Shown: positions 1-64,000 of the stretch, piece by piece
How positions within the stretch are numbered: the first letter of the stretch is position 1
Layout of the letters: every line of letters starts with the position of its first letter
Virus record (IMG/VR): IMGVR_UViG_3300031525_000001
Coordinates: 122,276 to 186,275 of that record
Strand: one strand, 5' to 3'
Length of the DNA stretch: 64,000 nt
From: a virus
Notes under the pieces: generated by a model
Database searches by the model: none
What the model saw: only the letters and a program-made list of their open reading frames with translations
What the model was told of the DNA's origin: nothing
Position numbers and translations under genes: made by a program

Positions 1-17
1 ATAGGAACTGAAAGTCA
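1..17 (-). promoter_or_regulatory. phage promoter-like motif, divergent copy (TGACTTTCAGTTCCTAT)
   Basis: Reverse complement matches the ACTTTCAGTATT-like motif that recurs upstream of many genes. Confidence 0.45.
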
Positions 18-42
18 GAAAAGCGGTTTGTTTCCCGAAAAT

Positions 43-66
43 CAACTATCGGATGCTACTTCAGAG
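43..66 (+). promoter_or_regulatory. phage promoter-like motif (CAACTATCGGATGCT)
   Basis: Degenerate copy of the recurring motif, just upstream of ATG 76. Confidence 0.4.
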
Positions 67-75
67 GGTAACAAC

Positions 76-393
76 ATGGGCAAGCTTCGTGCGGCGACAA
101 CTTTCGGATTAGGGGCTCAAAAATCCGCTGATTCCAGCGTTTTCACGGTTAATCACTTCATTTCCAGCACCCCCGTACCCCCCGCCCTCAAGCAAAAGAT
201 CGCCAGCATGGGACTTGAACGGATAGCTGGCAATATATATGAATCACCGAGCACTCGGGATTTTTGGAAAGTAAAAGGAAACAGTATCATAAAGCTAGTT
301 GGCGATGAGGTAGACAATGGAGAGTCAATCGCCGCCGCCCCTAAAAACGACCCTATGGGTTTTATGGGTGCTTTTGACGATATCGAGTTCTAA
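76..393 (+). CDS. hypothetical protein, possible virion-associated
   Basis: ATG 76 follows GAGGG; begins MGKLRAA, similar to the K-x-A-A motif; no family recognised. Confidence 0.6.
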   Translation: MGKLRAATTFGLGAQKSADSSVFTVNHFISSTPVPPALKQKIASMGLERIAGNIYESPSTRDFWKVKGNSIIKLVGDEVDNGESIAAAPKNDPMGFMGAFDDIEF

Positions 394-394
394 C

Positions 395-1015
395 ATGCTG
401 ATTTACAAGCTCACAAATCGAATCAACGGTGGGGTCTACATCGGCAAATATGTCGGAGATGAGGCAGACGCTCGTTTTCAACAGCACGTTCGCGAAGCGA
501 GACGGGGTGGGGATCGTTACCTATGCCGCACTATTCGCAAGTACGGCTCGGATGCCTTCAAGGTCGAAGTGATTTATCGTGCCAAGACCGCTGATGAACT
601 CTCCAAGATGGAGACCTTTTTCATCGTTCTCCATCAAAGTCATAAAGTTGAGAACGGCTACAACATGACGCTGGGCGGTGAGGGAACTGTGGGCCGGATT
701 ATTTCGGAAAGAACAAGACAGCTTTGGAGTGAGCAGCGTAAAGGAAGACCTGTCACAGCGCAACAGTTGAAAAACCTAGCTCTTGGGCATCATCGACCGA
801 AAAAAATAGTTGCGGTTAAACCCGCCGAAGAAGTGGAAGCCGCAATGAAAGCAGCGATGCGGGCTGCATGGACTCCCGAACGTAGGGCAGCACAAGCACA
901 GCGGATAGCAAATCGGAATCGTCTTCGTGTTGGAAAACGTGGAGCATTATCTACGGAATGGAAGATGGCGATTTCAAATGCAAAGAAGGGGAAAGCAGCT
1001 TCGGCTGCGGCATAA
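395..1015 (+). CDS. GIY-YIG homing endonuclease with NUMOD3-like C-terminal repeats
   Basis: LIYKLTNRINGGVYIG, conserved R and E, GYNMTLGGEG, then basic helical tail. Start taken at ATG 395, just after the previous stop. Confidence 0.85.
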   Translation: MLIYKLTNRINGGVYIGKYVGDEADARFQQHVREARRGGDRYLCRTIRKYGSDAFKVEVIYRAKTADELSKMETFFIVLHQSHKVENGYNMTLGGEGTVGRIISERTRQLWSEQRKGRPVTAQQLKNLALGHHRPKKIVAVKPAEEVEAAMKAAMRAAWTPERRAAQAQRIANRNRLRVGKRGALSTEWKMAISNAKKGKAASAAA

Positions 1016-1019
1016 ACCT

Positions 1020-2963
1020 ATGGCAGAAGAAAAGAAACCGTACACTAGCATCGTTGACGCATTCTTGGATGACCGCGAGCCCGCATGGAAGGACCTCGGC
1101 TTGAAGGACGCACAGGACTCAGGTGAAGAACAATTGGATCGTTCTCACCAGTACATCGATGATGAGTTCATGGACGACATCGCTGAGAGCGCCAGCAGGC
1201 ACACCCCACTGTGGCCGGGTCGCACTGGTTCAGCCGAGAAGAATGCTCAGCGGGATAGTCTTGAACGGGCTCGCGGTACGCATCTTGAGCGCATGGCTGC
1301 AAAGGACGGCACGGATGTATTCGAAGGTAGCAGTGTAAAAGGCTCAAGCGCCAATTGGCGTGTACAGGCAACCCAGCATCAGGAAGACTACAGTGGGAAG
1401 CTGGGCGACGATGACTCGCTGTTCGCCGAAGTAACGGAAACACTGGAATCGGCAGCCTCCACAGGCAAGGTCGAGAAGAAGAACGTGTCGGACGCACAGG
1501 TTTTGACTTACGTCCACAGCCTGCTCAATCAGGGTATGGCACCGTCAAAGATCGCCGCAAAGCTGAAGAAGCTGGCTGAGATCGAGTTGTTCAACCACCA
1601 GATGGCGACTCAATACCTGCAAGAGAACGCAGGACTGGTAGGCATGGCGTTCCTCGAACCCAACACCTACATGGACAAGAATTCCCCGACTTATGAACGA
1701 GAGAAGCACGGCAGTTCGAGCAACGGCTGCGTAGCGCAGAAGACGGCGTGGGACAAGGCCGGCATTAAGCCCCGAGCGGCATCCGTAAAGCAGATCAGCG
1801 CGTGCGAAGGATGCCAGTATTTCTCGAAGAACGGCAACGTTAAGTCCTGCGGTGTCTATCACTTACCAGTGGTAGCGACCACCAAGGAGCTTACACCCAT
1901 CGTGAATAAGCTCACGGCTGGCGTGCCGAACAAGCAGAAGCGGGCAGCATTGGTTCAGATCGCCAATGGCAACGACGGCACCAAGGTCGGTTCCATGCCC
2001 ATTGCTCCGAAGACAAGCTCCTCCGTTTCCCGTCACCCGAGTCTCGGCGGCGTGGAAGCGCAGGCAAAGCGTGTGGGTCGCGTGATCGCGACTGATTTCG
2101 ATTCTTCGCACATTGCTGCGTTGCATGAGAAGGGTCACTCACTGGCGGTTATCGCTCGTGCGGCTGAAAAGCGGTACGGTGCGTTTGCGGCGGGCAAGGC
2201 GGTACGTGAGTTCGTAGGCAGCTTGCGGCCGAACGTGAACGGACAGATCGTTCTGGCAAAGGCTGATGCGGAGTTCCTCGCAAAGGCCGGTATGCATAAC
2301 CAGAATTTTGTGGCGGGTGCGAAGTGTGCATCCTGTGCCACACACTCGGCAGTGGTACAGAAACACAAGGTGACGGCGAACGCTAACTATGCCTCCCGTG
2401 TTCCACACGCAGGGTTCCACGAGAGCAACCCCGATCAGGTACGTCACGCACACCGTGCGGCTGCACCTGAACTTGATGCCAGCGTCATCGAGCGGTATCA
2501 CAAGAAGGGTCACTCGATGGAGAAGATTTACAAGCAGGCGGCAGCGAAGTTCGGCACCGCTCAGGCAAGCAAGGCAGTGAAAGAGTTCATCGCCAGCCTG
2601 AAGAAGAAGCCGATCAAGGTTGCGCTATCGCAGATCGACTGCACGTTCCTCAAGAACAAGCTTGCCGATCACAACCCAATTATCGGGGCACACAAGTGCG
2701 GCTCTTGCACGTATCGCAAGGGGATGCACTGCGGTCTCACTGGCGGAACTCTCTTGAGCTTCCCCGGTATGGACAAAACGGCGTCCAACCACAAGGTCGG
2801 GGAGGGTGCGCCAGAGGATGGACGTACAATTCTTGCTGAGTTTGACTTGATGCCGAATAGTGGGCGTCCGGGCGACACGAAGATGGCCGACATCGATATG
2901 AATCCTCCCGCACGTCAAGACGTGCAGATAGGTAGCTCGTTTGAGCTAGGAGACATAGAGTAA
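1020..2963 (+). CDS. Cys-rich hypothetical protein with internal duplication, putative structural/head protein
   Basis: Start ATG 1020 (MAEEKKPY). Three CxxC clusters and two similar HxKGHS...KAVxEF repeats. Confidence 0.65.
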   Translation: MAEEKKPYTSIVDAFLDDREPAWKDLGLKDAQDSGEEQLDRSHQYIDDEFMDDIAESASRHTPLWPGRTGSAEKNAQRDSLERARGTHLERMAAKDGTDVFEGSSVKGSSANWRVQATQHQEDYSGKLGDDDSLFAEVTETLESAASTGKVEKKNVSDAQVLTYVHSLLNQGMAPSKIAAKLKKLAEIELFNHQMATQYLQENAGLVGMAFLEPNTYMDKNSPTYEREKHGSSSNGCVAQKTAWDKAGIKPRAASVKQISACEGCQYFSKNGNVKSCGVYHLPVVATTKELTPIVNKLTAGVPNKQKRAALVQIANGNDGTKVGSMPIAPKTSSSVSRHPSLGGVEAQAKRVGRVIATDFDSSHIAALHEKGHSLAVIARAAEKRYGAFAAGKAVREFVGSLRPNVNGQIVLAKADAEFLAKAGMHNQNFVAGAKCASCATHSAVVQKHKVTANANYASRVPHAGFHESNPDQVRHAHRAAAPELDASVIERYHKKGHSMEKIYKQAAAKFGTAQASKAVKEFIASLKKKPIKVALSQIDCTFLKNKLADHNPIIGAHKCGSCTYRKGMHCGLTGGTLLSFPGMDKTASNHKVGEGAPEDGRTILAEFDLMPNSGRPGDTKMADIDMNPPARQDVQIGSSFELGDIE

Positions 2964-3505
2964 TGAGTGAAAACATTGAGCGTGCAGAACTGGTAGTTGA
3001 TTTAGAGGGAAAGTACAACTCGGCGGCAGAAGACAAGAAACCGGGCAAGCGTGTCGAAAGTTCCAAGCTGACGGAGATTCGGACAAAGATTGAAGACCCG
3101 AATGTAAGTCAGGCGGAACTCAGCAAACTCATTGCCCTCGAAATGGCGGCGATTCTGGATGGCATGAACGAGCATCTGGATAAACCGAATTCGGGTATTA
3201 AAGGGATGGACGCTAACATCGCCATCAAGAGTCTCAGCGAGCAACTGAAGGGCGTTCGTGAACTCGGTCGTCAGATCATTGAGATGGACAACCAAGCGAA
3301 GCGTGACTTCATTAACTTCGACGGCGAGAAGTTCCAGTTTGTTGCAAGCCAGTGGATGCAGATGGGCGTTGCAGCCCTCCGTGCCATGGGCTGGGATGAA
3401 CACACGGTTACCAGCTACGTCAAGCAGTTCCGTAGCCAGATCGAAATGAACGAACTCCGCATCCGCAAGGAAGCGGAAAACATCGGCACAAACAAACAGA
3501 AGTAA
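2963..3505 (+). CDS. hypothetical alpha-helical protein
   Basis: TAATG coupling to the upstream gene; charged helical composition; no motif recognised. Confidence 0.65.
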   Translation: MSENIERAELVVDLEGKYNSAAEDKKPGKRVESSKLTEIRTKIEDPNVSQAELSKLIALEMAAILDGMNEHLDKPNSGIKGMDANIAIKSLSEQLKGVRELGRQIIEMDNQAKRDFINFDGEKFQFVASQWMQMGVAALRAMGWDEHTVTSYVKQFRSQIEMNELRIRKEAENIGTNKQK

Positions 3506-3526
3506 CGACGCAACAGAAGGGGAACT

Positions 3527-3985
3527 GTGGGCACCACTGAGCAAGCTAAAGAACGTCGAGATTCCCGCCGAGCCGCTGGATTATGTGGTAAGTGCTCCAA
3601 TCCAGCATTGCTCGGTAAAAGCCTGTGTGAGCTGCATCGGCAGCAAGACCGTAAGATAAACAAACGGTTTAGGGTCAATCAAAAACAGCGTGTGATCGCT
3701 GGCTATGGCGGAAAATGCCAGTGCGAAGGTGGGTGTGATGAATCGAGATTTGAGTTTTTGACGATAGATCATGTCAACAACGACGGTGCGGAACACCGTA
3801 GAAACCTCGGAAGTGGCGCAATCGGACCCATGTTGTATAAGTACATTATCGATAACAATTTTCCCGAGGAGTATAGACTACTCTGCTGGAATTGCAATTG
3901 CGCTAAGGGACACTATGGTGAGTGTCCTCACGTAAATGAAAAGAATGCTGTCGCTGCGATGTCAGTTTCGGCAGGAGGAAAGTAA
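3527..3985 (+). CDS. HNH endonuclease
   Basis: CQCEGGC...LTIDHVNNDG...RLLCWNCN, plus an N-terminal CxxC...C-H zinc motif. Confidence 0.8.
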   Translation: MGTTEQAKERRDSRRAAGLCGKCSNPALLGKSLCELHRQQDRKINKRFRVNQKQRVIAGYGGKCQCEGGCDESRFEFLTIDHVNNDGAEHRRNLGSGAIGPMLYKYIIDNNFPEEYRLLCWNCNCAKGHYGECPHVNEKNAVAAMSVSAGGK

Positions 3986-3986
3986 C

Positions 3987-6900
3987 ATGGCACAAAGTGG
4001 AAACACCGTAGCTCTTAAATCGTTCCAGTCCTTCATGGTCAATGACGGATTGCTGAGCAAAACTGTCGAAGCTATCAAAGCTGGTGAGAAGGAAGCTCGC
4101 TCCACGGGTAATGTGCAGAGTTTCGAAGTTTTCTACAAGGGCTTTCGTCAGAACATTGCCATCGGTCGCATCTACATCGTCCCCCCATCCGTTGCCGACA
4201 AGAAGGGGCAAGACTTCCCGACCGCCCTGCTCTATGGTTGCCTTGTCCGCACCTTTGGTGGTGAGGAAATCGGCGACATGATCTCCCACAAAATCGGTGA
4301 TACCGAATGGGATGAGTATTCTCAGGCGTCCTACGCATCGATCAAGAAAGAACTCTTCGGCACCGAAAACGACAAGTTCGCCGCCCTCATTTTGTTTGCC
4401 CCCAACTGGGTCAATAAGCGTGAGTACATCGGCTTCCAGTTCCCGAAGGATGACAACGAGCTTGCGAACCTGACTCGTCACTTAGTCTTCAGTTCGTACT
4501 TCGACCCCCGTCTGTCCTCGGCATTCGATGCCCTGATGACCGATGTGGAGACCTCGAAGTTCGATGTCACGGACATCACGCCGAAGATGAACTTCCCCGC
4601 CTTGGCCGAGAATCCGCTGAAGGAATTCCCACTGCTCACCAAGGAGGGTTCAAAGAAGAAAGCCCGCCTTGGGCTAACCATCAAGACCGCCGAAGAAGTC
4701 ACCAAGGCCGTACTAGAGCCGCAGGAGATGGACGTGTTCGAATCTTTGGACACGGCTCTCCGCAACAGCCTCTTGCCAAACGATTCCAAGGGCGTTGAGG
4801 ATGCTTCCGAGGGTAAGGCTCCGACAAAGGGTGAAATGGTTCCACGTCTCTCATCCAAGAAGGGTTCCGCCAAGGTTGCTCATGGCTACATCGCGTTCTA
4901 CGGCGGCAAGCGCATTGAGATTCAAGCCGACTCCCTCTATGGGGCGAAGTTGAAAGCCATCGAGATGCTGAAGGTTCCGAAGTCCAAACAGGGCTTGCTC
5001 GCGGTCGAGCTTGCCGAAAAGGACGGAGAACAGGTCACCACAACAATCACGTCGTCCGCCACTGCGGTATTCGAGACCCCGATTACAAACGTTGGTCCGG
5101 GTACTGAAGCCCATGACGAAGCCAACCAGCGCACCGAAGGCTACAAGGATGAGAAGGACACGCCAAAGGTTGTCATCAACAGCGCACCGATTGGTATCGC
5201 TCTCGACGAGACTGGTGTACCCCGCCGTCCAGAGGAAGAGCGTAAGTCCGCCGCAAGCAGTTACTACCCTGCTTCCGCTGGTAAGGCTCAAACTGAAAAC
5301 GCTGCGGTCGTGGAGAAACACGGTTATACCCAATTTAATTCCAAGCCAGACGGAACTTCCTTTTGGAAGAGTCCTATCGGAACTACCGCTGTTCTATACC
5401 CAAACGGAAGCTGGATGCACACAGGCGGTAAGGGAGATGGGGCAAAGGCCCTTAGCGAGCTTCTCATAAGCTACCACCACGAGAGAGTGCCAAAGGTCAG
5501 CAAGTCAGCAGCGTATGGCGACCGTCGCGATTTTCGGAAGATCGATATCTTCGTTAGCGGCAAGTATGTCGCAAGCACGACATGGGCTAGTTCCATAAAG
5601 GAAGCAATCCAAAAATACGAGGAAAAGAACCCGGGCTCGTGGGCTGGTGAAGTTAAGGCTCAATTTGATAAGAAAGGCTCGGCTGATAAAACTGCCGTAG
5701 ACTACAGCGGCAATTACCCCGAGGCAATCGGCGGTGGTTGGAATAAAGCGACGGCAGATGATCTGTCGAGCGGCTATTCCAAGCAGGTCGGCAACGGTTT
5801 GATGGATGAGACCCCCGACAAAGTAAAGGAACATTTGAAGAAAAATGTCAGTCAAGCCCGTCAGGGTCAGGATGCCCTGAAGGATCACAATGCATCATTT
5901 GACGCCGCCAAGTGGGGCGGACTGGGTGTGAAGCAGGCTTCCTCCCTGTGGGTAGGTTCCGCCAAGAAGGTTGCAGCCAATCTCGATGACTTCACTAGCC
6001 AGTACATTATAACCGCTCTATGGTCTTCGAATGATGAATCTGACCCCAGCGGCGGTGAGCCGTTGGATTCAAACTACGATATCCTCGATCTCGCACCGTC
6101 CTGCTTGCAGGCAATGACCGAAGATTGCGCGGGCTTCCAAGCGGAGAATCAAGAGCTTCTGGCTGCGGCATCCGAACAAGATGGTCAGGACGCCGAGCGT
6201 CAAGGTCATGATTTCTGGCTCACCCGCTGCGGTCATGGTGCGGGCTACTGGGATGGCGATTATCCGACAACGGGCGATGGTTTGACTGAAGCCGCCAAGA
6301 AATGGGGTAGCGTTGATCTGTACGTCGGTGACGACGACATGATCTATCAGATGGGGGCAGAAGACCCGAGTTCGCGTGGTTACGGACAGAAGGGCGGGCC
6401 TGCAAAGGCTGGCTCGAAGATGGCTTCCAAGAAGACCGCCTCGCAAAATGATGCATCATACATCGCCAGCTTGATCGGCGGCGGGGTGCATAGTGAAGAT
6501 TATGACGCTCGTTCGCAGCACTCCAGAACGGCGGCACAGAAGCGCGAAGACGAGATGGCTCGCAAGTATTCCTCTCAGCGTAAAAAGTTTGCCGACGTTC
6601 CTCAGGACATCGAAGACATTTGGTCTGAGACGATGGAAGACATGGGGCCAGCACCCGAGATCAGACTCCCGGGCGAGAGTGAGGACAACGAAAAGTCCAC
6701 CACAGGGGAGCACGAGATCGAGGCTCCAGAGATGGGCGCGGATTCGAGAAGCGACGTTCCTGAGCAGGTCAAGGGCGATCAGGAAGAGCCGACCGTAAAG
6801 GTTGAAGAGGCTCTTGAGAACGACACCACCAAGTCCGAAGAGGACGAGCCCAGCACGGGCGATGGTGGAGCGTCGGCGGACAGCGGTGAAACAAAGTCCG

Positions 6901-9770
6901 AAAAGAAGTCCGAGGGTGGTTCCCAGTCCGAATGGGCGAAGAACCGCAGCAAGGGTAAGTCCGAGAAGAAGGACGAGTCCGAAGAGTCTGAGGAAGAGCC
7001 GAAGGAAGAGGAGTCCAAAACGGCTGCTCGGCCCGGTGCCCGTCCTGCCAGACAGCGTGTCCGTTGCGATCAGTGCGAGATGTTGAGCATCAATGGCACG
7101 GCGACTCACGAGACAGGCTGCCCAAACCAGAATTCCCGCTGGGATGCTGACCGACAGGATTGGGTAAAGCAGCGTCGTTGCGGCGAATGCGGCATGGACG
7201 TTGACGCCGATGATCCGTGTTGTTCTGCGGAACCTGACTTCGACAACGGTTACGACGAAAACGATGAGCATTTTGGTGGGCTCGATGCTATCCTCGCTGA
7301 CGACACCGATGCAGTAATGGAGCAGGCGGAAGAAGCCGCAACAGCAGCCCCCGCTGTGTTCTATGAGTGCGGAGCCTGCGGCGGCGTGCACCCGTCCTTG
7401 GAGACTTCCGAAAGGCTCGGTCTCGGTTGGAACGGTGATTGTCGTGATGAGGTTGGTCACTTCGAAGACAGCGACGTTCCTTACGGAGACAACACTCAGT
7501 TCGTCACCTTGGAAGAGCAGATGGCTCCAGACTTCGATGACGCGATTCTGGCGTCTAAGACTGCGGACTATGCCGAGGGCGACCTTGAAACTTACTTCGA
7601 CGAAGGAAAGACGGCGGATTACGCCGAGGGCGATCTCGAAACCTACTTCGATGAGGGGAAGACGGCAGACTACGCCGAAGATGATTTTGCATCTTACTTC
7701 GGAGAGGAAAAATCGGCGGGACGTTCCACCACACCGAAGTACGTCATTCGTATTCCGGGTTCGACCGATGCCGCATGGAACGTGAGCGGTTACGGACAAC
7801 AGCGTGGTGCGGGCCAGCCAAACCAAGCGAACCTCGCACGGTACATGGAAGCTCTCTTGAAGAGCATGGAACCGGGCGGGCACAACGAGCATTTGGTGGG
7901 TCATTTCGACCCATCCGAAGCTGCGGTTTATCGCAACGACGGCACCTACAAGAACCCGTTGGCTACATGGTCGAAGGGTGAAGCGAAGCAGGGTGCGGAT
8001 GTCTCGGGCGATTTCTCGGAAGCGCATTCCGAGGTTGACAGCCCAGACACCGTGGATCAGGACATCAAGCAGCCGACCGAATCGGTAGGCGAAGCTGGTA
8101 AGAGAAAGAACGCTGATGTGGCGGAAGAAACCAAGGAAGAGCGGGCGAAACGTCTGGAAGATCAGCGTCAGCGCGATGCTCGTGAACTGACACGTCGCAA
8201 GGCGGCTGACATCTCGGGGGACATCTCTGAGGCTAAGTCGAACACGGAAAGCCCTGACGGGGTGGACGCCGACATTAAGCAGCCTACGGTTTCGGTTCCC
8301 GAAGCGGCACGCAAGAACGCTAAGGTGGGATTCACGTTCAATGGACAGCACCGTGAAGCTGCCTTTAGCGATCTCACACAAGCGGGGAAGTTCATAGCGG
8401 TAGCCTCGGCCAAATTTGGAAAATTGGCTAGTGACTGGACGATAACCGCAGCCGATGACGATGATGCGGCGGAAGATCAGTCCGTTGATTCGAAGAAGCC
8501 CGATGACGCTGAAGCTGACGAACCAGCCGAAGCTGCAAAGCCTGCGGATTCGAAGAAGCCTGATGAGACGAAGGGCAAGAACAAGCCCGCCGTTACTCCT
8601 CCCGCGAAGGCTGAAGCACCAGCGGCAGCACCAGCAGCACCCGCAGCGGCGGCGGTTCCAGCGGCGGCACCAGCCGTAGCAGCGCCAGCAGATGGTGCAG
8701 GTGGTAATGGAACCTCGGAAACTTCTGGTAACGAAACATCGACTGAAACTGGCGGTTCAAGTCCGGGTGGTGCATCAACTGGCGGCGTAGGTAGCGGCAT
8801 GGGTGGTGCAGGTACAGGCGGGGCTGGCACAGGCGGTGCCGCGACTAGCACGGGAACAGGCGGGGCTGGCACGGGTGGAACTGTGAGCATTGCACCAACG
8901 AGCACAAACTCAGCGGGTGGTGACGAAGGCGGCGGTGAAGACGGCAGCGTACAAGCTGCTGGTCAACCTGCTGGTGGGGCACAACCTAAAACCCCGACCA
9001 TCATCATCTACAACGGCGGCACGGGCGGTGCATCTACCGTCGATACGGATAGCGGTTCGGGTCCGGGCGGCGATGGGCCGGGTTCTGATGGAACTGGCGG
9101 CACGGGCGAAGGCTCTGGCGGCGGTGGAGGCGGCGGGGGTGGACGTGGAACTCCGCGCAACCCTGAACAGGCAGCGGATGCCGTTTCTCCGGGAGTTGAC
9201 AGCGACAATCGTCAACAAGGTGACTTGGCAGAACCACAGGGCAACCAGTCAAAGGGTAAGCCTTTGGCAACGAAGCCTGAAGGACAAGACGATCAGTTAA
9301 AGGGCAATGATAAGCCCGAGCTACGCGGTGACGCGCCTGTGGAGCCTCAGGAGCCACAGCCTCCACACGAAGACGCAGCAGACGACACGAAAGAAGCTGC
9401 CGCAGGAATGCCAGCCGAAGTCGGGGAATTCCCGTATGTCGAGACGCTGGTAGGTATGGGTTGGAGCGACGAGGGCGAACCGGGGCATTTCATGCTCGGC
9501 GATAGCCGTGTCGAAGTCCTGACGTACACCGATGGCTACGAAGTATACGTAGACGGCGAACTGTACGAATCAGGCGACAACGTGGATGAACTCCAGAACA
9601 CACTGGAACTCGTTGCCGAACTCGGTGTGGATGCGTTGAATGCACATCAGGCCTCAGATGACAAAACAGCATGTGCGGGCTACGGTGACGAAGAAGATGA
9701 AGAGCGTCCAATCGATCTCGGTATCGGCGATCTAGCGGACTTGGTTGTGGAGAAGGAAGATGCCCATTAA
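3987..9770 (+). CDS. giant multi-module polyprotein (about 1927 aa) with recurrent K-x-A motifs
   Basis: AGGAGG RBS before ATG 3987. Short modules separated by KTA/KSAA/KVAA/KFA/KNA, with acidic linkers, tandem repeats and a Gly/Thr/Ala low-complexity tract. Confidence 0.8.
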   Translation: MAQSGNTVALKSFQSFMVNDGLLSKTVEAIKAGEKEARSTGNVQSFEVFYKGFRQNIAIGRIYIVPPSVADKKGQDFPTALLYGCLVRTFGGEEIGDMISHKIGDTEWDEYSQASYASIKKELFGTENDKFAALILFAPNWVNKREYIGFQFPKDDNELANLTRHLVFSSYFDPRLSSAFDALMTDVETSKFDVTDITPKMNFPALAENPLKEFPLLTKEGSKKKARLGLTIKTAEEVTKAVLEPQEMDVFESLDTALRNSLLPNDSKGVEDASEGKAPTKGEMVPRLSSKKGSAKVAHGYIAFYGGKRIEIQADSLYGAKLKAIEMLKVPKSKQGLLAVELAEKDGEQVTTTITSSATAVFETPITNVGPGTEAHDEANQRTEGYKDEKDTPKVVINSAPIGIALDETGVPRRPEEERKSAASSYYPASAGKAQTENAAVVEKHGYTQFNSKPDGTSFWKSPIGTTAVLYPNGSWMHTGGKGDGAKALSELLISYHHERVPKVSKSAAYGDRRDFRKIDIFVSGKYVASTTWASSIKEAIQKYEEKNPGSWAGEVKAQFDKKGSADKTAVDYSGNYPEAIGGGWNKATADDLSSGYSKQVGNGLMDETPDKVKEHLKKNVSQARQGQDALKDHNASFDAAKWGGLGVKQASSLWVGSAKKVAANLDDFTSQYIITALWSSNDESDPSGGEPLDSNYDILDLAPSCLQAMTEDCAGFQAENQELLAAASEQDGQDAERQGHDFWLTRCGHGAGYWDGDYPTTGDGLTEAAKKWGSVDLYVGDDDMIYQMGAEDPSSRGYGQKGGPAKAGSKMASKKTASQNDASYIASLIGGGVHSEDYDARSQHSRTAAQKREDEMARKYSSQRKKFADVPQDIEDIWSETMEDMGPAPEIRLPGESEDNEKSTTGEHEIEAPEMGADSRSDVPEQVKGDQEEPTVKVEEALENDTTKSEEDEPSTGDGGASADSGETKSEKKSEGGSQSEWAKNRSKGKSEKKDESEESEEEPKEEESKTAARPGARPARQRVRCDQCEMLSINGTATHETGCPNQNSRWDADRQDWVKQRRCGECGMDVDADDPCCSAEPDFDNGYDENDEHFGGLDAILADDTDAVMEQAEEAATAAPAVFYECGACGGVHPSLETSERLGLGWNGDCRDEVGHFEDSDVPYGDNTQFVTLEEQMAPDFDDAILASKTADYAEGDLETYFDEGKTADYAEGDLETYFDEGKTADYAEDDFASYFGEEKSAGRSTTPKYVIRIPGSTDAAWNVSGYGQQRGAGQPNQANLARYMEALLKSMEPGGHNEHLVGHFDPSEAAVYRNDGTYKNPLATWSKGEAKQGADVSGDFSEAHSEVDSPDTVDQDIKQPTESVGEAGKRKNADVAEETKEERAKRLEDQRQRDARELTRRKAADISGDISEAKSNTESPDGVDADIKQPTVSVPEAARKNAKVGFTFNGQHREAAFSDLTQAGKFIAVASAKFGKLASDWTITAADDDDAAEDQSVDSKKPDDAEADEPAEAAKPADSKKPDETKGKNKPAVTPPAKAEAPAAAPAAPAAAAVPAAAPAVAAPADGAGGNGTSETSGNETSTETGGSSPGGASTGGVGSGMGGAGTGGAGTGGAATSTGTGGAGTGGTVSIAPTSTNSAGGDEGGGEDGSVQAAGQPAGGAQPKTPTIIIYNGGTGGASTVDTDSGSGPGGDGPGSDGTGGTGEGSGGGGGGGGGRGTPRNPEQAADAVSPGVDSDNRQQGDLAEPQGNQSKGKPLATKPEGQDDQLKGNDKPELRGDAPVEPQEPQPPHEDAADDTKEAAAGMPAEVGEFPYVETLVGMGWSDEGEPGHFMLGDSRVEVLTYTDGYEVYVDGELYESGDNVDELQNTLELVAELGVDALNAHQASDDKTACAGYGDEEDEERPIDLGIGDLADLVVEKEDAH
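7557..7721 (+). repeat. three in-frame 51-nt repeats (KTADYAEGDLETYFDEG) ending at a fourth K-S-A
   Basis: K codons at 7557, 7608, 7659, 7710. Copies 1 and 2 have identical peptides but differ at synonymous positions. Confidence 0.9.
7986..8322 (+). repeat. two about 40-aa coding repeats (ADxSGDxSEAxS..SPDxVDxDIKQPTxSVxEA..RKNA)
   Basis: Copies start at 7986 (KQGA) and 8199 (KAA); both end in RKNA. Confidence 0.8.
8450..9400 (+). repeat. low-complexity coding tract (D/E/K/P, poly-A/P, G/T/S-rich)
   Basis: PAAAPAAP, GGAGTGG repeats and a GGGGGGGG run within the 3987-9770 ORF. Confidence 0.8.
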
Positions 9771-12700
9771 GATCGATGACTTGCACGCCGCTGCCGCTCG
9801 TATGGCGGCGGACATCATGCACAGCGACAATGATCTGTCTCAGAAGCTCGAAACGGCGACCCCCGCAGCGGCGGAAGCTGGACCGAGCCACGATGAGTTG
9901 GTTGAGAATTCCCACAGCGAAAGCGGAGTTGGCGTAATCGACGGTGAAATCCGTCCGCCTGAACGTCAGAACGTCTCTGCCGTCAAGGATGCCATTGAAG
10001 CTCAAGCCGAGATGGAAATCGGTAAGACCATCGGAGAAAAAGAAGAAGAGATGGAGGCTCGTGGCGACGGTCCTTACGGTGACAAAGAAGTCAAGGACAC
10101 CGCAGGCGCGACCGAAGTTACCGCCAAGCCGGGAACTCAAATCATCATCAACGTTGCGGGCAAGAAACAGGCTGCCCGAGAGTTCGTTGTAAAGCACACG
10201 ACCGTAAACGACTCCCGTGGTCCGAAGACAGGCTGGTGGATTTTCGAAGATGGTCGGCCTTCGGGTATGCGTGCTACGCAAGAGGAAGCAGTGCAAGCTG
10301 CCGAGGCTACCGCACAACTCCGCATAGTTAATGGGCAGGTCGCCCCAGTTCGTGTTGAAGCAGGTCAGAAAGAGCAACCCATCGGTGGTGAGAAGCAGCA
10401 CCCAAGGGAAAACACCTCAGCCAACGGTATGTTCGGCGGTACGAACTTGTCGGCAACCCCGAATTTTGAGAAGCACTCCGAAGAGGGTGCCCCCGATCCT
10501 GACACGGTTGCCCGTGTTCGTGGTCAGTACACATCCGGCATGGGGCGTAAATCCTGCATGGAGCACTTCAAGATCACGGAACAGCAGCTTGATGACATCC
10601 TGAGCGGGAAGTATGGCAAGGGAAAGTTCGCCTCGTATCACGAAGTTAAAGCAGCCTTCCTCAAGAAGGGTAGCTTCCTGACGATTGATGAGGTCAAGAA
10701 AGCAGGACAGGAATACCTGCACATGATCCGCACCGCTGCGATTAGCGTGGCACAAGGTCAGGACGAGCAAGGGTTCCACATGCTGCTGAGCATGAACGGG
10801 CGTGAGTACGTCCTTCGTGGGGCGGATGCGGACAGTTTCCGTAAAGAGTATGCCGCGATTCCAAAGCCCGAAGCGGCTGTCAACAAGCTCGTTGAAAAGT
10901 ATTTGTGGAAAATGCAGCCGTACCAGAAACAGACCATTCAGCACCCACCGTCCGAGACGAAGCAGGACCCGAACAGTCAGGCACTTCGCCGCCAGCGGTC
11001 GGAAGGGTTGGCGGATGCGGATGCTTATTGGGCAGGCAAGGAAAAGCAGCCGAACGATTACAAGCGGTACATGACGCAGCACGCTTCCGCGAAGATCGCC
11101 GCAACATCATACGCGGAGTACCAGAAGTTGGTACAGGAGCGCAACCAGATTATCTCTCAGAATCGTAGCCGCCAGATGAAGGGTCAACCACCCGTGCCAG
11201 TGCCACCGAAGCCAGAGGTGCCGATGGTTCCAGTGGCGTATGCTGCGGATGGGACGTATGAGGGTCGGCTACAGGACCCAGCGGATTGCCCACCGGGTTG
11301 CACCGTAAAGTGGGAGCCTTCCAAGGGAGCCAGTATGATGACCTTGGCTAAGCTGGCGGCTGATTATTTCGGCTACGATGATTGGATCACAGGGCACACC
11401 GCTCTGATGATTAACAATGATTCGGCGGGACTTACGACGCTGCACAATTTGGTCCGCAGTGCCCTGAAGAACAAGAAGACTCCGAAGATGTTGGCGGGTC
11501 AGCTTGCGAAGTTCTTCAAGAAGTTCGGCGACCAGAGCAAGAAGTTCTACGCGGAGAACGCCGACAATGCTCGGGGCGAGCGTGGTAAGCACGAGCGTGA
11601 GCAACTCGAAGGCGTGGTTAAAGCGCCAAGCGGCGACAAGGCCCGTGATTTCGTCGATAACCTGACGAACATGTGGTACGACGCGGGTGGGCAGAGTGAC
11701 TGGGAGCAGCCAGCGGGTGAAGTTAACTGGGAGGAGATCGCCTCTGCGGAGATGGAGTCCGAGCGTGCGGAGAACCCAGACAAGTACCCGAAGACAAACA
11801 AGGAAGACGACAAATTCATGGAAGGTGTGGGGATGAAGATGGAATCACTCAGGACAGCAACGGCAGTATTAGCAAGAGTCGCCGCTATGAGCGTGGGTGA
11901 CAAACATCAGCTTCGCATCGCAATCGACTCTCTCAAAATGAACCCCGCTATGCTGGGCGTCATGGGGGGACCTGACAAAGAACAAGCTTTGGAAATCTTA
12001 GCTAGGCACGGTTTACGCTGGGACGAAGCAGGAGGTAAGGCTGTGAAAGCAAACGATAAGAAGGCCGCTGCTGGTTGCGACTGGCAGACCGAATACGGAA
12101 TGGGTGCTGGCGATGCCCGCTGTGGACAGCCGACCACGGGTAATTCTCCGTGGTGTGCCGAACACATTCAGGAAGCCAAAGACAACTACCCGCAGCACGC
12201 CCTCCCGACCAAGAATGGTGGGGAAGGTGCGGCTAAGACCCCAGAAGAGATCGAAAAGGAAGCAGGCTTCAATTTCTTCTTCCCGGGTCAGGTACTTCGT
12301 GAGGTTGCCCCCGAGATGCAACATGAACTCGTGGACTATCCAAACCAGACCAACACCCCAATGCAGTATCCTGACATCGTTGGTGACGGGGAAGAGGTTC
12401 CAGAAGAGATGGCTCTTGCAGCCGCTCTCGAAGGCGCTATGGATACAACCATCATCGCTTACGTCAGCACCAGCCCCGCCGCTGCCGCAGGTATCGGTCG
12501 TGACGGCAAGACTGAAGTGCTCGAAGGGGCCCCGCTCCGCAAGGAAAACGACATCCGTGGTATGATGTTCACGGACGAGTTTTACGGTCAGCAAGAGGGC
12601 GTCCCGGGTGCGGCATTCGCAAGCACCAAGGCCGCAGGTGGATTCGCCCGTCCGGGTTCGGCGTTCAAGTTCCTGAAGAGTCTCAAGCTGGGCAAGACGG

Positions 12701-13092
12701 CAGGTGCCGACGAAGCCAAGCAGTTCTCGATCTTCCTTCAGTACGTTTGCGGTGAGATCGCGGCTACTCTCGTGGCGTTGTTCAAGGTCACCTATCGTCC
12801 GATGCTGAACCAAGTTCCGGGCAAGGGTGAGATTCAACTGGCTCAGGTCGAACAGCCGCAAGGTCTGTCGAGCTTCAACATCTACAATCAGGCGAGCCGT
12901 GTGAAGTACCTGATGAACAAGCTCACCGACAGCGAGATCAAGGACGCCATCAATAGCTCCTCGGCTCAGGGTGCGGTGTGGCACGAAGGTGAAGAGGGCG
13001 GCTACGTGTACGAAGTTTTCGTCCGTATCGACGACATCGACACTGAGAGCCTGATCGCGACGTATAGCTTTATTTGCGGCACGAAGGAATAA
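9760..13092 (+). CDS. large multi-module polyprotein (about 1110 aa) with K/R-x-A-A motifs
   Basis: ATG 9760 overlaps the end of the upstream ORF. Modules bounded by KQAA, KFAS, RTAA, KIAA, KLAA, RVAA, KAAA, KTAG. Confidence 0.8.
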   Translation: MPIKIDDLHAAAARMAADIMHSDNDLSQKLETATPAAAEAGPSHDELVENSHSESGVGVIDGEIRPPERQNVSAVKDAIEAQAEMEIGKTIGEKEEEMEARGDGPYGDKEVKDTAGATEVTAKPGTQIIINVAGKKQAAREFVVKHTTVNDSRGPKTGWWIFEDGRPSGMRATQEEAVQAAEATAQLRIVNGQVAPVRVEAGQKEQPIGGEKQHPRENTSANGMFGGTNLSATPNFEKHSEEGAPDPDTVARVRGQYTSGMGRKSCMEHFKITEQQLDDILSGKYGKGKFASYHEVKAAFLKKGSFLTIDEVKKAGQEYLHMIRTAAISVAQGQDEQGFHMLLSMNGREYVLRGADADSFRKEYAAIPKPEAAVNKLVEKYLWKMQPYQKQTIQHPPSETKQDPNSQALRRQRSEGLADADAYWAGKEKQPNDYKRYMTQHASAKIAATSYAEYQKLVQERNQIISQNRSRQMKGQPPVPVPPKPEVPMVPVAYAADGTYEGRLQDPADCPPGCTVKWEPSKGASMMTLAKLAADYFGYDDWITGHTALMINNDSAGLTTLHNLVRSALKNKKTPKMLAGQLAKFFKKFGDQSKKFYAENADNARGERGKHEREQLEGVVKAPSGDKARDFVDNLTNMWYDAGGQSDWEQPAGEVNWEEIASAEMESERAENPDKYPKTNKEDDKFMEGVGMKMESLRTATAVLARVAAMSVGDKHQLRIAIDSLKMNPAMLGVMGGPDKEQALEILARHGLRWDEAGGKAVKANDKKAAAGCDWQTEYGMGAGDARCGQPTTGNSPWCAEHIQEAKDNYPQHALPTKNGGEGAAKTPEEIEKEAGFNFFFPGQVLREVAPEMQHELVDYPNQTNTPMQYPDIVGDGEEVPEEMALAAALEGAMDTTIIAYVSTSPAAAAGIGRDGKTEVLEGAPLRKENDIRGMMFTDEFYGQQEGVPGAAFASTKAAGGFARPGSAFKFLKSLKLGKTAGADEAKQFSIFLQYVCGEIAATLVALFKVTYRPMLNQVPGKGEIQLAQVEQPQGLSSFNIYNQASRVKYLMNKLTDSEIKDAINSSSAQGAVWHEGEEGGYVYEVFVRIDDIDTESLIATYSFICGTKE

Positions 13093-13109
13093 CGGCTACC
13101 GAAGTTCTT

Positions 13110-13135
13110 CAACTTCAGTATTCATAGTGTAGGGG
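13110..13135 (+). promoter_or_regulatory. phage promoter-like motif (CAACTTCAGTATTCATAG) plus GGGG
   Basis: Recurring motif upstream of ATG 13143. Confidence 0.55.
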
Positions 13136-13142
13136 CATATCT

Positions 13143-13667
13143 ATGAGTAGCCTACCGCAGTATAAAGGTAAAACTCGTCAGCAGTACATGAGTGAGTGGC
13201 ATAACAAGTATCGTGCATATTGGAGCACGCACGATGCGTATGTTGAAACCAAGTCCAAAATTTGCGTGTACTGTGAAAAGGAAAAGCCGAGCGTTGCTTT
13301 TTCCAAGGCAAACACGAACAAGGATGGGTTACAGGCATACTGTATCGACTGTCTCAAGCAGTGGCACATCGATGATCCAACACGTCAAATGCTGCTCAAC
13401 GCCCGTGCCCGAGCCCGTCGTTTGGGAATTGAATTCGCTCTTGATGCAAAGGATATAGTAATTCCGAAAGTTTGCCCCGTTTTGGGTATCCCGCTTGTCG
13501 TGAGATCAAAGGGGAAAAACAACTCTCCGAGTCTGGATAGGAAGGATAACTCTAAGGGATACACCTCAGATAACATTCGAGTGATCTCGTGGCGGGCAAA
13601 TGATATCAAGGGGAACGCCACTGTCGCTGAGCTAGAAAAAGTGTTAGAATACATGAAGGAAGCATGA
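13143..13667 (+). CDS. HNH-type (His-Me finger) endonuclease
   Basis: CPVLG...SPSLDRKDNSKGYTSDNIRVISWRANDIK, with N-terminal CxxC...CxxC. Confidence 0.8.
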   Translation: MSSLPQYKGKTRQQYMSEWHNKYRAYWSTHDAYVETKSKICVYCEKEKPSVAFSKANTNKDGLQAYCIDCLKQWHIDDPTRQMLLNARARARRLGIEFALDAKDIVIPKVCPVLGIPLVVRSKGKNNSPSLDRKDNSKGYTSDNIRVISWRANDIKGNATVAELEKVLEYMKEA

Positions 13668-13885
13668 AGATCGGGGTCAAAACCTCGTCGAAATCAGGTC
13701 GTGTTCTCGCCAAAGGTCTCGGTAAAGATGGCTGGAAGGACACGATTGATCTCATTGAGTGCGACCAAGATGAGTGGGATGATTGGCTTGAAACCCCATC
13801 CGCTCAAGCGGGCGGCGGTCAGGGCCGAGTAAGATTCGTTCGGGCTGATCTAAGAAACCCAGTATTAAATCGAAGGGGGCGATAA
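13664..13885 (+). CDS. hypothetical protein
   Basis: ATGA overlap with the upstream gene. Confidence 0.55.
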   Translation: MKIGVKTSSKSGRVLAKGLGKDGWKDTIDLIECDQDEWDDWLETPSAQAGGGQGRVRFVRADLRNPVLNRRGR

Positions 13886-13925
13886 TGGACTACATCGACG
13901 CTGAAGTAGACACAACGGTACTGTA

Positions 13926-14102
13926 ATGAGTAGCGAAATCATCAGTGAAGTCAACGAGAACGACCCTTGGGATGTGTTCCAAGAGAAGCATCTTCCAGAA
14001 GACGAAGAGCGGCAAGATATTGGGATCAAAGGCGGGCCTCGCAGGGTAACAGTACGCCGCGCAGACAAGGCTCAGCGTCCCGTGTTTCGGAGATCGGAAT
14101 AA
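13926..14102 (+). CDS. small hypothetical protein (58 aa)
   Basis: Read manually, MSSEIISEVNENDPW...RRSE-stop; below the ORF-track cutoff. Confidence 0.45.
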   Translation: MSSEIISEVNENDPWDVFQEKHLPEDEERQDIGIKGGPRRVTVRRADKAQRPVFRRSE

Positions 14103-14104
14103 CC

Positions 14105-14386
14105 ATGTGCGGAGGAGTAGGACATCGAAGTTACCGACGCCTAGCAACGCTGCCGATTGATCCGAGCCCCACTCCGTGGGATTTCAACACGTGGGGGTTC
14201 TTCTGTGATAATTGCATGACGTTCTTCGACTTGCTGCAACACGGCAAGGTCCTCACGTTTAAGGGCGAGGACGGAGAATGCTGGGCTACTTACGAACACA
14301 AGTGTGGTCAGCCAGCCCGATATATCGGATATTGTCGTGACACAGAGTTTACTCGCGTAGCTCAATTGCAGAGCACTTCATTCTAA
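14105..14386 (+). CDS. hypothetical protein; 3' end overlaps the tRNA
   Basis: ATG 14105; FCDNC...HKC motif; stop lies in the tRNA anticodon loop. Confidence 0.4.
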   Translation: MCGGVGHRSYRRLATLPIDPSPTPWDFNTWGFFCDNCMTFFDLLQHGKVLTFKGEDGECWATYEHKCGQPARYIGYCRDTEFTRVAQLQSTSF

Positions 14387-14425
14387 ACGAAGGGGTTGCG
14401 GGTGTAAGTCCCGTCGCGGGTTCCA
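14351..14425 (+). tRNA. tRNA with CTA anticodon (amber suppressor type), non-canonical T-loop
   Basis: Acceptor ACTCGCG/CGCGGGT, D-arm GCTC/GAGC, anticodon arm CTTCA-TTCTAAA-CGAAG, T-arm GCGGG-TGTAAGT-CCCGT, U73 and encoded CCA; 75 nt. Confidence 0.75.
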
Positions 14426-14458
14426 AGTGCGGCCCTACCATGCGTGGGTGCCGTTTTA

Positions 14459-14498
14459 GGGGGCGGTTCTCTCCACTACGCAGCCGCCCCCGGTTTTT
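14459..14498 (+). terminator. intrinsic terminator after the tRNA
   Basis: GGGGGCGG/CCGCCCCC stem followed by a T-run. Confidence 0.6.
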
Positions 14499-14501
14499 CT
14501 T

Positions 14502-14675
14502 ATGAACTGTATCAACTGCGGTAAACCCCTCGAAGAAGACCTCGTGAAGAAGCTCCAAATCATGGCCGAACTTTTCGGCGAAGACTTCACCTCACACTTC
14601 GTCTGCGACGATTGCTACGTGCCCACTCCCTGCCCGCCTGATTGTGAGGGTTGCGCCTTCGAACGCGGCGAATAA
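14502..14675 (+). CDS. small Cys-rich hypothetical protein
   Basis: Read manually, MNCINCG...CDDC...CPPDCEGC; 57 aa. Confidence 0.5.
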   Translation: MNCINCGKPLEEDLVKKLQIMAELFGEDFTSHFVCDDCYVPTPCPPDCEGCAFERGE

Positions 14676-14720
14676 CCTCTCCAAATCCTCCTAATACGTA
14701 ACCCTTTTATAGGGAGCAAC

Positions 14721-16853
14721 ATGGCTGACAAGAAAGTCAAAAGTACAACTTGGACAAAGCTCGCAGACAATCTCCTGCCTGACGCGACAAAGAAGATCAA
14801 TGCCATTGACTTCATTGAAGGCCCGGGTGGGACAGGTCTCGTTCTGCGTCCTGTTCAGCGTGTTCTTGTCAAAGCACTTTTCGCCGTTCCCTTTGACTAC
14901 CGCCCCAAGTGGGCAGACTCCATCGACAACTGGGGAATGGTGGAGATGTGGAATCCCTTCCGTGATGAGCTACTCCGCACGGTTACGGAAGAAGAGTATC
15001 TCCACATCGTTCACGAAGAGGGTCGCTGCAACGTCGGAGACTGGCGGGACATACCACAAAGAGGATTCAACGAAGGCGTCATCTTCTGCGGTCGTCGTGG
15101 TGGTAAGTCCGAAGTCGTCGCCGCCATCGCCGCCTACAAACTCTACCTCACTTTGTGCATCAACTCGCCGCAGAAATTCTTCGGCTTGGCTGAGGGTTCC
15201 AAGATCGACTTCACCTTTCTTGCACAGGACGAAACAGGTGCGGGTCGATTGTTCCAAAAGCTTCAGGCCGCTGTCACCCGTGCCACGTGGTTCCACACCT
15301 ACATCAAGGACAGCAACGCCAAGAACCTGACGTTTACTTGCGAAGCTGATCGTCACCATAAGGTCGATGCCAAGCCGTCTATTCAAGTCGTATCGCTGCC
15401 CTGCACCACGAACGCCGTCCGTGGTCCTTCGTCCCTCTTCCTCGCCCTTGACGAGTTTGCCCACTTCCGTTCCGAAGTAGGCTCCACGTCTGAAGACATG
15501 TACGTAGCCGCTACGCCTGCCGCTGGCGACTTCCACCACGAAGAAATCACCGCCCCTCCCGTGCTCCATGAAGCCGACTTTCACCAAGCTGGCGATTTTA
15601 AGCACGCGGAACCAGTTGGTACAGAAGGCAAGGTTGAAGTTCAGGACTCACTGATTCTGAGCATCTCGTCGCCACTGAAGAAAGTCGGTATGATGTACGA
15701 TCTCTACCGCATGGCGATGGAGGACGGCATCAACGAGGACAACCCGACGTTCGCCCTCAGTTGCTCATCGGCGGAAATGAACCCCAAGCTCAAGGCCGGG
15801 TTCTTGCGTGATAAGGCTCGTAAAAACCCCCTCACGTTTAAGGCTGAGTACGGCGGACAATTCTTGGAATCTACGGAATCGTTCGTTCGATCCATCGACA
15901 TCATGACCTGCACGGATGTCACCGCGTGGGATGTCAAAACCGAACCCACATTCGGCGTTCTTGCGCCCGCACCGGGAGCAATCGTTCGTCAAAACTGCGT
16001 GCGATTCAACGGAGATCAGGTGGGCTACAACTACTTCTGGGGTCTTGATCTTGGCGGCGTGAACGTCACCGATCCTGATAACAGCCGACCCGATGGTTGC
16101 GCGTTGGCGATTGGACATCTTGAGGTTCGTCAATCGACTAATCCGACGCCCGGGTTGACGCATGGTTTTCATTTGGTGTTCGACTACATCGACCGCATGA
16201 TCGCGGGAGAACTTTTCGAAGGTCCCGGCGTCACCGTCTCGACGCCTGAGGGTATGAAATACACGGATTTTCAACTCCTACCCGTGAAGGACATTCTGCT
16301 CTGGTTGAAGGAGATGAACAAAATCCTCCCATGCTACAAAGGCTCAACCGATCAACACGCAGGTCGTCAGCTTATCACCTTGCTGGAACAGAATGAAATC
16401 AACAACATGGAGTTGGTGAACCTCACACCTGCCATCAACTCGGAAATGGCGTATGCGTTGCGCTCGTTCATCAACGACCACACCGCCAACTTTCCGTATG
16501 TGCCCAAGTTCATCCATGAAATCAAAATGGTTGAGACCGACGTGGTTGCCAAATACCGTATCCGCGTCCATGCTCCTCTGGAAAAGGGAGCCCACGACGA
16601 CATGGTAGATGCGGTCATGCTCGTCGCTATGCAGGTTCAGACGTGGTTGATAGACGAGGGTCACCTCAAGATGGACCCCACGGGGCAGAGCCTCATCATG
16701 CAGCGTCAGCAAGCACTTCCGAAGAGATCGATCCTCAACATAGACGCCATGAGTATGAGCGACTTAAAGGCGAGTGAACGGGCGTACCAGATGAGCAAGT
16801 TCAAGTTTGGCGGCGGCAGCCACAGGGTTGCTAGAGGCCGACGAGGACGTTAG
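14721..16853 (+). CDS. terL: terminase large subunit
   Basis: Walker A GRRGGKS (15090), Walker B LALDEFAH, motif III SISSP, nuclease motifs WGLDLG, DQHAG and HDDMVDA; GGGAG RBS. Confidence 0.85.
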   Translation: MADKKVKSTTWTKLADNLLPDATKKINAIDFIEGPGGTGLVLRPVQRVLVKALFAVPFDYRPKWADSIDNWGMVEMWNPFRDELLRTVTEEEYLHIVHEEGRCNVGDWRDIPQRGFNEGVIFCGRRGGKSEVVAAIAAYKLYLTLCINSPQKFFGLAEGSKIDFTFLAQDETGAGRLFQKLQAAVTRATWFHTYIKDSNAKNLTFTCEADRHHKVDAKPSIQVVSLPCTTNAVRGPSSLFLALDEFAHFRSEVGSTSEDMYVAATPAAGDFHHEEITAPPVLHEADFHQAGDFKHAEPVGTEGKVEVQDSLILSISSPLKKVGMMYDLYRMAMEDGINEDNPTFALSCSSAEMNPKLKAGFLRDKARKNPLTFKAEYGGQFLESTESFVRSIDIMTCTDVTAWDVKTEPTFGVLAPAPGAIVRQNCVRFNGDQVGYNYFWGLDLGGVNVTDPDNSRPDGCALAIGHLEVRQSTNPTPGLTHGFHLVFDYIDRMIAGELFEGPGVTVSTPEGMKYTDFQLLPVKDILLWLKEMNKILPCYKGSTDQHAGRQLITLLEQNEINNMELVNLTPAINSEMAYALRSFINDHTANFPYVPKFIHEIKMVETDVVAKYRIRVHAPLEKGAHDDMVDAVMLVAMQVQTWLIDEGHLKMDPTGQSLIMQRQQALPKRSILNIDAMSMSDLKASERAYQMSKFKFGGGSHRVARGRRGR

Positions 16854-16877
16854 GGCAAGTTTTGCCATTTATTTACC

Positions 16878-16900
16878 CACTTTCGGACTCTTAGGTAGGG
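16878..16900 (+). promoter_or_regulatory. phage promoter-like motif (CACTTTCGGACTCTTAGG)
   Basis: Variant of the recurring motif in the intergenic gap after terL. Confidence 0.45.
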
Positions 16901-16922
16901 ACAAAACTACTCGGGGAGACGT

Positions 16923-17153
16923 GTGGATTACATAAACGCCATCATCGCAGGCACATCGGTCATCGCACTGGTGGTCAGCATTTACCAGCACATGCGCGTG
17001 ACGGCGATGCCCAGCAAGATTAAAGCCGAGATTCAGGCGGACGCTCTCAAAGCCGCCGCCCTGATGTTAGCTGATTCCGTGCTTGCCGCAGCCAAAATCA
17101 AGGCCGATGCAGTCGTAGCCGCAGACAAAATCAAAGCAGACGCGAGGTCTTAA
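16923..17153 (+). CDS. small membrane protein with KIKA(E/D) repeats
   Basis: N-terminal hydrophobic helix and an Ala-rich repeated tail. Confidence 0.6.
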   Translation: MDYINAIIAGTSVIALVVSIYQHMRVTAMPSKIKAEIQADALKAAALMLADSVLAAAKIKADAVVAADKIKADARS

Positions 17154-17596
17154 TGCTGATCGCACTTCTACAAGCCGCCACAGCGCCCGTACCCGTGCCC
17201 ACTCCGTGGGACTGGGTTATTGCTCACCTTCCGCTGGTTGGGTGGCCAACAGTCATAATTGGGGTCTATAAGGCTACTCGGTTCCTTACCAAGGTAGAAG
17301 ATCGAGCAGTAGCGTCCGAAGAACGGCTGAAGTTGATAGCCGACAGCAACACCGAACTCAAAGAAACCCTCGAAGGTCAGGTGACCGCCCAAAGAGAACT
17401 CGCCGTAAGCGTCCATCAACTCGCTGAGGCGATGCACCACCAATCCGAATTACACTCCGAACAACTTCAACTGATCCGTGAAATGAGTGGCGAGCAAAAG
17501 CTCCTCGCTCAGAACCAGATGACCATCATGAATGGCTTCCAGCGAGTCGTGGAACAGTTGATTGATGTGGTGAGTGATAAAAACGAGAAGGCATAA
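17153..17596 (+). CDS. membrane-anchored coiled-coil protein (possible holin/lysis accessory)
   Basis: TAATG coupling; hydrophobic segment followed by a heptad-like region. Confidence 0.55.
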   Translation: MLIALLQAATAPVPVPTPWDWVIAHLPLVGWPTVIIGVYKATRFLTKVEDRAVASEERLKLIADSNTELKETLEGQVTAQRELAVSVHQLAEAMHHQSELHSEQLQLIREMSGEQKLLAQNQMTIMNGFQRVVEQLIDVVSDKNEKA

Positions 17597-17606
17597 GGAG
17601 ATAGCT

Positions 17607-17810
17607 ATGGCTGTTGAAAAGACCGCACTCGATCTAACGTATTTCGATCCAATCACAGCCAGCAGGACGGCGTTGGAGAACACCCTTGATCGGTTCCAAC
17701 AGACGTTTGAAGCCCACTCGAAGCCCGAGTTGCGGCGACGACTGAAAGAAAAAGTCGGAAAAATAAGCATCGTCGTTGCACCCAACGGCATCGAAAAGAA
17801 AGCTGAGTAG
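17607..17810 (+). CDS. hypothetical protein
   Basis: AAGGAG RBS before ATG 17607. Confidence 0.6.
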   Translation: MAVEKTALDLTYFDPITASRTALENTLDRFQQTFEAHSKPELRRRLKEKVGKISIVVAPNGIEKKAE

Positions 17811-17959
17811 TGACGCTCGTAACTTCCACTTGATAAAACCCAAGCCTTGGTGTATAAACTAGATATGCCCTATGTACTAAAGGGTTAACGTGCCTACAGT
17901 GGGAGGCACTCGCTGAATTCCTGTGGGGTTCAGTATCTTCGAAAGTTGCTGGAGAACTA

Positions 17960-19015
17960 ATGGTTCCGTTAGAGACCACTGCATTCGCATTTTCTTCCCT
18001 CAAATTTGGCAATCTCTTAGCTGTAGCCCTCTTTCAAGGCCCTAAACGAATCGACCAACTCTTCACCCTCGCACAGGAACGACTACCGCAGGAATGCGGC
18101 GACAAGTGGCAATACGAACTCATCCAAACCCTCATCGCCATTGGTGAAGAGGTCGATGGCGTGTGGCACGTCCGCCGCACAATGCCGATGGACGTGATTC
18201 CCGTCACCACACCCCCGCCCTCCAAACCCGACAGCCAGTACGACAAGATTCAGTATGATCCACGCACCGGGCACCACATCGGCGATGATGGGTTCCGTGT
18301 CCCGAAAGACTTCCTCGAATTCTACGAACGCTACCCGAACTACATCCGCAATTGGGTGAAGAAACGTCTCGCCCGCTTCGTAGTGGATGAGGATGTCGAA
18401 GACTGGACGCAGGACCTTATCATCCACATGAAGTACCTGCCGCAGACCAGCAAGCACCGCAAGCCGGGTGCGAATGACCGCGTGAATGGCTGCACGGACG
18501 TGATTGAGACGTTCAACCCGATTAGCCAGTATGGGGCATCCGAGCGTCGATTCCGCTCCTACGTCAACATGTGCCTCACGAACAAGTTCAACACCGTGTA
18601 CTCGAAGCGCAACAAGAACCCAATCTGTCGGCAGGGCAACGTCACCATCGTGACGAACGTTGATCCCAGCCATGAGAATGGTGAGTACGACGTGGTGGAC
18701 GATGCGTACTGCCATGTGCACTCAGACTACCTCAGCAACGCCACGGCACGCACGGCACAGCAGTACGAAAACTACCTGCTCGCCAATGAGTTCCGCCGTT
18801 ACGTCGAGGCGAAAGACCCAGAGTTGGCACCCGTGGTGGATGCGATCCAGCAGGCATCGTCCCAGCACGAAGCTGCTCGTTCTTTGGGCATCAGTGAGAC
18901 CCTTTTCGCTCGTCACCGCACGCGACTGAAAGAGTTGGCCCGGAGCTTCCAGAACAACGATGTGGGAGAATCCAAGCGTAAGCGAGGGCGACGGAAAACA
19001 GCGCAAGTGGTATAA
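17960..19015 (+). CDS. sigma-70/ECF-like RNA polymerase sigma factor
   Basis: Region-2-like FYERYPNYIRNWVKKRL...DVEDWTQDLIIH and FRSYVNMCLTNKF; C-terminal HTH HEAARSLGISETLFARHRTRL. True start may lie further downstream. Confidence 0.6.
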   Translation: MVPLETTAFAFSSLKFGNLLAVALFQGPKRIDQLFTLAQERLPQECGDKWQYELIQTLIAIGEEVDGVWHVRRTMPMDVIPVTTPPPSKPDSQYDKIQYDPRTGHHIGDDGFRVPKDFLEFYERYPNYIRNWVKKRLARFVVDEDVEDWTQDLIIHMKYLPQTSKHRKPGANDRVNGCTDVIETFNPISQYGASERRFRSYVNMCLTNKFNTVYSKRNKNPICRQGNVTIVTNVDPSHENGEYDVVDDAYCHVHSDYLSNATARTAQQYENYLLANEFRRYVEAKDPELAPVVDAIQQASSQHEAARSLGISETLFARHRTRLKELARSFQNNDVGESKRKRGRRKTAQVV

Positions 19016-19224
19016 TGGGAGAATCAGTGATTGAGACCGTAACAATTCCTAAGTTTCGTTTAGCCGCGATCATCAAGAAGTTCGGCAAACCCGTGGAGGC
19101 TGGAGACGGTTACATCTTGTCGGTGCCACTCGAAGACTGCATTGGGGTGAGTAGCCTTGAAGTCATTCCCGCCGATGGTGCTGACGGTTTGGCAATCTCG
19201 TATGTTGCTCACGAGAGGGCGTAA
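19015..19224 (+). CDS. hypothetical protein
   Basis: Coupled to the sigma-like gene (TAATG). Confidence 0.6.
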   Translation: MGESVIETVTIPKFRLAAIIKKFGKPVEAGDGYILSVPLEDCIGVSSLEVIPADGADGLAISYVAHERA

Positions 19225-19239
19225 GGGAACAAATCCAAA

Positions 19240-19266
19240 GACTTTGGGTTCTAATGATTATGGGGG
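19240..19266 (+). promoter_or_regulatory. phage promoter-like motif plus GGGGG RBS
   Basis: GACTTTGGGTTCTAATG upstream of the tonB-like ATG. Confidence 0.4.
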
Positions 19267-19270
19267 CCAC

Positions 19271-20014
19271 ATGTTCGAAGACAGCCTATTAGAGTCTGGC
19301 GGTAAGCTGAAGGATAAGCGTGGGCGGTACACATCGGTCGCATTCCTGATCGAAGCGGTGCTCCTCGGCATAGCTCTGTTGATTCCCCTGTACTACACCG
19401 AAGAACTGCCCAAGGCTCAACTCTTTACGTTCTTGGTTGCCCCTCCCCCACCCTTGCCGCCGCCCCCTCCAGCGGCCGCAGTTGTGCATGTGCAGCACGT
19501 TGTCCAGACTGACATCGTGAACGGGCAGCTACGCACGCCCACCCGTATCCCGAAGAAGATTCAGCAGATCGTAGAGGATACCGCCCCGCCGCCAGTCAAT
19601 ACTGTTCAAGGCGTGATTGGCGGCGTCCCGGGTGGTGTCCCGGGAGGGGTGCCAAACGGCGTGATCGGCTCAATCATCAGCGCGGTCCCGCAGTCGGTGC
19701 CGCAACTCGCACCACCCAAGGTCGTGAGGGTATCATCGGGCGTGTCACAAGGAATGTTGATCCGTAAGGTGACGCCGAACTACCCCCCGTTGGCACGTCA
19801 GGCCCGCATACAGGGCTCCGTGAACCTCGAAGCTGTGATCTCTACGGATGGCACCATCGAAAACCTGAAGGTCACCAGCGGGCACCCGATGCTCGTCCCC
19901 GCCGCGATAGATGCCGTTAAGCAGTGGCGCTACAAGCCGTACTTGCTCAATGGTTCGCCTGTCGAAGTGCAAACAACCATTCAGGTGAACTTTACCTTGG
20001 CGGGTGGTTCCTAA
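19271..20014 (+). CDS. tonB: TonB-family energy transducer
   Basis: MFEDSLLES start, one TM helix, Pro-rich linker, GGVPGGVPGG, and TonB_C domain (PNYPPLARQARIQGSV...AAIDAVKQWRYKP). Confidence 0.9.
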   Translation: MFEDSLLESGGKLKDKRGRYTSVAFLIEAVLLGIALLIPLYYTEELPKAQLFTFLVAPPPPLPPPPPAAAVVHVQHVVQTDIVNGQLRTPTRIPKKIQQIVEDTAPPPVNTVQGVIGGVPGGVPGGVPNGVIGSIISAVPQSVPQLAPPKVVRVSSGVSQGMLIRKVTPNYPPLARQARIQGSVNLEAVISTDGTIENLKVTSGHPMLVPAAIDAVKQWRYKPYLLNGSPVEVQTTIQVNFTLAGGS

Positions 20015-20022
20015 AAGTCTCG

Positions 20023-20043
20023 GACTATGGTATTATTATAGTG
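20023..20043 (+). promoter_or_regulatory. promoter-like motif (GACTATGGTATTATTATAG)
   Basis: Recurring motif variant, also containing TATTAT; no ORF directly downstream. Confidence 0.45.
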
Positions 20044-20131
20044 CATGGGAGGTAATGCCTCCCGAAACGTTGTTCATCATGGCTAGTTCCAATGAGTTCC
20101 GTTCGAATCGGGCTTGGAACTAGCCTTTTTT
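20041..20131 (+). ncRNA. candidate small RNA ending in a terminator hairpin
   Basis: GGGAGG/CCTCCC hairpin, then a 12-bp GGCTAGTTCCAA/TTGGAACTAGCC stem enclosing GTTCGAATC, then T6. Confidence 0.4.
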
Positions 20132-20156
20132 CTTTGCTCGTGGTATCATCGGCAAA

Positions 20157-20762
20157 GTGGAGGATCGCATGTTTGGATCAAAGACAGTCAAACGCAACGG
20201 CACTGAGTTCTTCGTGCAGGGCAACATCTCGGACGGCAATGTCATTATCGTGACTAAGGACGGCAAAGAACATCGCTGCGACCGTCCCAACCGCCTCGGC
20301 GTTCAAGAGGAAACACCATGGCTCAGGAACCTCGGCGAGGATTCCCGTGACGGCGACCGCTGCTGGAATATCGATCCTGTTGAAATCATGAACAAGTTCA
20401 ACTCGGGCGACTATTACCAAACCAAGGCTTTCTTCGTCATCGGCAAGTGGGGAACGGGCTACAACACGGACGACGGCGTTCTGGACACCGTGCGCCTGTC
20501 GGATGTCGCGGGCTTTAAGCAACTGGTGAGCGAAGTCCCGTGCGACCTCGGTTGCGACTGGCCGAAGGGACATGCGGGCCACTGCTGGGTCACCCCGAAC
20601 CAATTGGTGAAAGACCTGAATCTCTCCAAACAAGACGTGATCGCCATGTTCCAGAAGTGGTTCGACGGCCTCGACGCGGGTCAAGTTGTCGATCTGGGGT
20701 ATAAAGTGGGACTTACGAACGAGCAGTTAATCGCCATGGTCAAGGACGTTCGGAAGGGCTAG
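20157..20762 (+). CDS. hypothetical protein
   Basis: GTG start 7 nt after TGG-TATCAT. Confidence 0.65.
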   Translation: MEDRMFGSKTVKRNGTEFFVQGNISDGNVIIVTKDGKEHRCDRPNRLGVQEETPWLRNLGEDSRDGDRCWNIDPVEIMNKFNSGDYYQTKAFFVIGKWGTGYNTDDGVLDTVRLSDVAGFKQLVSEVPCDLGCDWPKGHAGHCWVTPNQLVKDLNLSKQDVIAMFQKWFDGLDAGQVVDLGYKVGLTNEQLIAMVKDVRKG

Positions 20763-20767
20763 GTCTC

Positions 20768-21109
20768 GTGCAACCCTACTCGTGGGTATGGTTCCCGAGC
20801 ACAAAAGGCAGCGGCCCGCCCTATGGCTGGTACATGCCGTTGGGCGAGCGTCTATGGCGTGCCCTCACCTATAACCACGCCCACCAGTCGGAAGCCTTCA
20901 CGGGCAACCCCAAGAAAAAGAAGCTTCCTTGGCCTCGATGGAGGAAGGAAGTCGCTCGCATCCTCATCATTCTAGACGTGTTCCTGAGCCAGCCCGAATA
21001 TTGGCTAGTCAATCACTACGATCTCACCTACCCCCAGTGCTCTCGCCTGAGACGCCTCCTCCTTTGGGAAACCCGCTTCTACCTCTGGGCGGCTGGTTTC
21101 TCCGAATAA
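20768..21109 (+). CDS. hypothetical Trp-rich protein
   Basis: ORF track; no motif recognised. Confidence 0.45.
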   Translation: MQPYSWVWFPSTKGSGPPYGWYMPLGERLWRALTYNHAHQSEAFTGNPKKKKLPWPRWRKEVARILIILDVFLSQPEYWLVNHYDLTYPQCSRLRRLLLWETRFYLWAAGFSE

Positions 21110-21147
21110 AATCTGCCTACCGTCCTTCTTGTTAGGGGGACATTCAC

Positions 21148-21288
21148 ATGTTCAGTCTAATCAAGATTGCTATTGAAGCCGCGTTTGCGGCAGCGTTGTT
21201 CATCGGCGGTGTCAAATTTGGGATTGCGTATCCCACTATCGGCACCAAAATCGATACGCTCTTTAGCTGGGCGAAGTCCGTTCTGTAA
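21148..21288 (+). CDS. small membrane peptide (46 aa)
   Basis: GGGGGA RBS; MFSLIKIAIEAAFAAALFIGG... Confidence 0.55.
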   Translation: MFSLIKIAIEAAFAAALFIGGVKFGIAYPTIGTKIDTLFSWAKSVL

Positions 21289-21296
21289 GGCGAACT

Positions 21297-21596
21297 ATGA
21301 GCCCGATTAAAGACATTTTGCAGATCGCGGAGAATGTCACCGTTCTTCTGGCTCTTCTTGGAGGAGCGGCGGGCGGCATCAACTGGTACGTCAAGCGGCA
21401 TGACCGTCAGGCGGCGGGGCAGAAAGCCGTCACTCAGATCGATACTCTGGCGACTGGCTTCCCCAATATGGTCGCGGACATGGCGGTTGTGAAGAAGACT
21501 AACGAGAAAGCCGTCGATCTTCTGACCAGCATGGACAAGGGAATCGCGGTGATGGCTGCACGAAGCGAGGGTTCTCGAACACGGAGAACCGACTAA
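21297..21596 (+). CDS. single-TM protein, holin-like
   Basis: TM VTVLLALLGGAAGGINWY followed by a basic and helical tail. Confidence 0.5.
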   Translation: MSPIKDILQIAENVTVLLALLGGAAGGINWYVKRHDRQAAGQKAVTQIDTLATGFPNMVADMAVVKKTNEKAVDLLTSMDKGIAVMAARSEGSRTRRTD

Positions 21597-21605
21597 GGAG
21601 ACACG

Positions 21606-22136
21606 ATGGCGAGAACGCAGGTAATCAATAACGCACCGATCACGCTCAGCCCCACGTTTGGGACGACAGGTACGTCAACGGGATTGAACCCGCTTTACAC
21701 TGTCTGCGATGTGGCGAACGGCAACTATTTCCTGACCACAGGGCGAGATTTGGTGACCTTCTATTGCGCTGCCGCCTCTACCGCTCCCGCATGGTCGGGC
21801 ACGACGCAATATCTCCCGGGGCAGGTGGTCAACTACTCAGGTCAGGCGTACATCGCCCTCGTCGGCAATTTGGCTCAGCCGCCATCCTTGTCGCCCCCAT
21901 CGACATACTGGGGCGCTTATGCGGATGGAGATTCCACGATCACACTTCTCTCGGCTCCCGATGCTTGTACGGCCCGCACGTCAGATGTTGACGATTACGT
22001 TGTGCCAGTCACTACGGAGCTTTATCCGGGTACGGAATTTTTGGTACTGCCGACCTCGGTATTTACACAGTCGAATCAGCAATTTCAGTTTCAAGCCAGT
22101 TCGAGTCTGGTGAGCGTTTACGTAAGGTACTTCTAA
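21606..22136 (+). CDS. putative virion/tail protein with a CBM5/12-like carbohydrate-binding module
   Basis: AWSGTTQYLPGQVVNYSGQAYIA...YWG insert; Thr/Ser/Gly-rich beta composition; AAGGAG RBS. Confidence 0.6.
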   Translation: MARTQVINNAPITLSPTFGTTGTSTGLNPLYTVCDVANGNYFLTTGRDLVTFYCAAASTAPAWSGTTQYLPGQVVNYSGQAYIALVGNLAQPPSLSPPSTYWGAYADGDSTITLLSAPDACTARTSDVDDYVVPVTTELYPGTEFLVLPTSVFTQSNQQFQFQASSSLVSVYVRYF

Positions 22137-22152
22137 AGGAGCACAGGCAATC

Positions 22153-23763
22153 ATGGCAAACACACCCACTATCATCAAAGGTCAGCTAACATTCGTAGGC
22201 GCGATCACTGGACAGGTGTCTGTTCAGGCACAGCCCGTCGCGGGCAATAACCTGCTCTTCAATCTGCCCAACACGGTGCCGAATCCGAACCAAGTGATCT
22301 CGGTAGTCTCGGTCGTTGGCAGTACGGTCACCCTCGGGTTCACCCCGCCATTTCCGACCACTTGGAGCTTCTCGCAGATCACTGGCACCATCGCTACCTC
22401 GCAACTCGCCAGTCGCGAGGGTAACGGTTCCAAGGTGCAAACGACAAACCAAGGACTCACGGTCGCGGGCGATGTCGTTACTTATGACGGCTCGGGCAAC
22501 ATACAGGATTCCGGCGTTGCATTAGCCCTTCTTCTTGCTGGTGCCGCACCGTCCCCCGTAACCCCGCATTTGGGCTCGGCTGCTCAGTACGCTTTGCTCG
22601 GCACCACAATCACAAACTCGGATGGCGCAGGCACCGTAATCAGCGGCGGGAACATCAACGGCACGACCATCACGCCCGCTGGCTGGACCTTGACCCCACC
22701 TACGTCGGTCAGTTCTCCAGTTTCCTCTCAGGCATTGACGGACCTCAACACGGCGATCACCTACTTCGGTGGTTTGACCTCGACAGCAATCACGACAGCC
22801 GACCTCGGAACGCAGGGTAATGGTTCGGCTGCCAACGTGTTCAACGCAGGTGTTTACAAGAGCGGTAGTTCCATCAACATCGCTACCAGCATCGTTCTCG
22901 ACGGTCAGGACAACCCGAACGCCATGTTCGTGTTCATCGCTACCGCTTCGACCGTCACGCAGGAAAGTGGCACGTCGATTACTCTCATCAACGGCGCTCA
23001 GGCCGCAAATGTGGTCTGGGTCGTTGGGTCTTCATGGACCTCCATCACCCCAAGCACGACAGTAGGTAACATCCTTGCAGTCGCGTCGATCACATTGGGT
23101 GGTGGGACACTTCAGGGTCGCGCACTCGCCGCTGCCGCTATCACTCTCGCTGCCGCAGGCACCATTGTTTCGGCACCCCCAGCAGCACCGCCAATGGCTC
23201 AGACGTTCACCCCAGTTGTGGGCGGCTCACCAGCGGGACCAATTGAGTTTCTGACGGGCTACAACGCAACCACAGGATTGTTCTCGGCGGCTACGCCTCC
23301 GTATCCTGTAGCGTCCGTCAACGGTCAGACTGGCGTTGTCGTTCTCACCGCTGGATCAGTTGGTGCGGACGCATCTGGCGCTGCGGCTGCTGTTCTGGTG
23401 GAAACGGATCGCGCTGAAGCTGTGGAAGCTACTATTGCGGCTTCTGTTCCAGTCCTTTACGACGGAGCGGGAAATCCTGCGGCAGAAGCTTCGGGCTCAC
23501 CAGCGTCGAATGGTGACAACCATATCGCAAGTGGAGCGGCTACGCTCGTGGTTGATGGCAGTCCCCCAAATAGTTCGGTGACGGTCACGATGACGGGTGC
23601 ATCCGCATTTGCGAACAACTACTATGTGTACCTAACGTACTTGGGTGTTCCGATTAACCCCGGCCATTTGTACTACATCCCGATCTCGGGTTCATCGTTC
23701 ACGATTTACTCCGACAACGGTGCGGATGTTTCGACCGTGGCATGGACGGCAGTCGGTTACTAA
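22153..23763 (+). CDS. putative virion/tail protein containing a DUF3494 (ice-binding-like) beta-solenoid
   Basis: LGSAAQYALLG...AGVYK...LDGQDNPNAMFVF...LINGAQAANVVWVVGSS...GNILA...ITL...LQGRALA at about 22567-23170. Confidence 0.85.
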   Translation: MANTPTIIKGQLTFVGAITGQVSVQAQPVAGNNLLFNLPNTVPNPNQVISVVSVVGSTVTLGFTPPFPTTWSFSQITGTIATSQLASREGNGSKVQTTNQGLTVAGDVVTYDGSGNIQDSGVALALLLAGAAPSPVTPHLGSAAQYALLGTTITNSDGAGTVISGGNINGTTITPAGWTLTPPTSVSSPVSSQALTDLNTAITYFGGLTSTAITTADLGTQGNGSAANVFNAGVYKSGSSINIATSIVLDGQDNPNAMFVFIATASTVTQESGTSITLINGAQAANVVWVVGSSWTSITPSTTVGNILAVASITLGGGTLQGRALAAAAITLAAAGTIVSAPPAAPPMAQTFTPVVGGSPAGPIEFLTGYNATTGLFSAATPPYPVASVNGQTGVVVLTAGSVGADASGAAAAVLVETDRAEAVEATIAASVPVLYDGAGNPAAEASGSPASNGDNHIASGAATLVVDGSPPNSSVTVTMTGASAFANNYYVYLTYLGVPINPGHLYYIPISGSSFTIYSDNGADVSTVAWTAVGY

Positions 23764-23780
23764 CCTTAACCTTTTCAACG

Positions 23781-23806
23781 AGCCCCAGCTTCGGCTGGGG
23801 CTTTTT
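23781..23806 (+). terminator. intrinsic terminator
   Basis: AGCCCCAGC-TTCG-GCTGGGGCT followed by TTTT. Confidence 0.9.
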
Positions 23807-23865
23807 ACTGCCCAAACCAAAGTAATGCCAGACCCCCAGAAACCTGCCTGAACGTGTTATGCGGT

Positions 23866-23874
23866 TGGTATAAT
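23866..23874 (+). promoter_or_regulatory. extended -10 (TGGTATAAT), leaderless
   Basis: 6 nt before ATG 23881, no SD. Confidence 0.6.
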
Positions 23875-23880
23875 AGTGGC

Positions 23881-24027
23881 ATGGACAACCTAATCATCGC
23901 CTTCCGCCGCGTCTTCAGCCCCGACAAGAAATGCGACACCTGCCGCCGAATATGCGCCGACGTACCCCTGTTCGTTTTCTTTTACAAGGACGGGACGAAA
24001 AAATGCGTTCATGCCGAGTGCAAATAG
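23881..24027 (+). CDS. small Cys-containing hypothetical protein (48 aa)
   Basis: Read manually, CDTCRRIC...CVHAEC. Confidence 0.5.
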   Translation: MDNLIIAFRRVFSPDKKCDTCRRICADVPLFVFFYKDGTKKCVHAECK

Positions 24028-24170
24028 CGATTTTCGAGTATTAGACACCTAGAAATGCATTTTCCGACTATCGAAATGCATGTTTAGGAGATGCACATGG
24101 CAAAAAAGAAGACCACTACCCCCAAAATCAAGAAACAGCGACAGACGAAGTACACAAAACTCGCCCTCGT

Positions 24171-24797
24171 ATGGGCCTTAGCCAGTCGTTTCTCAGCCGC
24201 AACCAGTTGACCCATCAAGAACTCCTATCCGAGGTCGCTCGGTTGGATATGCTGGATCGCAGCCTCAAGGCGGTCAACGACAAGACCCAACCACCCCAGA
24301 ACATCAAGTACGTCTACACGTACCCGCAGTGGGTCTGGAATCCCCCGTACACCTACAACGTTCCGAACAACGGTCAGTGGACGATCACGACTACGCCTAC
24401 TTGGGTCGGCTACAACACGCCGAATACCAGCGGCGGCACTGGTATCGTCAACGGCGGACTCAATGGCGGCAATTTCCAAGGCGGTAGCCTGCTCACCAGC
24501 AATGGCAGCGGCCTAAGCCCCACGGTGAGTTGCACGCTGGCGAACGCTGGGGATGCTTTCACGTTCACCAACAGCGGTAACGTGCAGATCGGCGGCACCC
24601 AGACCACTCCATGCGGCAGCGGCTTGCCTGACGCAGGCACCGTGCTTGCGCTCGACGGTTGCGGCAACGCCAACTGGACGGCGGCACCCAACGACGGGTC
24701 TCTTGTTGTAGACCTGACGACTCACGAGCCGTATGAAGAGTCGGCTAGGTCCGAGGAAATGCCGAAGGTGATGTGCGACGATCTCGTCGAGGCGTAA
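24171..24797 (+). CDS. hypothetical T/N/G-rich protein
   Basis: ORF track; start uncertain. Confidence 0.55.
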   Translation: MGLSQSFLSRNQLTHQELLSEVARLDMLDRSLKAVNDKTQPPQNIKYVYTYPQWVWNPPYTYNVPNNGQWTITTTPTWVGYNTPNTSGGTGIVNGGLNGGNFQGGSLLTSNGSGLSPTVSCTLANAGDAFTFTNSGNVQIGGTQTTPCGSGLPDAGTVLALDGCGNANWTAAPNDGSLVVDLTTHEPYEESARSEEMPKVMCDDLVEA

Positions 24798-24829
24798 CCC
24801 GACTTCCCTTTTCATTGAAGGGGGAATCA

Positions 24830-25192
24830 ATGCACCAACACTTTGAACCCGAGGATCGCCCCCACCGTAGTACAAACCGTGGGGGCGATTCACGTTACTG
24901 GGAACTGTACTGCCGAGGATTCGGGGCCGACCCCGATATCGCACGTTCTCGTCATGAAGAAGATGAGCCCCTTTTCTATACCCGCACCCGCCACGCCCTA
25001 GATTTCAAATGCCAATGCTCCGTTTGCACCCGCAAGTGCACAATCACGATGGATGACGCCAAACTTCTCCGCACAATGGGTATTATGTGGAGAGGACCCC
25101 ATGTTTCTGCTGATGGGAGCGGACGGCTGGATTCGAGCAAGCAAGACACCCGGGAAGCTGGGCGGGCACAGGCAACTCAAAATATACGGTAG
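24830..25192 (+). CDS. hypothetical protein with CxCxxC
   Basis: Promoter motif variant and GGGGG RBS before ATG 24830; 3' end overlaps the Ada-domain gene. Confidence 0.4.
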   Translation: MHQHFEPEDRPHRSTNRGGDSRYWELYCRGFGADPDIARSRHEEDEPLFYTRTRHALDFKCQCSVCTRKCTITMDDAKLLRTMGIMWRGPHVSADGSGRLDSSKQDTREAGRAQATQNIR

Positions 25193-25370
25193 ACTAGACT
25201 GCCCTTCTGCTCTTCGTTTCATCGCCGCAGGACACTACGTAAAACACAGGGTTTTCTTCAAGGATGAAGCCACGGCTATTGCTGCTGGGTTCCGCCCTTG
25301 TGCTAAATGCCTGCCTGAAAAGTACAAGGAGTGGAAATGCCAAACCTCGACGACAACCCGCCCGAGATAG
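25101..25370 (+). CDS. stand-alone Ada metal-binding domain protein
   Basis: KIYGRLDCPS...RVFFKDEATAIAAGFRPCAKC; GAGGA RBS before ATG 25101. Confidence 0.8.
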   Translation: MFLLMGADGWIRASKTPGKLGGHRQLKIYGRLDCPSALRFIAAGHYVKHRVFFKDEATAIAAGFRPCAKCLPEKYKEWKCQTSTTTRPR

Positions 25371-25696
25371 TGTACGGGGAGTTTATTGACGCCTGCAATC
25401 CGAATGACGAGATTGTCGGCAAATCCCTGAAGTACGCTGAGGATGTTCAGAAAGAAGTCATCCTTAAAGTTGCCCGCCAGATCGCGGCGGCGAACGATGA
25501 CGAGGAACAAGCGGGTCTTTTCTTCACGCGGGTCGTCCAAGCCTTTGTCCTGTTGGATCAAATGGCACCTCGGTTTATTGAGTTGGTGGACGAGTACCAC
25601 ATCGGCGAAGACATGCACAAGACGAACTGTCATCTGTGCAGGCTCCACACGGCGGCGGAAGAATACTTGGCCGAGCGAGAGAAGACCAATGTCTGA
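25331..25696 (+). CDS. hypothetical protein
   Basis: ORF track; part of a coupled operon. Confidence 0.6.
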   Translation: MEMPNLDDNPPEIVYGEFIDACNPNDEIVGKSLKYAEDVQKEVILKVARQIAAANDDEEQAGLFFTRVVQAFVLLDQMAPRFIELVDEYHIGEDMHKTNCHLCRLHTAAEEYLAEREKTNV

Positions 25697-25865
25697 GATT
25701 GAAAGATTCCTAGCTCGCTTCCCCGACTACCAGACAACGCCTGCTCAGCTTGCCTTCGCTAAATATTTGGAACAGCAGGGGTTGAGGTTCCTTATTGACT
25801 TTGGTTTTGAGAATGCCGAGCGCATCACTTGGGAACTGATAGAGGTTGATGGGGTACTCCAATGA
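25689..25865 (+). CDS. small hypothetical protein
   Basis: ATG 25689 overlaps the upstream stop region. Confidence 0.5.
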   Translation: MSEIERFLARFPDYQTTPAQLAFAKYLEQQGLRFLIDFGFENAERITWELIEVDGVLQ

Positions 25866-26068
25866 GATTGACACAAGCTCAGCAGAAAAAGATTCTCGAA
25901 ATCAGCGTGAGTGATTTGTATCGGCACGAACGCAAAGCCATCCGCAGGGTGTTCGAAGCCTGTGAGTCAGACCATTACAATGTGTTGGGCTATCGACATG
26001 TGCTCGAACGTGCGACCAAGATTCTCACTCGGGCCGTCGCCGCTATTGAAGCAATGGAAAAAGAATGA
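25862..26068 (+). CDS. small hypothetical protein
   Basis: ATGA coupling on both sides. Confidence 0.55.
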   Translation: MRLTQAQQKKILEISVSDLYRHERKAIRRVFEACESDHYNVLGYRHVLERATKILTRAVAAIEAMEKE

Positions 26069-26841
26069 GCCTTTTCGACGACCAGAATAAGACAGAGATC
26101 ACGAAACAGATCACCGCCGCGTCCTGTTTCTGGCTCGACGAACGCGGAGTTAAGCCCGTCGAAACGGAAGTCGGCGTAGCGGATGGGTGGATCGCTGACA
26201 TCGCGGGAGTTTTGTGCCCTACTGAAACCGAACTGCAAACCCTGAAGCTGATTCGCCGAAAGCCCAAATGGAAGAAACCGCAGGAAGAGAAAGACGCTTG
26301 GCAGGTAGAAGCAAACATCCTAAACCGAATGATGACCGTGATCGTCGAGGTCAAGACTTCACGCGGCGATTTTCGCGGCGACAAGAAGTGGGAGTGGGAA
26401 CCACCAGCAGACCTATGCTGGCTCGCGGCTCCCGCTGGATTGATCGCGGAGACGGAGAGGCCGAAGGGTTGGGGAATTCTTGAGTATAGCCCCACACGGG
26501 ACTGCATGATTAGCCGCCGTGTCCCCGAGGTCAGGACGACCACAGCAGAGAGGCAACGGAATTTGGTTCATGCCGTAGCCTGCCGCCGTGACAATCAGAC
26601 TCGCTATGAGCACCTTCGTCGGCTACAAAAGGAATATCGCGAGGACGACAAGCAGCGCACGTCGCTGACCCGCGTGCAGGATGCCATGCGTGCCGCCCTG
26701 AGCATCGCACGTGGGGAGCATGGATCGGTCGAGGGAGCCCTTGAGTATCACCGCATCAAGCTGAAGGGCGTCTATCAACTGGAAATGCTAGGGCTTACAG
26801 CCCTCTGGGGCGTAGCAAAGAAAGAAACCAATGGCGCGTAA
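26065..26841 (+). CDS. PD-(D/E)xK nuclease, MmcB-like
   Basis: WIADIAG...IVEVKTSRGDFRGDKKW...CWLAAPAGLI...PKGWGIL. Confidence 0.65.
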   Translation: MSLFDDQNKTEITKQITAASCFWLDERGVKPVETEVGVADGWIADIAGVLCPTETELQTLKLIRRKPKWKKPQEEKDAWQVEANILNRMMTVIVEVKTSRGDFRGDKKWEWEPPADLCWLAAPAGLIAETERPKGWGILEYSPTRDCMISRRVPEVRTTTAERQRNLVHAVACRRDNQTRYEHLRRLQKEYREDDKQRTSLTRVQDAMRAALSIARGEHGSVEGALEYHRIKLKGVYQLEMLGLTALWGVAKKETNGA

Positions 26842-26977
26842 AGGACAGCACGGTTCGGTTCAGAACGCCCTCGAATATCACGGCATCGGGCATCCACACG
26901 TTGGGCATCTGCCAGAATACTACATAAAGACGTTGGAGACGCTGTGGGCGATTGTTCCCCCACCCACCATATCATGA

Positions 26978-27364
26978 CTAATACTGCGGATTGCTTGGCG
27001 AAGTATGTGTTTTAGCGCGGGTTTTTCTCATCTTCGCCGTTTTTGTTTTGTGGCAAGGGGTGCATAAAGTTCTCAAGTTCGATGGCTCCCACCAGCTTCC
27101 GCCGTCCACCAGTTCGACGATGTGGTCAACTTCTCGTCCTCGATTTCCGCACAGCACACACGTATAATGATCCCGCCGCCGGATAGTTCTTCTGATGTAG
27201 TTCCAATCAACCATAAGCTTGACATCTTTAAGGCATTTCGGGCCACACCACGCGGTTTTCTTACCCGTCAAGACCGTGCCGCATTTTCGACAAAGCGGAT
27301 GTCCGTCTTCGTTCTTCCTGCGGGGAAAATCGTCCCAAGACAATGCTCCTTTACGCCTAGACAT
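26978..27364 (-). CDS. HNH endonuclease
   Basis: RRDHYTCVLCG...EVDHIVELVDGG...SNLRTLCTPCH. Confidence 0.9.
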   Translation of the reverse strand: MSRRKGALSWDDFPRRKNEDGHPLCRKCGTVLTGKKTAWCGPKCLKDVKLMVDWNYIRRTIRRRDHYTCVLCGNRGREVDHIVELVDGGSWWEPSNLRTLCTPCHKTKTAKMRKTRAKTHTSPSNPQY

Positions 27365-28181
27365 GGAACACCTGCCGCTGTTCTTTTACACACTCAATGA
27401 ATACGGGCAAGGCTTCATCACGCATTCTCCTGATGAAAGGAAGCAAGGCACCCCTCGCCCGATTACATGGATTGCAGGAGACTACGAGGTTCTCAAAACG
27501 ATTGTCGTCCTTAATTTCGTTCAAATGGTCGATGACTATTTCGTCCCAGTCTTGTAACTGTTGAGCACACCAGAAACAGGGATGCGGTCCGACCCCTATT
27601 CTATCGAAAACAACCTTGCGATGTTCATAAAGGCGTCCATTAGACGAGATCAACGGGTGTTCGGCGATTATGACGATGTAACCTTCTTTGTTTTTCCTTC
27701 GCAGCTTTGCTCCTTTTCGGGCAACGCTGCCTGTTCGCCGAAGTCGGCCATAACAGGCTTCACACAACCCCAAACCTACACGGGTTGCCAGTCCGACGCA
27801 CTTCGGTGTGCTGCAAGGTGGATAGTGCCTCGGTCGTTCCCTCTGCAACCGCACCGTATTTGCGGTATAGCAGGTTTTAGAGCAAAATTTTCGATCTCTG
27901 CCTTGCGCGATTTCGTAGGAAAATTCGAGATTACAGACTGGGCAAGTTCGGGTTCTGACGCGACCTCTTTTTGCCTGTTTTCGTTCCTGAGCGCGTTGTT
28001 CTTTGTGTTTAGCTCTGCACTCGGGGGAGCAGTGGAACCTTCGCCCGCCAGTTGGGGCGGTATACGAAAATCCGATGTTACAGGTGATGCACGTTCTTGA
28101 CTGGATTTTTGCCACTCTATATAATACGGACGGTAGTCTTCTTTTTATCGTGACGAATAGTTTTATTTTTGTGGCACGCAA
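27357..28181 (-). CDS. HNH endonuclease with N-terminal zinc-finger repeats
   Basis: Repeated CxxC...CSxxC motifs; YEHR...CFWC...IDHLNEIKDDNRFENLVVSCNPCN. Confidence 0.85.
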   Translation of the reverse strand: MRATKIKLFVTIKRRLPSVLYRVAKIQSRTCITCNIGFSYTAPTGGRRFHCSPECRAKHKEQRAQERKQAKRGRVRTRTCPVCNLEFSYEIAQGRDRKFCSKTCYTANTVRLQRERPRHYPPCSTPKCVGLATRVGLGLCEACYGRLRRTGSVARKGAKLRRKNKEGYIVIIAEHPLISSNGRLYEHRKVVFDRIGVGPHPCFWCAQQLQDWDEIVIDHLNEIKDDNRFENLVVSCNPCNRARGALLPFIRRMRDEALPVFIECVKEQRQVFHV

Positions 28182-28253
28182 GGCACGGGCTGAACGTAAG
28201 AAATTAGCAGAAAAATCCGCATAAATGCGGTATTAGGGAGTAAGGAGATCATC

Positions 28254-28607
28254 ATGGGCGCAAAGTTTTCGGCAATCAAGCAGGGTGAGTTTTTCTACAT
28301 CGACGGCGAAACGTTTAAGAAGACCACGGACATCAGCTATGAAGACACGGCAGGGTTCGAAATCTACCTTGACCCGATTCGCGAAGCCAAGATGACCACC
28401 GTCAATCCCGCAGCGGCAGCAGCGGTTAAACAGGGTAAGGGGCCGCTCATCGACTCACAAGCCTACATCACCGATCCAGCGACCCGCGTGCAGACCAAGA
28501 ACCCGAACTTCGGCAAGAAGATCAAGAAGACGAAGACTCAGGCAGCGGGAGCCGCGCTCACTCAGCCACAACCACCGAAGAAGATTGCCACTCCCAAGAA
28601 GAAGTGA
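28254..28607 (+). CDS. hypothetical protein with a basic C-terminal tail
   Basis: AAGGAG RBS. Confidence 0.65.
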   Translation: MGAKFSAIKQGEFFYIDGETFKKTTDISYEDTAGFEIYLDPIREAKMTTVNPAAAAAVKQGKGPLIDSQAYITDPATRVQTKNPNFGKKIKKTKTQAAGAALTQPQPPKKIATPKKK

Positions 28608-28622
28608 TAAAGTAGGAACTGC

Positions 28623-28877
28623 ATGTGTGAAATTTGCAATCAGATTCCCTGCAAAATGTACGAGGCGTACCAGTCCAAGCCGCCCCGCGAATTTCACTGG
28701 CGTCGGGATTTTTGGTTCCCCATTTACTACTTTTTCTGGCACAACACGTGGTGGTTCCGCCGCATATACTGCAAGCACAACGGCGTCCACTTCTCAGATT
28801 CCAACAAGGGGCCGCACACGATGTGCGCTACCTGTTACAGCAAAGACGTGCCCCAGTGCTGCGGGCAGAGGGCTTAA
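28623..28877 (+). CDS. hypothetical Cys/Trp-rich protein
   Basis: ORF track; CEIC...CATC. Confidence 0.55.
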   Translation: MCEICNQIPCKMYEAYQSKPPREFHWRRDFWFPIYYFFWHNTWWFRRIYCKHNGVHFSDSNKGPHTMCATCYSKDVPQCCGQRA

Positions 28878-29251
28878 TGAGCGTATATCCTCCATACGGT
28901 AGCGGCTTTGGCAAAACGGGCACTACGCTTCCAAGTGGGGAGGTTGTGGTCACGTCTGAAGGTCTTTACGCCAGCACGTGGCTCTCAGTCAGTCGGCATT
29001 CATCGTATTGCACCTGTTCATTCTGTGAGCCGTGGTCGATGAAGACGTACAAGAAACTTCCCAAACCCGGGAGGTTCGGAATCGACGTTCCCGCATCGCA
29101 CAATCCGTACCGCTGGACGCACATTCATCTGCGGTGTGGCAAGTGGATTTACTTCGTAACGTCGCAAATTCAGTTTTTCCCCAGCGTTTGGCCGTTCTTT
29201 CACGCCGAACAATGGGAAGAGAAGACCTGTGAAGTTCAAAGGAGCAACTAA
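28877..29251 (+). CDS. hypothetical protein
   Basis: TAATG coupling at 28877. Confidence 0.5.
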   Translation: MSVYPPYGSGFGKTGTTLPSGEVVVTSEGLYASTWLSVSRHSSYCTCSFCEPWSMKTYKKLPKPGRFGIDVPASHNPYRWTHIHLRCGKWIYFVTSQIQFFPSVWPFFHAEQWEEKTCEVQRSN

Positions 29252-29952
29252 TGGGACGCAACAGCAAACGAAACAAAGCCATCACGAAGATGTACCTCCC
29301 CCGCCTCAAGAAATATTGCGAGGAGCTTGAAGCTCAACTCGAAGCTCTGAAGACAGACCCCAACACAACGCTGGGACAGGTCATCAATCAGGCTCGCGAA
29401 CTTTACACCCAGAACAGCCGTTTGTCGGTGCTCACCGCCGCGTTGCTCGAAGCGCAGGGCAACAAGGTCACGGTCAGCAAAGCTGCGATGGACAAGTTCG
29501 AGAATCACCGCGTCCTCATCAAGTGGGAACTCCCCGAAGGCGTGGAGAAGGCCGAAGACGCCAAGGAATTCGTGTTCATGTACGAGGCAGTCCCGAACCA
29601 GCCTCAGGGTCAACCGATTCAGGTTGGGCCGATGACTCACGCTTCCGTGCCGATCACCCAAGCAGGCATCGAAGGAACCGCTCCCCTCACGGTTGAAGCC
29701 GAGTGCACGTGTCCTGATTACCCCAACACGATGAGTAAAACCTGCCCCGACCACGGCTTGGATGGTGACCCATCGGTAGCTGATCCCGAGTCTGACGGAA
29801 GCAACGAGAACGAGGCCGTTTCGACCGCAGCGGACGCTGGTTGCCCGTATTGCGACGATCCGACCGAGCACAAACACAGCATCGAGGATATCGAAGAGTT
29901 GCAAGCCGATCCACTTCCTGAGTGCGATGTGCATACTCGGACCAAAGCATAA
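29251..29952 (+). CDS. hypothetical protein (coiled-coil N-terminus, CxC/CPDH motifs)
   Basis: TAATG coupling; ORF track. Confidence 0.65.
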   Translation: MGRNSKRNKAITKMYLPRLKKYCEELEAQLEALKTDPNTTLGQVINQARELYTQNSRLSVLTAALLEAQGNKVTVSKAAMDKFENHRVLIKWELPEGVEKAEDAKEFVFMYEAVPNQPQGQPIQVGPMTHASVPITQAGIEGTAPLTVEAECTCPDYPNTMSKTCPDHGLDGDPSVADPESDGSNENEAVSTAADAGCPYCDDPTEHKHSIEDIEELQADPLPECDVHTRTKA

Positions 29953-29976
29953 GTAAAGAAGTGAAAATGTCTAAGG

Positions 29977-30001
29977 TGGGGCTCTGCGGAGCCCCATTTT
30001 T
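29977..30001 (+). terminator. intrinsic terminator
   Basis: TGGGGCTC-TGCG-GAGCCCCA followed by TTTTT. Confidence 0.85.
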
Positions 30002-30072
30002 ATTGGAAAATCCCACACTCCCACCAGTCGTCAAATCTTTCTCTTCTTCTCATCCCTGAAGTAGGGGGCTCT

Positions 30073-30840
30073 GTGAATCTCAAACAGTTCTTCAAGGCTG
30101 AACCAGTTAAAGCCTACTGGTGGAAGGAAGTACCGAACTTCGGCGATGCGTTAGCGCCATATTTACTTGAGCACTTTGCCGACATCAAGGTGGAATGGGA
30201 TACGATTTCGCACTCACAGATCGCATCCATTGGATCGGTTTTAGAGCACATCCCGCCGCTATGGGATGGCTACATCCTTGGCTCGGGCAAATTGCATGAG
30301 GACTCTCGCCTCCAGATCATGCAGATGGGGAAAATCTCGTCGAAAATTCTGGCGTTGCGTGGTCCGTTGTCGGCACGGGGCATCGGGGGGAGTTACGCTC
30401 TGGGCGACCCCGGGATACTAGCGGACGAGTTGGTTGGTGTTCAGCCGAAGCAGTGGGACTTAGGCATCCTTCCGCATTTCATGGATGGGGAGCTTGTAGC
30501 TCGGTTTGCAAAATTGATGCCTGCGGGCACAATTATCAAGGCTATCAACCCCAGCGATGATCCGCTGGAAGTTGTGCGGCAGATCGGCGGATGCCATAGA
30601 ATCGTAACCTCGTCCTTGCACGGCATGATCGTGGCTGACGGCTTTGGGATACCACGTCGCGTGGAGATGTGCTCCGCTTTGAAAAAAGACGGTGGAGACT
30701 TCAAGTTCCGCGATTACAGCGCATCTATCCAGATGAAATGGGAAGCGGGCAAGATGACGGAAGTTTCGCGGTTCCGCGTGGAGGATGTAAAGTTTGCAGT
30801 ATACGACGCCTATCGTGCACTGGGAAAGGCACTAAAATGA
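30073..30840 (+). CDS. polysaccharide pyruvyltransferase family protein
   Basis: PNFGDAL, IGSVL, LRGPLS, GDPG, GILPH, VTSSLHGMIVADGFGIP motifs. Confidence 0.85.
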   Translation: MNLKQFFKAEPVKAYWWKEVPNFGDALAPYLLEHFADIKVEWDTISHSQIASIGSVLEHIPPLWDGYILGSGKLHEDSRLQIMQMGKISSKILALRGPLSARGIGGSYALGDPGILADELVGVQPKQWDLGILPHFMDGELVARFAKLMPAGTIIKAINPSDDPLEVVRQIGGCHRIVTSSLHGMIVADGFGIPRRVEMCSALKKDGGDFKFRDYSASIQMKWEAGKMTEVSRFRVEDVKFAVYDAYRALGKALK

Positions 30841-31745
30841 CTGGGGTAGTGGGTTTGGTAAAGAGGATTGTTATGACTATCGTGAGTTGGGTCGTTTCTC
30901 GGCTGTCCCGTAAGGGGCGGGGGATCAGCATCCTAATTCCGTTCCGTTGCACCGATCCAACGCATCCACGGGTAAAGAACGCGGAATGGCTCAAGCGGTA
31001 TTGGAAGGTCCAGTTGCCCGGGGCACAGATTGTCATGGGCGACGATCCGACCGATCAACTGTTCTCGAAGGCCGTTGCCGTCAACAATGCGGCAGCCAAA
31101 GCTACGGGTGATGTGTTTGTCATTATCGACGCTGACGGCTACATGTCGGCGGACTCGGTTCTTTACTGTGCGGAAGAGATTCGTACTGCTCGCAAGAAAA
31201 ACAAAAAGCTCTGGTTTGTTCCCTACCGTCAATTCTACCGTTTAACCGAGGAAGCCTCTCGCAACCTCCTGCAATCCAATCCTGCGAGCCCATTTCCGTT
31301 CTCCGAACCATTGGCGTCATCCTCCATTCTCGCCTGCGACACCGACCCGAAGGTGGGACATTGGTACGGAGCCATGGTTCAGATCATGCCCCGCGAAGCG
31401 TTTGAGGCTGTGGGTGGCTGGGACGGGCGGTTCCGTGGCTGGGGCGGGGAAGATCATGCCGCGATGCGGGCTATGGACACACTGTACGGGCTGCACAAGA
31501 CGCTGCCGGGTCAAGTCCTGCACATTTGGCATCCGCAGATTGGACCGCAGGGCACCGCCGTATCCGTCCCTTGGAATGAACGTATGTGGGAAGGTCAAGA
31601 CCATCCGGGGATAAACGACCGCCTGTCGTACCTGTACTATGGGGCTTATGGTAGGTTCGATAGGATGCGAAAGCTGGTGGACGGTGGTCATGATGCGCCT
31701 GACGATAAATTGACCCCGATCACTCACCGATCTCAATCGACGTAA
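30837..31745 (+). CDS. GT-A fold glycosyltransferase (GT2/GT7-C-like)
   Basis: ILIPFR, SKAVAVNNAA, DAD (DxD), VGGWDGRFRGWGGED; ATGA coupling at 30837. Confidence 0.85.
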   Translation: MTGVVGLVKRIVMTIVSWVVSRLSRKGRGISILIPFRCTDPTHPRVKNAEWLKRYWKVQLPGAQIVMGDDPTDQLFSKAVAVNNAAAKATGDVFVIIDADGYMSADSVLYCAEEIRTARKKNKKLWFVPYRQFYRLTEEASRNLLQSNPASPFPFSEPLASSSILACDTDPKVGHWYGAMVQIMPREAFEAVGGWDGRFRGWGGEDHAAMRAMDTLYGLHKTLPGQVLHIWHPQIGPQGTAVSVPWNERMWEGQDHPGINDRLSYLYYGAYGRFDRMRKLVDGGHDAPDDKLTPITHRSQST

Positions 31746-31759
31746 TTTCAAACTCTTTA

Positions 31760-31892
31760 GCATACCTTGCTGCCGTAGCTTCTAATGGGCTGCCCCTTCA
31801 GGGTAGAACCGACTGGCACGGTAAGCCATCAAGCGAGATGCTGATTACCTCTCTTAGGCGGAAGTGGCCCTCGCTCCACTTCCGCTATTTTC
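31760..31892 (+). ncRNA. candidate non-coding RNA ending in a terminator
   Basis: No ORF; ends in a GCGGAAGTGG/CCACTTCCGC stem plus a T-rich run. Confidence 0.3.
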
Positions 31893-31920
31893 TTGTTAAA
31901 ATAGTTGTTGCGAATTTCCC

Positions 31921-31946
31921 CGACTTCAAGTATCTACTTTGTGAGC
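31921..31946 (+). promoter_or_regulatory. phage promoter-like motif (CGACTTCAAGTATCTACTTT-GTGAGC)
   Basis: Recurring motif; followed by GTGAGC, as at 58977 (-). Confidence 0.55.
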
Positions 31947-32070
31947 AGGGAAATCCGCTCCTGTTCGTGGTGTAGCCTTGATGGTGTGGGCGGACAGACG
32001 GAACAAAAGACCCAGTGATTCTCCAGTCACAGGTCAGCAATTGTGAGCAAAAGAAGCAGTTTTGTTCTTT
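31941..32070 (+). ncRNA. candidate structured ncRNA
   Basis: Stems GAGCAGG/CCTGTTC, GAACAAAA/TTTTGTTC, GACC/GGTC and GTGA/TCAC; no ORF. Confidence 0.35.
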
Positions 32071-32104
32071 AACCTCAGTACGTTAGCTGAATATGGGAAA
32101 CTAG

Positions 32105-32173
32105 GTTCTCGAACGGACAGCACGCGGTGAACTTACGCCGAGGTCGAGGGTTCGAATCCCTCCGAGGCTCCCA
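32105..32173 (+). tRNA. degenerate tRNA-like element (pseudo-tRNA)
   Basis: Canonical AGGTC-GAGGG-TTCGAAT-CCCTC T-arm and CCA end. Imperfect acceptor, shortened D region, 6-nt anticodon loop; identity not assignable. Confidence 0.4.
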
Positions 32174-32195
32174 AAATTCTCCTCTCTTTATTCCA

Positions 32196-32219
32196 CGACT
32201 TTCAGTATTATTATGTATG
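32196..32219 (+). promoter_or_regulatory. phage promoter-like motif (CGACTTTCAGTATTATTAT)
   Basis: Near-consensus copy directly before ATG 32217. Confidence 0.6.
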
Positions 32220-32783
32220 ATTTACGTAGCTTCTCACGCTGTCGATGGAAAAATTAAGCGATACATCGGACAGACAACTTGGCCTTTGGAAAGGCGACGT
32301 AACCGACATGAGTGTCTTGCCCTTCGCTGCGGTAGTAAGACGTATTTCCACAATGCCCTCAGGAAATATGGTCTAAATTCATTTGAATGGGACGCTCTAA
32401 CTCTCCCCATACAGGACAAGGAAGAACGAAACGCTCAGGAGAAGCTGTTTATCCAATTGTTTCGTTCTCATGATCCCGAATGCGGCTACAACCTCACCCT
32501 CGGAGGCGAGGGCGGAATTCCTACGACGATAACACGTAGAAAATTGAGTGAAGCTAGAAACCGCAGGGTTATAAGTGAGGCAACTCGTCAAAGAACGAGG
32601 CAGTCCATGATGGGTAAGAAGAATGCCCTCGGCGTCGTACAGTCGGAGGAAGCCCGTAGAAATACAAGCTTAGCCCTCAAGGGCAAGCCCAAATCGGAAT
32701 CGCATCGTCGCAACATTGGCATCGCTCGAAAGAAAAAGTTTGACATTTTCCCAACTTCCAGTATCATAAATATTGGCGATTAA
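32217..32783 (+). CDS. GIY-YIG homing endonuclease with NUMOD3-like tail
   Basis: MIYVASH...RYIGQT...R...FHNALRKYG...E...GYNLTLGGEG...HRRNIG. Confidence 0.85.
   Translation: MIYVASHAVDGKIKRYIGQTTWPLERRRNRHECLALRCGSKTYFHNALRKYGLNSFEWDALTLPIQDKEERNAQEKLFIQLFRSHDPECGYNLTLGGEGGIPTTITRRKLSEARNRRVISEATRQRTRQSMMGKKNALGVVQSEEARRNTSLALKGKPKSESHRRNIGIARKKKFDIFPTSSIINIGD
32752..32770 (+). promoter_or_regulatory. phage promoter-like motif (CAACTTCCAGTATCATAAAT)
   Basis: Recurring motif inside the 3' end of the GIY-YIG gene. Confidence 0.5.
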
Positions 32784-32848
32784 ATTTAACCACCCCGAGG
32801 AGAACATCATGTCAAGGACGCTTTAGGAGACCAAAGGAACTCCTCGAC

Positions 32849-33508
32849 ATGACCGTATCTATCTGGCGGAAGCTTGATTGCTTCCTCCGCAATCGCCCTA
32901 TCCCCACCCCCAAGACCTACGCTCGTACTGTGCCTTGGGACCCCGATTTTCTCTACGACAACCCCGACCCGTGGTACACAACGGCGTACCGGACTATTCG
33001 CCGTGGAATCAAGCACATCCGTGAGTTTCCCGAGAACACTTACTACGCCATCAAGTGGTTCATTCAGCGCGGAGCCCGAGGCTGGGCACCACGCGACACT
33101 TGGGGCCTAGACTCCTACCTCGCTGGCTGGCTGCCACAGGCTCTCCGCTACCTCAAGGAGCACAAGCACGGCGTGCCCATGGCTGCGTTCCCGGAAGGTC
33201 CCGAGTACATCGACGAGACTGGCAACTACACCGATGAGGCGTTCGCAATCGCGACTGCCCGTTGGGATGTCATCATGGAGAAGATGATCGCCGGGTTCGA
33301 GGCAAGCAACCGCCTCGACGACTGCATCTACGAGAAGGAACTCGGTCCCTACCCTAGCCGCCGTCCTGTGGGCGTAAGTCCCGAGGCATGGGCTAAGGTC
33401 AAGGACGATCACTTCGTCGCTCTGCGGGCTCTGGAAGCGCGGGATCAGGCTATTCTTGAGGAGGGGCTGGCTTTGTTCGCAAAGCATTTCCAGTCCCTCT
33501 GGGACTAA
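32849..33508 (+). CDS. hypothetical phage protein
   Basis: ORF track, 219 aa; no family recognised. Confidence 0.65.
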   Translation: MTVSIWRKLDCFLRNRPIPTPKTYARTVPWDPDFLYDNPDPWYTTAYRTIRRGIKHIREFPENTYYAIKWFIQRGARGWAPRDTWGLDSYLAGWLPQALRYLKEHKHGVPMAAFPEGPEYIDETGNYTDEAFAIATARWDVIMEKMIAGFEASNRLDDCIYEKELGPYPSRRPVGVSPEAWAKVKDDHFVALRALEARDQAILEEGLALFAKHFQSLWD

Positions 33509-33517
33509 GGGGGAGCC

Positions 33518-33718
33518 ATGGGATCAGGCAATGCACACGCTAATCGCCACGGGCATCGTCCCGACTGTATCTTCTGCTCCATGCGTCCTAAGGAAGCACG
33601 CCGCAAGAAGGTTTATCGCAACTCATGCCACGGCTCCCGTGCCTCCAAGGGCAACGCGAGCGGTATTAAAAAGAAGAACAAGAAGGGCACGGAGGTAAAG
33701 AAGAATGCTCGGGTATAG
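33518..33718 (+). CDS. small basic hypothetical protein
   Basis: GGGGGAG RBS; CxxC. Confidence 0.55.
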   Translation: MGSGNAHANRHGHRPDCIFCSMRPKEARRKKVYRNSCHGSRASKGNASGIKKKNKKGTEVKKNARV

Positions 33719-33989
33719 CAAATACTGGACAGCGGGGTTCTCGGCAGGTCAATGGCACGAGATCACCCATCGCAAACAATACGGCTGGGTGGACTTCAAC
33801 CTCATCAACATCAGGCTGGGGTACGACAACCATAGCCAAGACTGGGAGTTTGAATTCTACTTGCTGGGCCTGCGGTTCTGGCTCATGATCGCCGATCCGT
33901 GGGGCACGCACCCTACGGATGTCGAAGTGGCGTTGGAGGAATTCCTCAAGGACGAACCATGCAATCAAATCCCAAGCGACCAAAAGTGA
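33705..33989 (+). CDS. hypothetical Trp-rich protein
   Basis: ORF track; GGAGG upstream. Confidence 0.55.
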   Translation: MLGYSKYWTAGFSAGQWHEITHRKQYGWVDFNLINIRLGYDNHSQDWEFEFYLLGLRFWLMIADPWGTHPTDVEVALEEFLKDEPCNQIPSDQK

Positions 33990-34071
33990 TTCGGCGGGGG
34001 TGTCCATGTTGCGGCACCTACCACCGCGTCATCATCAACCCACAGGGAAAGAAGATGAAAGGGAAGCACTG

Positions 34072-34224
34072 ATGGTAATATTGACTGAGGAAGAAAACGA
34101 AGCCGCTATCGAGAGGCTGTTTACCCTGACTGGCAAGGCAGAGGTCACGGACGAAGAGCATGACCTCATCGAGCGCCTGACGGCGGCTATCGAGCAATTC
34201 GAAGAGAGATGGTATCCATTATGA
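34072..34224 (+). CDS. 50-aa protein resembling the N-terminal part of HigA-type antitoxins, without HTH
   Basis: ILTEEENEAAIERL...TDEEHDLIERLTAAIEQFEERWYP matches my recollection of the I.TEEE.E..L...EE..LL.LL..LIE.FE...YP pattern. Confidence 0.55.
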   Translation: MVILTEEENEAAIERLFTLTGKAEVTDEEHDLIERLTAAIEQFEERWYPL

Positions 34225-34784
34225 AGAAACGCTATCACACAATCAGCAACGCCTATGACGCTTGGTGGTTTCTCTACTACCACCCCAAGTTCCAACGGAT
34301 GATCCGTAATCCAATTACGCCAAAACGGGCGGACAAGATGGAAGCGGCGGGCTTCCTCGTCTCCCGAGATCGCAGCGGCAAATGTTATTGGTACATGCGG
34401 CACATGCCCGTACCCGCCATCACCGAGAATCTCAGCGTCCACTACGCCAAGACCGATGGTAAGCGAGTCACCAACGACCCCAAAAAGAACGTGAACGTTG
34501 AGTGCTGGCTGGAGTTTGGTTCCGTGGAGTACGGCTACATGGCGGGAGAGATCAATGCTGATTGGGACGTGAATACAGGCGAACTCAACTACCACGACTG
34601 GAAGCTGGATTGCGGCGGTAAAACCTTCGACGAAGCTCTCGTCAAGTTGGCTCGGCTCGTCCGCCATAATTACGGGGACTATAAGCCACAGGAAGGTCGC
34701 AGCGGTAAATGTGGACCGTCGCCATGCGCCGACTGCGGTAGGACCAAGGAAACTATGAAGCGACTGGGACTGGAGAAGAAATGA
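34221..34784 (+). CDS. hypothetical protein
   Basis: ATGA coupling; C-terminal CxxC. Confidence 0.65.
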   Translation: MKKRYHTISNAYDAWWFLYYHPKFQRMIRNPITPKRADKMEAAGFLVSRDRSGKCYWYMRHMPVPAITENLSVHYAKTDGKRVTNDPKKNVNVECWLEFGSVEYGYMAGEINADWDVNTGELNYHDWKLDCGGKTFDEALVKLARLVRHNYGDYKPQEGRSGKCGPSPCADCGRTKETMKRLGLEKK

Positions 34785-35020
34785 GCACATTGACTGAACT
34801 TTTCATCTGGGAATGCCCCGGCTGCGGTATTCGCGTACAGACGCTTTTCGACCTGCACGTAAACCAACGTCCCATCTGCGTTGAGTGCAACATCGAAATG
34901 GCACGTAACGACTGTTCGCATACGTTCGTCCAATTGTCGGGAGAACCCGACATCTACTGCTCCAAGTGTGGCAGCCGTCGCCCCGCTCCGGGCTCCAACG
35001 TTCAATGGTCTGTGTTGTAA
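34781..35020 (+). CDS. small zinc-ribbon protein
   Basis: CPGC, CVEC, CSH and CSKC motifs. Confidence 0.6.
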   Translation: MSTLTELFIWECPGCGIRVQTLFDLHVNQRPICVECNIEMARNDCSHTFVQLSGEPDIYCSKCGSRRPAPGSNVQWSVL

Positions 35021-35044
35021 CCTAACGTCGTGGTACAATAAAGC

Positions 35045-35194
35045 ATGAAACGACCCGCAGCCTTCATTGGTTATGCCCTTTCCGCTGTGCTGGTCTGGTG
35101 TGTGCTCTGGATGGTAGCTGTGCTGGTGCGAGCAATCTTCGCCCCGCCTCATCCTCCGAAGCACCGCGTCACGTGGTTGGTGTGGAAGAAATGA
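35045..35194 (+). CDS. small membrane peptide (49 aa)
   Basis: TGG-TACAAT 5 nt before ATG; hydrophobic core. Confidence 0.45.
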   Translation: MKRPAAFIGYALSAVLVWCVLWMVAVLVRAIFAPPHPPKHRVTWLVWKK

Positions 35195-35657
35195 GTTGCT
35201 CTCGCACACATTGCGAAGTCTGGGAAGACCTGCCCGCTGGATATCCGCACTGCCTTGCGATTTAGGCCAAGAACCCCGCTCCTTGTCCTCAATGCGGGCG
35301 ACCCCTGCGGCAGTTTGTTCGAGTGGACGGAAAGCGAATCCGAAATTTATGATCGGCTACCACTACACGTCTGCCGAAAACTACGAGAAGATCAGAACCG
35401 AAGGTTTGGCCCCGTACTGGATCAAGAAGAAAGACCTTGAGAGGAGTGGGAGAAGGAGTGCGGGCCGTTACCTAAGCCGCCCGCTGGAATGTTCAAGCGG
35501 GACTTCGAGCCCGTGATCGTCGAGACCCCTAAGCGGTCTGGCGTTGAGATTGATGAGCGAGGATTCTTTACCATCGACGGCAATCTGGTGCCCGACACAG
35601 AAGCGGGTCGCATGAGGCTCCAGTACGCGCTGATGAACCAGAACGAAGAGAGGAACC

Positions 35658-35876
35658 ATGAGAACGAAAGTATTCAAGATCGAAGTGCTGATTGTGAACC
35701 ACGACAACCTGACGATGAACGAGATCGCGGAAACTCTTGAGAACGCGAACTACCCCAACGACTGCATCAACCCTCAGGTCATGGAGATCACGTCCCGCGA
35801 AGTCGAGTGGACCGACGAACATCCTCTGAACAAACAGAGCACCCAAAAGGACGCCTACCTCAAGCTTTTCGCATAG
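35658..35876 (+). CDS. small hypothetical phage protein
   Basis: GAGG RBS; 72 aa. Confidence 0.65.
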   Translation: MRTKVFKIEVLIVNHDNLTMNEIAETLENANYPNDCINPQVMEITSREVEWTDEHPLNKQSTQKDAYLKLFA

Positions 35877-35907
35877 CACCTTCGTGCATAGCCGCATCCA
35901 ATAACTG

Positions 35908-35916
35908 TGGTATAAT
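35908..35916 (+). promoter_or_regulatory. extended -10 (TGGTATAAT), leaderless
   Basis: 7 nt before ATG 35924. Confidence 0.6.
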
Positions 35917-35923
35917 GGTCCTC

Positions 35924-36127
35924 ATGAAGCAAATCGTGGTCTTTGCTGTCTTGATTCTCTGCGGGCTGACCGTAGCCTGTAACGACGTTAAACCCAATCC
36001 CCGATTTTACAAACGAGCGGACGGGACTACCATGCTTCACGGGGAAGATGGCTGCGACTACATCCTGAAAGACAACGGCACCTTCGTCAAAGAAGACCCA
36101 AACTGCAAATCAAAGGACGTGCTATGA
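35924..36127 (+). CDS. small lipoprotein
   Basis: MKQ, hydrophobic stretch, lipobox LTVAC. Confidence 0.6.
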   Translation: MKQIVVFAVLILCGLTVACNDVKPNPRFYKRADGTTMLHGEDGCDYILKDNGTFVKEDPNCKSKDVL

Positions 36128-36381
36128 ACACATTTCTGTTTCTTCTCGACTGCGTTTGTCTCGTGATGTTAATTCGTTGCATCTACATGAGCCAGACTCG
36201 CTGGAAAGCCTTCGGGTACGCCGTTTTGGGGTTCATAATCCCAATGGTTTTGGGCGTGCTCGCCTCGCTGGTGATCGGTCATGAGTCGGCGGACAACATC
36301 GGCATCGCAATCTCCATCGCCAGCCCCATCGCTGCGGTTATCGGTGCGGGTGGGATGACTGAGACAAGGAAACCAGCATGA
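36124..36381 (+). CDS. membrane protein (3 hydrophobic segments)
   Basis: ATGA coupling; hydrophobic throughout. Confidence 0.6.
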   Translation: MNTFLFLLDCVCLVMLIRCIYMSQTRWKAFGYAVLGFIIPMVLGVLASLVIGHESADNIGIAISIASPIAAVIGAGGMTETRKPA

Positions 36382-37214
36382 GTTTCTGGAGTGTCCTCTC
36401 CAATATCCGCGAGAACCTCGAAAATAAATTCACGCAGAATGCCAGCAAAGCCGTCACTGATCCTGACGAGGGGCAGCAAGCTGAGCATGACTCTCAAAAG
36501 GGAGGCGAGGACACCAGCAGCACCGCCCGCGACGGGGCTAATGACGAAATAAAGAACCACGATCCCGCGTGGAAAGGCGTGAAAGACCTCAGCGACAAGG
36601 CTCTTGAGACCGTCCCGAAAGTGGAAGCCGCCGCAAAGTACGGTTGGCTAAAGTTCATAGGCGGAATCACCGCGCTGTTCGTGTTCATCACTGCCTACAG
36701 TGTCCGCAACGATCTTGGTGGTCCGACTCCCGAACAGATCAGGATGTACAACAACGAACGGACCATTGTCATGCAAGGTGAACAGATCAGGCAGATGGAA
36801 CAGATCATGGTCAGCACCGAGGAGTTCAACATGGCAACGGCCAATTTGTTCGCGGCACCAGCGCCCGTCATTCCAGACGAGCCTGCTCCTGCCGCAGCCG
36901 CGCTTCCTCCCCCGATAGCCGCCGTTGCAGCGCAGCCCGTGCAGGTGGTGGAAACGGATTCCAACGGAGAAGTAGAGGCGGTAACCACGACCACGGTCGG
37001 ACATGCGTATCAAAGTATTCCACGGGAAGCGCAGCGGCAAATGGAGAGCAACCCGCCGCCTAAGATCGAACACGACTACGACAAGCCGAGCACGAAAAGT
37101 TGCTACCGTGACGACTGCTTAGGCGCTATCGACAAACAGTTCGGTCAGAAAAGCGCCAGCTTTACCAGCGGTGACGGCTCGATGACGATCAACGTCAATT
37201 CACCGCGTAGGTAG
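36378..37214 (+). CDS. single-pass membrane protein
   Basis: TM GWLKFIGGITALFVFITAY; Pro/Ala linker. Confidence 0.65.
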   Translation: MSFWSVLSNIRENLENKFTQNASKAVTDPDEGQQAEHDSQKGGEDTSSTARDGANDEIKNHDPAWKGVKDLSDKALETVPKVEAAAKYGWLKFIGGITALFVFITAYSVRNDLGGPTPEQIRMYNNERTIVMQGEQIRQMEQIMVSTEEFNMATANLFAAPAPVIPDEPAPAAAALPPPIAAVAAQPVQVVETDSNGEVEAVTTTTVGHAYQSIPREAQRQMESNPPPKIEHDYDKPSTKSCYRDDCLGAIDKQFGQKSASFTSGDGSMTINVNSPRR

Positions 37215-37267
37215 CTGAAAACAGAGGCAATAAACCTCTAAAATCCTATCGATTCTCGTCTATTTTT

Positions 37268-37276
37268 GGGTATAAT
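37268..37276 (+). promoter_or_regulatory. -10 element (GGGTATAAT), leaderless
   Basis: 6 nt before ATG 37283. Confidence 0.55.
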
Positions 37277-37282
37277 AGGGGT

Positions 37283-37558
37283 ATGACGAACACGGAATTC
37301 ATCACCGCCCTCAACGTGAAATTCAACAGCATCGGCTACACCTTCCTGATCGAGCGCGAAGGCATCAAATACACACGCATCGTCCAGACCATGCGGGGCA
37401 GCAATAGCCGCAGCGTATATTGCTTCGTTGACGCCAACGGCAACATCTACAAGGCAGCGGGCTGGAAGACGCCTGCCAAGGGCGTTCGTTCGACTCTGGC
37501 GACCGTGGACATCAGCACCGTTGACCCACACGGCGCTTGGCTGTACGCGAGACGCTAA
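37283..37558 (+). CDS. conserved small phage protein
   Basis: KYTRIVQ...SVYCFVD..GNIYKAAGWKTPAKGVR, a pattern I recall from many phages. Confidence 0.7.
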   Translation: MTNTEFITALNVKFNSIGYTFLIEREGIKYTRIVQTMRGSNSRSVYCFVDANGNIYKAAGWKTPAKGVRSTLATVDISTVDPHGAWLYARR

Positions 37559-37831
37559 ATGATTCCCTGTTGCCAAGTCTGCGGAAGCAAGCGCACGGCG
37601 GACGCCAAACAACCCAATCTCTGCTACTACATGTGCTACTGGCTCCTAGAAGGCTGGCTCGGGTTTAACGCCCGCACGAACAAAGTCGCCATCAGGGATC
37701 AGCGTGCGTTCCAGTTCGTACCCGACAAACTTTCCTACCGCAAGACCATCGCCAAGGCCCGCTCACTCGGCTGGCGCGGTCGCGAGAACAAGATCGGAAC
37801 CTTTTTGACTACCGCCTCGCACCCGTGGTAA
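37559..37831 (+). CDS. hypothetical protein
   Basis: ORF track; N-terminal CxxC. Confidence 0.5.
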   Translation: MIPCCQVCGSKRTADAKQPNLCYYMCYWLLEGWLGFNARTNKVAIRDQRAFQFVPDKLSYRKTIAKARSLGWRGRENKIGTFLTTASHPW

Positions 37832-37840
37832 GATTGGTGC

Positions 37841-38044
37841 ATGAGGACTTTCACACTGAACGATACGCAGGTAGAGCAATACTCCGCTTGGCAAGAGGAA
37901 CACCGGAAGACTTGTAAGGTTGTGCCCGACTTCTCGGGCGCACATTGCAAAGTCATCTTTGTCCCGAGCGGCCTCGGCGACAGCGCCACGGTCGAGTGTT
38001 TCTGCGGCGAGAAAAAGTATCTGGACGACGGAGTGGAACTCTAA
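37841..38044 (+). CDS. small hypothetical protein
   Basis: TGG-TAAGAT 6 nt before ATG; C-terminal CFCG. Confidence 0.6.
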   Translation: MRTFTLNDTQVEQYSAWQEEHRKTCKVVPDFSGAHCKVIFVPSGLGDSATVECFCGEKKYLDDGVEL

Positions 38045-38260
38045 TGACGAAGTTGCCTAGCAAAAGGTTCTGCAACGGCGTCAGGACGATGAGCAATGAA
38101 ACCTTGCTTCGCACCTTCGCGGAGTATAGCACCAAGATGGATGCTCTCGAAGAAGAGCGTATGCGATGCTGGAATCGCATGATGGAGATTCACGAGATTC
38201 AGGACGTGTTGGGCGGCAAATTCCAAATGGTGAGCATCGAAGCTCGCATGAACCGCAAGC

Positions 38261-38704
38261 TTAAAGTTTCTTAGCCATCGTCAGCGCGTGGTAGTGGAGT
38301 TTGTAGTAGTGGCGACGGAATGCGGTCACCCGGTAGCCTAGCTTGAAGTACAACACCTGCGCCGGGTTCTCGATACTGACCTCCAGTTTGATCTCCGCAA
38401 GGCCGCGCTTCTTAGCTGCCGCCTCGTACATGCCAATGAGCTTGGTCGCTATCCCCTTCCCGCGTGCCTTGGGGGAAACATCCACGGTGTCGATGTAGCC
38501 TTTGCCGAATTCTTTATCCGCCAGCAGGAAGCCCAGAATCTTGCCGTTTTCTTCGGCGACCCAGACGTTGTTCTTTTTGGCAGCTTTGAGGAGGGAGTTG
38601 TTGAAGGTCGTTTGACTCCAGAGAAAGGGTGCTTCAAAGCACCCCTTCTCGATTTCGTACAGGGCGGGGAGTTCTTCGGCGTCGAGGCTATTGCGAAAGG
38701 TCAT
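38261..38704 (-). CDS. GNAT acetyltransferase, RimI-like
   Basis: GYIDTVDVSPKARGKGIA, LEVSIENPAQVLYFKLGY, RRHYY. Confidence 0.85.
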   Translation of the reverse strand: MTFRNSLDAEELPALYEIEKGCFEAPFLWSQTTFNNSLLKAAKKNNVWVAEENGKILGFLLADKEFGKGYIDTVDVSPKARGKGIATKLIGMYEAAAKKRGLAEIKLEVSIENPAQVLYFKLGYRVTAFRRHYYKLHYHALTMAKKL

Positions 38705-38727
38705 CTAGCCTCAGTGTATCACAGCAG

Positions 38728-39990
38728 TTAGTCGAGGAAAATTGGCGTTGCCATTGTCTTCGAGTTGAACTTCTTGTTGATGAGGAAGAACGCCTGTGTG
38801 GGCTTCTCGAACGCTGCGCCGATGGTGTTAGCAAAGGCGTTGTAGCCGATCAAGCTGCCGTTTGTGACGAACGTTCCGCTATCAATGTACTGGTGAAAGT
38901 GACCGAACAAATCGAGGTTTGGAGTTCTCGGGTTGTTGATGTTCCAGTTGGCGATCTTCTTGTTGACAGGAATCGTGATGCCGCCAACGCCGCCGCCGTA
39001 ACCGATGGCGTGGCCGTGGTGAGTACGAAGCTTGAAGGCTCCATTGAACAGGTCGTGCGTGCTGTGGTAACCGTCAGCAATGCACCACTCGACGCGCTTG
39101 CCGTACTTCGAGTCGCCGTCAAAGATCATCTTCATTTCGCGGTACATCAACCGCTCCCACGAGTTTGAAGGCTCAGTCTTCTGGCGCTGTTTCGGTGTGC
39201 TGCGACCGTGGTTGCCCGTGTGACAGGCGACCTTGAGGACCGTGTTCTTGCTGAGGTTGTCAAGGGCGAACTTCATGCCGCTGACAAGGCGCTCCTGCAC
39301 CCACCAGATCGCATCGCCCGGACCAAGCTGATTGCTTTCAGCCACGTCGGGGTGAATGGTGTTGGTGATGAAATCGCCCAGCAGAGCCAGAAAGACGACG
39401 GGAATGTTGGTGTCCTTCTGCATGATGTCCGTCAGGCGCATCATGTTCTGCCAGTACATCTCAATGCGGTGATGCGCGGTATTCAGATCGAAGTAGTTGC
39501 GACCTTCGACATCGGCGTAATCGACCTTTTCTTCGATGTGCCAATCGCTTGCCGCCCACACTGCGACTGATTCGCTGGTGCCAGTAACAACCTTCGGCAG
39601 GATGCTGAGATGCTGCGGTGTTTTGGTGCGGAGGTCCTGCAATACCGACAGGGTTTCCTCGGCGCGTTCGGCGCGGTGAATAGCCGCTTCGTATTTGGCT
39701 TTCAGATTGGTCTTGCGGTCGCGGACTTTCTCGATCTCAAGTTCGACCTGTTTGTCGGGTGACGGCTTGGCGATCTTGGAGACTACTTTTGCTTCGGCGA
39801 GAAAGGCTTGGAAGGTCGGCCAGTAAATGTTCCAGCCGTCCTTGAACTCACTCTTGTTACGGAAAAAATCACGTGTGAGTTCGTCTGTTTGAGTTGCTAG
39901 GCGCTGGGCTTCAGCGATGAGGGTTTGCTTTGAGACTTTCTTCGAATCTTTTTTCTTAGCCAAGAACATTTCCTCCGAGAAGAGACTCAT
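38728..39990 (-). CDS. calcineurin-like metallophosphoesterase with N-terminal coiled coil
   Basis: ASDWH, LGD, GNHGR, HHGH and GHFH motifs. Confidence 0.8.
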   Translation of the reverse strand: MSLFSEEMFLAKKKDSKKVSKQTLIAEAQRLATQTDELTRDFFRNKSEFKDGWNIYWPTFQAFLAEAKVVSKIAKPSPDKQVELEIEKVRDRKTNLKAKYEAAIHRAERAEETLSVLQDLRTKTPQHLSILPKVVTGTSESVAVWAASDWHIEEKVDYADVEGRNYFDLNTAHHRIEMYWQNMMRLTDIMQKDTNIPVVFLALLGDFITNTIHPDVAESNQLGPGDAIWWVQERLVSGMKFALDNLSKNTVLKVACHTGNHGRSTPKQRQKTEPSNSWERLMYREMKMIFDGDSKYGKRVEWCIADGYHSTHDLFNGAFKLRTHHGHAIGYGGGVGGITIPVNKKIANWNINNPRTPNLDLFGHFHQYIDSGTFVTNGSLIGYNAFANTIGAAFEKPTQAFFLINKKFNSKTMATPIFLD

Positions 39991-40200
39991 CTAAGCAACA
40001 CGTAGTTGCAAAAATGGTGCGCCAGCGTAGGGACAGCGTAGAGCCAGTGCGGAGCCACTTGTAAATGATAGCGCCGATGCCGATGGGGGCGAGCTGGCCT
40101 GCCGTGTTTTGAGTGCAGTCTCCCACATTTTTGTAATACCCAAGTTCCGTCACAATCTATGCGGAAAAAATTTCTGATAACCAATGCCAGCCTAAACTCC

Positions 40201-40226
40201 CCGCTTTCGGTATCTTCTATGAGGGG
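40201..40226 (+). promoter_or_regulatory. phage promoter-like motif (CCGCTTTCGGTATCTTCTAT)
   Basis: Recurring motif upstream of the polyprotein cluster. Confidence 0.5.
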
Positions 40227-40243
40227 ATGCTGCTGGACCGAAC

Positions 40244-42130
40244 GTGTTACCCAGAGACCCCCAAAACCACAGAAAACAGGGCATTTTCGTGAAAATCGTC
40301 ATCGCCGACAAGCTGCCACAGGAACACTCTACCGAATTTCGGGGTCTCCCTGTTATAATTGAGTGGCCGAAGGGAAGCACCCGCGTCGGTAAGAAACCTG
40401 ACGGTACGTCGTTCAAAACAGAGATGAAAGTCGATTACGGCTACATCCCCGACACGACGGCAACCGGGGATAAGGAGAATCTCGACATCTACAGGGGTCC
40501 CAACGAAGATGCCGAATATGCCTACATTGTTGAGCAAAACACACCTGATGGAGAGTTCGACGAGTACAAAGTGATGCTGGGGTTCGACACACTAGAGGAA
40601 GCTGAAAAGGCGTACATTGGGCAAGCGGGCGAAGAACTGCTGGGCGACATCTCCGAGGTCGATTTCGAGTACCTGTTCGACACGGTGAAGGCGAAACAGA
40701 AGGACGCCGCCGCCAAGAAGCAGGCTGCAAACGAAGACCTTCAGTGGCGGATCACGGGCGATTCGACAATGTTCGATATCAACGGTCTAGACGCGAGCGG
40801 GGAGCGGCAGGGTGGTGCAAGCGTATACCGCACCCGATACAAAGGCGAGCCCGCCTATCGCCTAAAGTTCATCAGCGCACCGGAGCGTCGGAAAACCGGG
40901 CTGGGGCAGGAGATTTATGATCGGGCAATCGCCGAGGTAAAGCGCCGAGGAGCGAAGTATTTCCTGTCGGATGACCAACGCGACCCCGCTACCGCTGAGC
41001 CAGCGTGGGACCGACTCAAGAAACGGTATCCGGTCACGCATGATGAAAAGCAGAACCGTTATGTGATCGCTCTGACAGCGGCCGGTGAGAAGTACACGGT
41101 CATCGAAGCCTTTTTGAAGAACTACAAGCACGAGGTGGACTTCTACGATGAAGTCGCGCACCTCGTACAGGACAAATTGGATCAGGCTCTTCAGGATGCG
41201 GGGATCAAGGCGGTGGTTAGCTCCCGTGCGAAGACCCCAGATCGGCTGGGGAAAAAGCTGTACAAGCGAAATCAAAAGAGGAACTATAAGACGTTCCGCG
41301 ATATTGACGACGACATCATCGATTTAGCTGGCTGCCGTGTGGCGCTTTACATGCCAGCCGACCGCGATGCGGTTGGACAGATCATTGAAAAGTTATTCGT
41401 CCCCGTGCGACCCCCAAAGAGCTTCCCCGAAGCCAGCAAGCCCGAGGAAGGCGATACGCTGGGCTACACGGCAACCCACTATCTGGTGCGCCTGCGCCCC
41501 GAGACGCTCCGCAAGAAGGAGCTTCGGTACGCCGACACGCAGATCGAGATTCAGGTAGCATCCGTCCTGATGCACGCATGGGCCGAGGTCACGCACGACC
41601 TGCTTTACAAGCCCACAAAGGGCGGATTGACGCCCGAAGAGCACGAAACTCTGAGCAACCTGAATAAGTTAGTGCAGGAAGGGGAACGGGAGCTTGAAAA
41701 GCTTCAGTTCGCCATCGAAGGTCGCACGGATGAAAGCCTTCGGTTTGAAATTGCAGCAGCTTTGGCAACGAGTCTCAAAGCCCGGTCGATGGGAAAGACT
41801 GCCTCCCTGACCGTAGGCGACATTGAGACGGCTGTCAGAGCTATTGTTGGAAGCAAGACATCCCTGTGGTCGATTTACATGAAAGCCACGGAGACGCTCA
41901 GGAAAGCGCGTTGGGAAAAGCCCGACGATGAGAAGTACCGCAAAGCATGGGAAGCTGCTGGGTATCACAAGCCCGAGGAATCGCCCGCGAGTGAGACGCA
42001 TTACATTCGTGAGGCCATGGAGAGACTTGCTCCGGGTAAACCAGTCAGCACGCTGTGGGTTCTGCCAAACCGCAGTGAGGTTATAGCTCTTGCTCAACAG
42101 TTGAAAGCCGAGGCAACAAAGGAAAAATAA
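40244..42130 (+). CDS. polyprotein: inorganic pyrophosphatase-like + GNAT + RelA/SpoT-like synthetase + small C-terminal module
   Basis: PPase IEWPKGS..VDYGYIPDT..GDKENLDIY..DEYKV; GNAT RRKTGLG; RelA/SpoT RAK, DLAGCR, GYxATHY, EIQ..MHAWAEVTH. Junctions KQAA 40718, LTAA 41072, KTAS 41795. Start may be GTG 40289. Confidence 0.85.
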   Translation: MLPRDPQNHRKQGIFVKIVIADKLPQEHSTEFRGLPVIIEWPKGSTRVGKKPDGTSFKTEMKVDYGYIPDTTATGDKENLDIYRGPNEDAEYAYIVEQNTPDGEFDEYKVMLGFDTLEEAEKAYIGQAGEELLGDISEVDFEYLFDTVKAKQKDAAAKKQAANEDLQWRITGDSTMFDINGLDASGERQGGASVYRTRYKGEPAYRLKFISAPERRKTGLGQEIYDRAIAEVKRRGAKYFLSDDQRDPATAEPAWDRLKKRYPVTHDEKQNRYVIALTAAGEKYTVIEAFLKNYKHEVDFYDEVAHLVQDKLDQALQDAGIKAVVSSRAKTPDRLGKKLYKRNQKRNYKTFRDIDDDIIDLAGCRVALYMPADRDAVGQIIEKLFVPVRPPKSFPEASKPEEGDTLGYTATHYLVRLRPETLRKKELRYADTQIEIQVASVLMHAWAEVTHDLLYKPTKGGLTPEEHETLSNLNKLVQEGERELEKLQFAIEGRTDESLRFEIAAALATSLKARSMGKTASLTVGDIETAVRAIVGSKTSLWSIYMKATETLRKARWEKPDDEKYRKAWEAAGYHKPEESPASETHYIREAMERLAPGKPVSTLWVLPNRSEVIALAQQLKAEATKEK

Positions 42131-42136
42131 GTCATC

Positions 42137-42679
42137 ATGGCAGTCGCACCCTTCACCCGCATTGTGGTCGATAAGAAGGAGGAGGCGAAGTTCCGTCGCC
42201 GAGCCCTGAATCATTACCCATTGGAATACATGGAAGCCCTGTGGGGCAAAGTACGCAGCGATATCCTCTACATTCATGCCTTTGTGAAGGTCGATCACAA
42301 GCCCGGAAAACGCACCCTTCGGTACGAGGATTACGAGATCGATGAACATGAAGAGGACGCAGCCGAGATCGGGTTGACTTACCTCGGCACCATTCACACC
42401 CACCCGAACGCCAACGACGCCCAGTTCAGCGAAGTTGACTGTGAGCAGTCGCAGGATTCTCAAGACGTGATGATGGGTATCTGTGCCATCCAAACTACCT
42501 ATCTTGATGAGGAAACCAAGACTCAAAAGCCCCTGAACCGCAAGGTCGTCCGCGTTGAATACTGGCCTACTGTGACCCCGCTCATCGCAATTCGCCGCGA
42601 TACACCGCCCTCAAGGTCGGTCAAACGAGCCCTCAAAAGGGGCTATAAACTGGCGAAAAAGAAGAAGTCCCGCCGTTGA
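42137..42679 (+). CDS. JAB/MPN+ metallopeptidase
   Basis: N-terminal E (PLEYM) and GTIHTHPNANDAQFSEVD (HxH-x7-S-x2-D). Confidence 0.8.
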   Translation: MAVAPFTRIVVDKKEEAKFRRRALNHYPLEYMEALWGKVRSDILYIHAFVKVDHKPGKRTLRYEDYEIDEHEEDAAEIGLTYLGTIHTHPNANDAQFSEVDCEQSQDSQDVMMGICAIQTTYLDEETKTQKPLNRKVVRVEYWPTVTPLIAIRRDTPPSRSVKRALKRGYKLAKKKKSRR

Positions 42680-42700
42680 ACTTCCACTTTCTATGGTAGG
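42679..42700 (+). promoter_or_regulatory. promoter-like motif variant (AACTTCCACTTTCTATGG) and RBS-like GGTAGG
   Basis: Directly upstream of the 3883-aa ORF. Confidence 0.35.
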
Positions 42701-42708
42701 ACGCTAGA

Positions 42709-45700
42709 ATGAACCCATTGCTTCGGAAGATAGCCAAACAGCCCGCGACCACGACCTCATTCTTTGAGACAGACGGCTTTCTCTATCACGGCACCACGTT
42801 ACGAGACCTCAAGTCCATCCTGACCGAAGGGAAGGTGGAGGGGCACAGCTATTGGGGCGTGAGGGAGACGGCGGACATGTATGAGGGCGGGGCCATGTTA
42901 CGGCTGCCCGTTAGCAGGTTCAACGAAGCCTTTCTACTCCCTGACGAGAACATGATTCAAGACCCGTATTTCATGGAAGACGAGAACGGGGATTACGATC
43001 AGAAGAAAATGAACGCCACGAATCGTGCGTGGAAGGCGAGCAAGAAGACGTGGATGGATTCGCTGAAGATTTGGGGAGCGGTCATGTACGATGAGGATAT
43101 GCCCGTCACACCAGCCGATGCTATCGAAGGTCGGCAGGTTATGGCGAGCAAGACCGCAACCGAGTTGCCGCCGCTTAAGTTCACCCAACCATCGGATAGG
43201 AAGCTCGAAGACTACGAGCTAGTTTGGGTTGATACGCAAAAGTTAGATCGCGAGTGGTCGAAGGACAAACACCTGTACCTCGCTCCGGGGGATAAAACCA
43301 ATCACATCGGCGACCGCTACGCTCGCTTTACCCAGTGGCGGCAGGACAACCCCAACACCCCAGTTGAGGCTCCTATTGTGTCGTGGAGCGACAATGCGGG
43401 TGGTGAGGCGCATTTCACCAACGGTCGGCACCGCTTCTCCGTGCTCCGCGATCAGGGTTACCCAAAGGTTCAAATCATGGTGCCGCAGAGCCAAATCGAG
43501 ACGTTCAGCAAACTGGCATCCTCTTCGGTACGGGAAATCAACATCTCGGAAGATCAGGGTTCCGCAGAAGGGTACACAGCGGACACCAATGCGGAACAAC
43601 TCCAGAATTGGCTCGACCGTTTCGGCTACACGAACAAAGAGTTTGTTGCCGACCTGCGGAAGAAGTATGACACCTTCGCCGTTCTAAACAACATCAACGT
43701 ATACGAGGATTCCCGTGGCAAGGGCTACGGGGACTATCTGCTTGCCGAGTTCTTGCGAGAAGCCGGGGATCGCGGTGCGGGCATCTGTCTGTTGGTTGCC
43801 GACACCGCTGAGGAACAAGCCCAAGGCTTCAATTTGGTGGAGTGGTACGAACGCAACGACTTTGAGCAGGTTGCCTCGGTCTACGGCGGGGAACTGATGA
43901 TAATGGGCATCATGAATCCCAAGGTTGCGGCACAGAAAACCGCCGCCGATATCGGTCAGGTCAAGAACATCATTAACGAAATGATGGGCGTGCTCGCTTC
44001 CGGGCTCCCGCATCCCGAAGTCAAGATCGTAAACCAGACCAACCGTATGCTGGGGTACGATGTGTGGGAACGGGGTAGGGATGAGGCGGGTAACACTTGG
44101 GGTGCGGACAACACCACAATCGGCATTCAGAAGTCCATACTGGGGCACGAGGAATCGCTTCGCCGTACTATCGCTCACGAACTGTGTCATCATGAAGTGG
44201 CTCTGCTTATTGGGAAGCCGAAACTCATGGAAGTCGGGTTCGACGCCTACAACAAATACAAAAAGCTACTCGCACCCGAGGGACACGGCAAAGAATGGCA
44301 GGCCGTCGCCGCTCGCTTCAATGCGAAGTACGGAGCGGACTTCGTGACCGAGTTCTCCGATCAGAGTGTCATCAGCGATGAGCCAACGAAAGAATACTGG
44401 CTCCTGCTCAATAACTACGTCTACGGTCGGCACAAGCAACGTTTGGGCTGGCAATGGGCGCTGGGGCTCAGCCGTCAGGCTATGGCGTACCTCGATGGAC
44501 TCGATTGGACTTCGGGAGAATTCAAGCTGGTCAAAACGAACGACCACGTGTTTACTCGTGGGCGTGGGCGTATCAAACAATACGGCGGATGGAATCTGCC
44601 CCGCACCCCAGAGCAGGAGCAGAAAATTCAGGACCTTTGGGCGAATGCTCCGATGGCGAAGTTCGGTTGTTCCGCCGCTCAGGATGAAGCCGACATTGAG
44701 GCAGCAAAGAAAGCCAAGTCAGGTCCCCACAAAAACGCCACGTCTCAAATCAACCTGCCGCCTGATGCCGCCTCCGGGATGATGGAAGCCGCCAAGCAGA
44801 TTCCAGATGAGGAACTCGGCAAGGATGGTCGTGAGGACGATCCACACATCACAGTTAAGTACGGGGTAAAGCCCGACCCCGCTCTGTTGAGTCAAGTTGT
44901 AGGCGAGCAGCAACCGTTTACGGTCACGCTAGGGAAGACGCACGTATTCTCCGTGAGCGAAAGCTCTGACGCCCAAGCCCCCATCGTGGTTCAGTGTCAC
45001 GCTCCCGAACTTGAGGCTCTCCACAACAAGGTCGCAGAAGCGATGGGCACCCGCAAAGATGATTTTCCCTACGTACCGCACGTGACCCTTGCCTACGTCA
45101 AGCCTGACGCTGCCGCCAAATATGAGGGAATGGATTGGGCCGAGGGCATTTCCTTCCAAGTGGACAGCATCACCCTGAGTACGAAGGGTGGTGGTCAGGT
45201 TCGAGTACCTTTCGGTAAGCCGCGAAAGTCAGCATCCCACAAGACGCCGCCGATGAGCGACACGCAGTACAGGAATCCCGAGATGGGCGAGGAGACGAAT
45301 GCTTACGCCGACATCCCCGAGCGTGTGATGGGTGTGGAAGACCTGCCGTCGCTTGAATCGCTTTCACCCGACCTGTTCAAGACGGGAGCGGGCAGCGTGT
45401 ACGATCTTGATTTACAGGACGTGGTTGCTTGGGGTGGTAGCCTCAGCGAGGCACAGGGCGATTGGGATAAGATCAGGTCCGAAGCCGCTGGACGTGCGAA
45501 AGCCGAAGGCAAGGATTGGGAGAAGATGCCCGAGGCTGAGCAGGAAGTGTGGCTCGACAAGATCGGCTGGGAGTGGCTCGGGGCGACATGGGAAATCACT
45601 ATGAATCGCCTTCAATCCCTGAAGTTCCCCCTCACGGTTTACCGTGGGCTGGGCTCGGTGAGCCTTAAGGAAATCAACAAGGGTCAATACGCGGAGAAGG

Positions 45701-48700
45701 GGACTGGCATCTATTGGTCCTACGACGAGAATAACGCCTATGTGCACGAAGAACTCGCTGCTGGGCACCCGCACATCGTAATCCTGCGTGGCGTCGTGAG
45801 TTCGCCCAAGCAGATCGACTGGATTCGCACTGCCTACGTGAACCTCGTGGCAGCCGATGAGCGGGAGATCAACATTCATCCGGGTGAAGAAATCCAGATC
45901 ACGGGCTACAAATACAAAGGTGAGAAGGCGTGGAAGAATCCGCCAAAGAACCTTCGCACAGTCCGTGCGGCAGCGCAGAACTTCAAGCCCATGCCGTTCG
46001 ACAACTGGTGTGACGCGAATCCGATGTACCAGCCAGACGATTTCAACGAGGCTGAGTACCGCTACGACGAGAATGTCGCCCACTTCAGCACAGTGGACTT
46101 CCCCATCACGATCTATCGTGCGGTTCAAGTTGAGCAGGGCACGCAACCGAATTTGGAAAAGGCGGGCGTCTATTGGACGTGGGTTGAGAACAGTGCCGAT
46201 GCGTACTTTGGCTCGGGGTCAATGTGGGATCAAGGTGGTCCGCACCCGAAACATCCTCAAACCTTGATCCTCAAAGCCAAGGTACTACGCTCAACCGATG
46301 TGGACTGGGACGCGACTCTTCTTGCTAACATGCTCAACGAAGATGAAAATGAGATCACAATTGAGTCGGGCGCTGAGCTTCAATTGATTGGTATCGATTA
46401 CGGGCAAGGCTATAAGAAGCCCGCTCAGAAAAGGGTCATGGCATACGGCGACGAATCCAAGAACCTGCCTTTGCGTGGTCAGAAGGGCATCGGCGGACAG
46501 GACTTCCCTCTGATGTTCGACCCGCCGTTGTTCTCCGATGAGAAGGAAGCCGCACGGAAGATGCCGAAGTTCTACCACGGCACGGCAGCGGAGAACCTCG
46601 ACGATATCCTAAAGAACGGCCTCAAAGCCAGTAAGGACGCTGCGTCGGCAAAGATGGGAATGTTTAATCCCAACCGAGCCAACGTACAGTACAAGTCTGA
46701 GCAGGGTGTAGGTGAGTGGCAGGGCTGGAACATTGATTTCAGTGCCGATCCAGTCAAGGAACACATGCTGCCCGCATCGTTCGTTCGGAAACTGAAGGGA
46801 ATCGAGCAGAAATTCATCAACGTCGCCGATGTGGTGGAAACGCAGGGCGAGCAATGGACAACTGACAGACGTGTGGACGAGATTCACACGCAGATGGAAG
46901 CGGAGAAGTGGTTCGAAGCCATCCTCGTAGATGAGTACGAAGACCAGCCGGGGAAATACTACTTGGAAGAGGGGCATCACCGCACCCGTGCGGCTAAGAA
47001 GATGGGCAAAACGACTATTCCAGCCGTGATTATGAAGTTGGAACCCCGTAAACCCCACTGGTCGTTATCGTCAGGTATCGTCAGAAAATCGTCAGATATC
47101 GCCAAGTTTGCGTTCTTCATCGAAGTGCCGAAAGAAACCCGTGGTCATTTCTGGGACGAGCCGCCCGCGCACAATCTGGAGTTCTGGGCATTCCGAAGCC
47201 GTCCGCCAGTCCTGATGAACGAGAAGGTTTACTTCACGTTCGACAAGATGCCTGTCGCAGAGACCACCGTCCTCAAGGTTGAGAAGCCGGGTGAGTCGTT
47301 GTGCGAACTGAGCGGCAAGTACGAAGACCACTGGAAGCTTTACTGGGAACCGAAGCAGTTTGTCAAGTATGCAGGCACCACAGCGCCTACGCTGTACCAT
47401 GGCACCTGCCCCGAGAACGCTGAAGCCATCATGAAGAACGGCTGGGGGCCGAATCAAGTCTCATCGGGCGGGAACGCTGGACAGCCGCAGTACCTCTATC
47501 TCACGAACTTCCCTGAGAATGCTCAGTGGTTCGCCAATGAGAAGGGGTGCGACACCATCCTTGAGGTCCGTAACATCCCGATGTCGTATCTCGAAGTTGA
47601 TCCTGAGGACGGCACTGAGGACACCATTGAGAGAGAATTGAACTTTAGCGAGAAGGCATTCCCCGGCACGGTTGTACTGACAAAGCCACTACCTGCGGAC
47701 CACTTCAAGGTGTTCAAGAGTAAGATCGGCAGCCTGAATGAGAAGCGGAATGAAAAGTGGATTTACCACCCTGACTATGGCGCGTTCTCGCAGAAGGGAA
47801 GCATAGGCCCTCATGCAACACTGATAGCGAGAACTATGGGTGAGGGCATGTCCTCTGGGCGGAAGTACGAAGAGGTACTACGGGGCTACGCGGTGATCGA
47901 CGTGGATCAGAAAACCGTGACCTTGGCAACCCCCACAAACGAGTTGATACCTAACGACGTGGTAGACCTGTTCAAAAAGACATATCCCCACTACGCCCTA
48001 TCGATCCCAGCGGAGTCGAAAGCAATCGGTGTGACCGCCGCCATGCCGAAGAAGTGGTATCACGGCACGTCCACGAAAAATGCCGAGATTATCATGGGGG
48101 ATGGTTACCTACGCCCAGATCAGGAGACCACCTACGACATCGACATCCCGCGTGACGGGGCGGTATACATCGCAGAGTTCGACGTAGCAAACCAGTACGC
48201 TATCGAGCGCGGCGGACCCGTGCTTGAGGTAGCCGCTCCTGACATCAGTAAGCTCCTGCCCGATGAGGACGATGTTTACGAACTCCTCAATGACCGTGGT
48301 GGTGAGTTGAACGCCAAGGGTTCCGCCCAAGCCAAGCGAGTTAAGGCTTTGTGGCTCAAGCAATGGAATGACGAGAATGCTTCCTACAATGAGCCCGAGA
48401 AGTTCCCGGTCTACAAAAACTTCGAGGAAGCGTGGAAAGCATGGGGCGAGATCGAGTTCGAGGGCTCGGCAGAGCTTGCGGAGCAGATGAAGTATCTGAC
48501 CGACTACATCGTCAAGAATGACCCCAAGCTCGCTCGTGCAATCATCGAACTCAGTGGCAAGGCCGCTCACATGGGACCGCTCAAGGTCGTGCGTCAAGTC
48601 AAGACCGCCGCACCGAAGTCCATCTGGTATCACGGCACCAGCATCAAGAATCTGCGAAGCATCATGAGTCAGGGGTTAGTTCCTGAAGGTACGGAAAAGG

Positions 48701-51700
48701 TTTGGGCAGACGATCCTGATGCTGGGATATCCGCACCCAGCCGTCAATCTTACGGCGGCATTTACGTGTCACAGAACCTCATGACGGCTGCGGGAGCCCC
48801 CGATACCGAGGATAGAAAGGCTCGCGGCGGCTCGCTCGTGGTTATCATGGAGCTTCAGCCGAACACCATGTACCTTGACGAGGACAACGTTACGGGGGTT
48901 CTCGGTGCTCCAATCAAGCACATGAGCGATAACACCTTCCACGTTCTCTGCTACTACTTGGCAGCTACACAGGAAGGCGCAACCCAAGACTGGCAGGATG
49001 AGATCAGGGTGATGCGGGAAGATTACGTCCGCAAGTGTTTCACGCAATGGGAAGCCAAGTTCGCTGAACGTAAGATGCCATTCCATCCCGAACTGAAGGC
49101 TGAGCTTGAGAAGCTCCTACCCAGCGTGTGGCTAGGTGCCGTCACCCGTGCGGCGGGTCACGTCAAGGACAACTACTCCTACATTCGGGCATGGGATCAA
49201 GTCTTCTACGGCACCCCTAAGGAGAAACAACGCCCCGACATGAACACCATACTCCCCGATGCGTCCGAGGGAGAGGCGGCGTTCCGCGAAGCGGCAGAGA
49301 AGGTCACCCGTACATTGCGGCTCCTAGCCCGTCCGAACACTGAAGGAAGCCAGACATACAACATTAACACCTCCCGCATCAATGAGCCGATTGGCTTCAG
49401 CGGGTCAAACCACATTCTCGCTCTCGTAGAAGTTCGGGACCTTGAAGTGCGGGCAACCCCATCGCCAGTTCGAATGCTTCTACACTGGGGCACCATCCCG
49501 CAGGATTTCTTCAGCCAGTGGAATACAAAGTACGGCAGCAAGTATGAAGTGGTGGACGCACGCAAGGGTCAGCCCAAGGCTAAGGGCGTGGCGGCATCGG
49601 CTCACGAAGACGATCCTCAGGTCTTCTACCACGGAACCTCGTGGCAGGCCGCTCAACTGATCGACAAGGAAGGTCTGAAAGCGAGCGACAACCGTCTGAC
49701 AGGCGGCAAGAAATACATCTGGTGCGCCATCGCGGAGTTCGCGGCGAAGGAATACGGTGCGAGTGTGACGGACAGCGACCAGTACGCCGTGATCGAGTTC
49801 ATCTGGGATTACGGCAAGAGCGAGCCTGACCCGGAGCATTTCGAGGAAGGCGACATGTACCGTCGCATTGAGGGCGATATCTCTCGGCAGAACATCACCG
49901 CCATCAAGTATTTCGATGGTGGGCGGATCGTCAAGACGGCTGGGTTTGAGGAAGAAATCAAGATCACCACGGCACCAGACGGGCGAATTACCGCCAAACA
50001 CGTCGATGGAAGTGCTTCCGGCACCATGGAAGACCGCGAGGGGCTGGTTAAGTGGTTTGATTGGAGCACTTTACCCAAAGGTGGGGCTGGAATTTACGAC
50101 AAAGCCTTCGTTTTGGGCACCGTAAGCGTCAAGGTCGCGACACGTCGTAATGGGCTCGGCAGGGCGCTTGTAGGGGCTGTGCTCGACGCAGCGAAGGCTC
50201 AGGGTGCCCAAGTGTGCTTCTTGCTCGCTCATTCGCTCACAGGGCTCTCTGGGAAGGAATTAAGCTCCTTCTACAACAGTCTGGGGTTCCAGCCCTACGT
50301 GATCGACCCGCCGCCACGATGGTTCGACAGCAGCACCGCAGGCATCTTCATGAAGAAGCTGGCAGGCGTGGCAAAGCTCGCCGCCATGAACCGCATTAGC
50401 CAGCAGGACGCCGTTGACCGCAAGATGTTCGGCCCTGTCTACCATGGCACCACCGAGGAGAAGCAGGAGAACATCGGGAACGAGGGCTTCAAGGTCTACA
50501 TCGGGGACGCGGGATCGGGCGACGTTGCCCACGGTTACGAAGGTAACCAACCCTACCATGACGGCATCCCAGCCCCCGTGCACCATCTGGGTTACGGCGT
50601 GTACTTCACGACCGCCAAGGCTATCGCCAAGCAGTTCGCAGGCGGCACCACGCGGGGCATGAAGACCTACTACCTCGACGTGCCACGGCTGGAGACCATC
50701 AACTTCGGAGTGCCGAAGACCATGATGAAATGGTGGATCAGTCAGGGCTACAACGCGGACCTCGCCAAGAAGAATCGCGTGGAAGCGACCAAGCCGATGA
50801 CCGAGCACCTGAAGGCTCAGTTTGACGCCGTATGGTTCAAGGGCAAGGGCATGTACAAGCTGCTCGACGGCGATCAGATTTGTGTGTTTGACGCGAGCCA
50901 CATCTATGAAGTGGACGCTGCCATGTCTAAGCCGGGTGACATCGGCTCCAAGGTCACTCGTAAGGCTGATGGGATGAAGGGTGTCATCAAGAACATCCGC
51001 AGCATTCCGCCTGATGTGGCACAACAGTATCACGGTGGGGCTGACAAGTTCTACGAGATCAAGTGGGCGAAGGGCGGCACCGACCATAACGTCTATGCCC
51101 GCGACATAGACTTCGTTGGGGCGAAGGCTCAAGGTGCAACGGCGTCGATGAAGATCGCCGAAGGATTCAATAATGAGGGCTTCTGGGCGGGCGAGGGTAA
51201 CGCCGCGTCTGGCGTGCTGCCGATCTGCACCACCACTGGTCGCATCTGTCTCGCGTGGCGGTCACCCGATGTTCACATCGGCAATTGCTGGGGCACCATC
51301 GGTGGAGCGGTCAAGCCAAAGATGAGCCTCGCGGACAGTGCCAAGGCCGAACTAACGGAAGAGACGGGCTTCACGGGCGGCATCACCATGCACCCAGCTT
51401 ACGTATTTTCAAAGGGCGGCTTTTCCTATCACAACTTCCTCGGCACCGTGGGTACGGAGTTCCGCTTCGCCCCGCAGTCCGAACATCACTGGGAAACCAC
51501 GGGTCTAGAATGGTTCACGTGGGTAGATATTCAGGAGATGGTGAAGGATAACGCCAGCGATTTCCACCCGGGACTCATCAGTTTGTTCAAGAGCGACGGC
51601 AAGAAGATCGAGCAGCTTCTCGGTAAGCCCAAGACGGCTTCGGACGACGACGGGGATATGCCGAACATGCTTCAGGTCTTCCCCGAACGTCCCGATGTGA

Positions 51701-54360
51701 TGGAGACTTTCCGCCACATGCGTCTGTTTGAGCGTGACCGTTTGATCGAGGAAGCTCAACTTGAAGAATTACATCCAGCCGATCTGAAGACGAATCAGGC
51801 GACCCTCAAGCGGAAAGACCTCCAGTATTTCTTGGACAACCCCGAGGAGATCACCAAGCCGCACAGCAATGTCGGGCTGAGTGACACGGAGCAGTTGTAC
51901 CCCCTCGTGTGCCGCACCACCGAAGGCGATTGGCTGTACGACGGCAACCACCGCGCAAACGCCGCCATGAAGCTCGGCATCTTGCTCAAGTGCAAGGTCG
52001 TGGACCTACGAGATTACGAGGAGCCACGGGGGAAAGTCTCCCGAAAGCTCGCTGCTCGCGGTGAAGTGGGTCCTGTGTATCACGGCACCGATAAGAAATT
52101 CGACAAGTTCGAGCAGAAACCCGGCACCCGATACATTCTCTTCTCCGAGATTAAGGTACAAGCTGGTGGGTTCTTCTTCACCGATGACCCTGAGGAAGCG
52201 AAAGAGTTCGGCTCAAACGTCATGACCTGCTACTTGAAGATGAAGAAGCCACTGATTCGGCAAGAAGATCAATACAATCTGAGCAAGAAACAGATCGCCG
52301 ACCTGACTTACATCTGCGAGCTATGTATGAGTGACGGCTATTCCGACTTGCAAGGCAATTCCGTCAAGACGATTGAACTGGGAGCCTTTGCCATCGATGT
52401 AGACCCAGAAGGCAACTGGCTCAACGAGATTGTGAAGCAGAACGGCCTCGATTGGAACATTTTGGACAATCAGGAAGCCGTCAACCGCATGAAGGAACGC
52501 GGCTACGACAGCACCATGGTGGATGAGTACAACGGCAAGTATAGCTATTGCGTGTTTTCAGCCGACCAGATTAGGATCGGCGGCGGTAAAGCAAAGGCGT
52601 TGACCGCAGCCACACCAGCCCGAGCCCTCAAGCTCTATCACGTCACGACAGTGCCTATTGCCAAAGACATCAAAGCTCACGGCTTCAAGCCCGTGGATCA
52701 AGGTATGTGGAAGAACTACTACGCTCCGCAGGGACGCGACGGCATCTACTTTTACGACGATTTGAAATACTCCGAGGCTTACGCCGCCTACGCTGAGGGT
52801 CAACTCTTCACACGCAACATGCAGCCAGAGAATTCGTGGGAAGAAAACAAGAAGCAAATACCTCAGATGGCAATCATTGAAGTACAGGTTCCCGAAGGCG
52901 TGGCAATCACCACCGACCAGAAGGAGGATGGGTTCTTCGTACCTACAGCCGATCTGGGTAAGGTCAAGATCACGGGTATGCACAAGTACGATTACGTCCC
53001 TACCGAGGGCAGGAAGCCCGGTGAGAAGTTCGGGGCAGCCTTCCCAACCTTCGAGCAGGTGATGGACGAATCCACCTTGGCTGATGACGAATTCATGTTT
53101 GGCAGCGACGAGGAAAGCAAACGCTGGTACGATCAGGCGTTGGCGTTCTGGAAATCCCAAAAGTTCCCGCTCACGGTGTATCGCGGCATGGCTGTTTTCA
53201 ACGAGCGTCATGACATTGACTACAGCACCTTCGGTTGGTCATGGTCTTTGGATAGGAAGTTTGCCGAGAACTTTGCGGAAGATAAGTACATCGACTACCC
53301 CGATCAACACCGCATCGAGGTCTTCGAGGGTAAGATCAAAGCGAACGCTGTGGACTGGCTTAACACCTTCAGGGCATGGGTCACTCTCCCCGAAGAGAAG
53401 GAAGTCCGCCTCAAGCCCAAGGCTCAGGTCGAACTCCCAGCGTTAGGCCGATCCGTGACCGCTGCCGATCTTCCTCGTAGCAAGTACGACAAGGTTTGCT
53501 ACACTATCGCCATGGACGATGCGCTGTACGGCTACTTCGGTCAATACGTGCAGTGTGCCGACGCCTTTGAGGACAACCCAGCGGCATCCGGTCGAGTGGT
53601 TGAGTTGGTCAAATCACTCACGCCATTCGTACCGCCGACTACTCGAAAGTGCCTCTATCGTGGGGAAGAGATTCGCATGGGCGACGACCGCGAGCCCGCC
53701 AAGTGGGAGCCACATCTTCGAGACCTGTTGTCTTGGTCGGCAGCTTACGACACCGCCAAGGGATTCTCGGGCGGACATCGGGGCATCGTGTGGCAGACCG
53801 TGGGCAAGATTCAAGGTATCGCTCTGGAGGATATCGTTCTTTGGCGTAATCGAACGCACCCCGATGAAAGCAACTATCCGGGTATGCAGTCCGAGTGGTT
53901 TGTGATGAATACCTGCAACGCGAAGGAAGCAACCCCGCCCAACGCACAGCCAGCCCGAAGCTATGTGACCGCTGCGGCTGATGGGTTCCTTTACCACGGC
54001 ATGAGCATGACGGACTACAATCGAGCCATGAGTGCTGGCGGCGTACTGCCTGAGCCTAGCTGGTGGGGCACCGCTGAGATCGCCGAGTATTACGCTGAGA
54101 CCGCTGCCGAAGAGATTGGACCCGAGGAAGAATACAAGGTTATCAAGTTACCACTCAGTGCATTCAACCCCGCGTTGCTGGAGGCCGACCAGAACTCGGT
54201 TGCTGAGCCTCTGACCTACACGCTTGGTCGTAGTGAAGATGAGTTGTATGAGGAATGGCAGAACTGCAAGGGTACGTGGCAAGACAGCCTGAGAATTTAT
54301 GGGAGCGTTGTCTACAACGCCCCCATTGAGGTCACCGCACAAACCGTCCTTTCTTCTTAG
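42709..54360 (+). CDS. 3883-aa polyvalent polyprotein (14 ART-like, 3 ParB/Srx-like, 2 GNAT, SprT-like, 2H, Nudix, ASCH/PUA-like and unknown modules)
   Basis: YH(G/V) motifs at 42781, 46570, 47392, 48055, 48625, 49624, 50437, 52075, 52633, 53986. YR(G/A) at 45637, 46111, 53176, 53653. GRHR/GHHR/GNHR; HELCH 44176; PHIT/PHVT 44845/45079; Nudix-like box 51301. Confidence 0.9.
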   Translation: MNPLLRKIAKQPATTTSFFETDGFLYHGTTLRDLKSILTEGKVEGHSYWGVRETADMYEGGAMLRLPVSRFNEAFLLPDENMIQDPYFMEDENGDYDQKKMNATNRAWKASKKTWMDSLKIWGAVMYDEDMPVTPADAIEGRQVMASKTATELPPLKFTQPSDRKLEDYELVWVDTQKLDREWSKDKHLYLAPGDKTNHIGDRYARFTQWRQDNPNTPVEAPIVSWSDNAGGEAHFTNGRHRFSVLRDQGYPKVQIMVPQSQIETFSKLASSSVREINISEDQGSAEGYTADTNAEQLQNWLDRFGYTNKEFVADLRKKYDTFAVLNNINVYEDSRGKGYGDYLLAEFLREAGDRGAGICLLVADTAEEQAQGFNLVEWYERNDFEQVASVYGGELMIMGIMNPKVAAQKTAADIGQVKNIINEMMGVLASGLPHPEVKIVNQTNRMLGYDVWERGRDEAGNTWGADNTTIGIQKSILGHEESLRRTIAHELCHHEVALLIGKPKLMEVGFDAYNKYKKLLAPEGHGKEWQAVAARFNAKYGADFVTEFSDQSVISDEPTKEYWLLLNNYVYGRHKQRLGWQWALGLSRQAMAYLDGLDWTSGEFKLVKTNDHVFTRGRGRIKQYGGWNLPRTPEQEQKIQDLWANAPMAKFGCSAAQDEADIEAAKKAKSGPHKNATSQINLPPDAASGMMEAAKQIPDEELGKDGREDDPHITVKYGVKPDPALLSQVVGEQQPFTVTLGKTHVFSVSESSDAQAPIVVQCHAPELEALHNKVAEAMGTRKDDFPYVPHVTLAYVKPDAAAKYEGMDWAEGISFQVDSITLSTKGGGQVRVPFGKPRKSASHKTPPMSDTQYRNPEMGEETNAYADIPERVMGVEDLPSLESLSPDLFKTGAGSVYDLDLQDVVAWGGSLSEAQGDWDKIRSEAAGRAKAEGKDWEKMPEAEQEVWLDKIGWEWLGATWEITMNRLQSLKFPLTVYRGLGSVSLKEINKGQYAEKGTGIYWSYDENNAYVHEELAAGHPHIVILRGVVSSPKQIDWIRTAYVNLVAADEREINIHPGEEIQITGYKYKGEKAWKNPPKNLRTVRAAAQNFKPMPFDNWCDANPMYQPDDFNEAEYRYDENVAHFSTVDFPITIYRAVQVEQGTQPNLEKAGVYWTWVENSADAYFGSGSMWDQGGPHPKHPQTLILKAKVLRSTDVDWDATLLANMLNEDENEITIESGAELQLIGIDYGQGYKKPAQKRVMAYGDESKNLPLRGQKGIGGQDFPLMFDPPLFSDEKEAARKMPKFYHGTAAENLDDILKNGLKASKDAASAKMGMFNPNRANVQYKSEQGVGEWQGWNIDFSADPVKEHMLPASFVRKLKGIEQKFINVADVVETQGEQWTTDRRVDEIHTQMEAEKWFEAILVDEYEDQPGKYYLEEGHHRTRAAKKMGKTTIPAVIMKLEPRKPHWSLSSGIVRKSSDIAKFAFFIEVPKETRGHFWDEPPAHNLEFWAFRSRPPVLMNEKVYFTFDKMPVAETTVLKVEKPGESLCELSGKYEDHWKLYWEPKQFVKYAGTTAPTLYHGTCPENAEAIMKNGWGPNQVSSGGNAGQPQYLYLTNFPENAQWFANEKGCDTILEVRNIPMSYLEVDPEDGTEDTIERELNFSEKAFPGTVVLTKPLPADHFKVFKSKIGSLNEKRNEKWIYHPDYGAFSQKGSIGPHATLIARTMGEGMSSGRKYEEVLRGYAVIDVDQKTVTLATPTNELIPNDVVDLFKKTYPHYALSIPAESKAIGVTAAMPKKWYHGTSTKNAEIIMGDGYLRPDQETTYDIDIPRDGAVYIAEFDVANQYAIERGGPVLEVAAPDISKLLPDEDDVYELLNDRGGELNAKGSAQAKRVKALWLKQWNDENASYNEPEKFPVYKNFEEAWKAWGEIEFEGSAELAEQMKYLTDYIVKNDPKLARAIIELSGKAAHMGPLKVVRQVKTAAPKSIWYHGTSIKNLRSIMSQGLVPEGTEKVWADDPDAGISAPSRQSYGGIYVSQNLMTAAGAPDTEDRKARGGSLVVIMELQPNTMYLDEDNVTGVLGAPIKHMSDNTFHVLCYYLAATQEGATQDWQDEIRVMREDYVRKCFTQWEAKFAERKMPFHPELKAELEKLLPSVWLGAVTRAAGHVKDNYSYIRAWDQVFYGTPKEKQRPDMNTILPDASEGEAAFREAAEKVTRTLRLLARPNTEGSQTYNINTSRINEPIGFSGSNHILALVEVRDLEVRATPSPVRMLLHWGTIPQDFFSQWNTKYGSKYEVVDARKGQPKAKGVAASAHEDDPQVFYHGTSWQAAQLIDKEGLKASDNRLTGGKKYIWCAIAEFAAKEYGASVTDSDQYAVIEFIWDYGKSEPDPEHFEEGDMYRRIEGDISRQNITAIKYFDGGRIVKTAGFEEEIKITTAPDGRITAKHVDGSASGTMEDREGLVKWFDWSTLPKGGAGIYDKAFVLGTVSVKVATRRNGLGRALVGAVLDAAKAQGAQVCFLLAHSLTGLSGKELSSFYNSLGFQPYVIDPPPRWFDSSTAGIFMKKLAGVAKLAAMNRISQQDAVDRKMFGPVYHGTTEEKQENIGNEGFKVYIGDAGSGDVAHGYEGNQPYHDGIPAPVHHLGYGVYFTTAKAIAKQFAGGTTRGMKTYYLDVPRLETINFGVPKTMMKWWISQGYNADLAKKNRVEATKPMTEHLKAQFDAVWFKGKGMYKLLDGDQICVFDASHIYEVDAAMSKPGDIGSKVTRKADGMKGVIKNIRSIPPDVAQQYHGGADKFYEIKWAKGGTDHNVYARDIDFVGAKAQGATASMKIAEGFNNEGFWAGEGNAASGVLPICTTTGRICLAWRSPDVHIGNCWGTIGGAVKPKMSLADSAKAELTEETGFTGGITMHPAYVFSKGGFSYHNFLGTVGTEFRFAPQSEHHWETTGLEWFTWVDIQEMVKDNASDFHPGLISLFKSDGKKIEQLLGKPKTASDDDGDMPNMLQVFPERPDVMETFRHMRLFERDRLIEEAQLEELHPADLKTNQATLKRKDLQYFLDNPEEITKPHSNVGLSDTEQLYPLVCRTTEGDWLYDGNHRANAAMKLGILLKCKVVDLRDYEEPRGKVSRKLAARGEVGPVYHGTDKKFDKFEQKPGTRYILFSEIKVQAGGFFFTDDPEEAKEFGSNVMTCYLKMKKPLIRQEDQYNLSKKQIADLTYICELCMSDGYSDLQGNSVKTIELGAFAIDVDPEGNWLNEIVKQNGLDWNILDNQEAVNRMKERGYDSTMVDEYNGKYSYCVFSADQIRIGGGKAKALTAATPARALKLYHVTTVPIAKDIKAHGFKPVDQGMWKNYYAPQGRDGIYFYDDLKYSEAYAAYAEGQLFTRNMQPENSWEENKKQIPQMAIIEVQVPEGVAITTDQKEDGFFVPTADLGKVKITGMHKYDYVPTEGRKPGEKFGAAFPTFEQVMDESTLADDEFMFGSDEESKRWYDQALAFWKSQKFPLTVYRGMAVFNERHDIDYSTFGWSWSLDRKFAENFAEDKYIDYPDQHRIEVFEGKIKANAVDWLNTFRAWVTLPEEKEVRLKPKAQVELPALGRSVTAADLPRSKYDKVCYTIAMDDALYGYFGQYVQCADAFEDNPAASGRVVELVKSLTPFVPPTTRKCLYRGEEIRMGDDREPAKWEPHLRDLLSWSAAYDTAKGFSGGHRGIVWQTVGKIQGIALEDIVLWRNRTHPDESNYPGMQSEWFVMNTCNAKEATPPNAQPARSYVTAAADGFLYHGMSMTDYNRAMSAGGVLPEPSWWGTAEIAEYYAETAAEEIGPEEEYKVIKLPLSAFNPALLEADQNSVAEPLTYTLGRSEDELYEEWQNCKGTWQDSLRIYGSVVYNAPIEVTAQTVLSS

Positions 54361-54637
54361 CGTCACGCAGCCGCTTCTTCTCCGCACGCTCCTTCATAAC
54401 CTTCTGCTCGACCGCCCACAGGAACAAGCCCTCCCACGAGAAGTCGAAGGTCTGCCGCGTACCCTTCAACCGCACGGTGCCGTGGAATGCGTTGTCCACG
54501 TCCACGATGATTGCCCGAGTCACGGGGACACGTCGTGTCTTCCGCTTCTCCTTGTCTACGGTGATGCTACCCCACCCCCGCATCTCGGCATCCGTCTCGA
54601 AGCTCAGCCGTGTCTTGCGCTCGCTAATCTTGGTCAT
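54332..54637 (-). CDS. hypothetical basic protein
   Basis: TGGTATAAT and AAAGGAGG before ATG 54637; converges on and overlaps the giant ORF's 3' end. Confidence 0.7.
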   Translation of the reverse strand: MTKISERKTRLSFETDAEMRGWGSITVDKEKRKTRRVPVTRAIIVDVDNAFHGTVRLKGTRQTFDFSWEGLFLWAVEQKVMKERAEKKRLRDAKKKGRFVR

Positions 54638-54661
54638 AGTGACCTCCTTTGATCTATAACC

Positions 54662-54670
54662 ATTATACCA
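54662..54670 (-). promoter_or_regulatory. extended -10 (TGGTATAAT)
   Basis: Upstream of an SD-led gene starting at 54637. Confidence 0.6.
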
Positions 54671-54774
54671 TTCGAGTTTTGGAAACAGGCTTAAAACGTG
54701 GCGTTTGAGCCACTTACGGACGAACAAGTCTCGTGATTTCAACGCGACATTTTTTGCTTGACAAGAATTTCCCA

Positions 54775-54799
54775 CGACTTTCGGGCTCTTTCATAGGGG
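54775..54799 (+). promoter_or_regulatory. phage promoter-like motif (CGACTTTCGGGCTCTTTCATAGGGG)
   Basis: Recurring motif upstream of ATG 54808. Confidence 0.45.
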
Positions 54800-54807
54800 A
54801 TGATTTT

Positions 54808-55137
54808 ATGGGCTTTGCAGAGATTCTCAAGGAACATCGCGACAGGCTGAAGGGCTTTCTCGACAAGCTGACGAATGACTCGCACGTGCCGATTGCCCTC
54901 GTCGTCTTCGCGACAACCTCGGCGTACTGTTTCCACACTGGCAAGGATTTGCTGCCGGGGTACGTGAGTTCGCTGTACGCCTTCTACGGGTTCCTCGGCG
55001 GTCACGCCTTGGTTTACCAGAAGTGGCCTGATCCTACAACGCCCGCTCCAACGGTAGACGTGAACGTGAACAACTCGAACGCGAATACCAACACGGCAAC
55101 GGCTACCGCTGCGGCACCTGATCCCTCAAAGGGGTAA
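54808..55137 (+). CDS. two-TM membrane protein, holin-like
   Basis: Two hydrophobic segments and a polar T/N/A tail. Confidence 0.5.
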   Translation: MGFAEILKEHRDRLKGFLDKLTNDSHVPIALVVFATTSAYCFHTGKDLLPGYVSSLYAFYGFLGGHALVYQKWPDPTTPAPTVDVNVNNSNANTNTATATAAAPDPSKG

Positions 55138-55139
55138 CT

Positions 55140-55802
55140 GTGGGCACTCCATGCTTCCTGTTGACGCCAATCTCTAAGATTCGTGTCTGGGCTCGCCGTT
55201 ACAACGCAGGCATTCCGAACTGTTGCCCGCTCTATCCGGGCGAATACTCCTACCACGGCAACATGAACCTCATCGGCGACTTCGACTACCCGCACGTCGA
55301 GGGGCAGTACGAGGACTGGAACGATTTCGTTGAGACCTTACGCCCGCCCGTGGGCGATCCTATTTGGCCGATGAACTGTAAGTGTGGGGCACCTATCCTC
55401 GACGAGCTACGCGGTTGTGAGAAGGGCGGACAAATGTTTGTCCATCGCATGTATCAGCGGTCGGACAACGGCGGGCTGACCACGTTGCAGGAAGCTCCTA
55501 CGGGTGCTCTTTGGTACGCATGGTGGTACAGGATGGAGAACGGCAGCTTCGGGTGGGACTGGGATAACGCATCGACACCGCCCTTGATGTGCATGTTGCC
55601 GAACAATAGAGAGTGGAACATTGATGGACGGGCGAGCAACTGCACCATGAAGGAGGAACGCACGCATCGTTGCTGGGTGCGGCATGGTGAGCCGCCTAAC
55701 ATCCACGTGGATAAGAACGGACACACCTGTCAGGCTGGGGCGGGCTCGATCCTCAGCGGGAACTGGCATGGATTCTTGCACAACGGACAATTGGTGCCAT
55801 GA
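55140..55802 (+). CDS. Cys/His-rich metal-binding protein
   Basis: CKCG, RASNC, HRCW, HTC and C-terminal WHGFLHNG. Confidence 0.6.
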   Translation: MGTPCFLLTPISKIRVWARRYNAGIPNCCPLYPGEYSYHGNMNLIGDFDYPHVEGQYEDWNDFVETLRPPVGDPIWPMNCKCGAPILDELRGCEKGGQMFVHRMYQRSDNGGLTTLQEAPTGALWYAWWYRMENGSFGWDWDNASTPPLMCMLPNNREWNIDGRASNCTMKEERTHRCWVRHGEPPNIHVDKNGHTCQAGAGSILSGNWHGFLHNGQLVP

Positions 55803-56143
55803 AACTAACAGACCTCAATCCGCATTGGGTTACGGTTCCTCAGGCTGCTCCCGGGTATCACGGGGATGACTCAAGCTATGTGAAGCTGTACATCGGGATT
55901 ACGTTCCGCTGCCCACATTGCCCCGTGGGAGAACGTGGCGAGGTTTTCTACATCGGGATATTCTTTGCGAATCCAGTTGACCCCGACAACTGGCTGCCAC
56001 GGATAACACCGCTCGGAAAACTGGCAGAGCATGTGTGGGCACGGACGGGCGATACTTTCGAGACCCTCAGCCTCACGCCCTCGGTGGACGCTTCCAAGTA
56101 CGGGCACTGGCATGGGTTCATTACTAACGGAGAGGTTCGTTAA
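55799..56143 (+). CDS. DUF6527-like metal-binding protein
   Basis: FRCPHC...W..TG..FETLSLTPSV...HWHGFITNGEV. Confidence 0.55.
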   Translation: MKLTDLNPHWVTVPQAAPGYHGDDSSYVKLYIGITFRCPHCPVGERGEVFYIGIFFANPVDPDNWLPRITPLGKLAEHVWARTGDTFETLSLTPSVDASKYGHWHGFITNGEVR

Positions 56144-56367
56144 TCTATCCCGTAGTAGTCGGAGAATTCGTAGAGAGCTTCGTTGATCCGTTTCATGTCC
56201 TCGTCCAACACAGTCTCAACGGTTACCCCACGACGGGCTGCTACAGCCTCAGCCGCTCTCAGATAGAGCGGCTTTCCAGTCACCTTGGTAGCTTCTTCGA
56301 GCGAGACGCCTAAACGCTTCGCACGCTTTGCCAGCACTCTTTCGTAAGCTGTGCTCATTTCACCCAC
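56140..56367 (-). CDS. small hypothetical protein
   Basis: ORF track; follows the Clp-like gene. Confidence 0.55.
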   Translation of the reverse strand: MGEMSTAYERVLAKRAKRLGVSLEEATKVTGKPLYLRAAEAVAARRGVTVETVLDEDMKRINEALYEFSDYYGID

Positions 56368-56370
56368 CCC

Positions 56371-57573
56371 TTACGCCCCCGCGCCCCCGGTTGGTTTCCG
56401 CGTGGGAATTGGGATGATGGGTCTCACGTTGATGGGTTCGCGCTGTGGAGCCGCCGAAGACCCGTAACGTTCGAGCAGCATGGGTGCCATGGCGTTCTCG
56501 GATTCCTTGATGAACGTGGTGGTCTCGCCCTCCATGTCCACACGGATGAAATCGCCCAGCTTGACTTGACCAGTGGCAACGAGGTTCGCCATCGGGAACA
56601 CCAGATGACGCTCAATGGCACGCTTCAAGTGACGCGCACCGTACTTCGGGTCCGTGCCTTCCTTGAGCAGAAACTCTTTGACAGGCTGTGTGCAGTTGAA
56701 CACGAATTGGTTCGCACCAGCGGCCATCAGCACGCGCTGTTGCACCATGCCGAGTTCGATCTCAAGAATCTGCACCAGATGCTCATCGCGGAGAGTTTTG
56801 AACACGACTGATTTGTCGATGCGGTTCATGAACTCCGGGGTGAACTTGCGCTTTGCGGCGTCAACTGCGCTGCGGTCGATCTTTGCATCCAGTGAGTCAT
56901 TGACGACGATGTTCTCACGGGAGTTACCGAAGCCCATGCCGCCATTCATCAGTTCGTTCATGTCGGCAGCACCGAGGTTCGATGTCATGATGATAATGCA
57001 CTGGCTAAGGTCTACGCGGTGGTTGTCGCCGAGGGTCAGCGTAGCCTTGTCGAGGATGCCGAGCAGGAGTTGCCACAGTGAGTCAGAAGCTTTTTCGATT
57101 TCGTCGAACAGCAGAATCGATAACTTCAACTTCTCGCTGAACCACTGGTTCAACGCTTCCTGCGTGAGGAGAGGATGGGTTTCGCGGTGACCGAGGTAGC
57201 CCGGGGGCGAACCGATCAGCTTGGCGATTTCGTGGGAATGCTGGAATTCAGCGCAATCAATCTTGATGCAGGCTCGGGCGTCACCGAAGAGGGATTCAGC
57301 CATCGCTTCTACGACGCGAGTCTTGCCGCTGCCCGTGGGACCGAGGAAGAGAAGATTACCAACTGGACGACCCGGAGCGTTCAGGCCCGCCAAGAACATC
57401 TGGTAAATCTCAACAACTTTATCGACGGCGACATCTTGTCCGACGATACGTTTACGCATGGCTTTCTCAAAATCACGCGCATCGTTTGAACGCTTGGTGG
57501 GGTCTAACTTGAGTCCAGTGCCAGTACCTTTCATGCCTACTCCTGTTCCGTATCCGAGTCCCACAAGTACCAC
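56371..57573 (-). CDS. ClpA/B/C-like AAA+ ATPase with only the second (D2) module
   Basis: GPTGSGKT, IDCAEF..HEIAKLIGSPPGYLG, FDEIEKA, TSNLG, PEFMNRID, YGARHLKRAI. Start may be ATG 57534. Confidence 0.9.
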   Translation of the reverse strand: MVLVGLGYGTGVGMKGTGTGLKLDPTKRSNDARDFEKAMRKRIVGQDVAVDKVVEIYQMFLAGLNAPGRPVGNLLFLGPTGSGKTRVVEAMAESLFGDARACIKIDCAEFQHSHEIAKLIGSPPGYLGHRETHPLLTQEALNQWFSEKLKLSILLFDEIEKASDSLWQLLLGILDKATLTLGDNHRVDLSQCIIIMTSNLGAADMNELMNGGMGFGNSRENIVVNDSLDAKIDRSAVDAAKRKFTPEFMNRIDKSVVFKTLRDEHLVQILEIELGMVQQRVLMAAGANQFVFNCTQPVKEFLLKEGTDPKYGARHLKRAIERHLVFPMANLVATGQVKLGDFIRVDMEGETTTFIKESENAMAPMLLERYGSSAAPQREPINVRPIIPIPTRKPTGGAGA

Positions 57574-57649
57574 CTTTCTAAGGTTTGAGAAGTGACTTTC
57601 CCCGTTCTGACAGGTGCCGCCCTACCTAAAATCTCACCAATACCGCAAA

Positions 57650-58015
57650 TTACGCCTTCTGCTCCTCGGCTGTTTTGAGCCGTAATGTCACGCCGTCATC
57701 GGTCGTGAAAAGTTCCTTTGAGCACTTCGAGCAGAACTGCATCGGTTTGGGCAATGTCGTGTTCAGGCGGTCCAGTTCCATCTGGATGAACCGCTCGTGC
57801 CGCTGTGCCATCACATACGAGCATACCATGACCGTGCGGAATCGTGACCAGCCCTTTGCCCGGGCGAGTGCGAATACGCGGCTGAGGATTGGGTCGGTAT
57901 TGGCGGCGTCCACCAATGCCAGCCAGATCGAGGCGTCATTGTCCTCTTGGAGAACCTTGCTGAACTCGTCGTCGGTCAAGATGGGTTTCGATGCGGGCCA
58001 AGTCATTCCACTCAT
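57650..58015 (-). CDS. hypothetical protein
   Basis: TAATG coupling at 58015; C-terminal CSKC. Confidence 0.55.
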   Translation of the reverse strand: MSGMTWPASKPILTDDEFSKVLQEDNDASIWLALVDAANTDPILSRVFALARAKGWSRFRTVMVCSYVMAQRHERFIQMELDRLNTTLPKPMQFCSKCSKELFTTDDGVTLRLKTAEEQKA

Positions 58016-58530
58016 TAGATGCCGTCCTTCGCCGCTTTGGTTTTGAATTCTTTGGCGTTGTCGTAGATGCAGAGGACACCCAGATGCTCGGTGTTGCTGA
58101 GGATCATGGTGAAATCTTTGCCGCGATAGGTGGTGTCGCTCGCCCACTTAAATTCTCCCCACGGACGATCCGTGCAATCCTGTATTGGGAGATCATTCCC
58201 CAAGTTATGGAGGACTCTATTGAATTCCTCATCGTAGCCGAAGTATTCGTAGATTCGCTTCCGAAGTAGGTTGTACCCATTCAGGAGCGGGAATCCAGTT
58301 GATGTCGGCATGAGTTTTGAGTCTGACAGAGTGAGGCCGAAGCTGTCAAGCCAAAGCTTGATGTAGCTCAGCACTTTCGTGCCCGCCCACTTCGCCCGCA
58401 GGATTTGCTCGGGTGTCAACTTGGTGACATCTTCGAGGGTCTCGCAACCCAGTCGCTTCAGAACGTTTTTTGCTCTGGTCGGCAGGTTGCTCGATTTCTC
58501 AACACTGATCGCTAATACGTAGGCATCCAT
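58015..58530 (-). CDS. protein with an N-terminal RNA polymerase alpha-CTD-like domain
   Basis: NLPTRAKNVLKRLGCETLEDV...ILRAKWAGTKVLSYIK...GLTL aligns by eye to the alpha-CTD pattern LSVRxxNCLK..GI.T..DL...L....GxKS..EI...GL.L; AAGGAG RBS. Confidence 0.7.
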   Translation of the reverse strand: MDAYVLAISVEKSSNLPTRAKNVLKRLGCETLEDVTKLTPEQILRAKWAGTKVLSYIKLWLDSFGLTLSDSKLMPTSTGFPLLNGYNLLRKRIYEYFGYDEEFNRVLHNLGNDLPIQDCTDRPWGEFKWASDTTYRGKDFTMILSNTEHLGVLCIYDNAKEFKTKAAKDGI

Positions 58531-58612
58531 AGTGTTCTCCTTGCACCTCTATTCTACCAAGGGAACCCGAGTTTTAGCTAGGAATTTGTGGCTTTAGAAT
58601 CAAAGACTTACC

Positions 58613-58645
58613 AGAAAAGCCAAGGGGACACCCATGAGGTGCCCC
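58613..58645 (-). terminator. probable intrinsic terminator
   Basis: GGGG(G)CACC/GGTGTCCCC hairpin, then TTGGCTTTT on the minus strand. Confidence 0.5.
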
Positions 58646-58661
58646 CAAGCGAAAAGATTAA

Positions 58662-58977
58662 GAGCCACTGGGCGGATTCCTGACTACCACCCAAGCCTTA
58701 GCTAACGCATCGTTGTTCGGTCACAACCGTATTCGGGGATCAGCCGAACACTCGCCTTGCGGCTGGTTGGGAGGATTGGGTGCCTCCAGTCGGATACAGA
58801 TGTCAGTGTCGATTTGACGATTTGTCCGAGTCTTACGGGGGTCGATCTTGGCCAAGATCGCCTTCTTCAACCTTACAACGCATTAACTGTACCACCAGAC
58901 GGCACTCTCTTCGCTTTTCAGCGGCACCGCCCGAGCTTTAGTCCCTCATCAAGGACTTGTTCAGCCACGTGGCTCAC
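58662..58977 (-). ncRNA. candidate large structured ncRNA (about 315 nt)
   Basis: No credible ORF. 5' GAGCCAC pairs with 3' GTGGCTC; GAAA and GCAA tetraloop hairpins; 18-nt perfect palindrome at 58843-58860; flanked by promoter motif and terminator. Confidence 0.5.
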
Positions 58978-58999
58978 ATAGAGTAATACTGAAAGTCGG
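58970..58999 (-). promoter_or_regulatory. phage promoter-like motif (CCGACTTTCAGTATTACTCTAT-GTGAGCC)
   Basis: Best consensus copy; drives the candidate ncRNA. Confidence 0.6.
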
Positions 59000-59001
59000 A
59001 A

Positions 59002-59403
59002 CTATTTGGATTTGAATTTTGTGGAAAACGGGGTGACCCTCACAACGACAGCCGGGACGGTGCCGAAGCCTAGCCGCTCCCACGCGACGATTCGGTGGTG
59101 CCCGTCCAGTACGGTAAGCTGCCCGTCCTTCAGTTGCAGCCAAACGGCCTCGAACTCCCCGCTGATCTTGATGCGCTTTACCAGATCAGTCACCTCTCCG
59201 TCGAACAGGGGTGTGTCCCACCTCCATTTGCCTCCGTCCGCTGGGTTCCGCTCGATTGAGGTGAGGAGCACGTCTTGGTTTTCTATGGCTAGGTTGGTCT
59301 GGTTCGAGAGGTAGAGAGACCTGAGATTGAACCATGCGACGGACCTGCGGCGAGTGTGGTCCGAGAAAGGATCGACGTAGGAGACTACGAAGGGCTCGTA
59401 CAT
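59002..59403 (-). CDS. stand-alone ParB/Srx-like domain protein
   Basis: FEAVWL...TVLDGHHRIVAWERLG...VPAVVV. Confidence 0.8.
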   Translation of the reverse strand: MYEPFVVSYVDPFSDHTRRRSVAWFNLRSLYLSNQTNLAIENQDVLLTSIERNPADGGKWRWDTPLFDGEVTDLVKRIKISGEFEAVWLQLKDGQLTVLDGHHRIVAWERLGFGTVPAVVVRVTPFSTKFKSK

Positions 59404-60017
59404 AGCCTATCCAATTCCCGCTGCATATTCTCCCGAGCCAAGAGGGTGTACGCCCCGGCGAACTGAGGGCTGAAGTAAAGCTGCGGTCTGGCGAGAAATC
59501 TCTTCAGGAATGCCAATCGGCCAGCCTTCCACATCTCATCGCTGGCGAAGTTGTACTCCACGCGGATGAGGCGGGTGTTCTCGTCGTATTCCTCGGGAGG
59601 CAGCCCCAGTCCCGCGAGGTCGATATCGGTCACAAGGTTGGTGTGCTCGGTGTGAGTGGTGCTGAGAATGAGGCTGATGATCTTGTCGGCATCTTCCACA
59701 TCGAACCCCAGTACGGGGTTGTCCTTCTCGAAAACCATTGCGCTGCGAGCTTCGTTGTCGTCGCGGGTAGGCTCGTAAACCGCATCATGGTAGACCCACG
59801 CGAAGAAGGTAATGGGGCTCATTTTGTCGAAAAACTTGAAGTATTCGCTGAAGCCAAACTGGATATGCCCCAGTGTGTGATAATGGCGGTGGGGCTCAAG
59901 GTAGCGATTCATCAACGCCTTCCATACGTACCCGATTCTGATATCGGTGGGGCAGCACCTTCCCGCACGGGGAGCCGTCCGAACGAAGTCCGAGAATCTC
60001 AGGGTGTCAATCGCCAT
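59385..60017 (-). CDS. HD-superfamily metal-dependent phosphohydrolase
   Basis: RHYHTLGH, YHDAVYEP..DNEARSA, DIDLAGLG. Confidence 0.85.
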   Translation of the reverse strand: MAIDTLRFSDFVRTAPRAGRCCPTDIRIGYVWKALMNRYLEPHRHYHTLGHIQFGFSEYFKFFDKMSPITFFAWVYHDAVYEPTRDDNEARSAMVFEKDNPVLGFDVEDADKIISLILSTTHTEHTNLVTDIDLAGLGLPPEEYDENTRLIRVEYNFASDEMWKAGRLAFLKRFLARPQLYFSPQFAGAYTLLARENMQRELDRLCTSPS

Positions 60018-60037
60018 ACCCTATATAATACCATGTT

Positions 60038-61258
60038 TTAGTAGTCTTGCTGGATCATCGCCTGCGTGAACGCGATCTTGGATGTAACCGCCGCCGTCGA
60101 TGTGAGTCCGACCACCATGTACGCCCCCACAATGCTCGTTGTCGGAGTGTGAGTCGTAATCGTCGCGACGAGAACCCCATCAATGTAAAACTGTACGTTC
60201 GGCACGCTGTCATTGCAGATGATTACGAACCTGTGGGATTTCGTGTCCGCCGTCACCCCAGAACTAACTACGGTCTGCGTGGTGCCGTCGCTAGTCACGC
60301 ACTGCCATGCTGTATCTCCCGCGACAGTCGAAAATCTGAACGCCGCGTACTGGTTGGCGTGTAACGTGTCAGAACCGAAGATGGTTGTCGTGGACAGGGT
60401 GCTGTCAAACATTCCAACCCACACACGTTCCGTCACCAATTGAACGAGGTATAAATCAACAAACAGACTGAGGTTAGCTCCGTCGAACCACCAAGGCAGG
60501 AAGGTGTTGTTCGTCGAGCTTTGGTAACCGCCCGGGGTTGCAACGCCCGTTGACTGATACCAGTAGGACGCAGCTTGCTGGCTGGCGGCAACAGGAGCCG
60601 TCGCGCCGAAGGCCCCGCCGATAGCAAGACCCGAATCTTGAATCGCGGCTGGTCCCGCTGACCCAGATAGGTAGTGGGTCGCAGTCTTGCGTGCGCCCAC
60701 CAGTGTGCCGCCGCCAGTGGGGTCTTGCCAAGTCGCTACGAGGACAGGCGGCGAGCCCACGGCTACCGCAGTCAGAACTTGTCCCACGGTTGGGGGTATG
60801 CTGCTGACTGACGTACCATAAAGCATGTTGGCGTTGATGGTGCCATTGGAAAATGTCAGGACGCCGCCTAGACCCACGGTCAGCGTGGTTGTGCTGGGGA
60901 AATTTCCTGTGATTTGGCTAAAGTCGGTCGAACCGCCGCCTCCCCCACCACCGCTGGCATGGACGAGCAAAGACCCAGTGATGGCTCCATCGGGACCTAG
61001 AACAACCACTTTTCCTGCGTCGGATGGGTCTGGGGTCGGAGGGGAATTGACGGTGCCCGCAGTTGCGCCAACAAGCGTCTCTTGGATTAGGCCGCTTGGG
61101 AGGACGATCAGTTTGGCTAATTGGAAGTCGTTGACGAACTTCATAAACTGGGCGGTAGCATCGCAGCACTGATACAGCGCCCCCGCCTGCGTGTTGTATT
61201 GCGGGTACATCTGCTTGAACCGCTCAATGAGCGACTTGAGTTGTCTCGATACCAGCAT
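60038..61258 (-). CDS. putative tail fibre/virion protein
   Basis: G/T/S-rich; TDFSQITG segment shared with 22153-23763; beta-rich C-terminus (VQFYIDGVLVATIT). Start may be ATG 61144. Confidence 0.55.
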   Translation of the reverse strand: MLVSRQLKSLIERFKQMYPQYNTQAGALYQCCDATAQFMKFVNDFQLAKLIVLPSGLIQETLVGATAGTVNSPPTPDPSDAGKVVVLGPDGAITGSLLVHASGGGGGGGSTDFSQITGNFPSTTTLTVGLGGVLTFSNGTINANMLYGTSVSSIPPTVGQVLTAVAVGSPPVLVATWQDPTGGGTLVGARKTATHYLSGSAGPAAIQDSGLAIGGAFGATAPVAASQQAASYWYQSTGVATPGGYQSSTNNTFLPWWFDGANLSLFVDLYLVQLVTERVWVGMFDSTLSTTTIFGSDTLHANQYAAFRFSTVAGDTAWQCVTSDGTTQTVVSSGVTADTKSHRFVIICNDSVPNVQFYIDGVLVATITTHTPTTSIVGAYMVVGLTSTAAVTSKIAFTQAMIQQDY

Positions 61259-61285
61259 CGCTTCCTCCGTTAGGCGTGTGCCGCC

Positions 61286-61588
61286 TTAGTCTTTCGCTCG
61301 TACAGGTACGCGGAACCTACGATTTGGGATCGATCTGAGCGGTCCCAATGGTACGGCTGATCGCCCCACGCAATCAATGATCTCAAATACAAACGCTTTT
61401 TCACCGTGCTTGTTGAATGCTCGTTGGAGGATCGAACAGTGATGCTTGCCTGCTCTCAGACGATTGATATGATACTGCATTCGTGATCGACAGTTTCTTG
61501 TCGATCCGATGTACTTTTTCCCATTGAAAAGATTCCTGATTCGATAGACTACTGGTTCTTGCCGATTACAAGCTGGCTCATAGTGCAT
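61286..61588 (-). CDS. truncated GIY-YIG endonuclease (catalytic N-terminal part only)
   Basis: VYRIRNLFNGKKYIGST...H...LQRAFNKHG..AFVFEII, then an unrelated tail and an early stop. Confidence 0.65.
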   Translation of the reverse strand: MHYEPACNRQEPVVYRIRNLFNGKKYIGSTRNCRSRMQYHINRLRAGKHHCSILQRAFNKHGEKAFVFEIIDCVGRSAVPLGPLRSIPNRRFRVPVRAKD

Positions 61589-62334
61589 AGTGACGCCTGC
61601 TTGTCTGTCCGTCTACGGAGTAGTTGTGGTTGGACGATGTGGTTTCTTGAAGTAGCATAAAGATATTTTACCTCTACTACGTACCCAGTAGTCAATTTTT
61701 CGTCTTTCAGCTTAATCCCGCAAATCTCATGCAGCGTGCCCCGGTCGTCATAGCACGCGAGGCGCACGCTATTCTTGTGTCGCGGGCTCGGCCCGACTAC
61801 GATAGCTTCCAGCGTCTTCCAGAACTTGACTTTCTTGTGCTGCCCTGACTCGCCCTCGACATACGGAGCGGTCATGTCCCGCACGATCACGCCCTCGGCT
61901 CCATCTTCGAGCAACTGGATCACCAGTTGAGCCTTCGCTTCATGCGTCCGGGCGGTGTACAAGGGCTGAATCAGCTTGCTGAATCCGTCGAACTCCTGAT
62001 GGTAGCGGGCTTCGCGGTGCTCGTAAGAACTGGCACCACAAATCTCGTCGCCCAGAACCAGCGCATCGAACAACTTGAAAGTTTTGTTGCCGACCAACTC
62101 GCCTGCGATGATGAATTGGTGGAGGGGATGATTCTTGAGAACAGCAATTAGACCGCTTGGTAGACCCTTGGCAGGGTCGCCGTTGCGATTGAAATCGTGG
62201 ATGCCGTTCGAATCCTTGCAGATTGTGCGATACTCGCCGTTGAACTTTTCTTGATAGCCCCAACGCGGGTCGGGGCAATAGCGAGTTAGGACCGCTTTGT
62301 CAACCTCAACAGGTAGGTCTGCACGGATCGCCAA
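61549..62334 (-). CDS. compact ATP-dependent DNA ligase-like protein
   Basis: QEKFNGEYR (motif I), GEL, FDAL, EGVIVR, KKVK, then an OB-like C-terminus; TTG start after GGAGG. Confidence 0.8.
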   Translation of the reverse strand: MAIRADLPVEVDKAVLTRYCPDPRWGYQEKFNGEYRTICKDSNGIHDFNRNGDPAKGLPSGLIAVLKNHPLHQFIIAGELVGNKTFKLFDALVLGDEICGASSYEHREARYHQEFDGFSKLIQPLYTARTHEAKAQLVIQLLEDGAEGVIVRDMTAPYVEGESGQHKKVKFWKTLEAIVVGPSPRHKNSVRLACYDDRGTLHEICGIKLKDEKLTTGYVVEVKYLYATSRNHIVQPQLLRRRTDKQASLCTMSQLVIGKNQ

Positions 62335-62352
62335 GAGTTCCCCTCCACGATC

Positions 62353-62361
62353 ATTATACCC
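62353..62361 (-). promoter_or_regulatory. -10 element (GGGTATAAT)
   Basis: Upstream of the ligase SD and start. Confidence 0.55.
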
Positions 62362-62386
62362 AAATCGGAGGGTAAATCTCTAGCTT

Positions 62387-62725
62387 TTATGTCTTTGTTT
62401 TCAACTGCTTAGAGGCAGCTTTTGCCCGCTCTTTCTCCAGTGCCGTCATGCAGCCCTTGCAGTTGTCGGGGCTCTTGTCGTTGCCCTGCTCGAACTCGCT
62501 GCCGAACGTCATCCACCGCTTGCACAGGGAGCGCCCGCCACGGAAGTAATGCCACTTGGGGGAATTGAACAGGTACGTCCAGCCACGGAAGTAATGCCAC
62601 TTGGGGGAATTGAACAGGTACGTCCAGCCCTCGGTCGGCGGGGCGAGCGTAGGCTTCGGAAGCAAACGCGCAGGGGTCTCGTGCGTTGGGCCTGCGTAGC
62701 CCTCGTCGTCTTTGACTTCGTTCAT
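62387..62725 (-). CDS. small hypothetical protein with an internal 15-aa duplication
   Basis: GGAGG before ATG 62725; GWTYLFNSPKWHYFR twice; CKRW...CKGC. Confidence 0.65.
   Translation of the reverse strand: MNEVKDDEGYAGPTHETPARLLPKPTLAPPTEGWTYLFNSPKWHYFRGWTYLFNSPKWHYFRGGRSLCKRWMTFGSEFEQGNDKSPDNCKGCMTALEKERAKAASKQLKTKT
62537..62629. repeat. perfect 45-bp tandem duplication
   Basis: 62537-62581 is identical to 62582-62626. Confidence 0.95.
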
Positions 62726-62754
62726 AGTCGCCAGCCTCCAGCCAATTTCGTTGT

Positions 62755-63609
62755 CTAAGCCCATATCTTTGCAAACTCCTCGGGCGTCCAGCCCACCAGA
62801 TCGCTCACCTGCCCGTCACCACATTCTACCACACGCGGCGTGAAATCCGCACGTGTGGCGATGTCAACGGAGAAGAACGGGGCCGTGATGCGGTGCGCTA
62901 CTTCGTTCGCCAGCGGAAGGTAGCTGGTGTTCGCCATGATGTTGAAATTGGTGTCGATCTTCGGGGCAAACACCTTCCCGTTGACGACAAAGAAACGAAT
63001 CTCGGTCTGCGGAATGTACTCCTCGAACTGGCGGATACACAGACCGCCCTCGATGGTGCCCCGGAACTTCGCCATCTCTTCCACGACGCGGCGTAAGTCG
63101 GCGGCACTGCGAACCATGGAGCCGCCAGCCGTCTTGAGGGACTTCACGTAATCCTTCACGAAGCACTCACGCCAGCCCGTGCGCTTTAAGTTCCGCTCGA
63201 AGAATCGATCCCAGAGTTCGTCGGTGTCTTCGAAGTCGATGGTCTCTTTCGGAAACACGAGGGTTTCCGCCGTCATGTCGCTGAGCATGACATGCCAGTT
63301 CGGAATGTGATGCGTCTGGTAATACTGCTCTTTGGTCGTGCGGAGCGTGCCGCCGTACCAGTCAGCCAATTCTTCCAATCGACCGTACTCGTGCTCGTTG
63401 AGCATCCAGCCGCGATAGACGATATTGTCCTGCTTGAACGGGGTCTGTGCAACCAAACCGCCCCGAGGCGACCAGACCGAATCATCTTCGAGGTTGAGTA
63501 TGGCGTAGCCATAGCCAGCATCGGTCAGGGCCTTCGCCTGTAATTGAAAGTCACAGTCGATGACACGGTGGTTCAACGGATCAGCGGGAAACAGGAAATA
63601 TGGTTTCAT
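62755..63609 (-). CDS. ATP-grasp domain protein (R2K/DUF4343-like)
   Basis: YRGWML, FVKDYVKSLK, GGLCIRQFEE, EIRFFVVNG, FFSVDIA, VECGDGQVSDL; ATG 63609. Confidence 0.8.
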   Translation of the reverse strand: MKPYFLFPADPLNHRVIDCDFQLQAKALTDAGYGYAILNLEDDSVWSPRGGLVAQTPFKQDNIVYRGWMLNEHEYGRLEELADWYGGTLRTTKEQYYQTHHIPNWHVMLSDMTAETLVFPKETIDFEDTDELWDRFFERNLKRTGWRECFVKDYVKSLKTAGGSMVRSAADLRRVVEEMAKFRGTIEGGLCIRQFEEYIPQTEIRFFVVNGKVFAPKIDTNFNIMANTSYLPLANEVAHRITAPFFSVDIATRADFTPRVVECGDGQVSDLVGWTPEEFAKIWA

Positions 63610-63845
63610 GGTTTGCCTACCAGTTCGAGATTGTTCTGCACCAACCACTCTCCGAACGATACCGTGATCTGAGCCTTTTCATACAGCCTTGTCGCTCTGT
63701 CGAAGCCGACAAGTTTCTTGTCACCACGAAGATAGCCCCGAAGACGCAAGAGTGGTATGTCTAGGCCGCAACCGCCGCACAGAATACGCCCGTCAACGAG
63801 CTTCGTCTTAGGCGTAGCGCAAATTGGGCATGGGTCCTTACCCAT
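63606..63845 (-). CDS. small zinc-ribbon hypothetical protein
   Basis: CPIC...CGGC; ATGA coupling. Confidence 0.55.
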   Translation of the reverse strand: MGKDPCPICATPKTKLVDGRILCGGCGLDIPLLRLRGYLRGDKKLVGFDRATRLYEKAQITVSFGEWLVQNNLELVGKP

Positions 63846-64000
63846 CAGAATGTTTCCTGGAAGCCGCCGACGTTCCAGCGGCGTTGAAGGTTGCTTGGAA
63901 CGAACAGATCAACCGCATCATTGCTGCTTGAAAAGGGGCTTACACGCGGGCGAGTAACGCCGCCAGAATCAGAAGGCCGAGACCGAACCCACCGTCCCAC

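Follow-up and report, generated by a model that had tools for sequence, protein, structure and literature searches.

The window, that is, the whole 64-kb stretch of DNA that was analyzed, forms the end of the genome of a 186-kb soil myophage akin to the Acidobacteria jumbo phage Tunturi_5. A nucleotide search of phage records gave no match, and a locus search with the NUDIX segment as the sole query retrieved only one near-identical contig. The features of the window are collected in Table 1.

Table 1. Genes, domains, and domain joints in the window (positions counted from its first nucleotide)
Feature	Position	Strand	Basis or remark
Motif-rich ORF, 678 aa	927..2963	+	Homologue of Tunturi_5 gp348 (gp348: 8 motifs)
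Motif-rich ORF, 1927 aa	3987..9770	+	Globular N-domain, then small modules and acidic/low-complexity spacers
Motif-rich ORF, 1110 aa	9760..13092	+	K.A[ASG], 11 observed vs 2.6 expected
Large terminase subunit	14721..16853	+	PHROG terminase large subunit families, E 1e-9
Polyvalent protein, 628 aa: InPase, middle module, RelA/SpoT, C-terminal module	40244..42130	+	Pfam
Stand-alone Prok-JAB metallopeptidase-like gene	42137..42679	+	PF14464, E 7.7e-8, above cut-off; between both polyvalent ORFs; candidate rival or accessory enzyme
Polyvalent protein, 3883 aa	42709..54360	+	Pfam and motif list
Putative capsid-targeting leader or pro-peptide MNPLLRKIA, ending in K-x-A	42709..42735	+	Shared N-terminus
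SprT-like zincin metallopeptidase domain, embedded	44014..44328	+	Pfam PF10263, intact HExxH (HELCHH)
Joint KLAG-VA-KLAA	50356..50385	+	Just ahead of ART module
Joint K-I-A	51151..51159	+	Immediately N-terminal of NUDIX; AF2 low-confidence segment, model 263-272
Joint KTAS	51631..51642	+	Between NUDIX and ParB-like; AF2 low-confidence segment, model 431-436
Joint KLAA	52045..52056	+	Between ParB-like and ART-PolyVal; AF2 low-confidence segment, model 562-581
ClpX-like AAA+ gene	56371..57573		

The 3883-aa ORF encodes about 10 YHGT-type ADP-ribosyltransferase (ART) modules, two GNAT domains, a SprT-like zincin, a 2H phosphoesterase, two ParB-like domains, and a NUDIX domain; the Pfam matches are to ART-PolyVal, the starts of PARP/Tpt1-like ARTs, GNAT (twice), SprT-like, 2H ligase-like, ParB_N (twice), and NUDIX. 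It thus joins many unrelated enzymatic domains in one polypeptide, the range for polyvalent proteins being 2 to 15 or more. With the family-defining ART-PolyVal profile (PF18760) the score is 68.8 bits (cut-off, 31.2), and a zincin-like metallopeptidase, which is the hub domain of the polyvalent family, is embedded in the ORF. The zincin profile PF10263 reaches 28.3 bits (cut-off, 25.6) in a 500-aa scanning window and a sub-cut-off 23.2 bits in the whole protein, and the HELCHH motif is kept in Tunturi_5 gp321. If the amber-suppressor tRNA of the phage read through the TAG stop, the protein would be longer by 12 residues only.

The ORF carries 13 K-x-A-[A/S/G] and five [V/L/M]-T-A-A sites. Those listed in the original prediction lie where they had been placed (e.g., KLAS 43510, KVAA 43921, KSAS 45226, KEAA 46543, KYAG 47365, VTAA 48031, KTAA 48601, KTAG 49933, KLAG 50356, KTAS 51631, KLAA 52045, LTAA 52600, and VTAA 53455 and 53965), with two coordinates slightly off: one KTAA is really at 43936 and the second KLAA really at 50374.

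Similar sites are found in other ORFs of the window. In the 628-aa ORF, Pfam identifies InPase (E 2e-30) and RelA_SpoT (E 4e-11), with the family-defining InPase profile PF18823 at 105.6 bits against a cut-off of 26.8. The motif had been said to separate the domains of this protein, and we located it there as KDAA/KQAA, LTAA, and KTAS; the Tunturi_5 HSP stops at amino acid 273, adjoining LTAA at 277. The motif had also been said to recur through the 1927-aa and 1110-aa ORFs, and both are rich in its tighter form. The former has 10 K.A[AS] sites (3.0 expected), eight KTA tripeptides, and three 17-aa repeats that each start with KTAD. Its N-domain shares 39% identity with the N-terminus of Tunturi_5 gp350, a protein with nine motifs, and the last 290 aa of the 1110-aa ORF align with the C-terminus of the same protein. 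Given the position of the terminase gene, the block from 927 to 13092 stands beside the packaging genes.

The motif itself had to be redefined. None of the four ORFs tested has an excess of [KVLR]-x-[AG], the form originally written (in the giant ORF, 161 observed versus 160.0 expected, z 0.1), and it was therefore replaced by K-x-A-[A/S/G]. This tighter form, accompanied by some [V/L]-T-A-A, is real. KTA is the most enriched tripeptide of the entire 186-kb proteome (46 observed, 15.6 expected), and in an unbiased scan of gapped patterns K.AA and K.AS lead the non-cysteine patterns both in this phage and in Tunturi_5. K.A[AS] was counted 88 times in this phage (41.7 expected) and 105 times in 199 kb of Tunturi_5 (43.9 expected). 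Same-residue permutations stand at 0.7x to 1.7x, those of the [AS]K.A type reach 1.7x to 2.2x genome-wide, and the order controls E.A[AS] and K.[LIV][ASG] stand at 0.6x to 1.0x and about 0.8x, respectively. Taken as a class, the G-bearing sites of the original list (KFG, KMG, KIGS, and KTGA) are not supported statistically (K.G[AS], 1.36x).

The excess depends on the class of gene: ORFs of the head-internal, scaffold-like, and polyvalent classes show about threefold, tail and most other genes about onefold. Values of 2.7x to 3.4x were obtained for the head-internal/protease/scaffold block, the 94599-101653 block, the gp348/gp350-like block, and the InPase/giant block. The capsid-gene block reaches 3.0x on just five sites and the last block 2.3x on three, whereas tail fibre, baseplate, sheath, and two further blocks lie between 0.4x and 1.2x; the Tunturi_5 tail fibres longer than 1100 aa contain no motif site. 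The mixed/early block shows 1.7x. Since 43 sites are encoded by 42 distinct 12-mers, selection acts on the protein level, and an origin in the DNA, be it a recombination joint or a methylation word, was rejected.

The claim that the sites mark domain boundaries survives under three independent definitions of a boundary, namely, BLAST ends, homologue ends, and AlphaFold linkers. In the 3883-aa ORF, a domain-shuffling breakpoint, defined by the end of a between-genome BLAST HSP, is no more than 10 aa away from 11 of the 13 strict sites (3.6 expected, p 3e-5) and from 22 of the 26 originally listed sites (7.3 expected), while control patterns are flat near the breakpoints of this ORF. In a search of 1.84 billion proteins, the points where homologues start and stop coincide with motif sites. 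An AF2 model of one stretch of the giant ORF (mean pLDDT 87) places all five K-x-A sites at four joints in low-confidence linkers, which make up 9% of the modelled chain; the sole K-x-A outside these linkers is KWAK.

The four joints illustrate the pattern. Stand-alone ART homologues begin with the residue (Met) that follows KLAG-VA-KLAA, where AF2 residues 1 to 12 have a pLDDT below 50. Among the best 150 homologues, most begin at query positions 263 to 274, and residue 1 of some stand-alone proteins falls at query 271. NUDIX homologues begin at query 513 to 540, mostly at 519 to 534. At the K-I-A joint, Tunturi_5 gp273 has K-V-A at the equivalent place, and at the NUDIX end, where this phage has KTAS, Tunturi_5 has KKAS, even though the next domain there is an ART. 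At the KLAA joint, the Pfam ART-PolyVal envelope opens two residues downstream of the motif. Two more equivalent joints read KSAS here and KTAN in Tunturi_5, and VTAA here and KSAS in Tunturi_5; at all four pairs of equivalent joints the surrounding linker has diverged.

In the giant ORFs of relatives, 32 of 85 sites are within 10 aa of breakpoints (16.7 expected), and Ala-rich controls are also enriched there (A[AS], 1.5x; [AS]A.K, 1.85x), so that part of the boundary signal is owed to the Ala-rich composition of linkers. The strict motif lies within 28 aa of the ART start in 17 of 49 cases, including 8 of 10 in this phage itself, and many joints of relatives are without it.

The N-terminal leader MNPLLRKIA, which had been noted as ending in the motif, is real and common to two other proteins. 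MNPLF[RQ]K starts both a 551-aa gene directly upstream of the prohead protease gene described below and a 481-aa ORF. Among the three ORFs headed by MNPL[LF][RQ]K, the giant and the 551-aa ORFs continue into K-x-A and the third continues into KKT. In eight relatives, [NS]PL[LF][RQK] begins the gene upstream of the protease gene; it is absent otherwise.

The prohead protease, for which the original prediction had suggested a search elsewhere in the genome, is encoded outside the window at genome positions 80281 to 81183 and belongs to PHROG 18299, “head maturation protease” (E 6.3e-15). Pfam gave no useful match for the protease, the scaffold-like ORF, or the leader-bearing ORFs. In a wide structure search (48,161 chains), the protease model found T4 gp21 as the top match (Z 7.6, 128 aa, rmsd 3.6), followed by the VZV (7.3), HCMV (5.8), and KSHV (5.5) proteases, all with Z below 8, the threshold of the tool; these four best matches are all from one family. 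Foldseek likewise ranked gp21 first, yet at E 0.086, with nothing at E up to 0.001. His57, Ser63, Ser98, His111, Ser115, and His220 are invariant across 28 protease sequences.

K-x-A-[A/S] is present in both flanks of the protease core in 42 of 42 distinct IMG/VR relatives, with F-A-K-A-A-S as the C-flank consensus, and the flanks around the motif are otherwise variable and of low pLDDT. The protease of phage G (gp19) has KIAG and KTAA N-terminal and KVAS and KIAS C-terminal of the core, and in the protease-scaffold fusion gp90 of mycobacteriophage Alice (Bixzunavirus) KTAG follows immediately past the core. The gene order (sheath, 488-aa ORF, 221-aa ORF, 551-aa ORF, protease, 732-aa scaffold-like ORF, and capsid) is kept in relatives. 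Both the 732-aa scaffold-like protein and, further upstream, the 488-aa ORF (75425-76891) are motif rich.

A search for sites in the scaffold and capsid proteins had also been suggested. The scaffold-like protein is dense in them, whereas the KTAG and KLAA of the capsid protein are uninformative: they lie in an N-arm that can be aligned to the phage G capsid protein, in which the motif is absent. Because almost the entire phage G protein, whose aligned arm has no motif, is present in the deposited chain (280 of 282 aa), the motif need not mean a cut, and the capsid protein was dropped as a marker substrate. Tunturi_5, phage G, and Bixzunaviruses are in culture, and virion proteomics data exist for phage G.

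As the tag also stands on either side of the core of the protease that would mature the capsid of this phage, the giant proteins are probably cut into single enzymes in the capsid. We assign a probability of about 60% to the reading that the K-x-A sites are cut sites of the prohead protease and that head-protein processing of the T4/phiKZ type extends to polyvalent proteins. The idea of junction-coded cutting by an unusual head protease, as predicted from the sequence, is backed by the protease flanks, the scaffold, the class-specific distribution, and the conservation of joints; the motif is less degenerate than had been thought, and the G sites fell away. We infer cleavage, its scissile bond, the cutting enzyme, head packaging, and injection along the following lines. 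The giant ORFs encode polyvalent proteins as defined by Iyer et al. 2017, in which the short flexible linkers bearing K-x-A-[A/S/G] or, in some cases, [V/L]-T-A-A most likely serve as substrates for the prohead protease of the phage, an enzyme of predicted herpesvirus-assemblin/T4-gp21 fold. This protease probably cuts after Ala, with K at P3, Ala at P1, and a small residue at P1'. It would remove the extensions at both of its own termini, degrade the scaffold-like protein encoded beside it, take the leader MNPL[L/F][R/Q]K-x-A off cargo proteins, and cut the giant proteins within the prohead. The enzymes released (ADP-ribosyltransferases, NUDIX, 2H phosphoesterase, GNAT, ParB-like, pyrophosphatase, and RelA/SpoT) may then enter the host along with the DNA, a delivery to which the shared leader and the synteny with head genes lend indirect support.

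It is also conceivable, though unlikely, that the joints stay uncut and that K-x-A-[A/S] is a flexible-linker or helix-cap motif, or a docking motif for the scaffold, the capsid interior, or DNA, the giants acting as intact multi-enzyme proteins. The N4 virion RNA polymerase and ArdC/TraC1 offer parallels, and unprocessed delivery is known for some polyvalent proteins. Such a role would agree with the enrichment of Ala-rich controls at breakpoints, with the mild genome-wide enrichment of motif permutations, and with the presence of the motif in a part of the capsid protein that is structured in phage G. It accords poorly with the order specificity seen in the controls above, with leaders that end in the motif, and with the strict retention of a four-residue motif in both variable protease flanks across the 42 relatives and the AT-rich Firmicute phage G.

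If the joints are cut, another enzyme might do so before, during, or after injection, and there are two candidates in the window, the embedded SprT-like zincin and the stand-alone Prok-JAB protein; we consider either quite improbable. The synteny of the JAB gene with polyvalent genes extends to Tunturi_5, where its homologue gp271 likewise has an InPase protein and a polyvalent one as neighbors, but no JAB homologue was found within the 20-kb neighborhoods of giant ORFs in five relatives, and JAB enzymes typically cleave after a C-terminal Gly, not Ala. For the zincin, the intact HExxH, the Pfam match, and its retention in Tunturi_5 gp321 are in favor, and Iyer et al. 2017 assign precisely such processing to embedded peptidases. 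However, all 42 relatives, phage G, and Alice have the motif around the prohead protease core, and scaffold-like proteins lacking a zincin are full of it, which makes self-processing by the head protease the simpler account. Recognition by a host enzyme or by a phage Clp machinery, for instance with ssrA-like C-termini (...LAA/...TAA), left by a cut after K-x-A-A, marking the fragments for degradation, appears extremely improbable. The phage does have a ClpX-like AAA+ gene, and both ClpP and ClpX are among the proteins that the phage G paper reports from mass spectrometry of virion particles; ClpP was not identified in this phage, and the proposal is a speculation from sequence resemblance that leaves both the conservation around the protease core and the class-specific distribution unexplained.

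Many head-internal proteins are processed at a short motif by T4 gp21 and by the phiKZ and SPN3US proteases (PMC10052503, PMC9026906). The system proposed here resembles that of T4 gp21 and its substrates IPI-III and Alt in the assemblin-type fold of the protease model, for which gp21 is the top structural match, in several cargo proteins with a common short N-terminal leader ending at a protease-type motif, in an ADP-ribosyltransferase cargo (Alt in T4), and in the proposed self-trimming of the protease. It differs in its motif, K-x-A-[A/S] instead of [L/I]-x-E, in giant many-joint chains instead of single proteins with one cut each, and in a protease for which no resemblance to gp21 was detected in sequence (no Pfam match). 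With phiKZ gp175 and SPN3US gp245 it would share a single head protease acting on many head-internal substrates, some of them at multiple sites, and a three-residue consensus. Those enzymes cut after Glu (A/S/G-x-E) at sites that were defined by mass spectrometry (PMC10052503), and their substrates are not arrays of recognizable enzymes joined at every domain boundary.

Herpesvirus assemblin, with its autoprocessing at the R-site and the M-site, offers a further parallel. The model of the phage protease matches its fold at the Z scores given above, and the layout of core, site-bearing linker, and scaffold is similar and is literally present in Alice gp90. The assemblin consensus, (V/L)-x-A followed by S, is near the K/V/L-x-A-S/A of this phage. 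Assemblin releases itself by cutting after Ala, which becomes its mature C-terminus (PMC4498786). The differences are a bacterial virus as the bearer, a P3 residue that is mostly Lys, many more substrates, and a scissile bond that is here a predicted one.

Polyvalent proteins were predicted to be delivered together with the DNA and to release their domains by proteolysis (Iyer, Burroughs, Anand, de Souza, Aravind; Iyer et al. 2017, PMC5512222). The repertoire described there is the same, including ART-PolyVal, InPase, zincin, ParB, NUDIX, and GNAT, but processing was ascribed to embedded zincin or C-terminal assemblin-like peptidases, and no junction motif was described; the sequences analyzed here suggest instead a conserved joint motif tied to a separate prohead protease. 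Our literature searches agree with the earlier statement that no junction-coded scheme of this kind has been described; Iyer et al. 2017 had, however, predicted that embedded peptidases process polyvalent proteins. The P1 Dar proteins (DarB and DdrB) are likewise large anti-host-defence enzymes loaded into the prohead, some being processed before packaging, and Tunturi_5 gp350, the homologue of the 1927-aa and 1110-aa proteins, is DarB-like by annotation; no common motif is known in the Dar system.

Cutting at the joints would mean that about 25 separate host-takeover or anti-defence enzymes are delivered from the capsid by a single 11.6-kb gene; the model of T4 Alt/IP and the phiKZ inner body would extend to polyvalent proteins, and the question of Iyer et al. 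2017 about how such proteins are processed would be answered. Phage proteases of the assemblin fold would then comprise a second specificity class, one that resembles herpesvirus assemblin, and the motif would serve as a sequence rule that predicts virion cargo and mature protein ends throughout a large and mostly uncultured clade of soil phages and might offer a route for loading foreign proteins into capsids. More tentatively, and at somewhat less than even odds, one lineage of assemblin-fold prohead proteases may use one code, K-x-A followed by A/S, in Acidobacteria soil phages of up to 463 kb, Bacillus megaphage G, and Bixzunavirus mycobacteriophages, the code and the NPLL(Q/R)K leader forming a plug-in system. 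In that case, a gene captured behind a K-x-A linker would become a capsid-loaded, individually released, and injected enzyme, which would explain how effector arrays of 3000 to 3900 aa are built and reshuffled exactly at their joints.

The original prediction had listed K-x-A sites at the domain joints of the giant ORF and other long ORFs and proposed cleavage at [KVLR]-x-[AG]. The listed sites are present; written in that relaxed form, the pattern occurs at chance level (161 observed versus 160 expected). A scan of the whole proteome without a prior pattern returned KTA as the most enriched tripeptide (46 versus 15.6 expected), with K.AA (53 versus 26.3) and K.AS (35 versus 15.5) as the top non-cysteine gapped patterns, and the latter two also lead in the related Acidobacteria phage Tunturi_5 (41 versus 14.6 and 26 versus 9.1). 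K.A[AS] is in excess by 2.1x here and 2.4-2.8x in Tunturi_5, compared with 0.7-1.7x here and at most 2.2x in Tunturi_5 for same-residue permutations and 0.8-1.0x for the control E.A[AS]. Because 43 motif sites are encoded by 42 distinct 12-mers, the constraint acts on the protein.

The excess differs between gene blocks (see the table). The motif-rich proteins of Tunturi_5 are gp328 (annotated as a "DNA ejection protein"; 10 sites), gp350 (9), gp348 (8), the scaffold-like gp332 (6), and gp345 (5), and four of its tail-fibre proteins, of 1100-1400 aa, have zero sites.

Features and gene blocks, with K.A[AS] observed/expected for blocks; genome coordinates unless marked window
Feature	Coordinates	Strand	K.A[AS] observed/expected
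Head-internal, protease, scaffold block	75425-83381		2.7x
Block holding capsid gene	83382-94598		3.0x (5 sites)
Block	94599-101653		2.7x
gp348/gp350-like block	window 927-13092		3.4x
InPase, JAB, giant ORF block			2.8x
Tail fibre and baseplate block			1.2x
Neck and sheath block			1.1x
Block	101654-123201		1.0x
Block	135368-162518		0.4x
Mixed/early block	31312-65277		1.7x
Block to genome end	from 176636		2.3x (3 sites)
481-aa ORF	37078-38523		
551-aa ORF, directly upstream of protease	78599-80254		
Head protease	80227-81183 (true start about 80281)		
Scaffold-like ORF, 732 aa	between protease and major capsid gene		
Major capsid gene	87552-88667		
GIY-YIG-type homing endonuclease	window 317-1015	+	
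gp350-like ORF, N-terminal match	window 3987-9770		
17-aa repeats	window about 7560-7715		
gp350-like ORF, C-terminal match	window 9760-13092		
HNH/endonuclease VII gene	window 13143-13667	+	
tRNA	window 14351-14425	+	
536-aa protein	window 22153-23763	+	
InPase-RelA/SpoT ORF	window 40244-42130		
Prok-JAB gene	window 42137-42679	+	
Giant ORF	window 42709-54360	+	
ClpX-like ATPase	window 56371-57573	-	

The giant ORF, 3883 aa long, contains ART-PolyVal (ART, ADP-ribosyltransferase), about ten YHGT-type ART starts, two GNAT domains, a SprT-like zincin (motif HELCHH), a 2H phosphoesterase, two ParB_N domains, and NUDIX, and a neighboring ORF contains InPase and RelA/SpoT domains. Both are polyvalent proteins by the definition of Iyer et al. 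2017, who predicted domain release from such proteins via embedded zincin or assemblin-like peptidases and described no junction motif for them. A 1735-aa ORF in a relative has a C-terminal module to which both the first ART-like module of the giant ORF (aa 24-137) and its last one (aa 3755-3876) align; thus, the giant ORF starts and finishes with paralogous modules.

No Pfam domains were found in the two gp350-like ORFs (1927 and 1110 aa, with an 11-nt overlap), which align to opposite ends of Tunturi_5 gp350, a single 1080-aa protein with a DarB-like annotation: the first ORF to its N-terminal 260 aa, the second to its C-terminal 260 aa. The gene is here about threefold longer through inserted modules, and it is split or translationally coupled. 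Acidic 17-aa repeats (KTADYAEGDLETYFDEG), three in tandem at aa 1208-1258 with the ORF numbered from 3936, each begin with a K-x-A motif; if cut, they would give small acidic peptides similar to the internal peptides of T4. The large terminase gene lies just downstream of this motif-rich block, which has a homing endonuclease gene on one flank and an HNH/endonuclease VII gene on the other. Just upstream of the terminase gene, ARAGORN finds a single tRNA, an amber suppressor (anticodon CTA) that it labels tRNA-Pyl. Among 198 crude ORF calls, 40 stop at TAG, and these include the terminase and the giant ORF; read-through of the giant ORF stop would add only 12 residues.

That the sites coincide with domain boundaries was borne out under three independent definitions: shuffling, deep homology, and structure. 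Modules of the giant ORF reappear, reordered, in Tunturi_5 and in giant ORFs from five relatives in IMG/VR, on contigs of 237-463 kb. In the giant ORF itself, 11 of the 13 K.A[ASG] sites lie within 10 aa of the end of a BLAST alignment segment (HSP) (3.6 expected; p 3e-5), as do 22 of the 26 originally listed sites (p 3e-9). When aa 2290-3460 were searched with phmmer against 1.84 billion proteins, homologues started at query positions 263-274, past KLAA (267-270), and some stand-alone proteins aligned their own first residue at 271. NUDIX homologues mostly started at 519-534 (KIA at 526-528) and stopped at 681-697 (KTAS at 686-689), while further matches stopped at 823 (KLAA at 824) or covered 1010-1155 (LTAA at 1009, KFGAA at 1151). 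An AlphaFold2 model of aa 2545-3125 (mean pLDDT 87) has five segments with pLDDT <50; four of them, together 9% of the chain, hold KLAG/KLAA, KIA, KTAS, and KLAA (chance for all four joints, about 7e-5), and KWAK, the sole other K-x-A in the modelled stretch, is located within a domain. At shared joints Tunturi_5 retains the motif while the rest of the linker diverges: KIA here versus KVA before NUDIX, KTAS versus KKAS after it (despite a different next domain), KSAS versus KTAN after the 2H domain, and VTAA versus KSAS before an ART.

A prohead protease elsewhere in the genome and K-x-A sites in a scaffold-like protein, both suggested as checks, were found. The window covers bases 122276-186275 of a single 186,275-bp contig, and the head module is located outside it, in the order tail sheath, 488-aa ORF, 221-aa ORF, 551-aa ORF, protease, scaffold-like ORF, and major capsid gene. 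For the protease, the family match is PHROG 18299 ("head maturation protease"; E 6e-15). In its AF2 model, a confidently predicted core (residues 50-265) lies between disordered flanks; in a structural search, T4 gp21 (Z 7.6) and the VZV (7.3), HCMV (5.8), and KSHV (5.5) proteases rank as the first four of 48,161 chains. Its scaffold-like neighbor holds 14 K-x-A-[A/S/G] sites, one at residues 8-11. Eighty IMG/VR loci yielded 42 distinct related proteases, all with K-x-A-[A/S] in both variable flanks, as KTAS, KTAA, KSAS, or other forms on the N-terminal side and with the consensus F-A-K-A-A-S on the C-terminal side, and 36 with K-x-A within the first nine residues (MPFTKIANA, MSFKKTANA). Phage G gp19, of very different base composition, has KIAG and KTAA ahead of the core and KVAS and KIAS behind it. 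Mycobacteriophage Alice gp90 (record 42678-47213) is a protease-scaffold fusion with KTAG directly behind the core, laid out like herpesvirus pUL26, from which assemblin is freed by a cut after Ala (PMC4498786). In gp90, some 1300 aa of low-complexity sequence resembling scaffold are joined to the homologous protease, and KTAG is followed by KNAS-RTAA-V-RTAA; in this phage of a high-GC host, Arg apparently also occupies the Lys position.

The 309-kb myophage Tunturi_5 of Tunturiibacter has the nearest capsid protein (69% identity) and protease (63%), followed by those of an uncultured 485-kb phage, Bacillus phage G, and cluster C mycobacteriophages; neither proteases nor polyvalent proteins are discussed in the Tunturi paper. 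A 536-aa protein that combines a K1-lyase C-terminal domain with an ice-binding-like one (PF11999, E 1e-23) fits a cold-soil phage. A ClpX-like AAA+ ATPase (AAA_2 and ClpB_D2-small) is also encoded, and no ClpP was identified in this phage; ClpX and ClpP are among the virion-particle mass-spectrometry detections in the phage G paper.

The giant ORF opens with MNPLLRKIA, the 551-aa gene with MNPLFRKKA, and a 481-aa ORF with MNPLFQKK. In eight relatives, [NS]PL[LF][RQK], usually followed by x-A, opens the upstream-of-protease gene, and it is almost absent elsewhere. This shared leader resembles the T4 capsid-targeting sequence. Two copies of the NPL[LF]QK leader, at residues 2-7 and 60-65, are present in the 481-aa ORF, which has no family match.

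On the most economical account, K-x-A-[A/S] would be the recognition site of this head-protease lineage, and the polyvalent ORFs would be head cargo, cut at their joints. The putative scissile bond is placed after Ala because domain homology begins right past K-x-A or K-x-A-A, because leaders finish in K-x-A, and because the assemblin consensus is cut after Ala, before Ser. The C-terminal residue of assemblin is Ala (PMC4498786). The enzyme could instead be the SprT-like zincin embedded in the giant ORF or the Prok-JAB gene, which is syntenic in Tunturi_5, but either would leave the motif in the protease flanks and the scaffold unexplained. The stand-alone Prok-JAB (PF14464) sits between the two polyvalent ORFs, and its Tunturi_5 homologue gp271 (annotated as a "minor tail protein") adjoins an InPase protein and a polyvalent protein.

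It is also conceivable, though rather improbable, that no cleavage occurs and that the motif reflects linker composition. In the relatives' own giant ORFs the boundary effect is weaker (32 of 85 sites near HSP ends versus 16.7 expected), and Ala-rich control patterns are enriched there as well (1.5-1.85x); because these controls partly share the effect, linker composition adds to the boundary signal. Furthermore, the KTAG/KLAA N-arm of the capsid protein aligns to the motif-free phage G capsid protein. In the giant ORF studied here, controls near HSP ends are flat (E.A[AS], 0 of 5; K.[LIV][AS], 2 of 6; [AS]A.K, 4 of 8).

Cleavage motifs in the literature for T4, phiKZ, and SPN3US are E-specific, and our literature search found neither a K-x-A code nor junction-coded processing of polyvalent proteins. 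The putative K-x-A code is distinct from these and resembles that of assemblin. The clade includes cultured members, in which the code is open to testing.

Follow-up and report, generated by a model that had tools for sequence, protein, structure and literature searches.

What is a reading frame of nearly two thousand codons, whose translation looks like a row of small phage genes joined end to end, and what is the tripeptide K-x-A that recurs along it? The window, a stretch of 64,000 nucleotides, comes from an uncultured soil jumbo phage. The first-pass annotation had described the ORF as a concatemer of normally free-standing genes, captured by in-frame fusion behind a cleavage tag and so turned into packaged cargo.

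Architecture of the polyprotein gene

The reading frame spans 3936-9770 on the + strand and encodes 1944 aa from its first in-frame ATG at 3936. The ATG at 3987 matches the N-termini of the orthologues and gives, with the stop at 9770, a protein of 1927 aa (P0001). The ORF is real. Pfam and NCBIfam searches with the whole of P0001 and with every piece gave no hits, and a megablast of the whole ORF against phage records found no match. P0001 consists of at least 10 distinct segments, which are given below together with neighbouring genes.

3987-9770, + strand: P0001 polyprotein gene
3987-4880, + strand: conserved N-terminal carrier domain, aa 18-315, ending in KVA
4881-5021, + strand: module B, variable cassette with solo homologues (phrog_19202, Axy24_031)
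5061-5252, + strand: backbone block ETPITNVGPG...DETGVPR, ending in KSA, kept in all orthologues
5253-5510, + strand: module C, variable cassette, no solo homologue found, missing in L013
5511-5696, + strand: module D, variable cassette, one solo homologue (P0154)
5697-5975, + strand: backbone block E, ending KQA...KVA, conserved in six orthologues
5976-6353, + strand: module F, a member of the phrog_1915 family and an insertion in the backbone
6354-7025, + strand: linker (KMA, KTA), backbone block (..DIWSETMEDMGPAP) and acidic low-complexity stretch up to KTA
7026-7244, + strand: module H, Cys-rich and zinc-ribbon-like, in all orthologues, very many solo homologues
7245-7565, + strand: second Cys-rich stretch, no K-x-A between it and H, no solo homologue seen
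7557-7709, + strand: three tandem 51-nt repeats, each encoding KTA and a 14-residue acidic spacer
7719-7991, + strand: module J, cassette with an autonomous alpha/beta fold and solo homologues
7992-8321, + strand: spacer repeats (D-V/I-SGD..EA.S..SPD.VD..IKQPT..), ending in KNA, KAA and KNA, common to orthologues
8322-9398, + strand: module L, then an Ala/Pro/Gly-rich low-complexity region, ending in KEA, missing in L013
9399-9671, + strand: module N, ending in KTA, in close relatives only
9672-9767, + strand: C-terminal tail (..ID.G.GDLAD.V..), the end of every orthologue
927-3505, + strand: pair of conserved genes upstream, encoding partner proteins of 678 aa and 180 aa
9760-13092, + strand: P0002, second polyprotein gene; its ATG at 9760 follows GGAGAAGGAAG and overlaps the P0001 stop
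14721-16853, + strand: large terminase subunit, downstream of the P0001/P0002 pair as in relatives

All orthologues share a conserved carrier. It opens with the N-terminal domain, about 300 aa long, closes with the C-terminal tail, and has several short blocks and the spacer repeats in between. The N-terminal domain has 39% identity to residues 1-262 of gp350 of the isolate Tunturi_5 and 55-60% identity to seven metagenomic orthologues. Because its AF2 model (pLDDT 48) was too poor for a structure search, a capsid-targeting role for this domain is a guess. The C-terminal 280 aa of P0002 show 45% identity to the C-terminus of the same gp350. P0001 and the translationally coupled P0002 together are best read as an expanded and split version of gp350, a single protein in Tunturi_5-like jumbo phages. 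The upstream partners have homologues in Tunturi_5 (gp348 and gp349) and among the L013 genes, and the 678-aa partner is also enriched in K-x-A. In the window, in L010 and L013, and in Tunturi_5 alike, the polyprotein locus immediately precedes the gene for the large terminase subunit.

K-x-A occurs 27 times in P0001 against 15.3±3.6 expected, and none of 1000 shuffles reached this count; about half of the 27 sites are attributable to chance, and two fall within the conserved N-terminal domain. Across 11 related polyproteins 218 motifs were observed against 110 expected, while the other X-x-A and K-x-X classes in the same proteins occurred at 0.5-1.7 times expectation and none reached 2-fold. 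K and A of aligned junctions are conserved and x changes. The over-representation is thus specific to K-x-A among these classes. No long DNA-level repeat that might serve as a recombination site was found at the junctions, only the threefold 51-nt repeat and low-complexity matches.

Free-standing relatives of the modules

Solo homologues, put at 60-130 aa overall, were found for all five of the modules (B, D, F, H and J) that had been put forward as independent small genes. Module F (DDFTSQYI...GHDFWLTR, residues 682-804) matches phrog_1915 at positions 8-139 of 141 (E 9.6e-26). Its free-standing genes encode 127-218 aa in every case inspected and are found in Stephanstirmvirinae, Dolichocephalovirinae, mycobacteriophages and others; of the 357 phage records matched, most were matched through this module. 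Module B (GYIAFYGG..., residues 318-361) matches positions 17-60 of the 61-aa profile phrog_19202 (E 6.4e-8), of which it covers the conserved core. A solo gene of 61 aa, Axy24_031, is present in an N4-like Achromobacter phage (Schitoviridae).

The solo form of module D (RKIDIFVSG...) is a single metagenomic ORF of 70 aa, P0154 (E 1.7e-7, 50% identity); a match to positions 8-48 of the 51-aa phrog_17358 is weak (E 0.049). Module H (RCDQCEMLSING...) has 101 matches in all at E<=1e-10, and the best 150 matches listed include about 100 solo proteins of 60-150 aa, of which one belongs to a T4SS element. Module J (KYVIRI...NLARYMEAL) has solo homologues of 78-104 aa. Its AF2 model is good (pLDDT 85.7) and matches solo proteins of 93 and 100 aa in BFVD, with no informative match in the PDB (Foldseek E>1, VIA Z<=3.5). 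The solo homologues of H and J are metagenomic only, and tblastn searches of isolated phages with H, J or the H-L span gave nothing significant.

For pieces C, E, L and N no solo homologues were found, with C-E searched together and C also alone. The sole match to N, P0153, was rejected as a solo homologue since it is a contig-end fragment of an orthologue. No paralogues of the P0001 modules were found elsewhere in the same genome, and no solo copies of modules B-L in Tunturi_5. The picture of a concatemer of small genes holds for the five modules, about one fifth of the ORF; the remainder is conserved carrier, low-complexity sequence (about 480 aa) or further modules. Where solo genes could be placed, they belong to strings of 14-24 small ORFs that all point the same way; one adjoins a T4SS coupling protein. 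This gene neighbourhood suggests that they may be expressed early.

Module boundaries and cassette exchange

The check that had been proposed, splitting the protein at the motif, came out positive: pieces match stand-alone ORFs, and the N-termini of these ORFs fall at the motif. The homology-defined starts of B, F, H and J lie 2, 1, 12 and 0 residues past a K-x-A, and a summed distance this small has a chance probability of 1.4e-4 by simulation. Module D also starts 0 residues past the motif. In two modules the Met of the solo protein coincides exactly with the Ala of the tag and residue 2 is aligned to the first post-tag residue; the P0154 Met, encoded by an ATG preceded by an RBS, aligns with the Ala of the KSA of module D. 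Solo J proteins start M-GRSxTPKY, and the J copies in the arrays follow KSA (P0001), KVA (P0004) or KTA (P0003) and then read GR[ST]xTPKY. Methionine aminopeptidase removes Met before Gly. Loss of Met from the solo J proteins would therefore leave the same mature N-terminus as a cut past the tag Ala. The C-terminal ends of the modules fit the motif less well. Between 6 and about 100 residues of linker come after them, and the downstream joints of B and J are only variants, K-D-G and K-Q-G-A. The idea that captured genes keep their Met was rejected, as Met follows the tag at 6 of 274 sites, which is background.

The L013 orthologue has about 73% identity to P0001 in shared blocks and carries other modules at two positions, with a Cys-rich module in the place of B. 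Of the four breakpoints of these exchanges, three coincide with K-x-A in both phages; the remaining one, on the 3' side of the first exchange, does so in L013 only. This orthologue appears split into 958 and 749 aa. The split was rejected as a gene boundary: it is a 1-nt frame break inside a conserved stretch, for which an assembly error is the simplest explanation. Module F, with K-x-A on both sides, is inserted into a backbone that is conserved in five other orthologues. Seven more distant orthologues have other module sets, each bounded by K-x-A. The modules are cassettes: they vary among close relatives, are exchanged mostly at the tag, and at least five match complete free-standing small genes, found in other phages and in conjugative elements. 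The proposal that the arrays grow by gene capture is supported in part: the swapping of whole modules, mostly at K-x-A, and the insertion of F stand, and capture is the putative direction of transfer. A tree of the H domain (66 columns) interleaves embedded and solo copies without resolution and leaves room for a single origin; it was dropped as a guide to the direction or number of captures.

The tag as a probable protease site and the proposed fate of the chain

In this genome K-x-A-[ASDG] is in excess only in the giant ORFs, the scaffold-like protein, the protease and the N-terminus of the major capsid protein (roughly 85 observed against 30 expected, compared with 54 against 47 in the remaining genome). 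The scaffold-like protein adjoins the protease gene. Tunturi_5 shows the same pattern in gp328 (a "DNA ejection protein"), gp350, gp332, gp348, gp345, the portal and the major capsid protein. In both phages the motif thus marks capsid, scaffold-like and protease proteins alike, and its excess goes no further than the proteins named, as expected of head-protease substrates on the pattern of T4 gp21 and phiKZ gp175. The head-maturation protease gene, at 80281-81183 of the genome and outside the window, was reached through Tunturi_5 gp331 and phrog_18299. The S77 and S78 prohead-protease Pfam models gave no hits in the genome, and the putative protease matched nothing in Pfam or among PDB sequences, only phrog_18299. 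K-x-A is probably the cutting site of the phage capsid protease.

The account that best explains these features, and that we consider probable, is that cassettes joined by K-x-A on a gp350-type carrier are cut by the head protease and travel as packaged cargo. Small autonomous modules are strung through K-x-A onto the carrier, and K-x-A would be the recognition site of the protease. The chain would join the prohead by co-assembly and be cut past the Ala into many proteins of 50-130 residues and spacer peptides, and the released proteins would leave the capsid along with the DNA. The cargo would therefore be in place when infection begins, whereas other phages and plasmids would have to transcribe and translate the same proteins first. 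New cargo would be added by in-frame fusion of a small gene at an existing tag.

Parts of this scheme have counterparts in known systems. T4 packs small anti-host internal proteins into its prohead, where the protease trims them, and injects them with the DNA; gp21, the prohead protease, takes the capsid-targeting sequence off IPI-III and Alt by cleavage at L/I-x-E. As proposed for the P0001 cargo, the short motif serves for capsid and scaffold proteins as well. T4 however has one gene with its own targeting peptide per cargo, whereas P0001 has many units on one carrier, joined by K-x-A. The herpesvirus assemblin, of the same structural superfamily as the phage prohead proteases, cuts maturation sites of the type (V/L/I)-x-A|S. 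The proposed K-x-A cut would likewise have Ala at P1 and a specificity-determining P3; it differs in having Lys at P3 and mostly Asp or Ala at P1', and its putative protease matches only phrog_18299. In phiKZ and SPN3US, gp175 and gp245 are reported to cleave inner-body and ejection proteins at S/A/G-x-E or A-x-E (PMC5694885, PMC10052503, PMC7411985). These are also jumbo myoviruses, in which many proteins inside the head are processed at one tripeptide motif, recognisable by its enrichment in head proteins, but they belong to another clade, use another motif, and carry paralogous large proteins with propeptides rather than exchangeable module arrays.

The polyvalent proteins of phages and conjugative elements combine 2-15 or more unrelated domains per polypeptide, with MPTase, ART, ParB-like, methylase-helicase, ArdC-N and others as hallmark domains (PMC5512222). 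P0001 shares with them its many unrelated domains and its place on the terminase side: they too are giant, multi-module proteins encoded beside packaging and structural genes, and for both, co-delivery with DNA and cutting into pieces are predicted. P0001 and its pieces however have no hallmark or enzymatic domain of this class by Pfam or NCBIfam, and the cargo consists of small ORFan-type proteins. The joints of P0001, unlike those of polyvalent proteins, are one defined tripeptide common to capsid proteins, which suggests the head-maturation protease and not an embedded zincin peptidase. The same genome does contain a textbook polyvalent protein, a 3883-aa ORF at 42709-54360 with ART-like, ParB-like, GNAT, HExxH, 2H and Nudix modules.

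The chain might instead remain uncut, a beads-on-a-string polyvalent protein in which K-x-A is a linker signature or a recombination scar. Some module junctions do lack a strict K-x-A, and the N4 virion RNA polymerase is packaged without processing (summarised in PMC5512222). This is nevertheless unlikely, as one tripeptide is specifically enriched and not a Lys/Ala-rich composition, two phages have this motif in the scaffold-like protein, in the protease and at the N-terminus of the major capsid protein, and the predicted cut would reproduce the mature N-terminus of the solo J proteins. A cut at K-x-A by some other peptidase, maybe outside the capsid or after injection, is also improbable. 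Candidates are the HExxH module of the 3883-aa ORF and a stand-alone JAB/JAMM protein, encoded by a 180-aa gene at 42137-42679 between two polyproteins, with the motif HTH-x7-S-x2-D. JAMM enzymes, however, cut after Gly-Gly-type C-termini and not after Ala. Processing by embedded zincin-like peptidases has been proposed for polyvalent proteins by Iyer et al. (PMC5512222), but the motif is present in classical substrates of a head protease (the major capsid protein, the scaffold-like protein and that protease itself), which speaks against such an enzyme here.

The direction of transfer could also be the reverse, with the solo genes as fission products escaped from arrays. The unresolved mixing of embedded and solo copies in the H-domain tree and the failure to retain Met past the tag would agree with fission. 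It is nonetheless very unlikely: the solo forms are far commoner and taxonomically wider (F, B and the roughly 100 H proteins listed), embedded forms are seen in this clade only, and F interrupts a backbone that is otherwise conserved.

For polyvalent proteins, an origin by assembly of solo domains has been put forward before: they were described as "pieced together from solo versions" (Iyer, Burroughs, Anand, de Souza and Aravind 2017, PMC5512222). Hitherto the growth of polyvalent and cargo polyproteins had been argued from domain distributions only. In P0001, unlike polyvalent proteins, exchange of modules at the tag is visible directly between relatives, and insertion and replacement of cassettes at a putative cleavage tag give residue-level evidence for polyprotein growth. 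Most small phage genes have no known function, and several widespread ORFan families appear here as putative protease-bounded cargo. One of them is also encoded next to a conjugative element's coupling protein. Together this is a concrete hint that the families are active as invasion begins. More tentatively, at somewhat less than even chances, K-x-A may be a universal adaptor in this clade of soil jumbo phages: fusion in frame behind it would turn any small gene, such as early or leading-region ORFans of other elements, into capsid-loaded, protease-released cargo. If so, the arrays would be a natural catalogue of first-acting ORFans, most plausibly anti-defence or take-over factors. Tunturi_5, published together with its host (PMC11924767), is a cultured relative in which the cleavage and packaging claims are directly testable. 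The families named in the adaptor reading are phrog_1915, phrog_19202, the CDQCE zinc-ribbon family and the GRSxTPKY family.

Gene organization and the conserved carrier

The window forms the 64-kb end of an IMG/VR phage contig of 186 kb, whose completeness is estimated at 58%. The closest isolate is Tunturi_5, a 309-kb Acidobacteria jumbo myovirus with 41.6% identity in the large terminase. Two polyprotein genes lie in tandem:

3936-9770, + strand: P0001, the polyprotein ORF under study, 1944 open codons
from ATG 9760, + strand: P0002, the second polyprotein gene, behind GGAGAAGGAAG and overlapping the stop of P0001

The N-termini of P0001 orthologues agree with the ATG at 3987, the start given by the first-pass annotation. 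In Tunturi_5, gp350 (1080 aa; Phold annotation 'DarB-like antirestriction') matches P0001 residues 20-279 with its N-terminus (39% identity) and P0002 residues 838-1114 with its C-terminus (45%). By sequence, the pair is thus one conserved protein, encoded immediately upstream of the terminase, that has been split and greatly expanded. Upstream, the genes at 927-2963 and 2963-3505 are homologous to gp348 and gp349. Two metagenomic loci, L010 and L013, also have the two-gene form. The separating stop is not universal, since in the metagenomic relative P0003 (residues 519-610) the frame runs beyond the conserved ..GDLADLVVEKE tail into more Cys-rich modules, each preceded by the Lys-x-Ala tag (K-x-A). 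The L013 orthologue, on a 122-kb contig, is called as two genes of 958 and 749 aa; the break (L013 9990-10010) is a 1-nt frame shift within a conserved stretch, the alignment carries on in the other frame, and an assembly error is the probable cause of the split.

An N-terminal domain (55-60% identity) is common to seven orthologues of 800-1450 aa, as are a number of short blocks, the H module, D-I/V-SGD spacer repeats and a C-terminal ..GDLAD.V.. tail. Between these common features the small modules vary, and K-x-A bounds each. The L013 orthologue, a close relative of P0001 with about 73% identity in shared blocks, differs at two sites: a Cys-rich module replaces module B, and a Cys-rich stretch of 135 aa plus a YVAHVPGH module replaces C and D. 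Three of the four identity breakpoints fall at K-x-A in both proteins, and the fourth is tagged in L013 only. Module F carries tags of its own on either side and is an insertion relative to five other orthologues, in which the two blocks around it adjoin each other. The ORF had been described as a concatemer of small phage genes captured by fusion behind a cleavage tag. This description fits the variable cassettes, with their solo homologues, exchange at tags and the F insertion, but conserved carrier and low-complexity sequence together make up about half of the ORF.

The K-x-A tag and the head protease

P0001 contains 27 K-x-A against 15.3±3.6 in shuffled sequences, and none of 1000 shuffles got to 27. 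Across 11 related proteins 218 were observed and 110 expected. This excess goes beyond a Lys/Ala-rich linker composition, because the 38 other X-x-A and K-x-X classes in these proteins all occur at only 0.5-1.7 times expectation. Thr, Gln and Lys are preferred at P2 and Asp and Ala at P1'. At 7557-7709 a 51-nt repeat occurs three times in tandem (100%, 82% and 73% identity); each copy encodes KTA plus an acidic 14-residue spacer, and so the spacer-plus-tag unit has duplicated locally.

The contig encodes the following head genes:

head-maturation protease: phrog_18299, homologue of Tunturi_5 gp331
scaffold-like protein: adjoins the protease gene, homologue of gp332
major capsid protein: phrog_2522, homologue of gp334

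Residues 1-30 of the major capsid protein contain two K-x-A, kept in both phages; the protease has tags close to both ends; and the scaffold-like protein has 22 against 11 expected. Genome-wide, K-x-A-[ASDG] is in excess in the giant ORFs, these three proteins and a 678-aa upstream gene (roughly 85 against 30 expected; other genes, 54 against 47). In the examined parts of the Tunturi_5 genome, the same ranking gives gp328 'DNA ejection protein', gp350, gp332, gp348, gp345, the portal and the major capsid protein. A third giant ORF outside the window (genome 94599-100505, 1968 aa) partially matches gp328; its 14 K-x-A-[ASDG] against 4.1 expected are the second-strongest enrichment in the genome.

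The tag is thus probably the head-protease site. Head proteases work inside the prohead, and since the sites are shared, the polyprotein chain would be loaded there and cut after the Ala of K-x-A. Trimming of capsid cargo at a defined motif has mechanistic precedents in the T4 internal proteins and the phiKZ and SPN3US ejection proteins. Alternatively, the chain might stay uncut as beads on a string, or be cut by another peptidase encoded in the window:

42137-42679: stand-alone protein with a JAMM/JAB motif, immediately upstream of the next ORF
42709-54360: polyvalent protein, 3883 aa, with about ten YHGT-type ART-like plus ParB-like, GNAT, HExxH, 2H and Nudix modules

Cutting by the JAB protein or the HExxH module would parallel the model of Iyer et al. 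(2017, PMC5512222), in which polyvalent proteins, 'pieced together from solo versions', are packaged and processed. The 3883-aa ORF is a classical polyvalent protein of that description and has K-x-A-type tags between its modules as well. Such proteins are already known; new here are the particular K-x-A code of this phage clade, cargo of small ORFan families rather than enzymes, and evidence at the level of single residues that cassettes are captured and exchanged at the tag.

Modules with free-standing homologues

Five modules have solo relatives, free-standing small proteins homologous to one module:

P0001 residues 318-361: module B, phrog_19202, E 6e-8
P0001 residues 526-587: module D, one solo homologue, E 1.7e-7
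P0001 residues 681-806: module F, phrog_1915 nearly end to end, E 1e-25
P0001 residues about 1031-1103: module H, starting 12 residues past a tag
P0001 residues 1262-1352: module J, solo proteins of 78-104 aa, end-to-end alignment

Searches with pieces C, L and N detected no solo relative. The proposal that the pieces exist as free-standing genes holds for B, D, F, H and J. Its corollary, that stand-alone ORFs end where the motifs lie, was borne out for the N-termini: B, F, H and J start 2, 1, 12 and 0 residues after the tag, a summed distance with a simulated chance probability of 1.4e-4, and in D and J the solo Met lies opposite the tag Ala.

Module B ends at the C-terminus of its solo relative (gene 031, 61 aa, of an N4-like Achromobacter phage). 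Solo D has an RBS-preceded ATG whose Met aligns with the Ala of KSA, and stops 6 residues short of the next KTA. Free-standing F genes are 127-218 aa in all inspected, with matching records from Stephanstirmvirinae, CbK-like phages, mycobacteriophages and others; Klebsiella phage FBKp34 gene 044 (127 aa) has the same end as module F, and 7-8 residues opposite P0001 ..AKKVA. Among 150 matches listed for H, about 100 are solo proteins of 60-150 aa; many begin 0-2 residues ahead of the first Cys, and others have a short basic leader resembling the 12 residues after KTA in P0001. In six of seven solo J proteins the initiator Met takes the place of the Ala of KSA, and the tag before J in relatives is KVA or KTA. 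A cut after that Ala would leave J with an N-terminal Gly, the N-terminus of solo J once Met is removed. Module J is predicted to form an autonomous alpha/beta fold (pLDDT 85.7) and matches solo proteins of uncultured phages in BFVD, 93 and 100 aa long; against solved structures the model gave no informative match.

Direction of transfer and neighbouring genes

A rival reading is that arrays gave rise to solo genes; the tree of the H domain, being short, does not settle the direction. Capture of solo genes into arrays is favoured because solo forms are far more widely distributed and F is inserted. Solo J genes lie within runs of 14 to 24 or more co-directional small ORFs, one of them on a 98-kb phage contig, divergent from the terminase-portal module. 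Solo H genes belong to a 22-gene run of small ORFs (L011) or adjoin UvrD/ParB genes (L017). At L018 7593-7805 and L019 4013-4225 a 70-aa solo H lies in a small-ORF run right after the genes for TrbL, VirB8 and a TraG/TrwB-type T4SS coupling protein; the element is conjugative and not a phage.

HNH/endonuclease-VII-like genes (3527-3985 and 13143-13667; phrog_1035, phrog_3322) stand either side of the polyprotein pair. They look like inserted homing endonucleases; no gene occupies the 3527-3985 position in L010, L013 or Tunturi_5. A paralogous family has seven members of about 100-250 aa:

window 317-1015
genome 86204-86953, 93998-94609, 104189-104794, 120573-121328, 154402-155058 and 183561-183863

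One of these genes immediately precedes the giant ORF at genome 94599-100505, and a second is found upstream of the P0001 cluster.

Follow-up and report, generated by a model that had tools for sequence, protein, structure and literature searches.

A probable polyvalent effector chain in a huge phage

A single gene of an uncultured huge phage encodes what is probably (we put the probability at roughly 0.7) a phage-type polyvalent effector polyprotein, in which about 24 fused modules, including 13 complete ADP-ribosyltransferase (ART) domains and one truncated ART stub, would constitute a takeover or anti-defence battery and putative head cargo. The window analyzed is a stretch of 64,000 nucleotides (positions 122,276 to 186,275 of IMG/VR virus record IMGVR_UViG_3300031525_000001). 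The 186-kb record is 58% complete and encodes a large terminase, a tail sheath and a major head protein, i.e., it belongs to a phage with portal-terminase packaging. The open reading frame at 42709-54360 (+) begins with ATG and runs uninterrupted for 11.6 kb with zero internal stops, confirming the single 3883-aa gene proposed in an earlier note on this DNA. A megablast search of GenBank phages turned up zero matches to this region, and tblastn yielded domain-level matches only, at up to 38% identity.

The giant gene forms a three-gene unit with an InPase-RelA/SpoT gene and a Prok-JAB gene. This unit is preceded by a minus-strand gene and lies approximately 25 kb away from the terminase, outside the head gene block. 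In L001, L002 and the P0005 contig, too, the giant gene follows the InPase-RelA/SpoT gene, and in L001 and L002 the Prok-JAB gene likewise adjoins it directly on the upstream side. The Prok-JAB protein has a very basic C-terminal tail and carries an HTH...S..D motif, with a metal site that looks intact. A promoter and terminator scan found sites no commoner than in shuffled sequence. The compact modules of the 3,883-residue chain are fused head-to-tail, and are given below with the two upstream genes.

40244-42130, +, InPase plus RelA/SpoT-like nucleotidyltransferase, 628 aa (Pfam InPase 2.3e-30, RelA_SpoT 4.1e-11)
42137-42679, +, stand-alone Prok-JAB metallopeptidase, 180 aa (Pfam Prok-JAB 7.7e-08)
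42709-42738, +, leader MNPLL[R/Q/L], then first K-x-A junction
42751-43152, +, ART module 1, H-type, family A1, aa 15-148 (A1 HMM 2.3e-32)
43156-43563, +, unverified module, aa 150-285 (GRHR-type motif only)
43561-43938, +, GNAT acetyltransferase 1 (Pfam Acetyltransf_7 1.2e-05)
43939-44673, +, SprT-like zincin, HExxH (Pfam SprT-like 2.5e-07)
44674-45258, +, 2H phosphoesterase, LigT/Acb1-like (Pfam 2_5_RNA_ligase2 3.1e-16)
45454-45978, +, ART module 2, R-S-ExE, family A3, aa 916-1090 (A3 HMM 3.5e-48)
45997-46449, +, ART module 3, R-(T)-ExE, family A3, aa 1097-1247 (A3 HMM 8e-65)
46549-46647, +, truncated ART stub, aa 1281-1313 (reduced to the YHGT strand and helix 1)
46741-47103, +, ParB/Srx-like module, aa 1345-1465 (Pfam ParB_N 1.5e-04; PHROG ParB-like 2.2e-08)
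47101-47379, +, unknown module, aa 1465-1557 (kept in 7 relatives)
47377-47754, +, ART module 4, H-Y-[E/D], family A7, aa 1557-1682 (A7 HMM 3.4e-37)
47746-48033, +, unknown module (matchless in Pfam, PHROG and hhalign)
48034-48420, +, ART module 5, H-Y-[E/D], family A7, aa 1776-1904 (A7 HMM 2.9e-36)
48604-49590, +, ART module 6, family A7, aa 1966-2106 (A7 HMM 9.2e-46), with an extra 190-aa extension without a recognized fold
49591-49935, +, ART module 7, family A7, aa 2295-2409 (A7 HMM 4.9e-32)
49936-50376, +, GNAT acetyltransferase 2 (Pfam Acetyltransf_7 3.3e-06)
50377-51138, +, ART module 8, divergent ART-PolyVal-like, aa 2557-2810 (Pfam ART-PolyVal 1.4e-03, below cut-off)
51139-51633, +, Nudix hydrolase (Pfam NUDIX 1.1e-07)
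51634-52047, +, ParB/Srx-like module, aa 2976-3113 (hhalign 88-94% to the ParB module at aa 1345-1465)
52048-52602, +, ART module 9, ART-PolyVal, aa 3114-3298 (Pfam PF18760 3.4e-17)
52603-53028, +, ART module 10, H-Y-E, family A9, aa 3299-3440
53026-53457, +, ART module 11, R-S-ExE, family A3, aa 3440-3583
53458-53967, +, ART module 12, R-S-QxE, family A2, aa 3584-3753
53968-54357, +, ART module 13 (14 with the stub), H-type, family A1, aa 3754-3883 (A1 HMM 1.3e-49)

ART units and their families

The chain contains ten [YFLW]-H-[GV]-[TM] motifs (aa 26, 1289, 1563, 1784, 1974, 2307, 2578, 3124, 3310 and 3762) and four Y-R-[GA] motifs (aa 977, 1135, 3490 and 3649), with the YHG tripeptide occurring 10 times against 0.29 expected from composition. 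All 14 ART positions marked in the earlier note were recovered, each within one codon of its nucleotide coordinates. A scan with family HMMs, built from independent homologues, likewise identified exactly 14 non-overlapping ART-like units at the motif places. By profile, Pfam and fold evidence, 13 of the 14 proposed domains are complete ART folds, and the remaining one is a truncated unit comprising the first strand and helix, as the note had itself remarked in calling it a stub. The presence of both catalytic classes in one chain also stood, with nine complete H-Y-[E/D] units plus the stub alongside four R-S-E units.

The units fall into six sequence families, four of which have no model in Pfam or PHROG. 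More than 100 stand-alone homologues of approximately 135 aa each were found for family A1, and each of the four uncatalogued families also has stand-alone homologues. For module 10, profile searching was needed to find homologues, as a word-indexed search with this module alone returned a single fragment. The gathering cut-off of PF18760 (31.2 bits) was passed by module 9 alone (64 bits); modules 8 and 7 scored below it (19.8 and 13.4 bits, respectively), and the other 11 units had no match to this model. The module 8 match spans profile positions 30-133 of 140, and hhalign relates modules 8 and 9 at about 80%. Weak Pfam matches were also seen for module 7 (PTS_2-RNA and ART-PolyVal) and, at the motif, for module 6 (Tpt1/PARP). 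Modules 1 and 13 are paralogues (1.7e-17), and module 2 is homologous to module 12, one of the units that were folded. A DNA repeat search of the array found zero long repeats, the motif codons only; the modules are therefore old paralogues and not recent duplications.

ART fold and catalytic residues

Among solved structures, the H-type profiles matched ARTs only. Family A1 matched Tpt1 (1.5e-4), PARP10/14 and DarT, and family A7 matched Tpt1 (4e-06), exotoxin A, PARP16 and DarT; in the A1 and A7 units (modules 1, 4-7 and 13, and the stub) these matches span the N-terminal half only. Profiles of families A2, A3 and A9 gave chance-level matches only against PDB sequences, and sequence alone consequently leaves these families unplaced. 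Three of the 14 units were folded with AF2, i.e., modules 11 and 12 together (alignment A6, placement checked) and module 10 alone (alignment A9), the two models having pLDDT values of 86 and 82. The MAFFT alignments A5 (four modules) and A8 (modules 9 and 10) were dropped because short homologues were split across paralogous modules. Foldseek against the PDB returned nothing at E <= 0.001 for either model, and the reading of their fold rests on the make-up of the Foldseek hit lists and on VIA alignments. The module 10 model aligns over the whole fold with H-Y-E and H-H-h ARTs. The models show the split beta-sheet, the order strand 1-helix-strand 2-helix and the late catalytic strand of the ART fold, and the invariant R/S/ExE, R/S/QxE and H/Y/E residues map to strands 1, 2 and 5.

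In the alignment of family A3, the R, W-S and ExE residues are invariant, and in family A7 (module 5) the Y-H-G-T motif, the strand-2 Y and a PDED motif are kept. Sites deviate from consensus in module 13 (W for Y), module 9 (F for Y) and module 3 (T for S), and some ART units may therefore be inactive.

Non-ART modules

Several functionally unrelated effector domains i.e., ART, GNAT, zincin, 2H, Nudix and ParB, share the single ORF. Pfam matches bore out the two GNAT modules, which are paralogues, as well as the SprT-like (31 bits against a cut-off of 25.6), 2H and Nudix modules; the 2H module further matched LigT_PEase (8e-09) and Acb1 (7e-06). Two of the three modules that had been called ParB/Srx held up, at aa 1345-1465 through ParB_N and at aa 2976-3113 through hhalign, the latter without a direct Pfam match. 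The third, at aa 150-285, has a GRHR-type motif without Pfam, PHROG or hhalign support. An ASCH/PUA-like assignment for aa 1465-1557 found no Pfam or PHROG match and was not sustained.

Junctions, leader and the capsid protein

A junction motif, [K/V]-[T/L]-A-[A/G/S], connects the modules; it was observed 13 times compared with 2.1 +/- 1.4 in shuffled sequences. A leader of the form MNPLLx-K-x-A is common to P0001-P0004 and P0006, and the first module behind it differs in each. Two copies of the junction motif also fall within 30 residues of the N-terminus of the major capsid protein (...LLKTAGG..QKLAAS...), and this N-terminal pair is invariant across 80 related phages. Taken together, the junction, the leader and the capsid motif suggest that the chain may be loaded into the capsid and cut by a head protease.

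Neither MuF, a portal fusion nor another known head-packaging module was found in the protein or in the contig (58% complete), and the MPTase-PolyVal models had no match in the giant protein. Peptidase_S78 and Peptidase_S77 were absent from the contig, the S77 control matching nothing in any genome, and candidate ORFs near the capsid gene had no protease match. Because of the 58% completeness, the absence of a prohead protease is not decisive.

Module gain and loss among relatives

Metagenomic relatives carry 13-18 ART units in 5,200-5,500 residues, so the ART copy number is not unique; "exceptional", as the earlier note called both classes together at this copy number in one chain, is an overstatement in view of these relatives and of a published 12-ART protein (PMC5512222). 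The relatives also combine the R-S-E and H-Y-E classes, which is typical of the clade, and we found no description of this mixture for polyvalent proteins in the literature. Two colinear proteins at 86-95% identity, 5480 and 5245 aa long, were recovered from independent metagenomes, and in some relatives the array is divided over consecutive genes of 1444, 1262 and 3659 aa. Whole modules are gained and lost at the junction: P0002 lacks modules 1-2, with breakpoints falling exactly on junctions. The orthologous unit of the stub is full length in P0002 and P0004, and at the stub position P0001 lacks about 1,800 aa that are present in P0002; the stub is a deletion scar. A distant relative, Tunturi_5 gp321, has head-tail connector genes on one side and tail genes on the other.

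Proposed function and alternative explanations

Judged from the sequence, the most reasonable function would be an NAD+-dependent role in host takeover or anti-defence. With NAD+ as substrate, each ART would modify a different host target, either a protein or a nucleic acid, 2H and Nudix would destroy nucleotide immune signals, and jointly the modules would act as a broad takeover and anti-defence battery. With less assurance, we suggest that the chain may be loaded into the prohead, that the head-maturation protease may cut it at the [K/V]-[T/L]-A-[A/G/S] junctions, and that the resulting pieces may accompany the DNA into the host in the manner of T4 Alt. In its most specific form, in which the junction is the head-protease site of the clade, MNPLLx-K-x-A is a capsid tag and at least 20 enzymes, with at least four uncatalogued ART families, are loaded, cut and injected, this proposal is tentative and stands at somewhat worse than even odds.

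The same enzymes might instead be made in the infected cell, with no virion cargo, and be released by the JAB protein or by the chain's own SprT-like zincin, which we consider unlikely. Characterized JAB (JAMM) enzymes cut after Gly-Gly tails and not at K-x-A, the occurrence of the junction motif at the N-terminus of the major capsid protein points to a head protease, and the conserved leader, which is short and closes with the motif, is reminiscent of the T4 capsid-targeting peptide. Release in the cell would nevertheless fit the Prok-JAB gene, which lies directly upstream with an intact-looking metal site and is kept in relatives, the position of the unit apart from the head genes, the lack of a detected MuF or portal link, and the HExxH zincin within the chain, given that embedded metallopeptidases have been proposed as processing agents of polyvalent proteins (PMC5512222). 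That separate genes were joined into one long ORF through an assembly or frame error is hardly credible: the divided arrays of some relatives are in keeping with it, but the frame is uninterrupted over its whole length, colinear proteins recur in independent metagenomes, and leader and junction grammar extend throughout the chain.

Two further explanations concern the ART modules themselves. Most could be dead, the chain serving as a bulk internal capsid protein or as NAD+- or target-binding decoys. Speaking for this are the three deviant sites, the stub retained in frame, and the way in which entire modules appear or vanish between relatives at 86% identity, a sign that individual modules can probably be spared. 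Against it, each family, many stand-alone homologues included, shows little or no variation at the H or R, at the strand-2 residue and at the acidic residue of strand 5; the pattern fits selection on catalysis, leaving such a role very improbable. Even more doubtful is that the H-type modules are Tpt1/KptA-type RNA 2'-phosphotransferases for RNA repair and not for host modification. The whole-protein Pfam PTS_2-RNA score (1.9e-14) is the sum of many partial matches, spanning only about 90-128 of the 177 positions of PF01885, i.e., the NAD-binding lobe. Tpt1 structures are indeed the best sequence matches of the A1 and A7 profiles, but only chain residues of about 87-149 of 180 are matched, and exotoxin A, PARP and DarT are matched too. 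As the modules measure only 115-140 aa, they contain nothing equivalent to the RNA-binding lobe at the N-terminus of Tpt1.

Significance

ADP-ribosylation is a central weapon for both sides in phage-host conflict, and to our knowledge only a few phage ARTs have known targets (T4 Alt, ModA and ModB). The chain supplies 13 ART modules, compact and separable, that represent six families; four of these families are absent from Pfam and PHROGs and, since each has stand-alone homologues, lend themselves readily to expression and to the search for targets. The junction grammar, found in the capsid protein and used as a breakpoint for module exchange, provides a testable model of packaging and diversification in huge phages. 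If this model is true, recombination at junctions would let the array acquire new enzymes or discard them, and the chain would amount to a collection of four or more uncatalogued ART families that differ in host target. Because the overall concept has already been published (PMC5512222), the gain is one of breadth and mechanism, not of a new principle.

Comparison with known systems

The R-S-E mono-ARTs C3, VIP2 and iota-toxin are among the closest known systems. In families A1 and A7, sequence alignment with Tpt1/KptA, diphtheria toxin, exotoxin A, PARP catalytic domains and DarT extends over the strand-1 H (YHGT), the helix behind it and the Y of strand 2, whereas the modules described here are minimal, lack accessory lobes and have their acidic residue in a PDED-type motif. 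The Tpt1/Arr likeness raised in the earlier note holds at the level of the NAD-binding fold and, since the Tpt1 N-terminal lobe is absent, is limited to it.

T4 Alt is an R-S-E ART whose capsid-targeting peptide is taken off by the prohead protease gp21. It travels in the phage head, undergoes trimming by the head protease and, once injected, modifies proteins of the host (PMC5512222). The giant protein similarly has a short N-terminal leader ending in a putative cut motif, although this is K-x-A compared with L/I-x-E in T4, and a 14-ART chain with putative packaging takes the place of a single enzyme. Neither Alt nor Pfam PF03496 (ADPrib_exo_Tox) found a match in the giant protein.

Phage-type polyvalent proteins, including the 12-ART Pseudomonas prophage protein WP_023121221.1, were described by Iyer, Burroughs, Anand, de Souza and Aravind (2017; PMC5512222), and our comparison with WP_023121221.1 draws on that published description. 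Like them, the present protein belongs to a tailed phage and combines unrelated conflict-type enzyme domains in one giant chain; also shared are the repertoire of ART-PolyVal, GNAT, zincin peptidase, 2H, ParB and Nudix, and ART as the commonest domain, in many copies. Hallmarks of the phage type are present i.e., PF18760 (3.4e-17) and 2H (3e-16) and, in the neighbouring gene, InPase (2.3e-30) and RelA_SpoT (4e-11). The present chain differs in having about 24 modules, against the 2-15 per chain stated for polyvalent proteins (PMC5512222), in that only 1-2 of its 14 ARTs match the ART-PolyVal model, in mixing four R-S-E units with H-Y-[E/D] units, in matching no MuF, portal or MPTase-PolyVal model, and in carrying the K-x-A junction and MNPLL leader. 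The giant protein is an extreme case of the phage polyvalent effector proteins already described, and not a new kind of system.

A chain of 14 ART-like units

The giant protein is encoded by a single unbroken ORF with an ATG start (42709-54360, + strand, 3883 aa). The window forms the final 64 kb of a 186,275-bp IMG/VR virus record, 58% complete by CheckV, whose structural and packaging genes include those for a large terminase, tail sheath and major head protein. A motif scan of the giant protein found ten YHGT-type and four YRG-type motifs where the earlier note had placed them, with YHG occurring 10 times versus 0.29 expected from composition.

By Pfam search, the whole chain matched ART-PolyVal, Tpt1, PARP, 2H, GNAT, Nudix and SprT-like domains. 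When 24 segments of the chain were scanned separately, firm matches were obtained for two GNAT domains, a SprT-like zincin, a 2H phosphoesterase (also with an Acb1-like match), a Nudix domain and one full ART-PolyVal domain (aa 3114-3298, 3.4e-17). A second ART-PolyVal (aa 2557-2810) and one ParB_N fell below the cut-off. These segment scans gave no Pfam match for nine of the 14 proposed ARTs, and those of their segments that were searched against PHROGs had no match there either. All-against-all comparison and iterated profiles grouped the ART-like units as follows:

A1: first and last ART-like units of the chain
A7: the stub and four mid-chain units
ART-PolyVal: two units
A9: one unit
A3: three R-type units
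A2: one R-type unit

Searching exhaustively with the C-terminal 585 residues yielded 259 relatives, many of those of A1, A2 and A9 being stand-alone proteins of 120-190 aa. HMMs built from the relatives' alignments identified exactly 14 non-overlapping ART-like units in the giant protein. Against PDB sequences, the A1 and A7 profiles matched solved ARTs only, best Tpt1 (1.5e-4 and 4e-6, respectively), with exotoxin A-like toxins, PARP10/14/16 and DarT behind it; the aligned region takes in strand 1, helix 1 and strand 2. The A7 profile aligned with A1 at 97% probability, reaching through the acidic PDED motif, and A9 with A7 at 86%. Given that the A2, A3 and A9 profiles had no match among PDB sequences, structures were predicted for modules 11 and 12 (A3 and A2; pLDDT 86) and module 10 (A9; pLDDT 81.6), and their folds were compared with 48,161 PDB representatives. 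When the family alignments were mapped to the models, the Y-R-G, S-W-S and ExE or QxE motifs of the R-type families and the A9 residues H, Y and E fell on strands 1, 2 and 5. Together, these results lead us to accept, with graded confidence, 13 complete ART folds and one stub.

In BFVD, the predicted structure of modules 11 and 12 (model ma87d017c60ec) matched small uncharacterised proteins from phages in culture, namely Achromobacter Motura, Ralstonia RP12, Sinorhizobium phiN3, Klebsiella Eowyn and Gordonia Octobien14; these proteins could be tractable stand-ins.

Module turnover

Among the relatives, P0002 (5480 aa, 86% identical) is the closest and, two differences aside, runs colinear with the giant protein. 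About 1,800 residues of P0002 are missing from the giant protein, and the left break lies within an ART, directly past its first helix; P0002 and a second relative, P0004, have this ART at full length, and the gap explains the stub. Conversely, P0002 lacks modules 1 and 2, its leader joining the GNAT exactly at junction motifs. Further joins, junction-to-junction or motif-to-motif, were found in the relatives P0005 and P0007. The chimeric joins at P0007 aa 1631-1650 and P0005 aa ~3020-3040, between two YHGT motifs or between two TAA junctions, are scars of module deletion via recombination between paralogous motifs. A DNA repeat search found no long repeats, indicating that the modules are old paralogues.

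Junction motif and delivery

The junction between modules reads [K/V/R]-[T/L]-A-[A/G/S], a motif present in 13 copies versus 2.1 +/- 1.4 in shuffles. Nearly every copy sits at a module boundary, an agreement that is partly circular because boundaries were placed partly by this motif. The relevant features are:

aa 148, 268, 410, 1775, 1965, 2409, 2556, 2975, 3113, 3583 and 3753 of the giant protein: junctions
42709-42738 (+): leader MNPLL[R/Q/L], then K-x-A
L009:3708-4664 (genome 87708-88664, outside the window): major head protein (PHROG, 2.2e-44)

K-x-A is also abundant in several other giant ORFs of the genome, among them 3936-9770, 9745-13092 and another located upstream of the window. The leader is kept in five orthologues (the giant protein, P0002, P0003, P0004 and P0006), among which the first module after it differs; the leader could act as a capsid-address tag, or could simply be a gene start that has been retained. 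Two junction-like motifs, LLKTAGG and QKLAAS, fall within the N-terminal 30 residues of the major head protein, where ~0.02 would be expected by chance, as estimated from the shuffle count, and the N-terminal stretch with both shows no variation across 80 related IMG/VR phages, whose contigs reach 463 kb. These sequences point to the head-maturation protease as the putative cutter, and hence to possible capsid loading: the protease would cleave the giant chain at its junctions, and the chain would be loaded into the capsid, in the manner of T4 Alt. The virus record, which is incomplete, yielded no protease, MuF or portal link. In Tunturi_5, a phage in culture, a distant relative sits amid head-tail and tail genes.

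Gene neighbourhood

The giant gene is preceded, here and in relatives, by a gene for InPase-RelA/SpoT and another for a stand-alone JAB peptidase. Observations on individual genes were:

40244-42130: upstream gene whose InPase domain matches PHROGs for minor head protein, virion structural protein and DarB-like antirestriction, a hint that proteins of this kind occur in virions elsewhere
42137-42679: JAB peptidase with a very basic C-terminal tail (KRALKRGYKLAKKKKSRR) and a second His to Ser spacing of 8 residues versus the canonical 7
22153-23763: 536-aa protein, probably a tail fibre or spike, that combines an ice-binding-like domain (1.1e-23) with a K1-lyase C-terminal domain, suggesting that the habitat is cold soil
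56371-57573 (-): ClpB/AAA-type "ATP-dependent protease" PHROG match (8e-82); on the contig of relative P0009, too, there is a similar AAA gene of 397 aa, downstream of the array
L002:13147-14028: GIY-YIG homing-endonuclease-like gene adjoining the array in a relative
L009:2204-2953 (-): GIY-YIG homing-endonuclease-like gene adjoining the capsid gene of the virus record

Comparison with polyvalent proteins

With the same HMMs, 18 ART units were counted in P0002, 13 in P0003, nine in P0046 and 4-8 in others. Both classes, R-type and H-type, occur together in most of these relatives, and some phages have the array spread over consecutive genes. P0009 carries an extra, Pfam-recognised R-S-E ART (aa 1883-2012; ADPrib_exo_Tox, 2.2e-08), a module absent from the giant protein. 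Polyvalent proteins were defined with 2-15 domains, ART being their commonest modifying domain, and a 12-ART prophage protein has been cited (Iyer et al., 2017, PMC5512222). The observation in the earlier note is confirmed. Its interpretation names the right kind of system but, in calling both ART classes at this copy number in one chain exceptional, overstates its uniqueness, given that published protein and relatives with 13-18 units. The Alt/VIP2 Pfam model had no match among the R-type families of the giant protein; by motif and predicted fold these are R-S-E ARTs, so that a chain mixing both classes extends the description of Iyer et al. (2017). Taken together, the giant protein is a new, very large variant within the published polyvalent class, to which it adds four ART families not yet catalogued, along with a grammar of processing and shuffling that can be tested.
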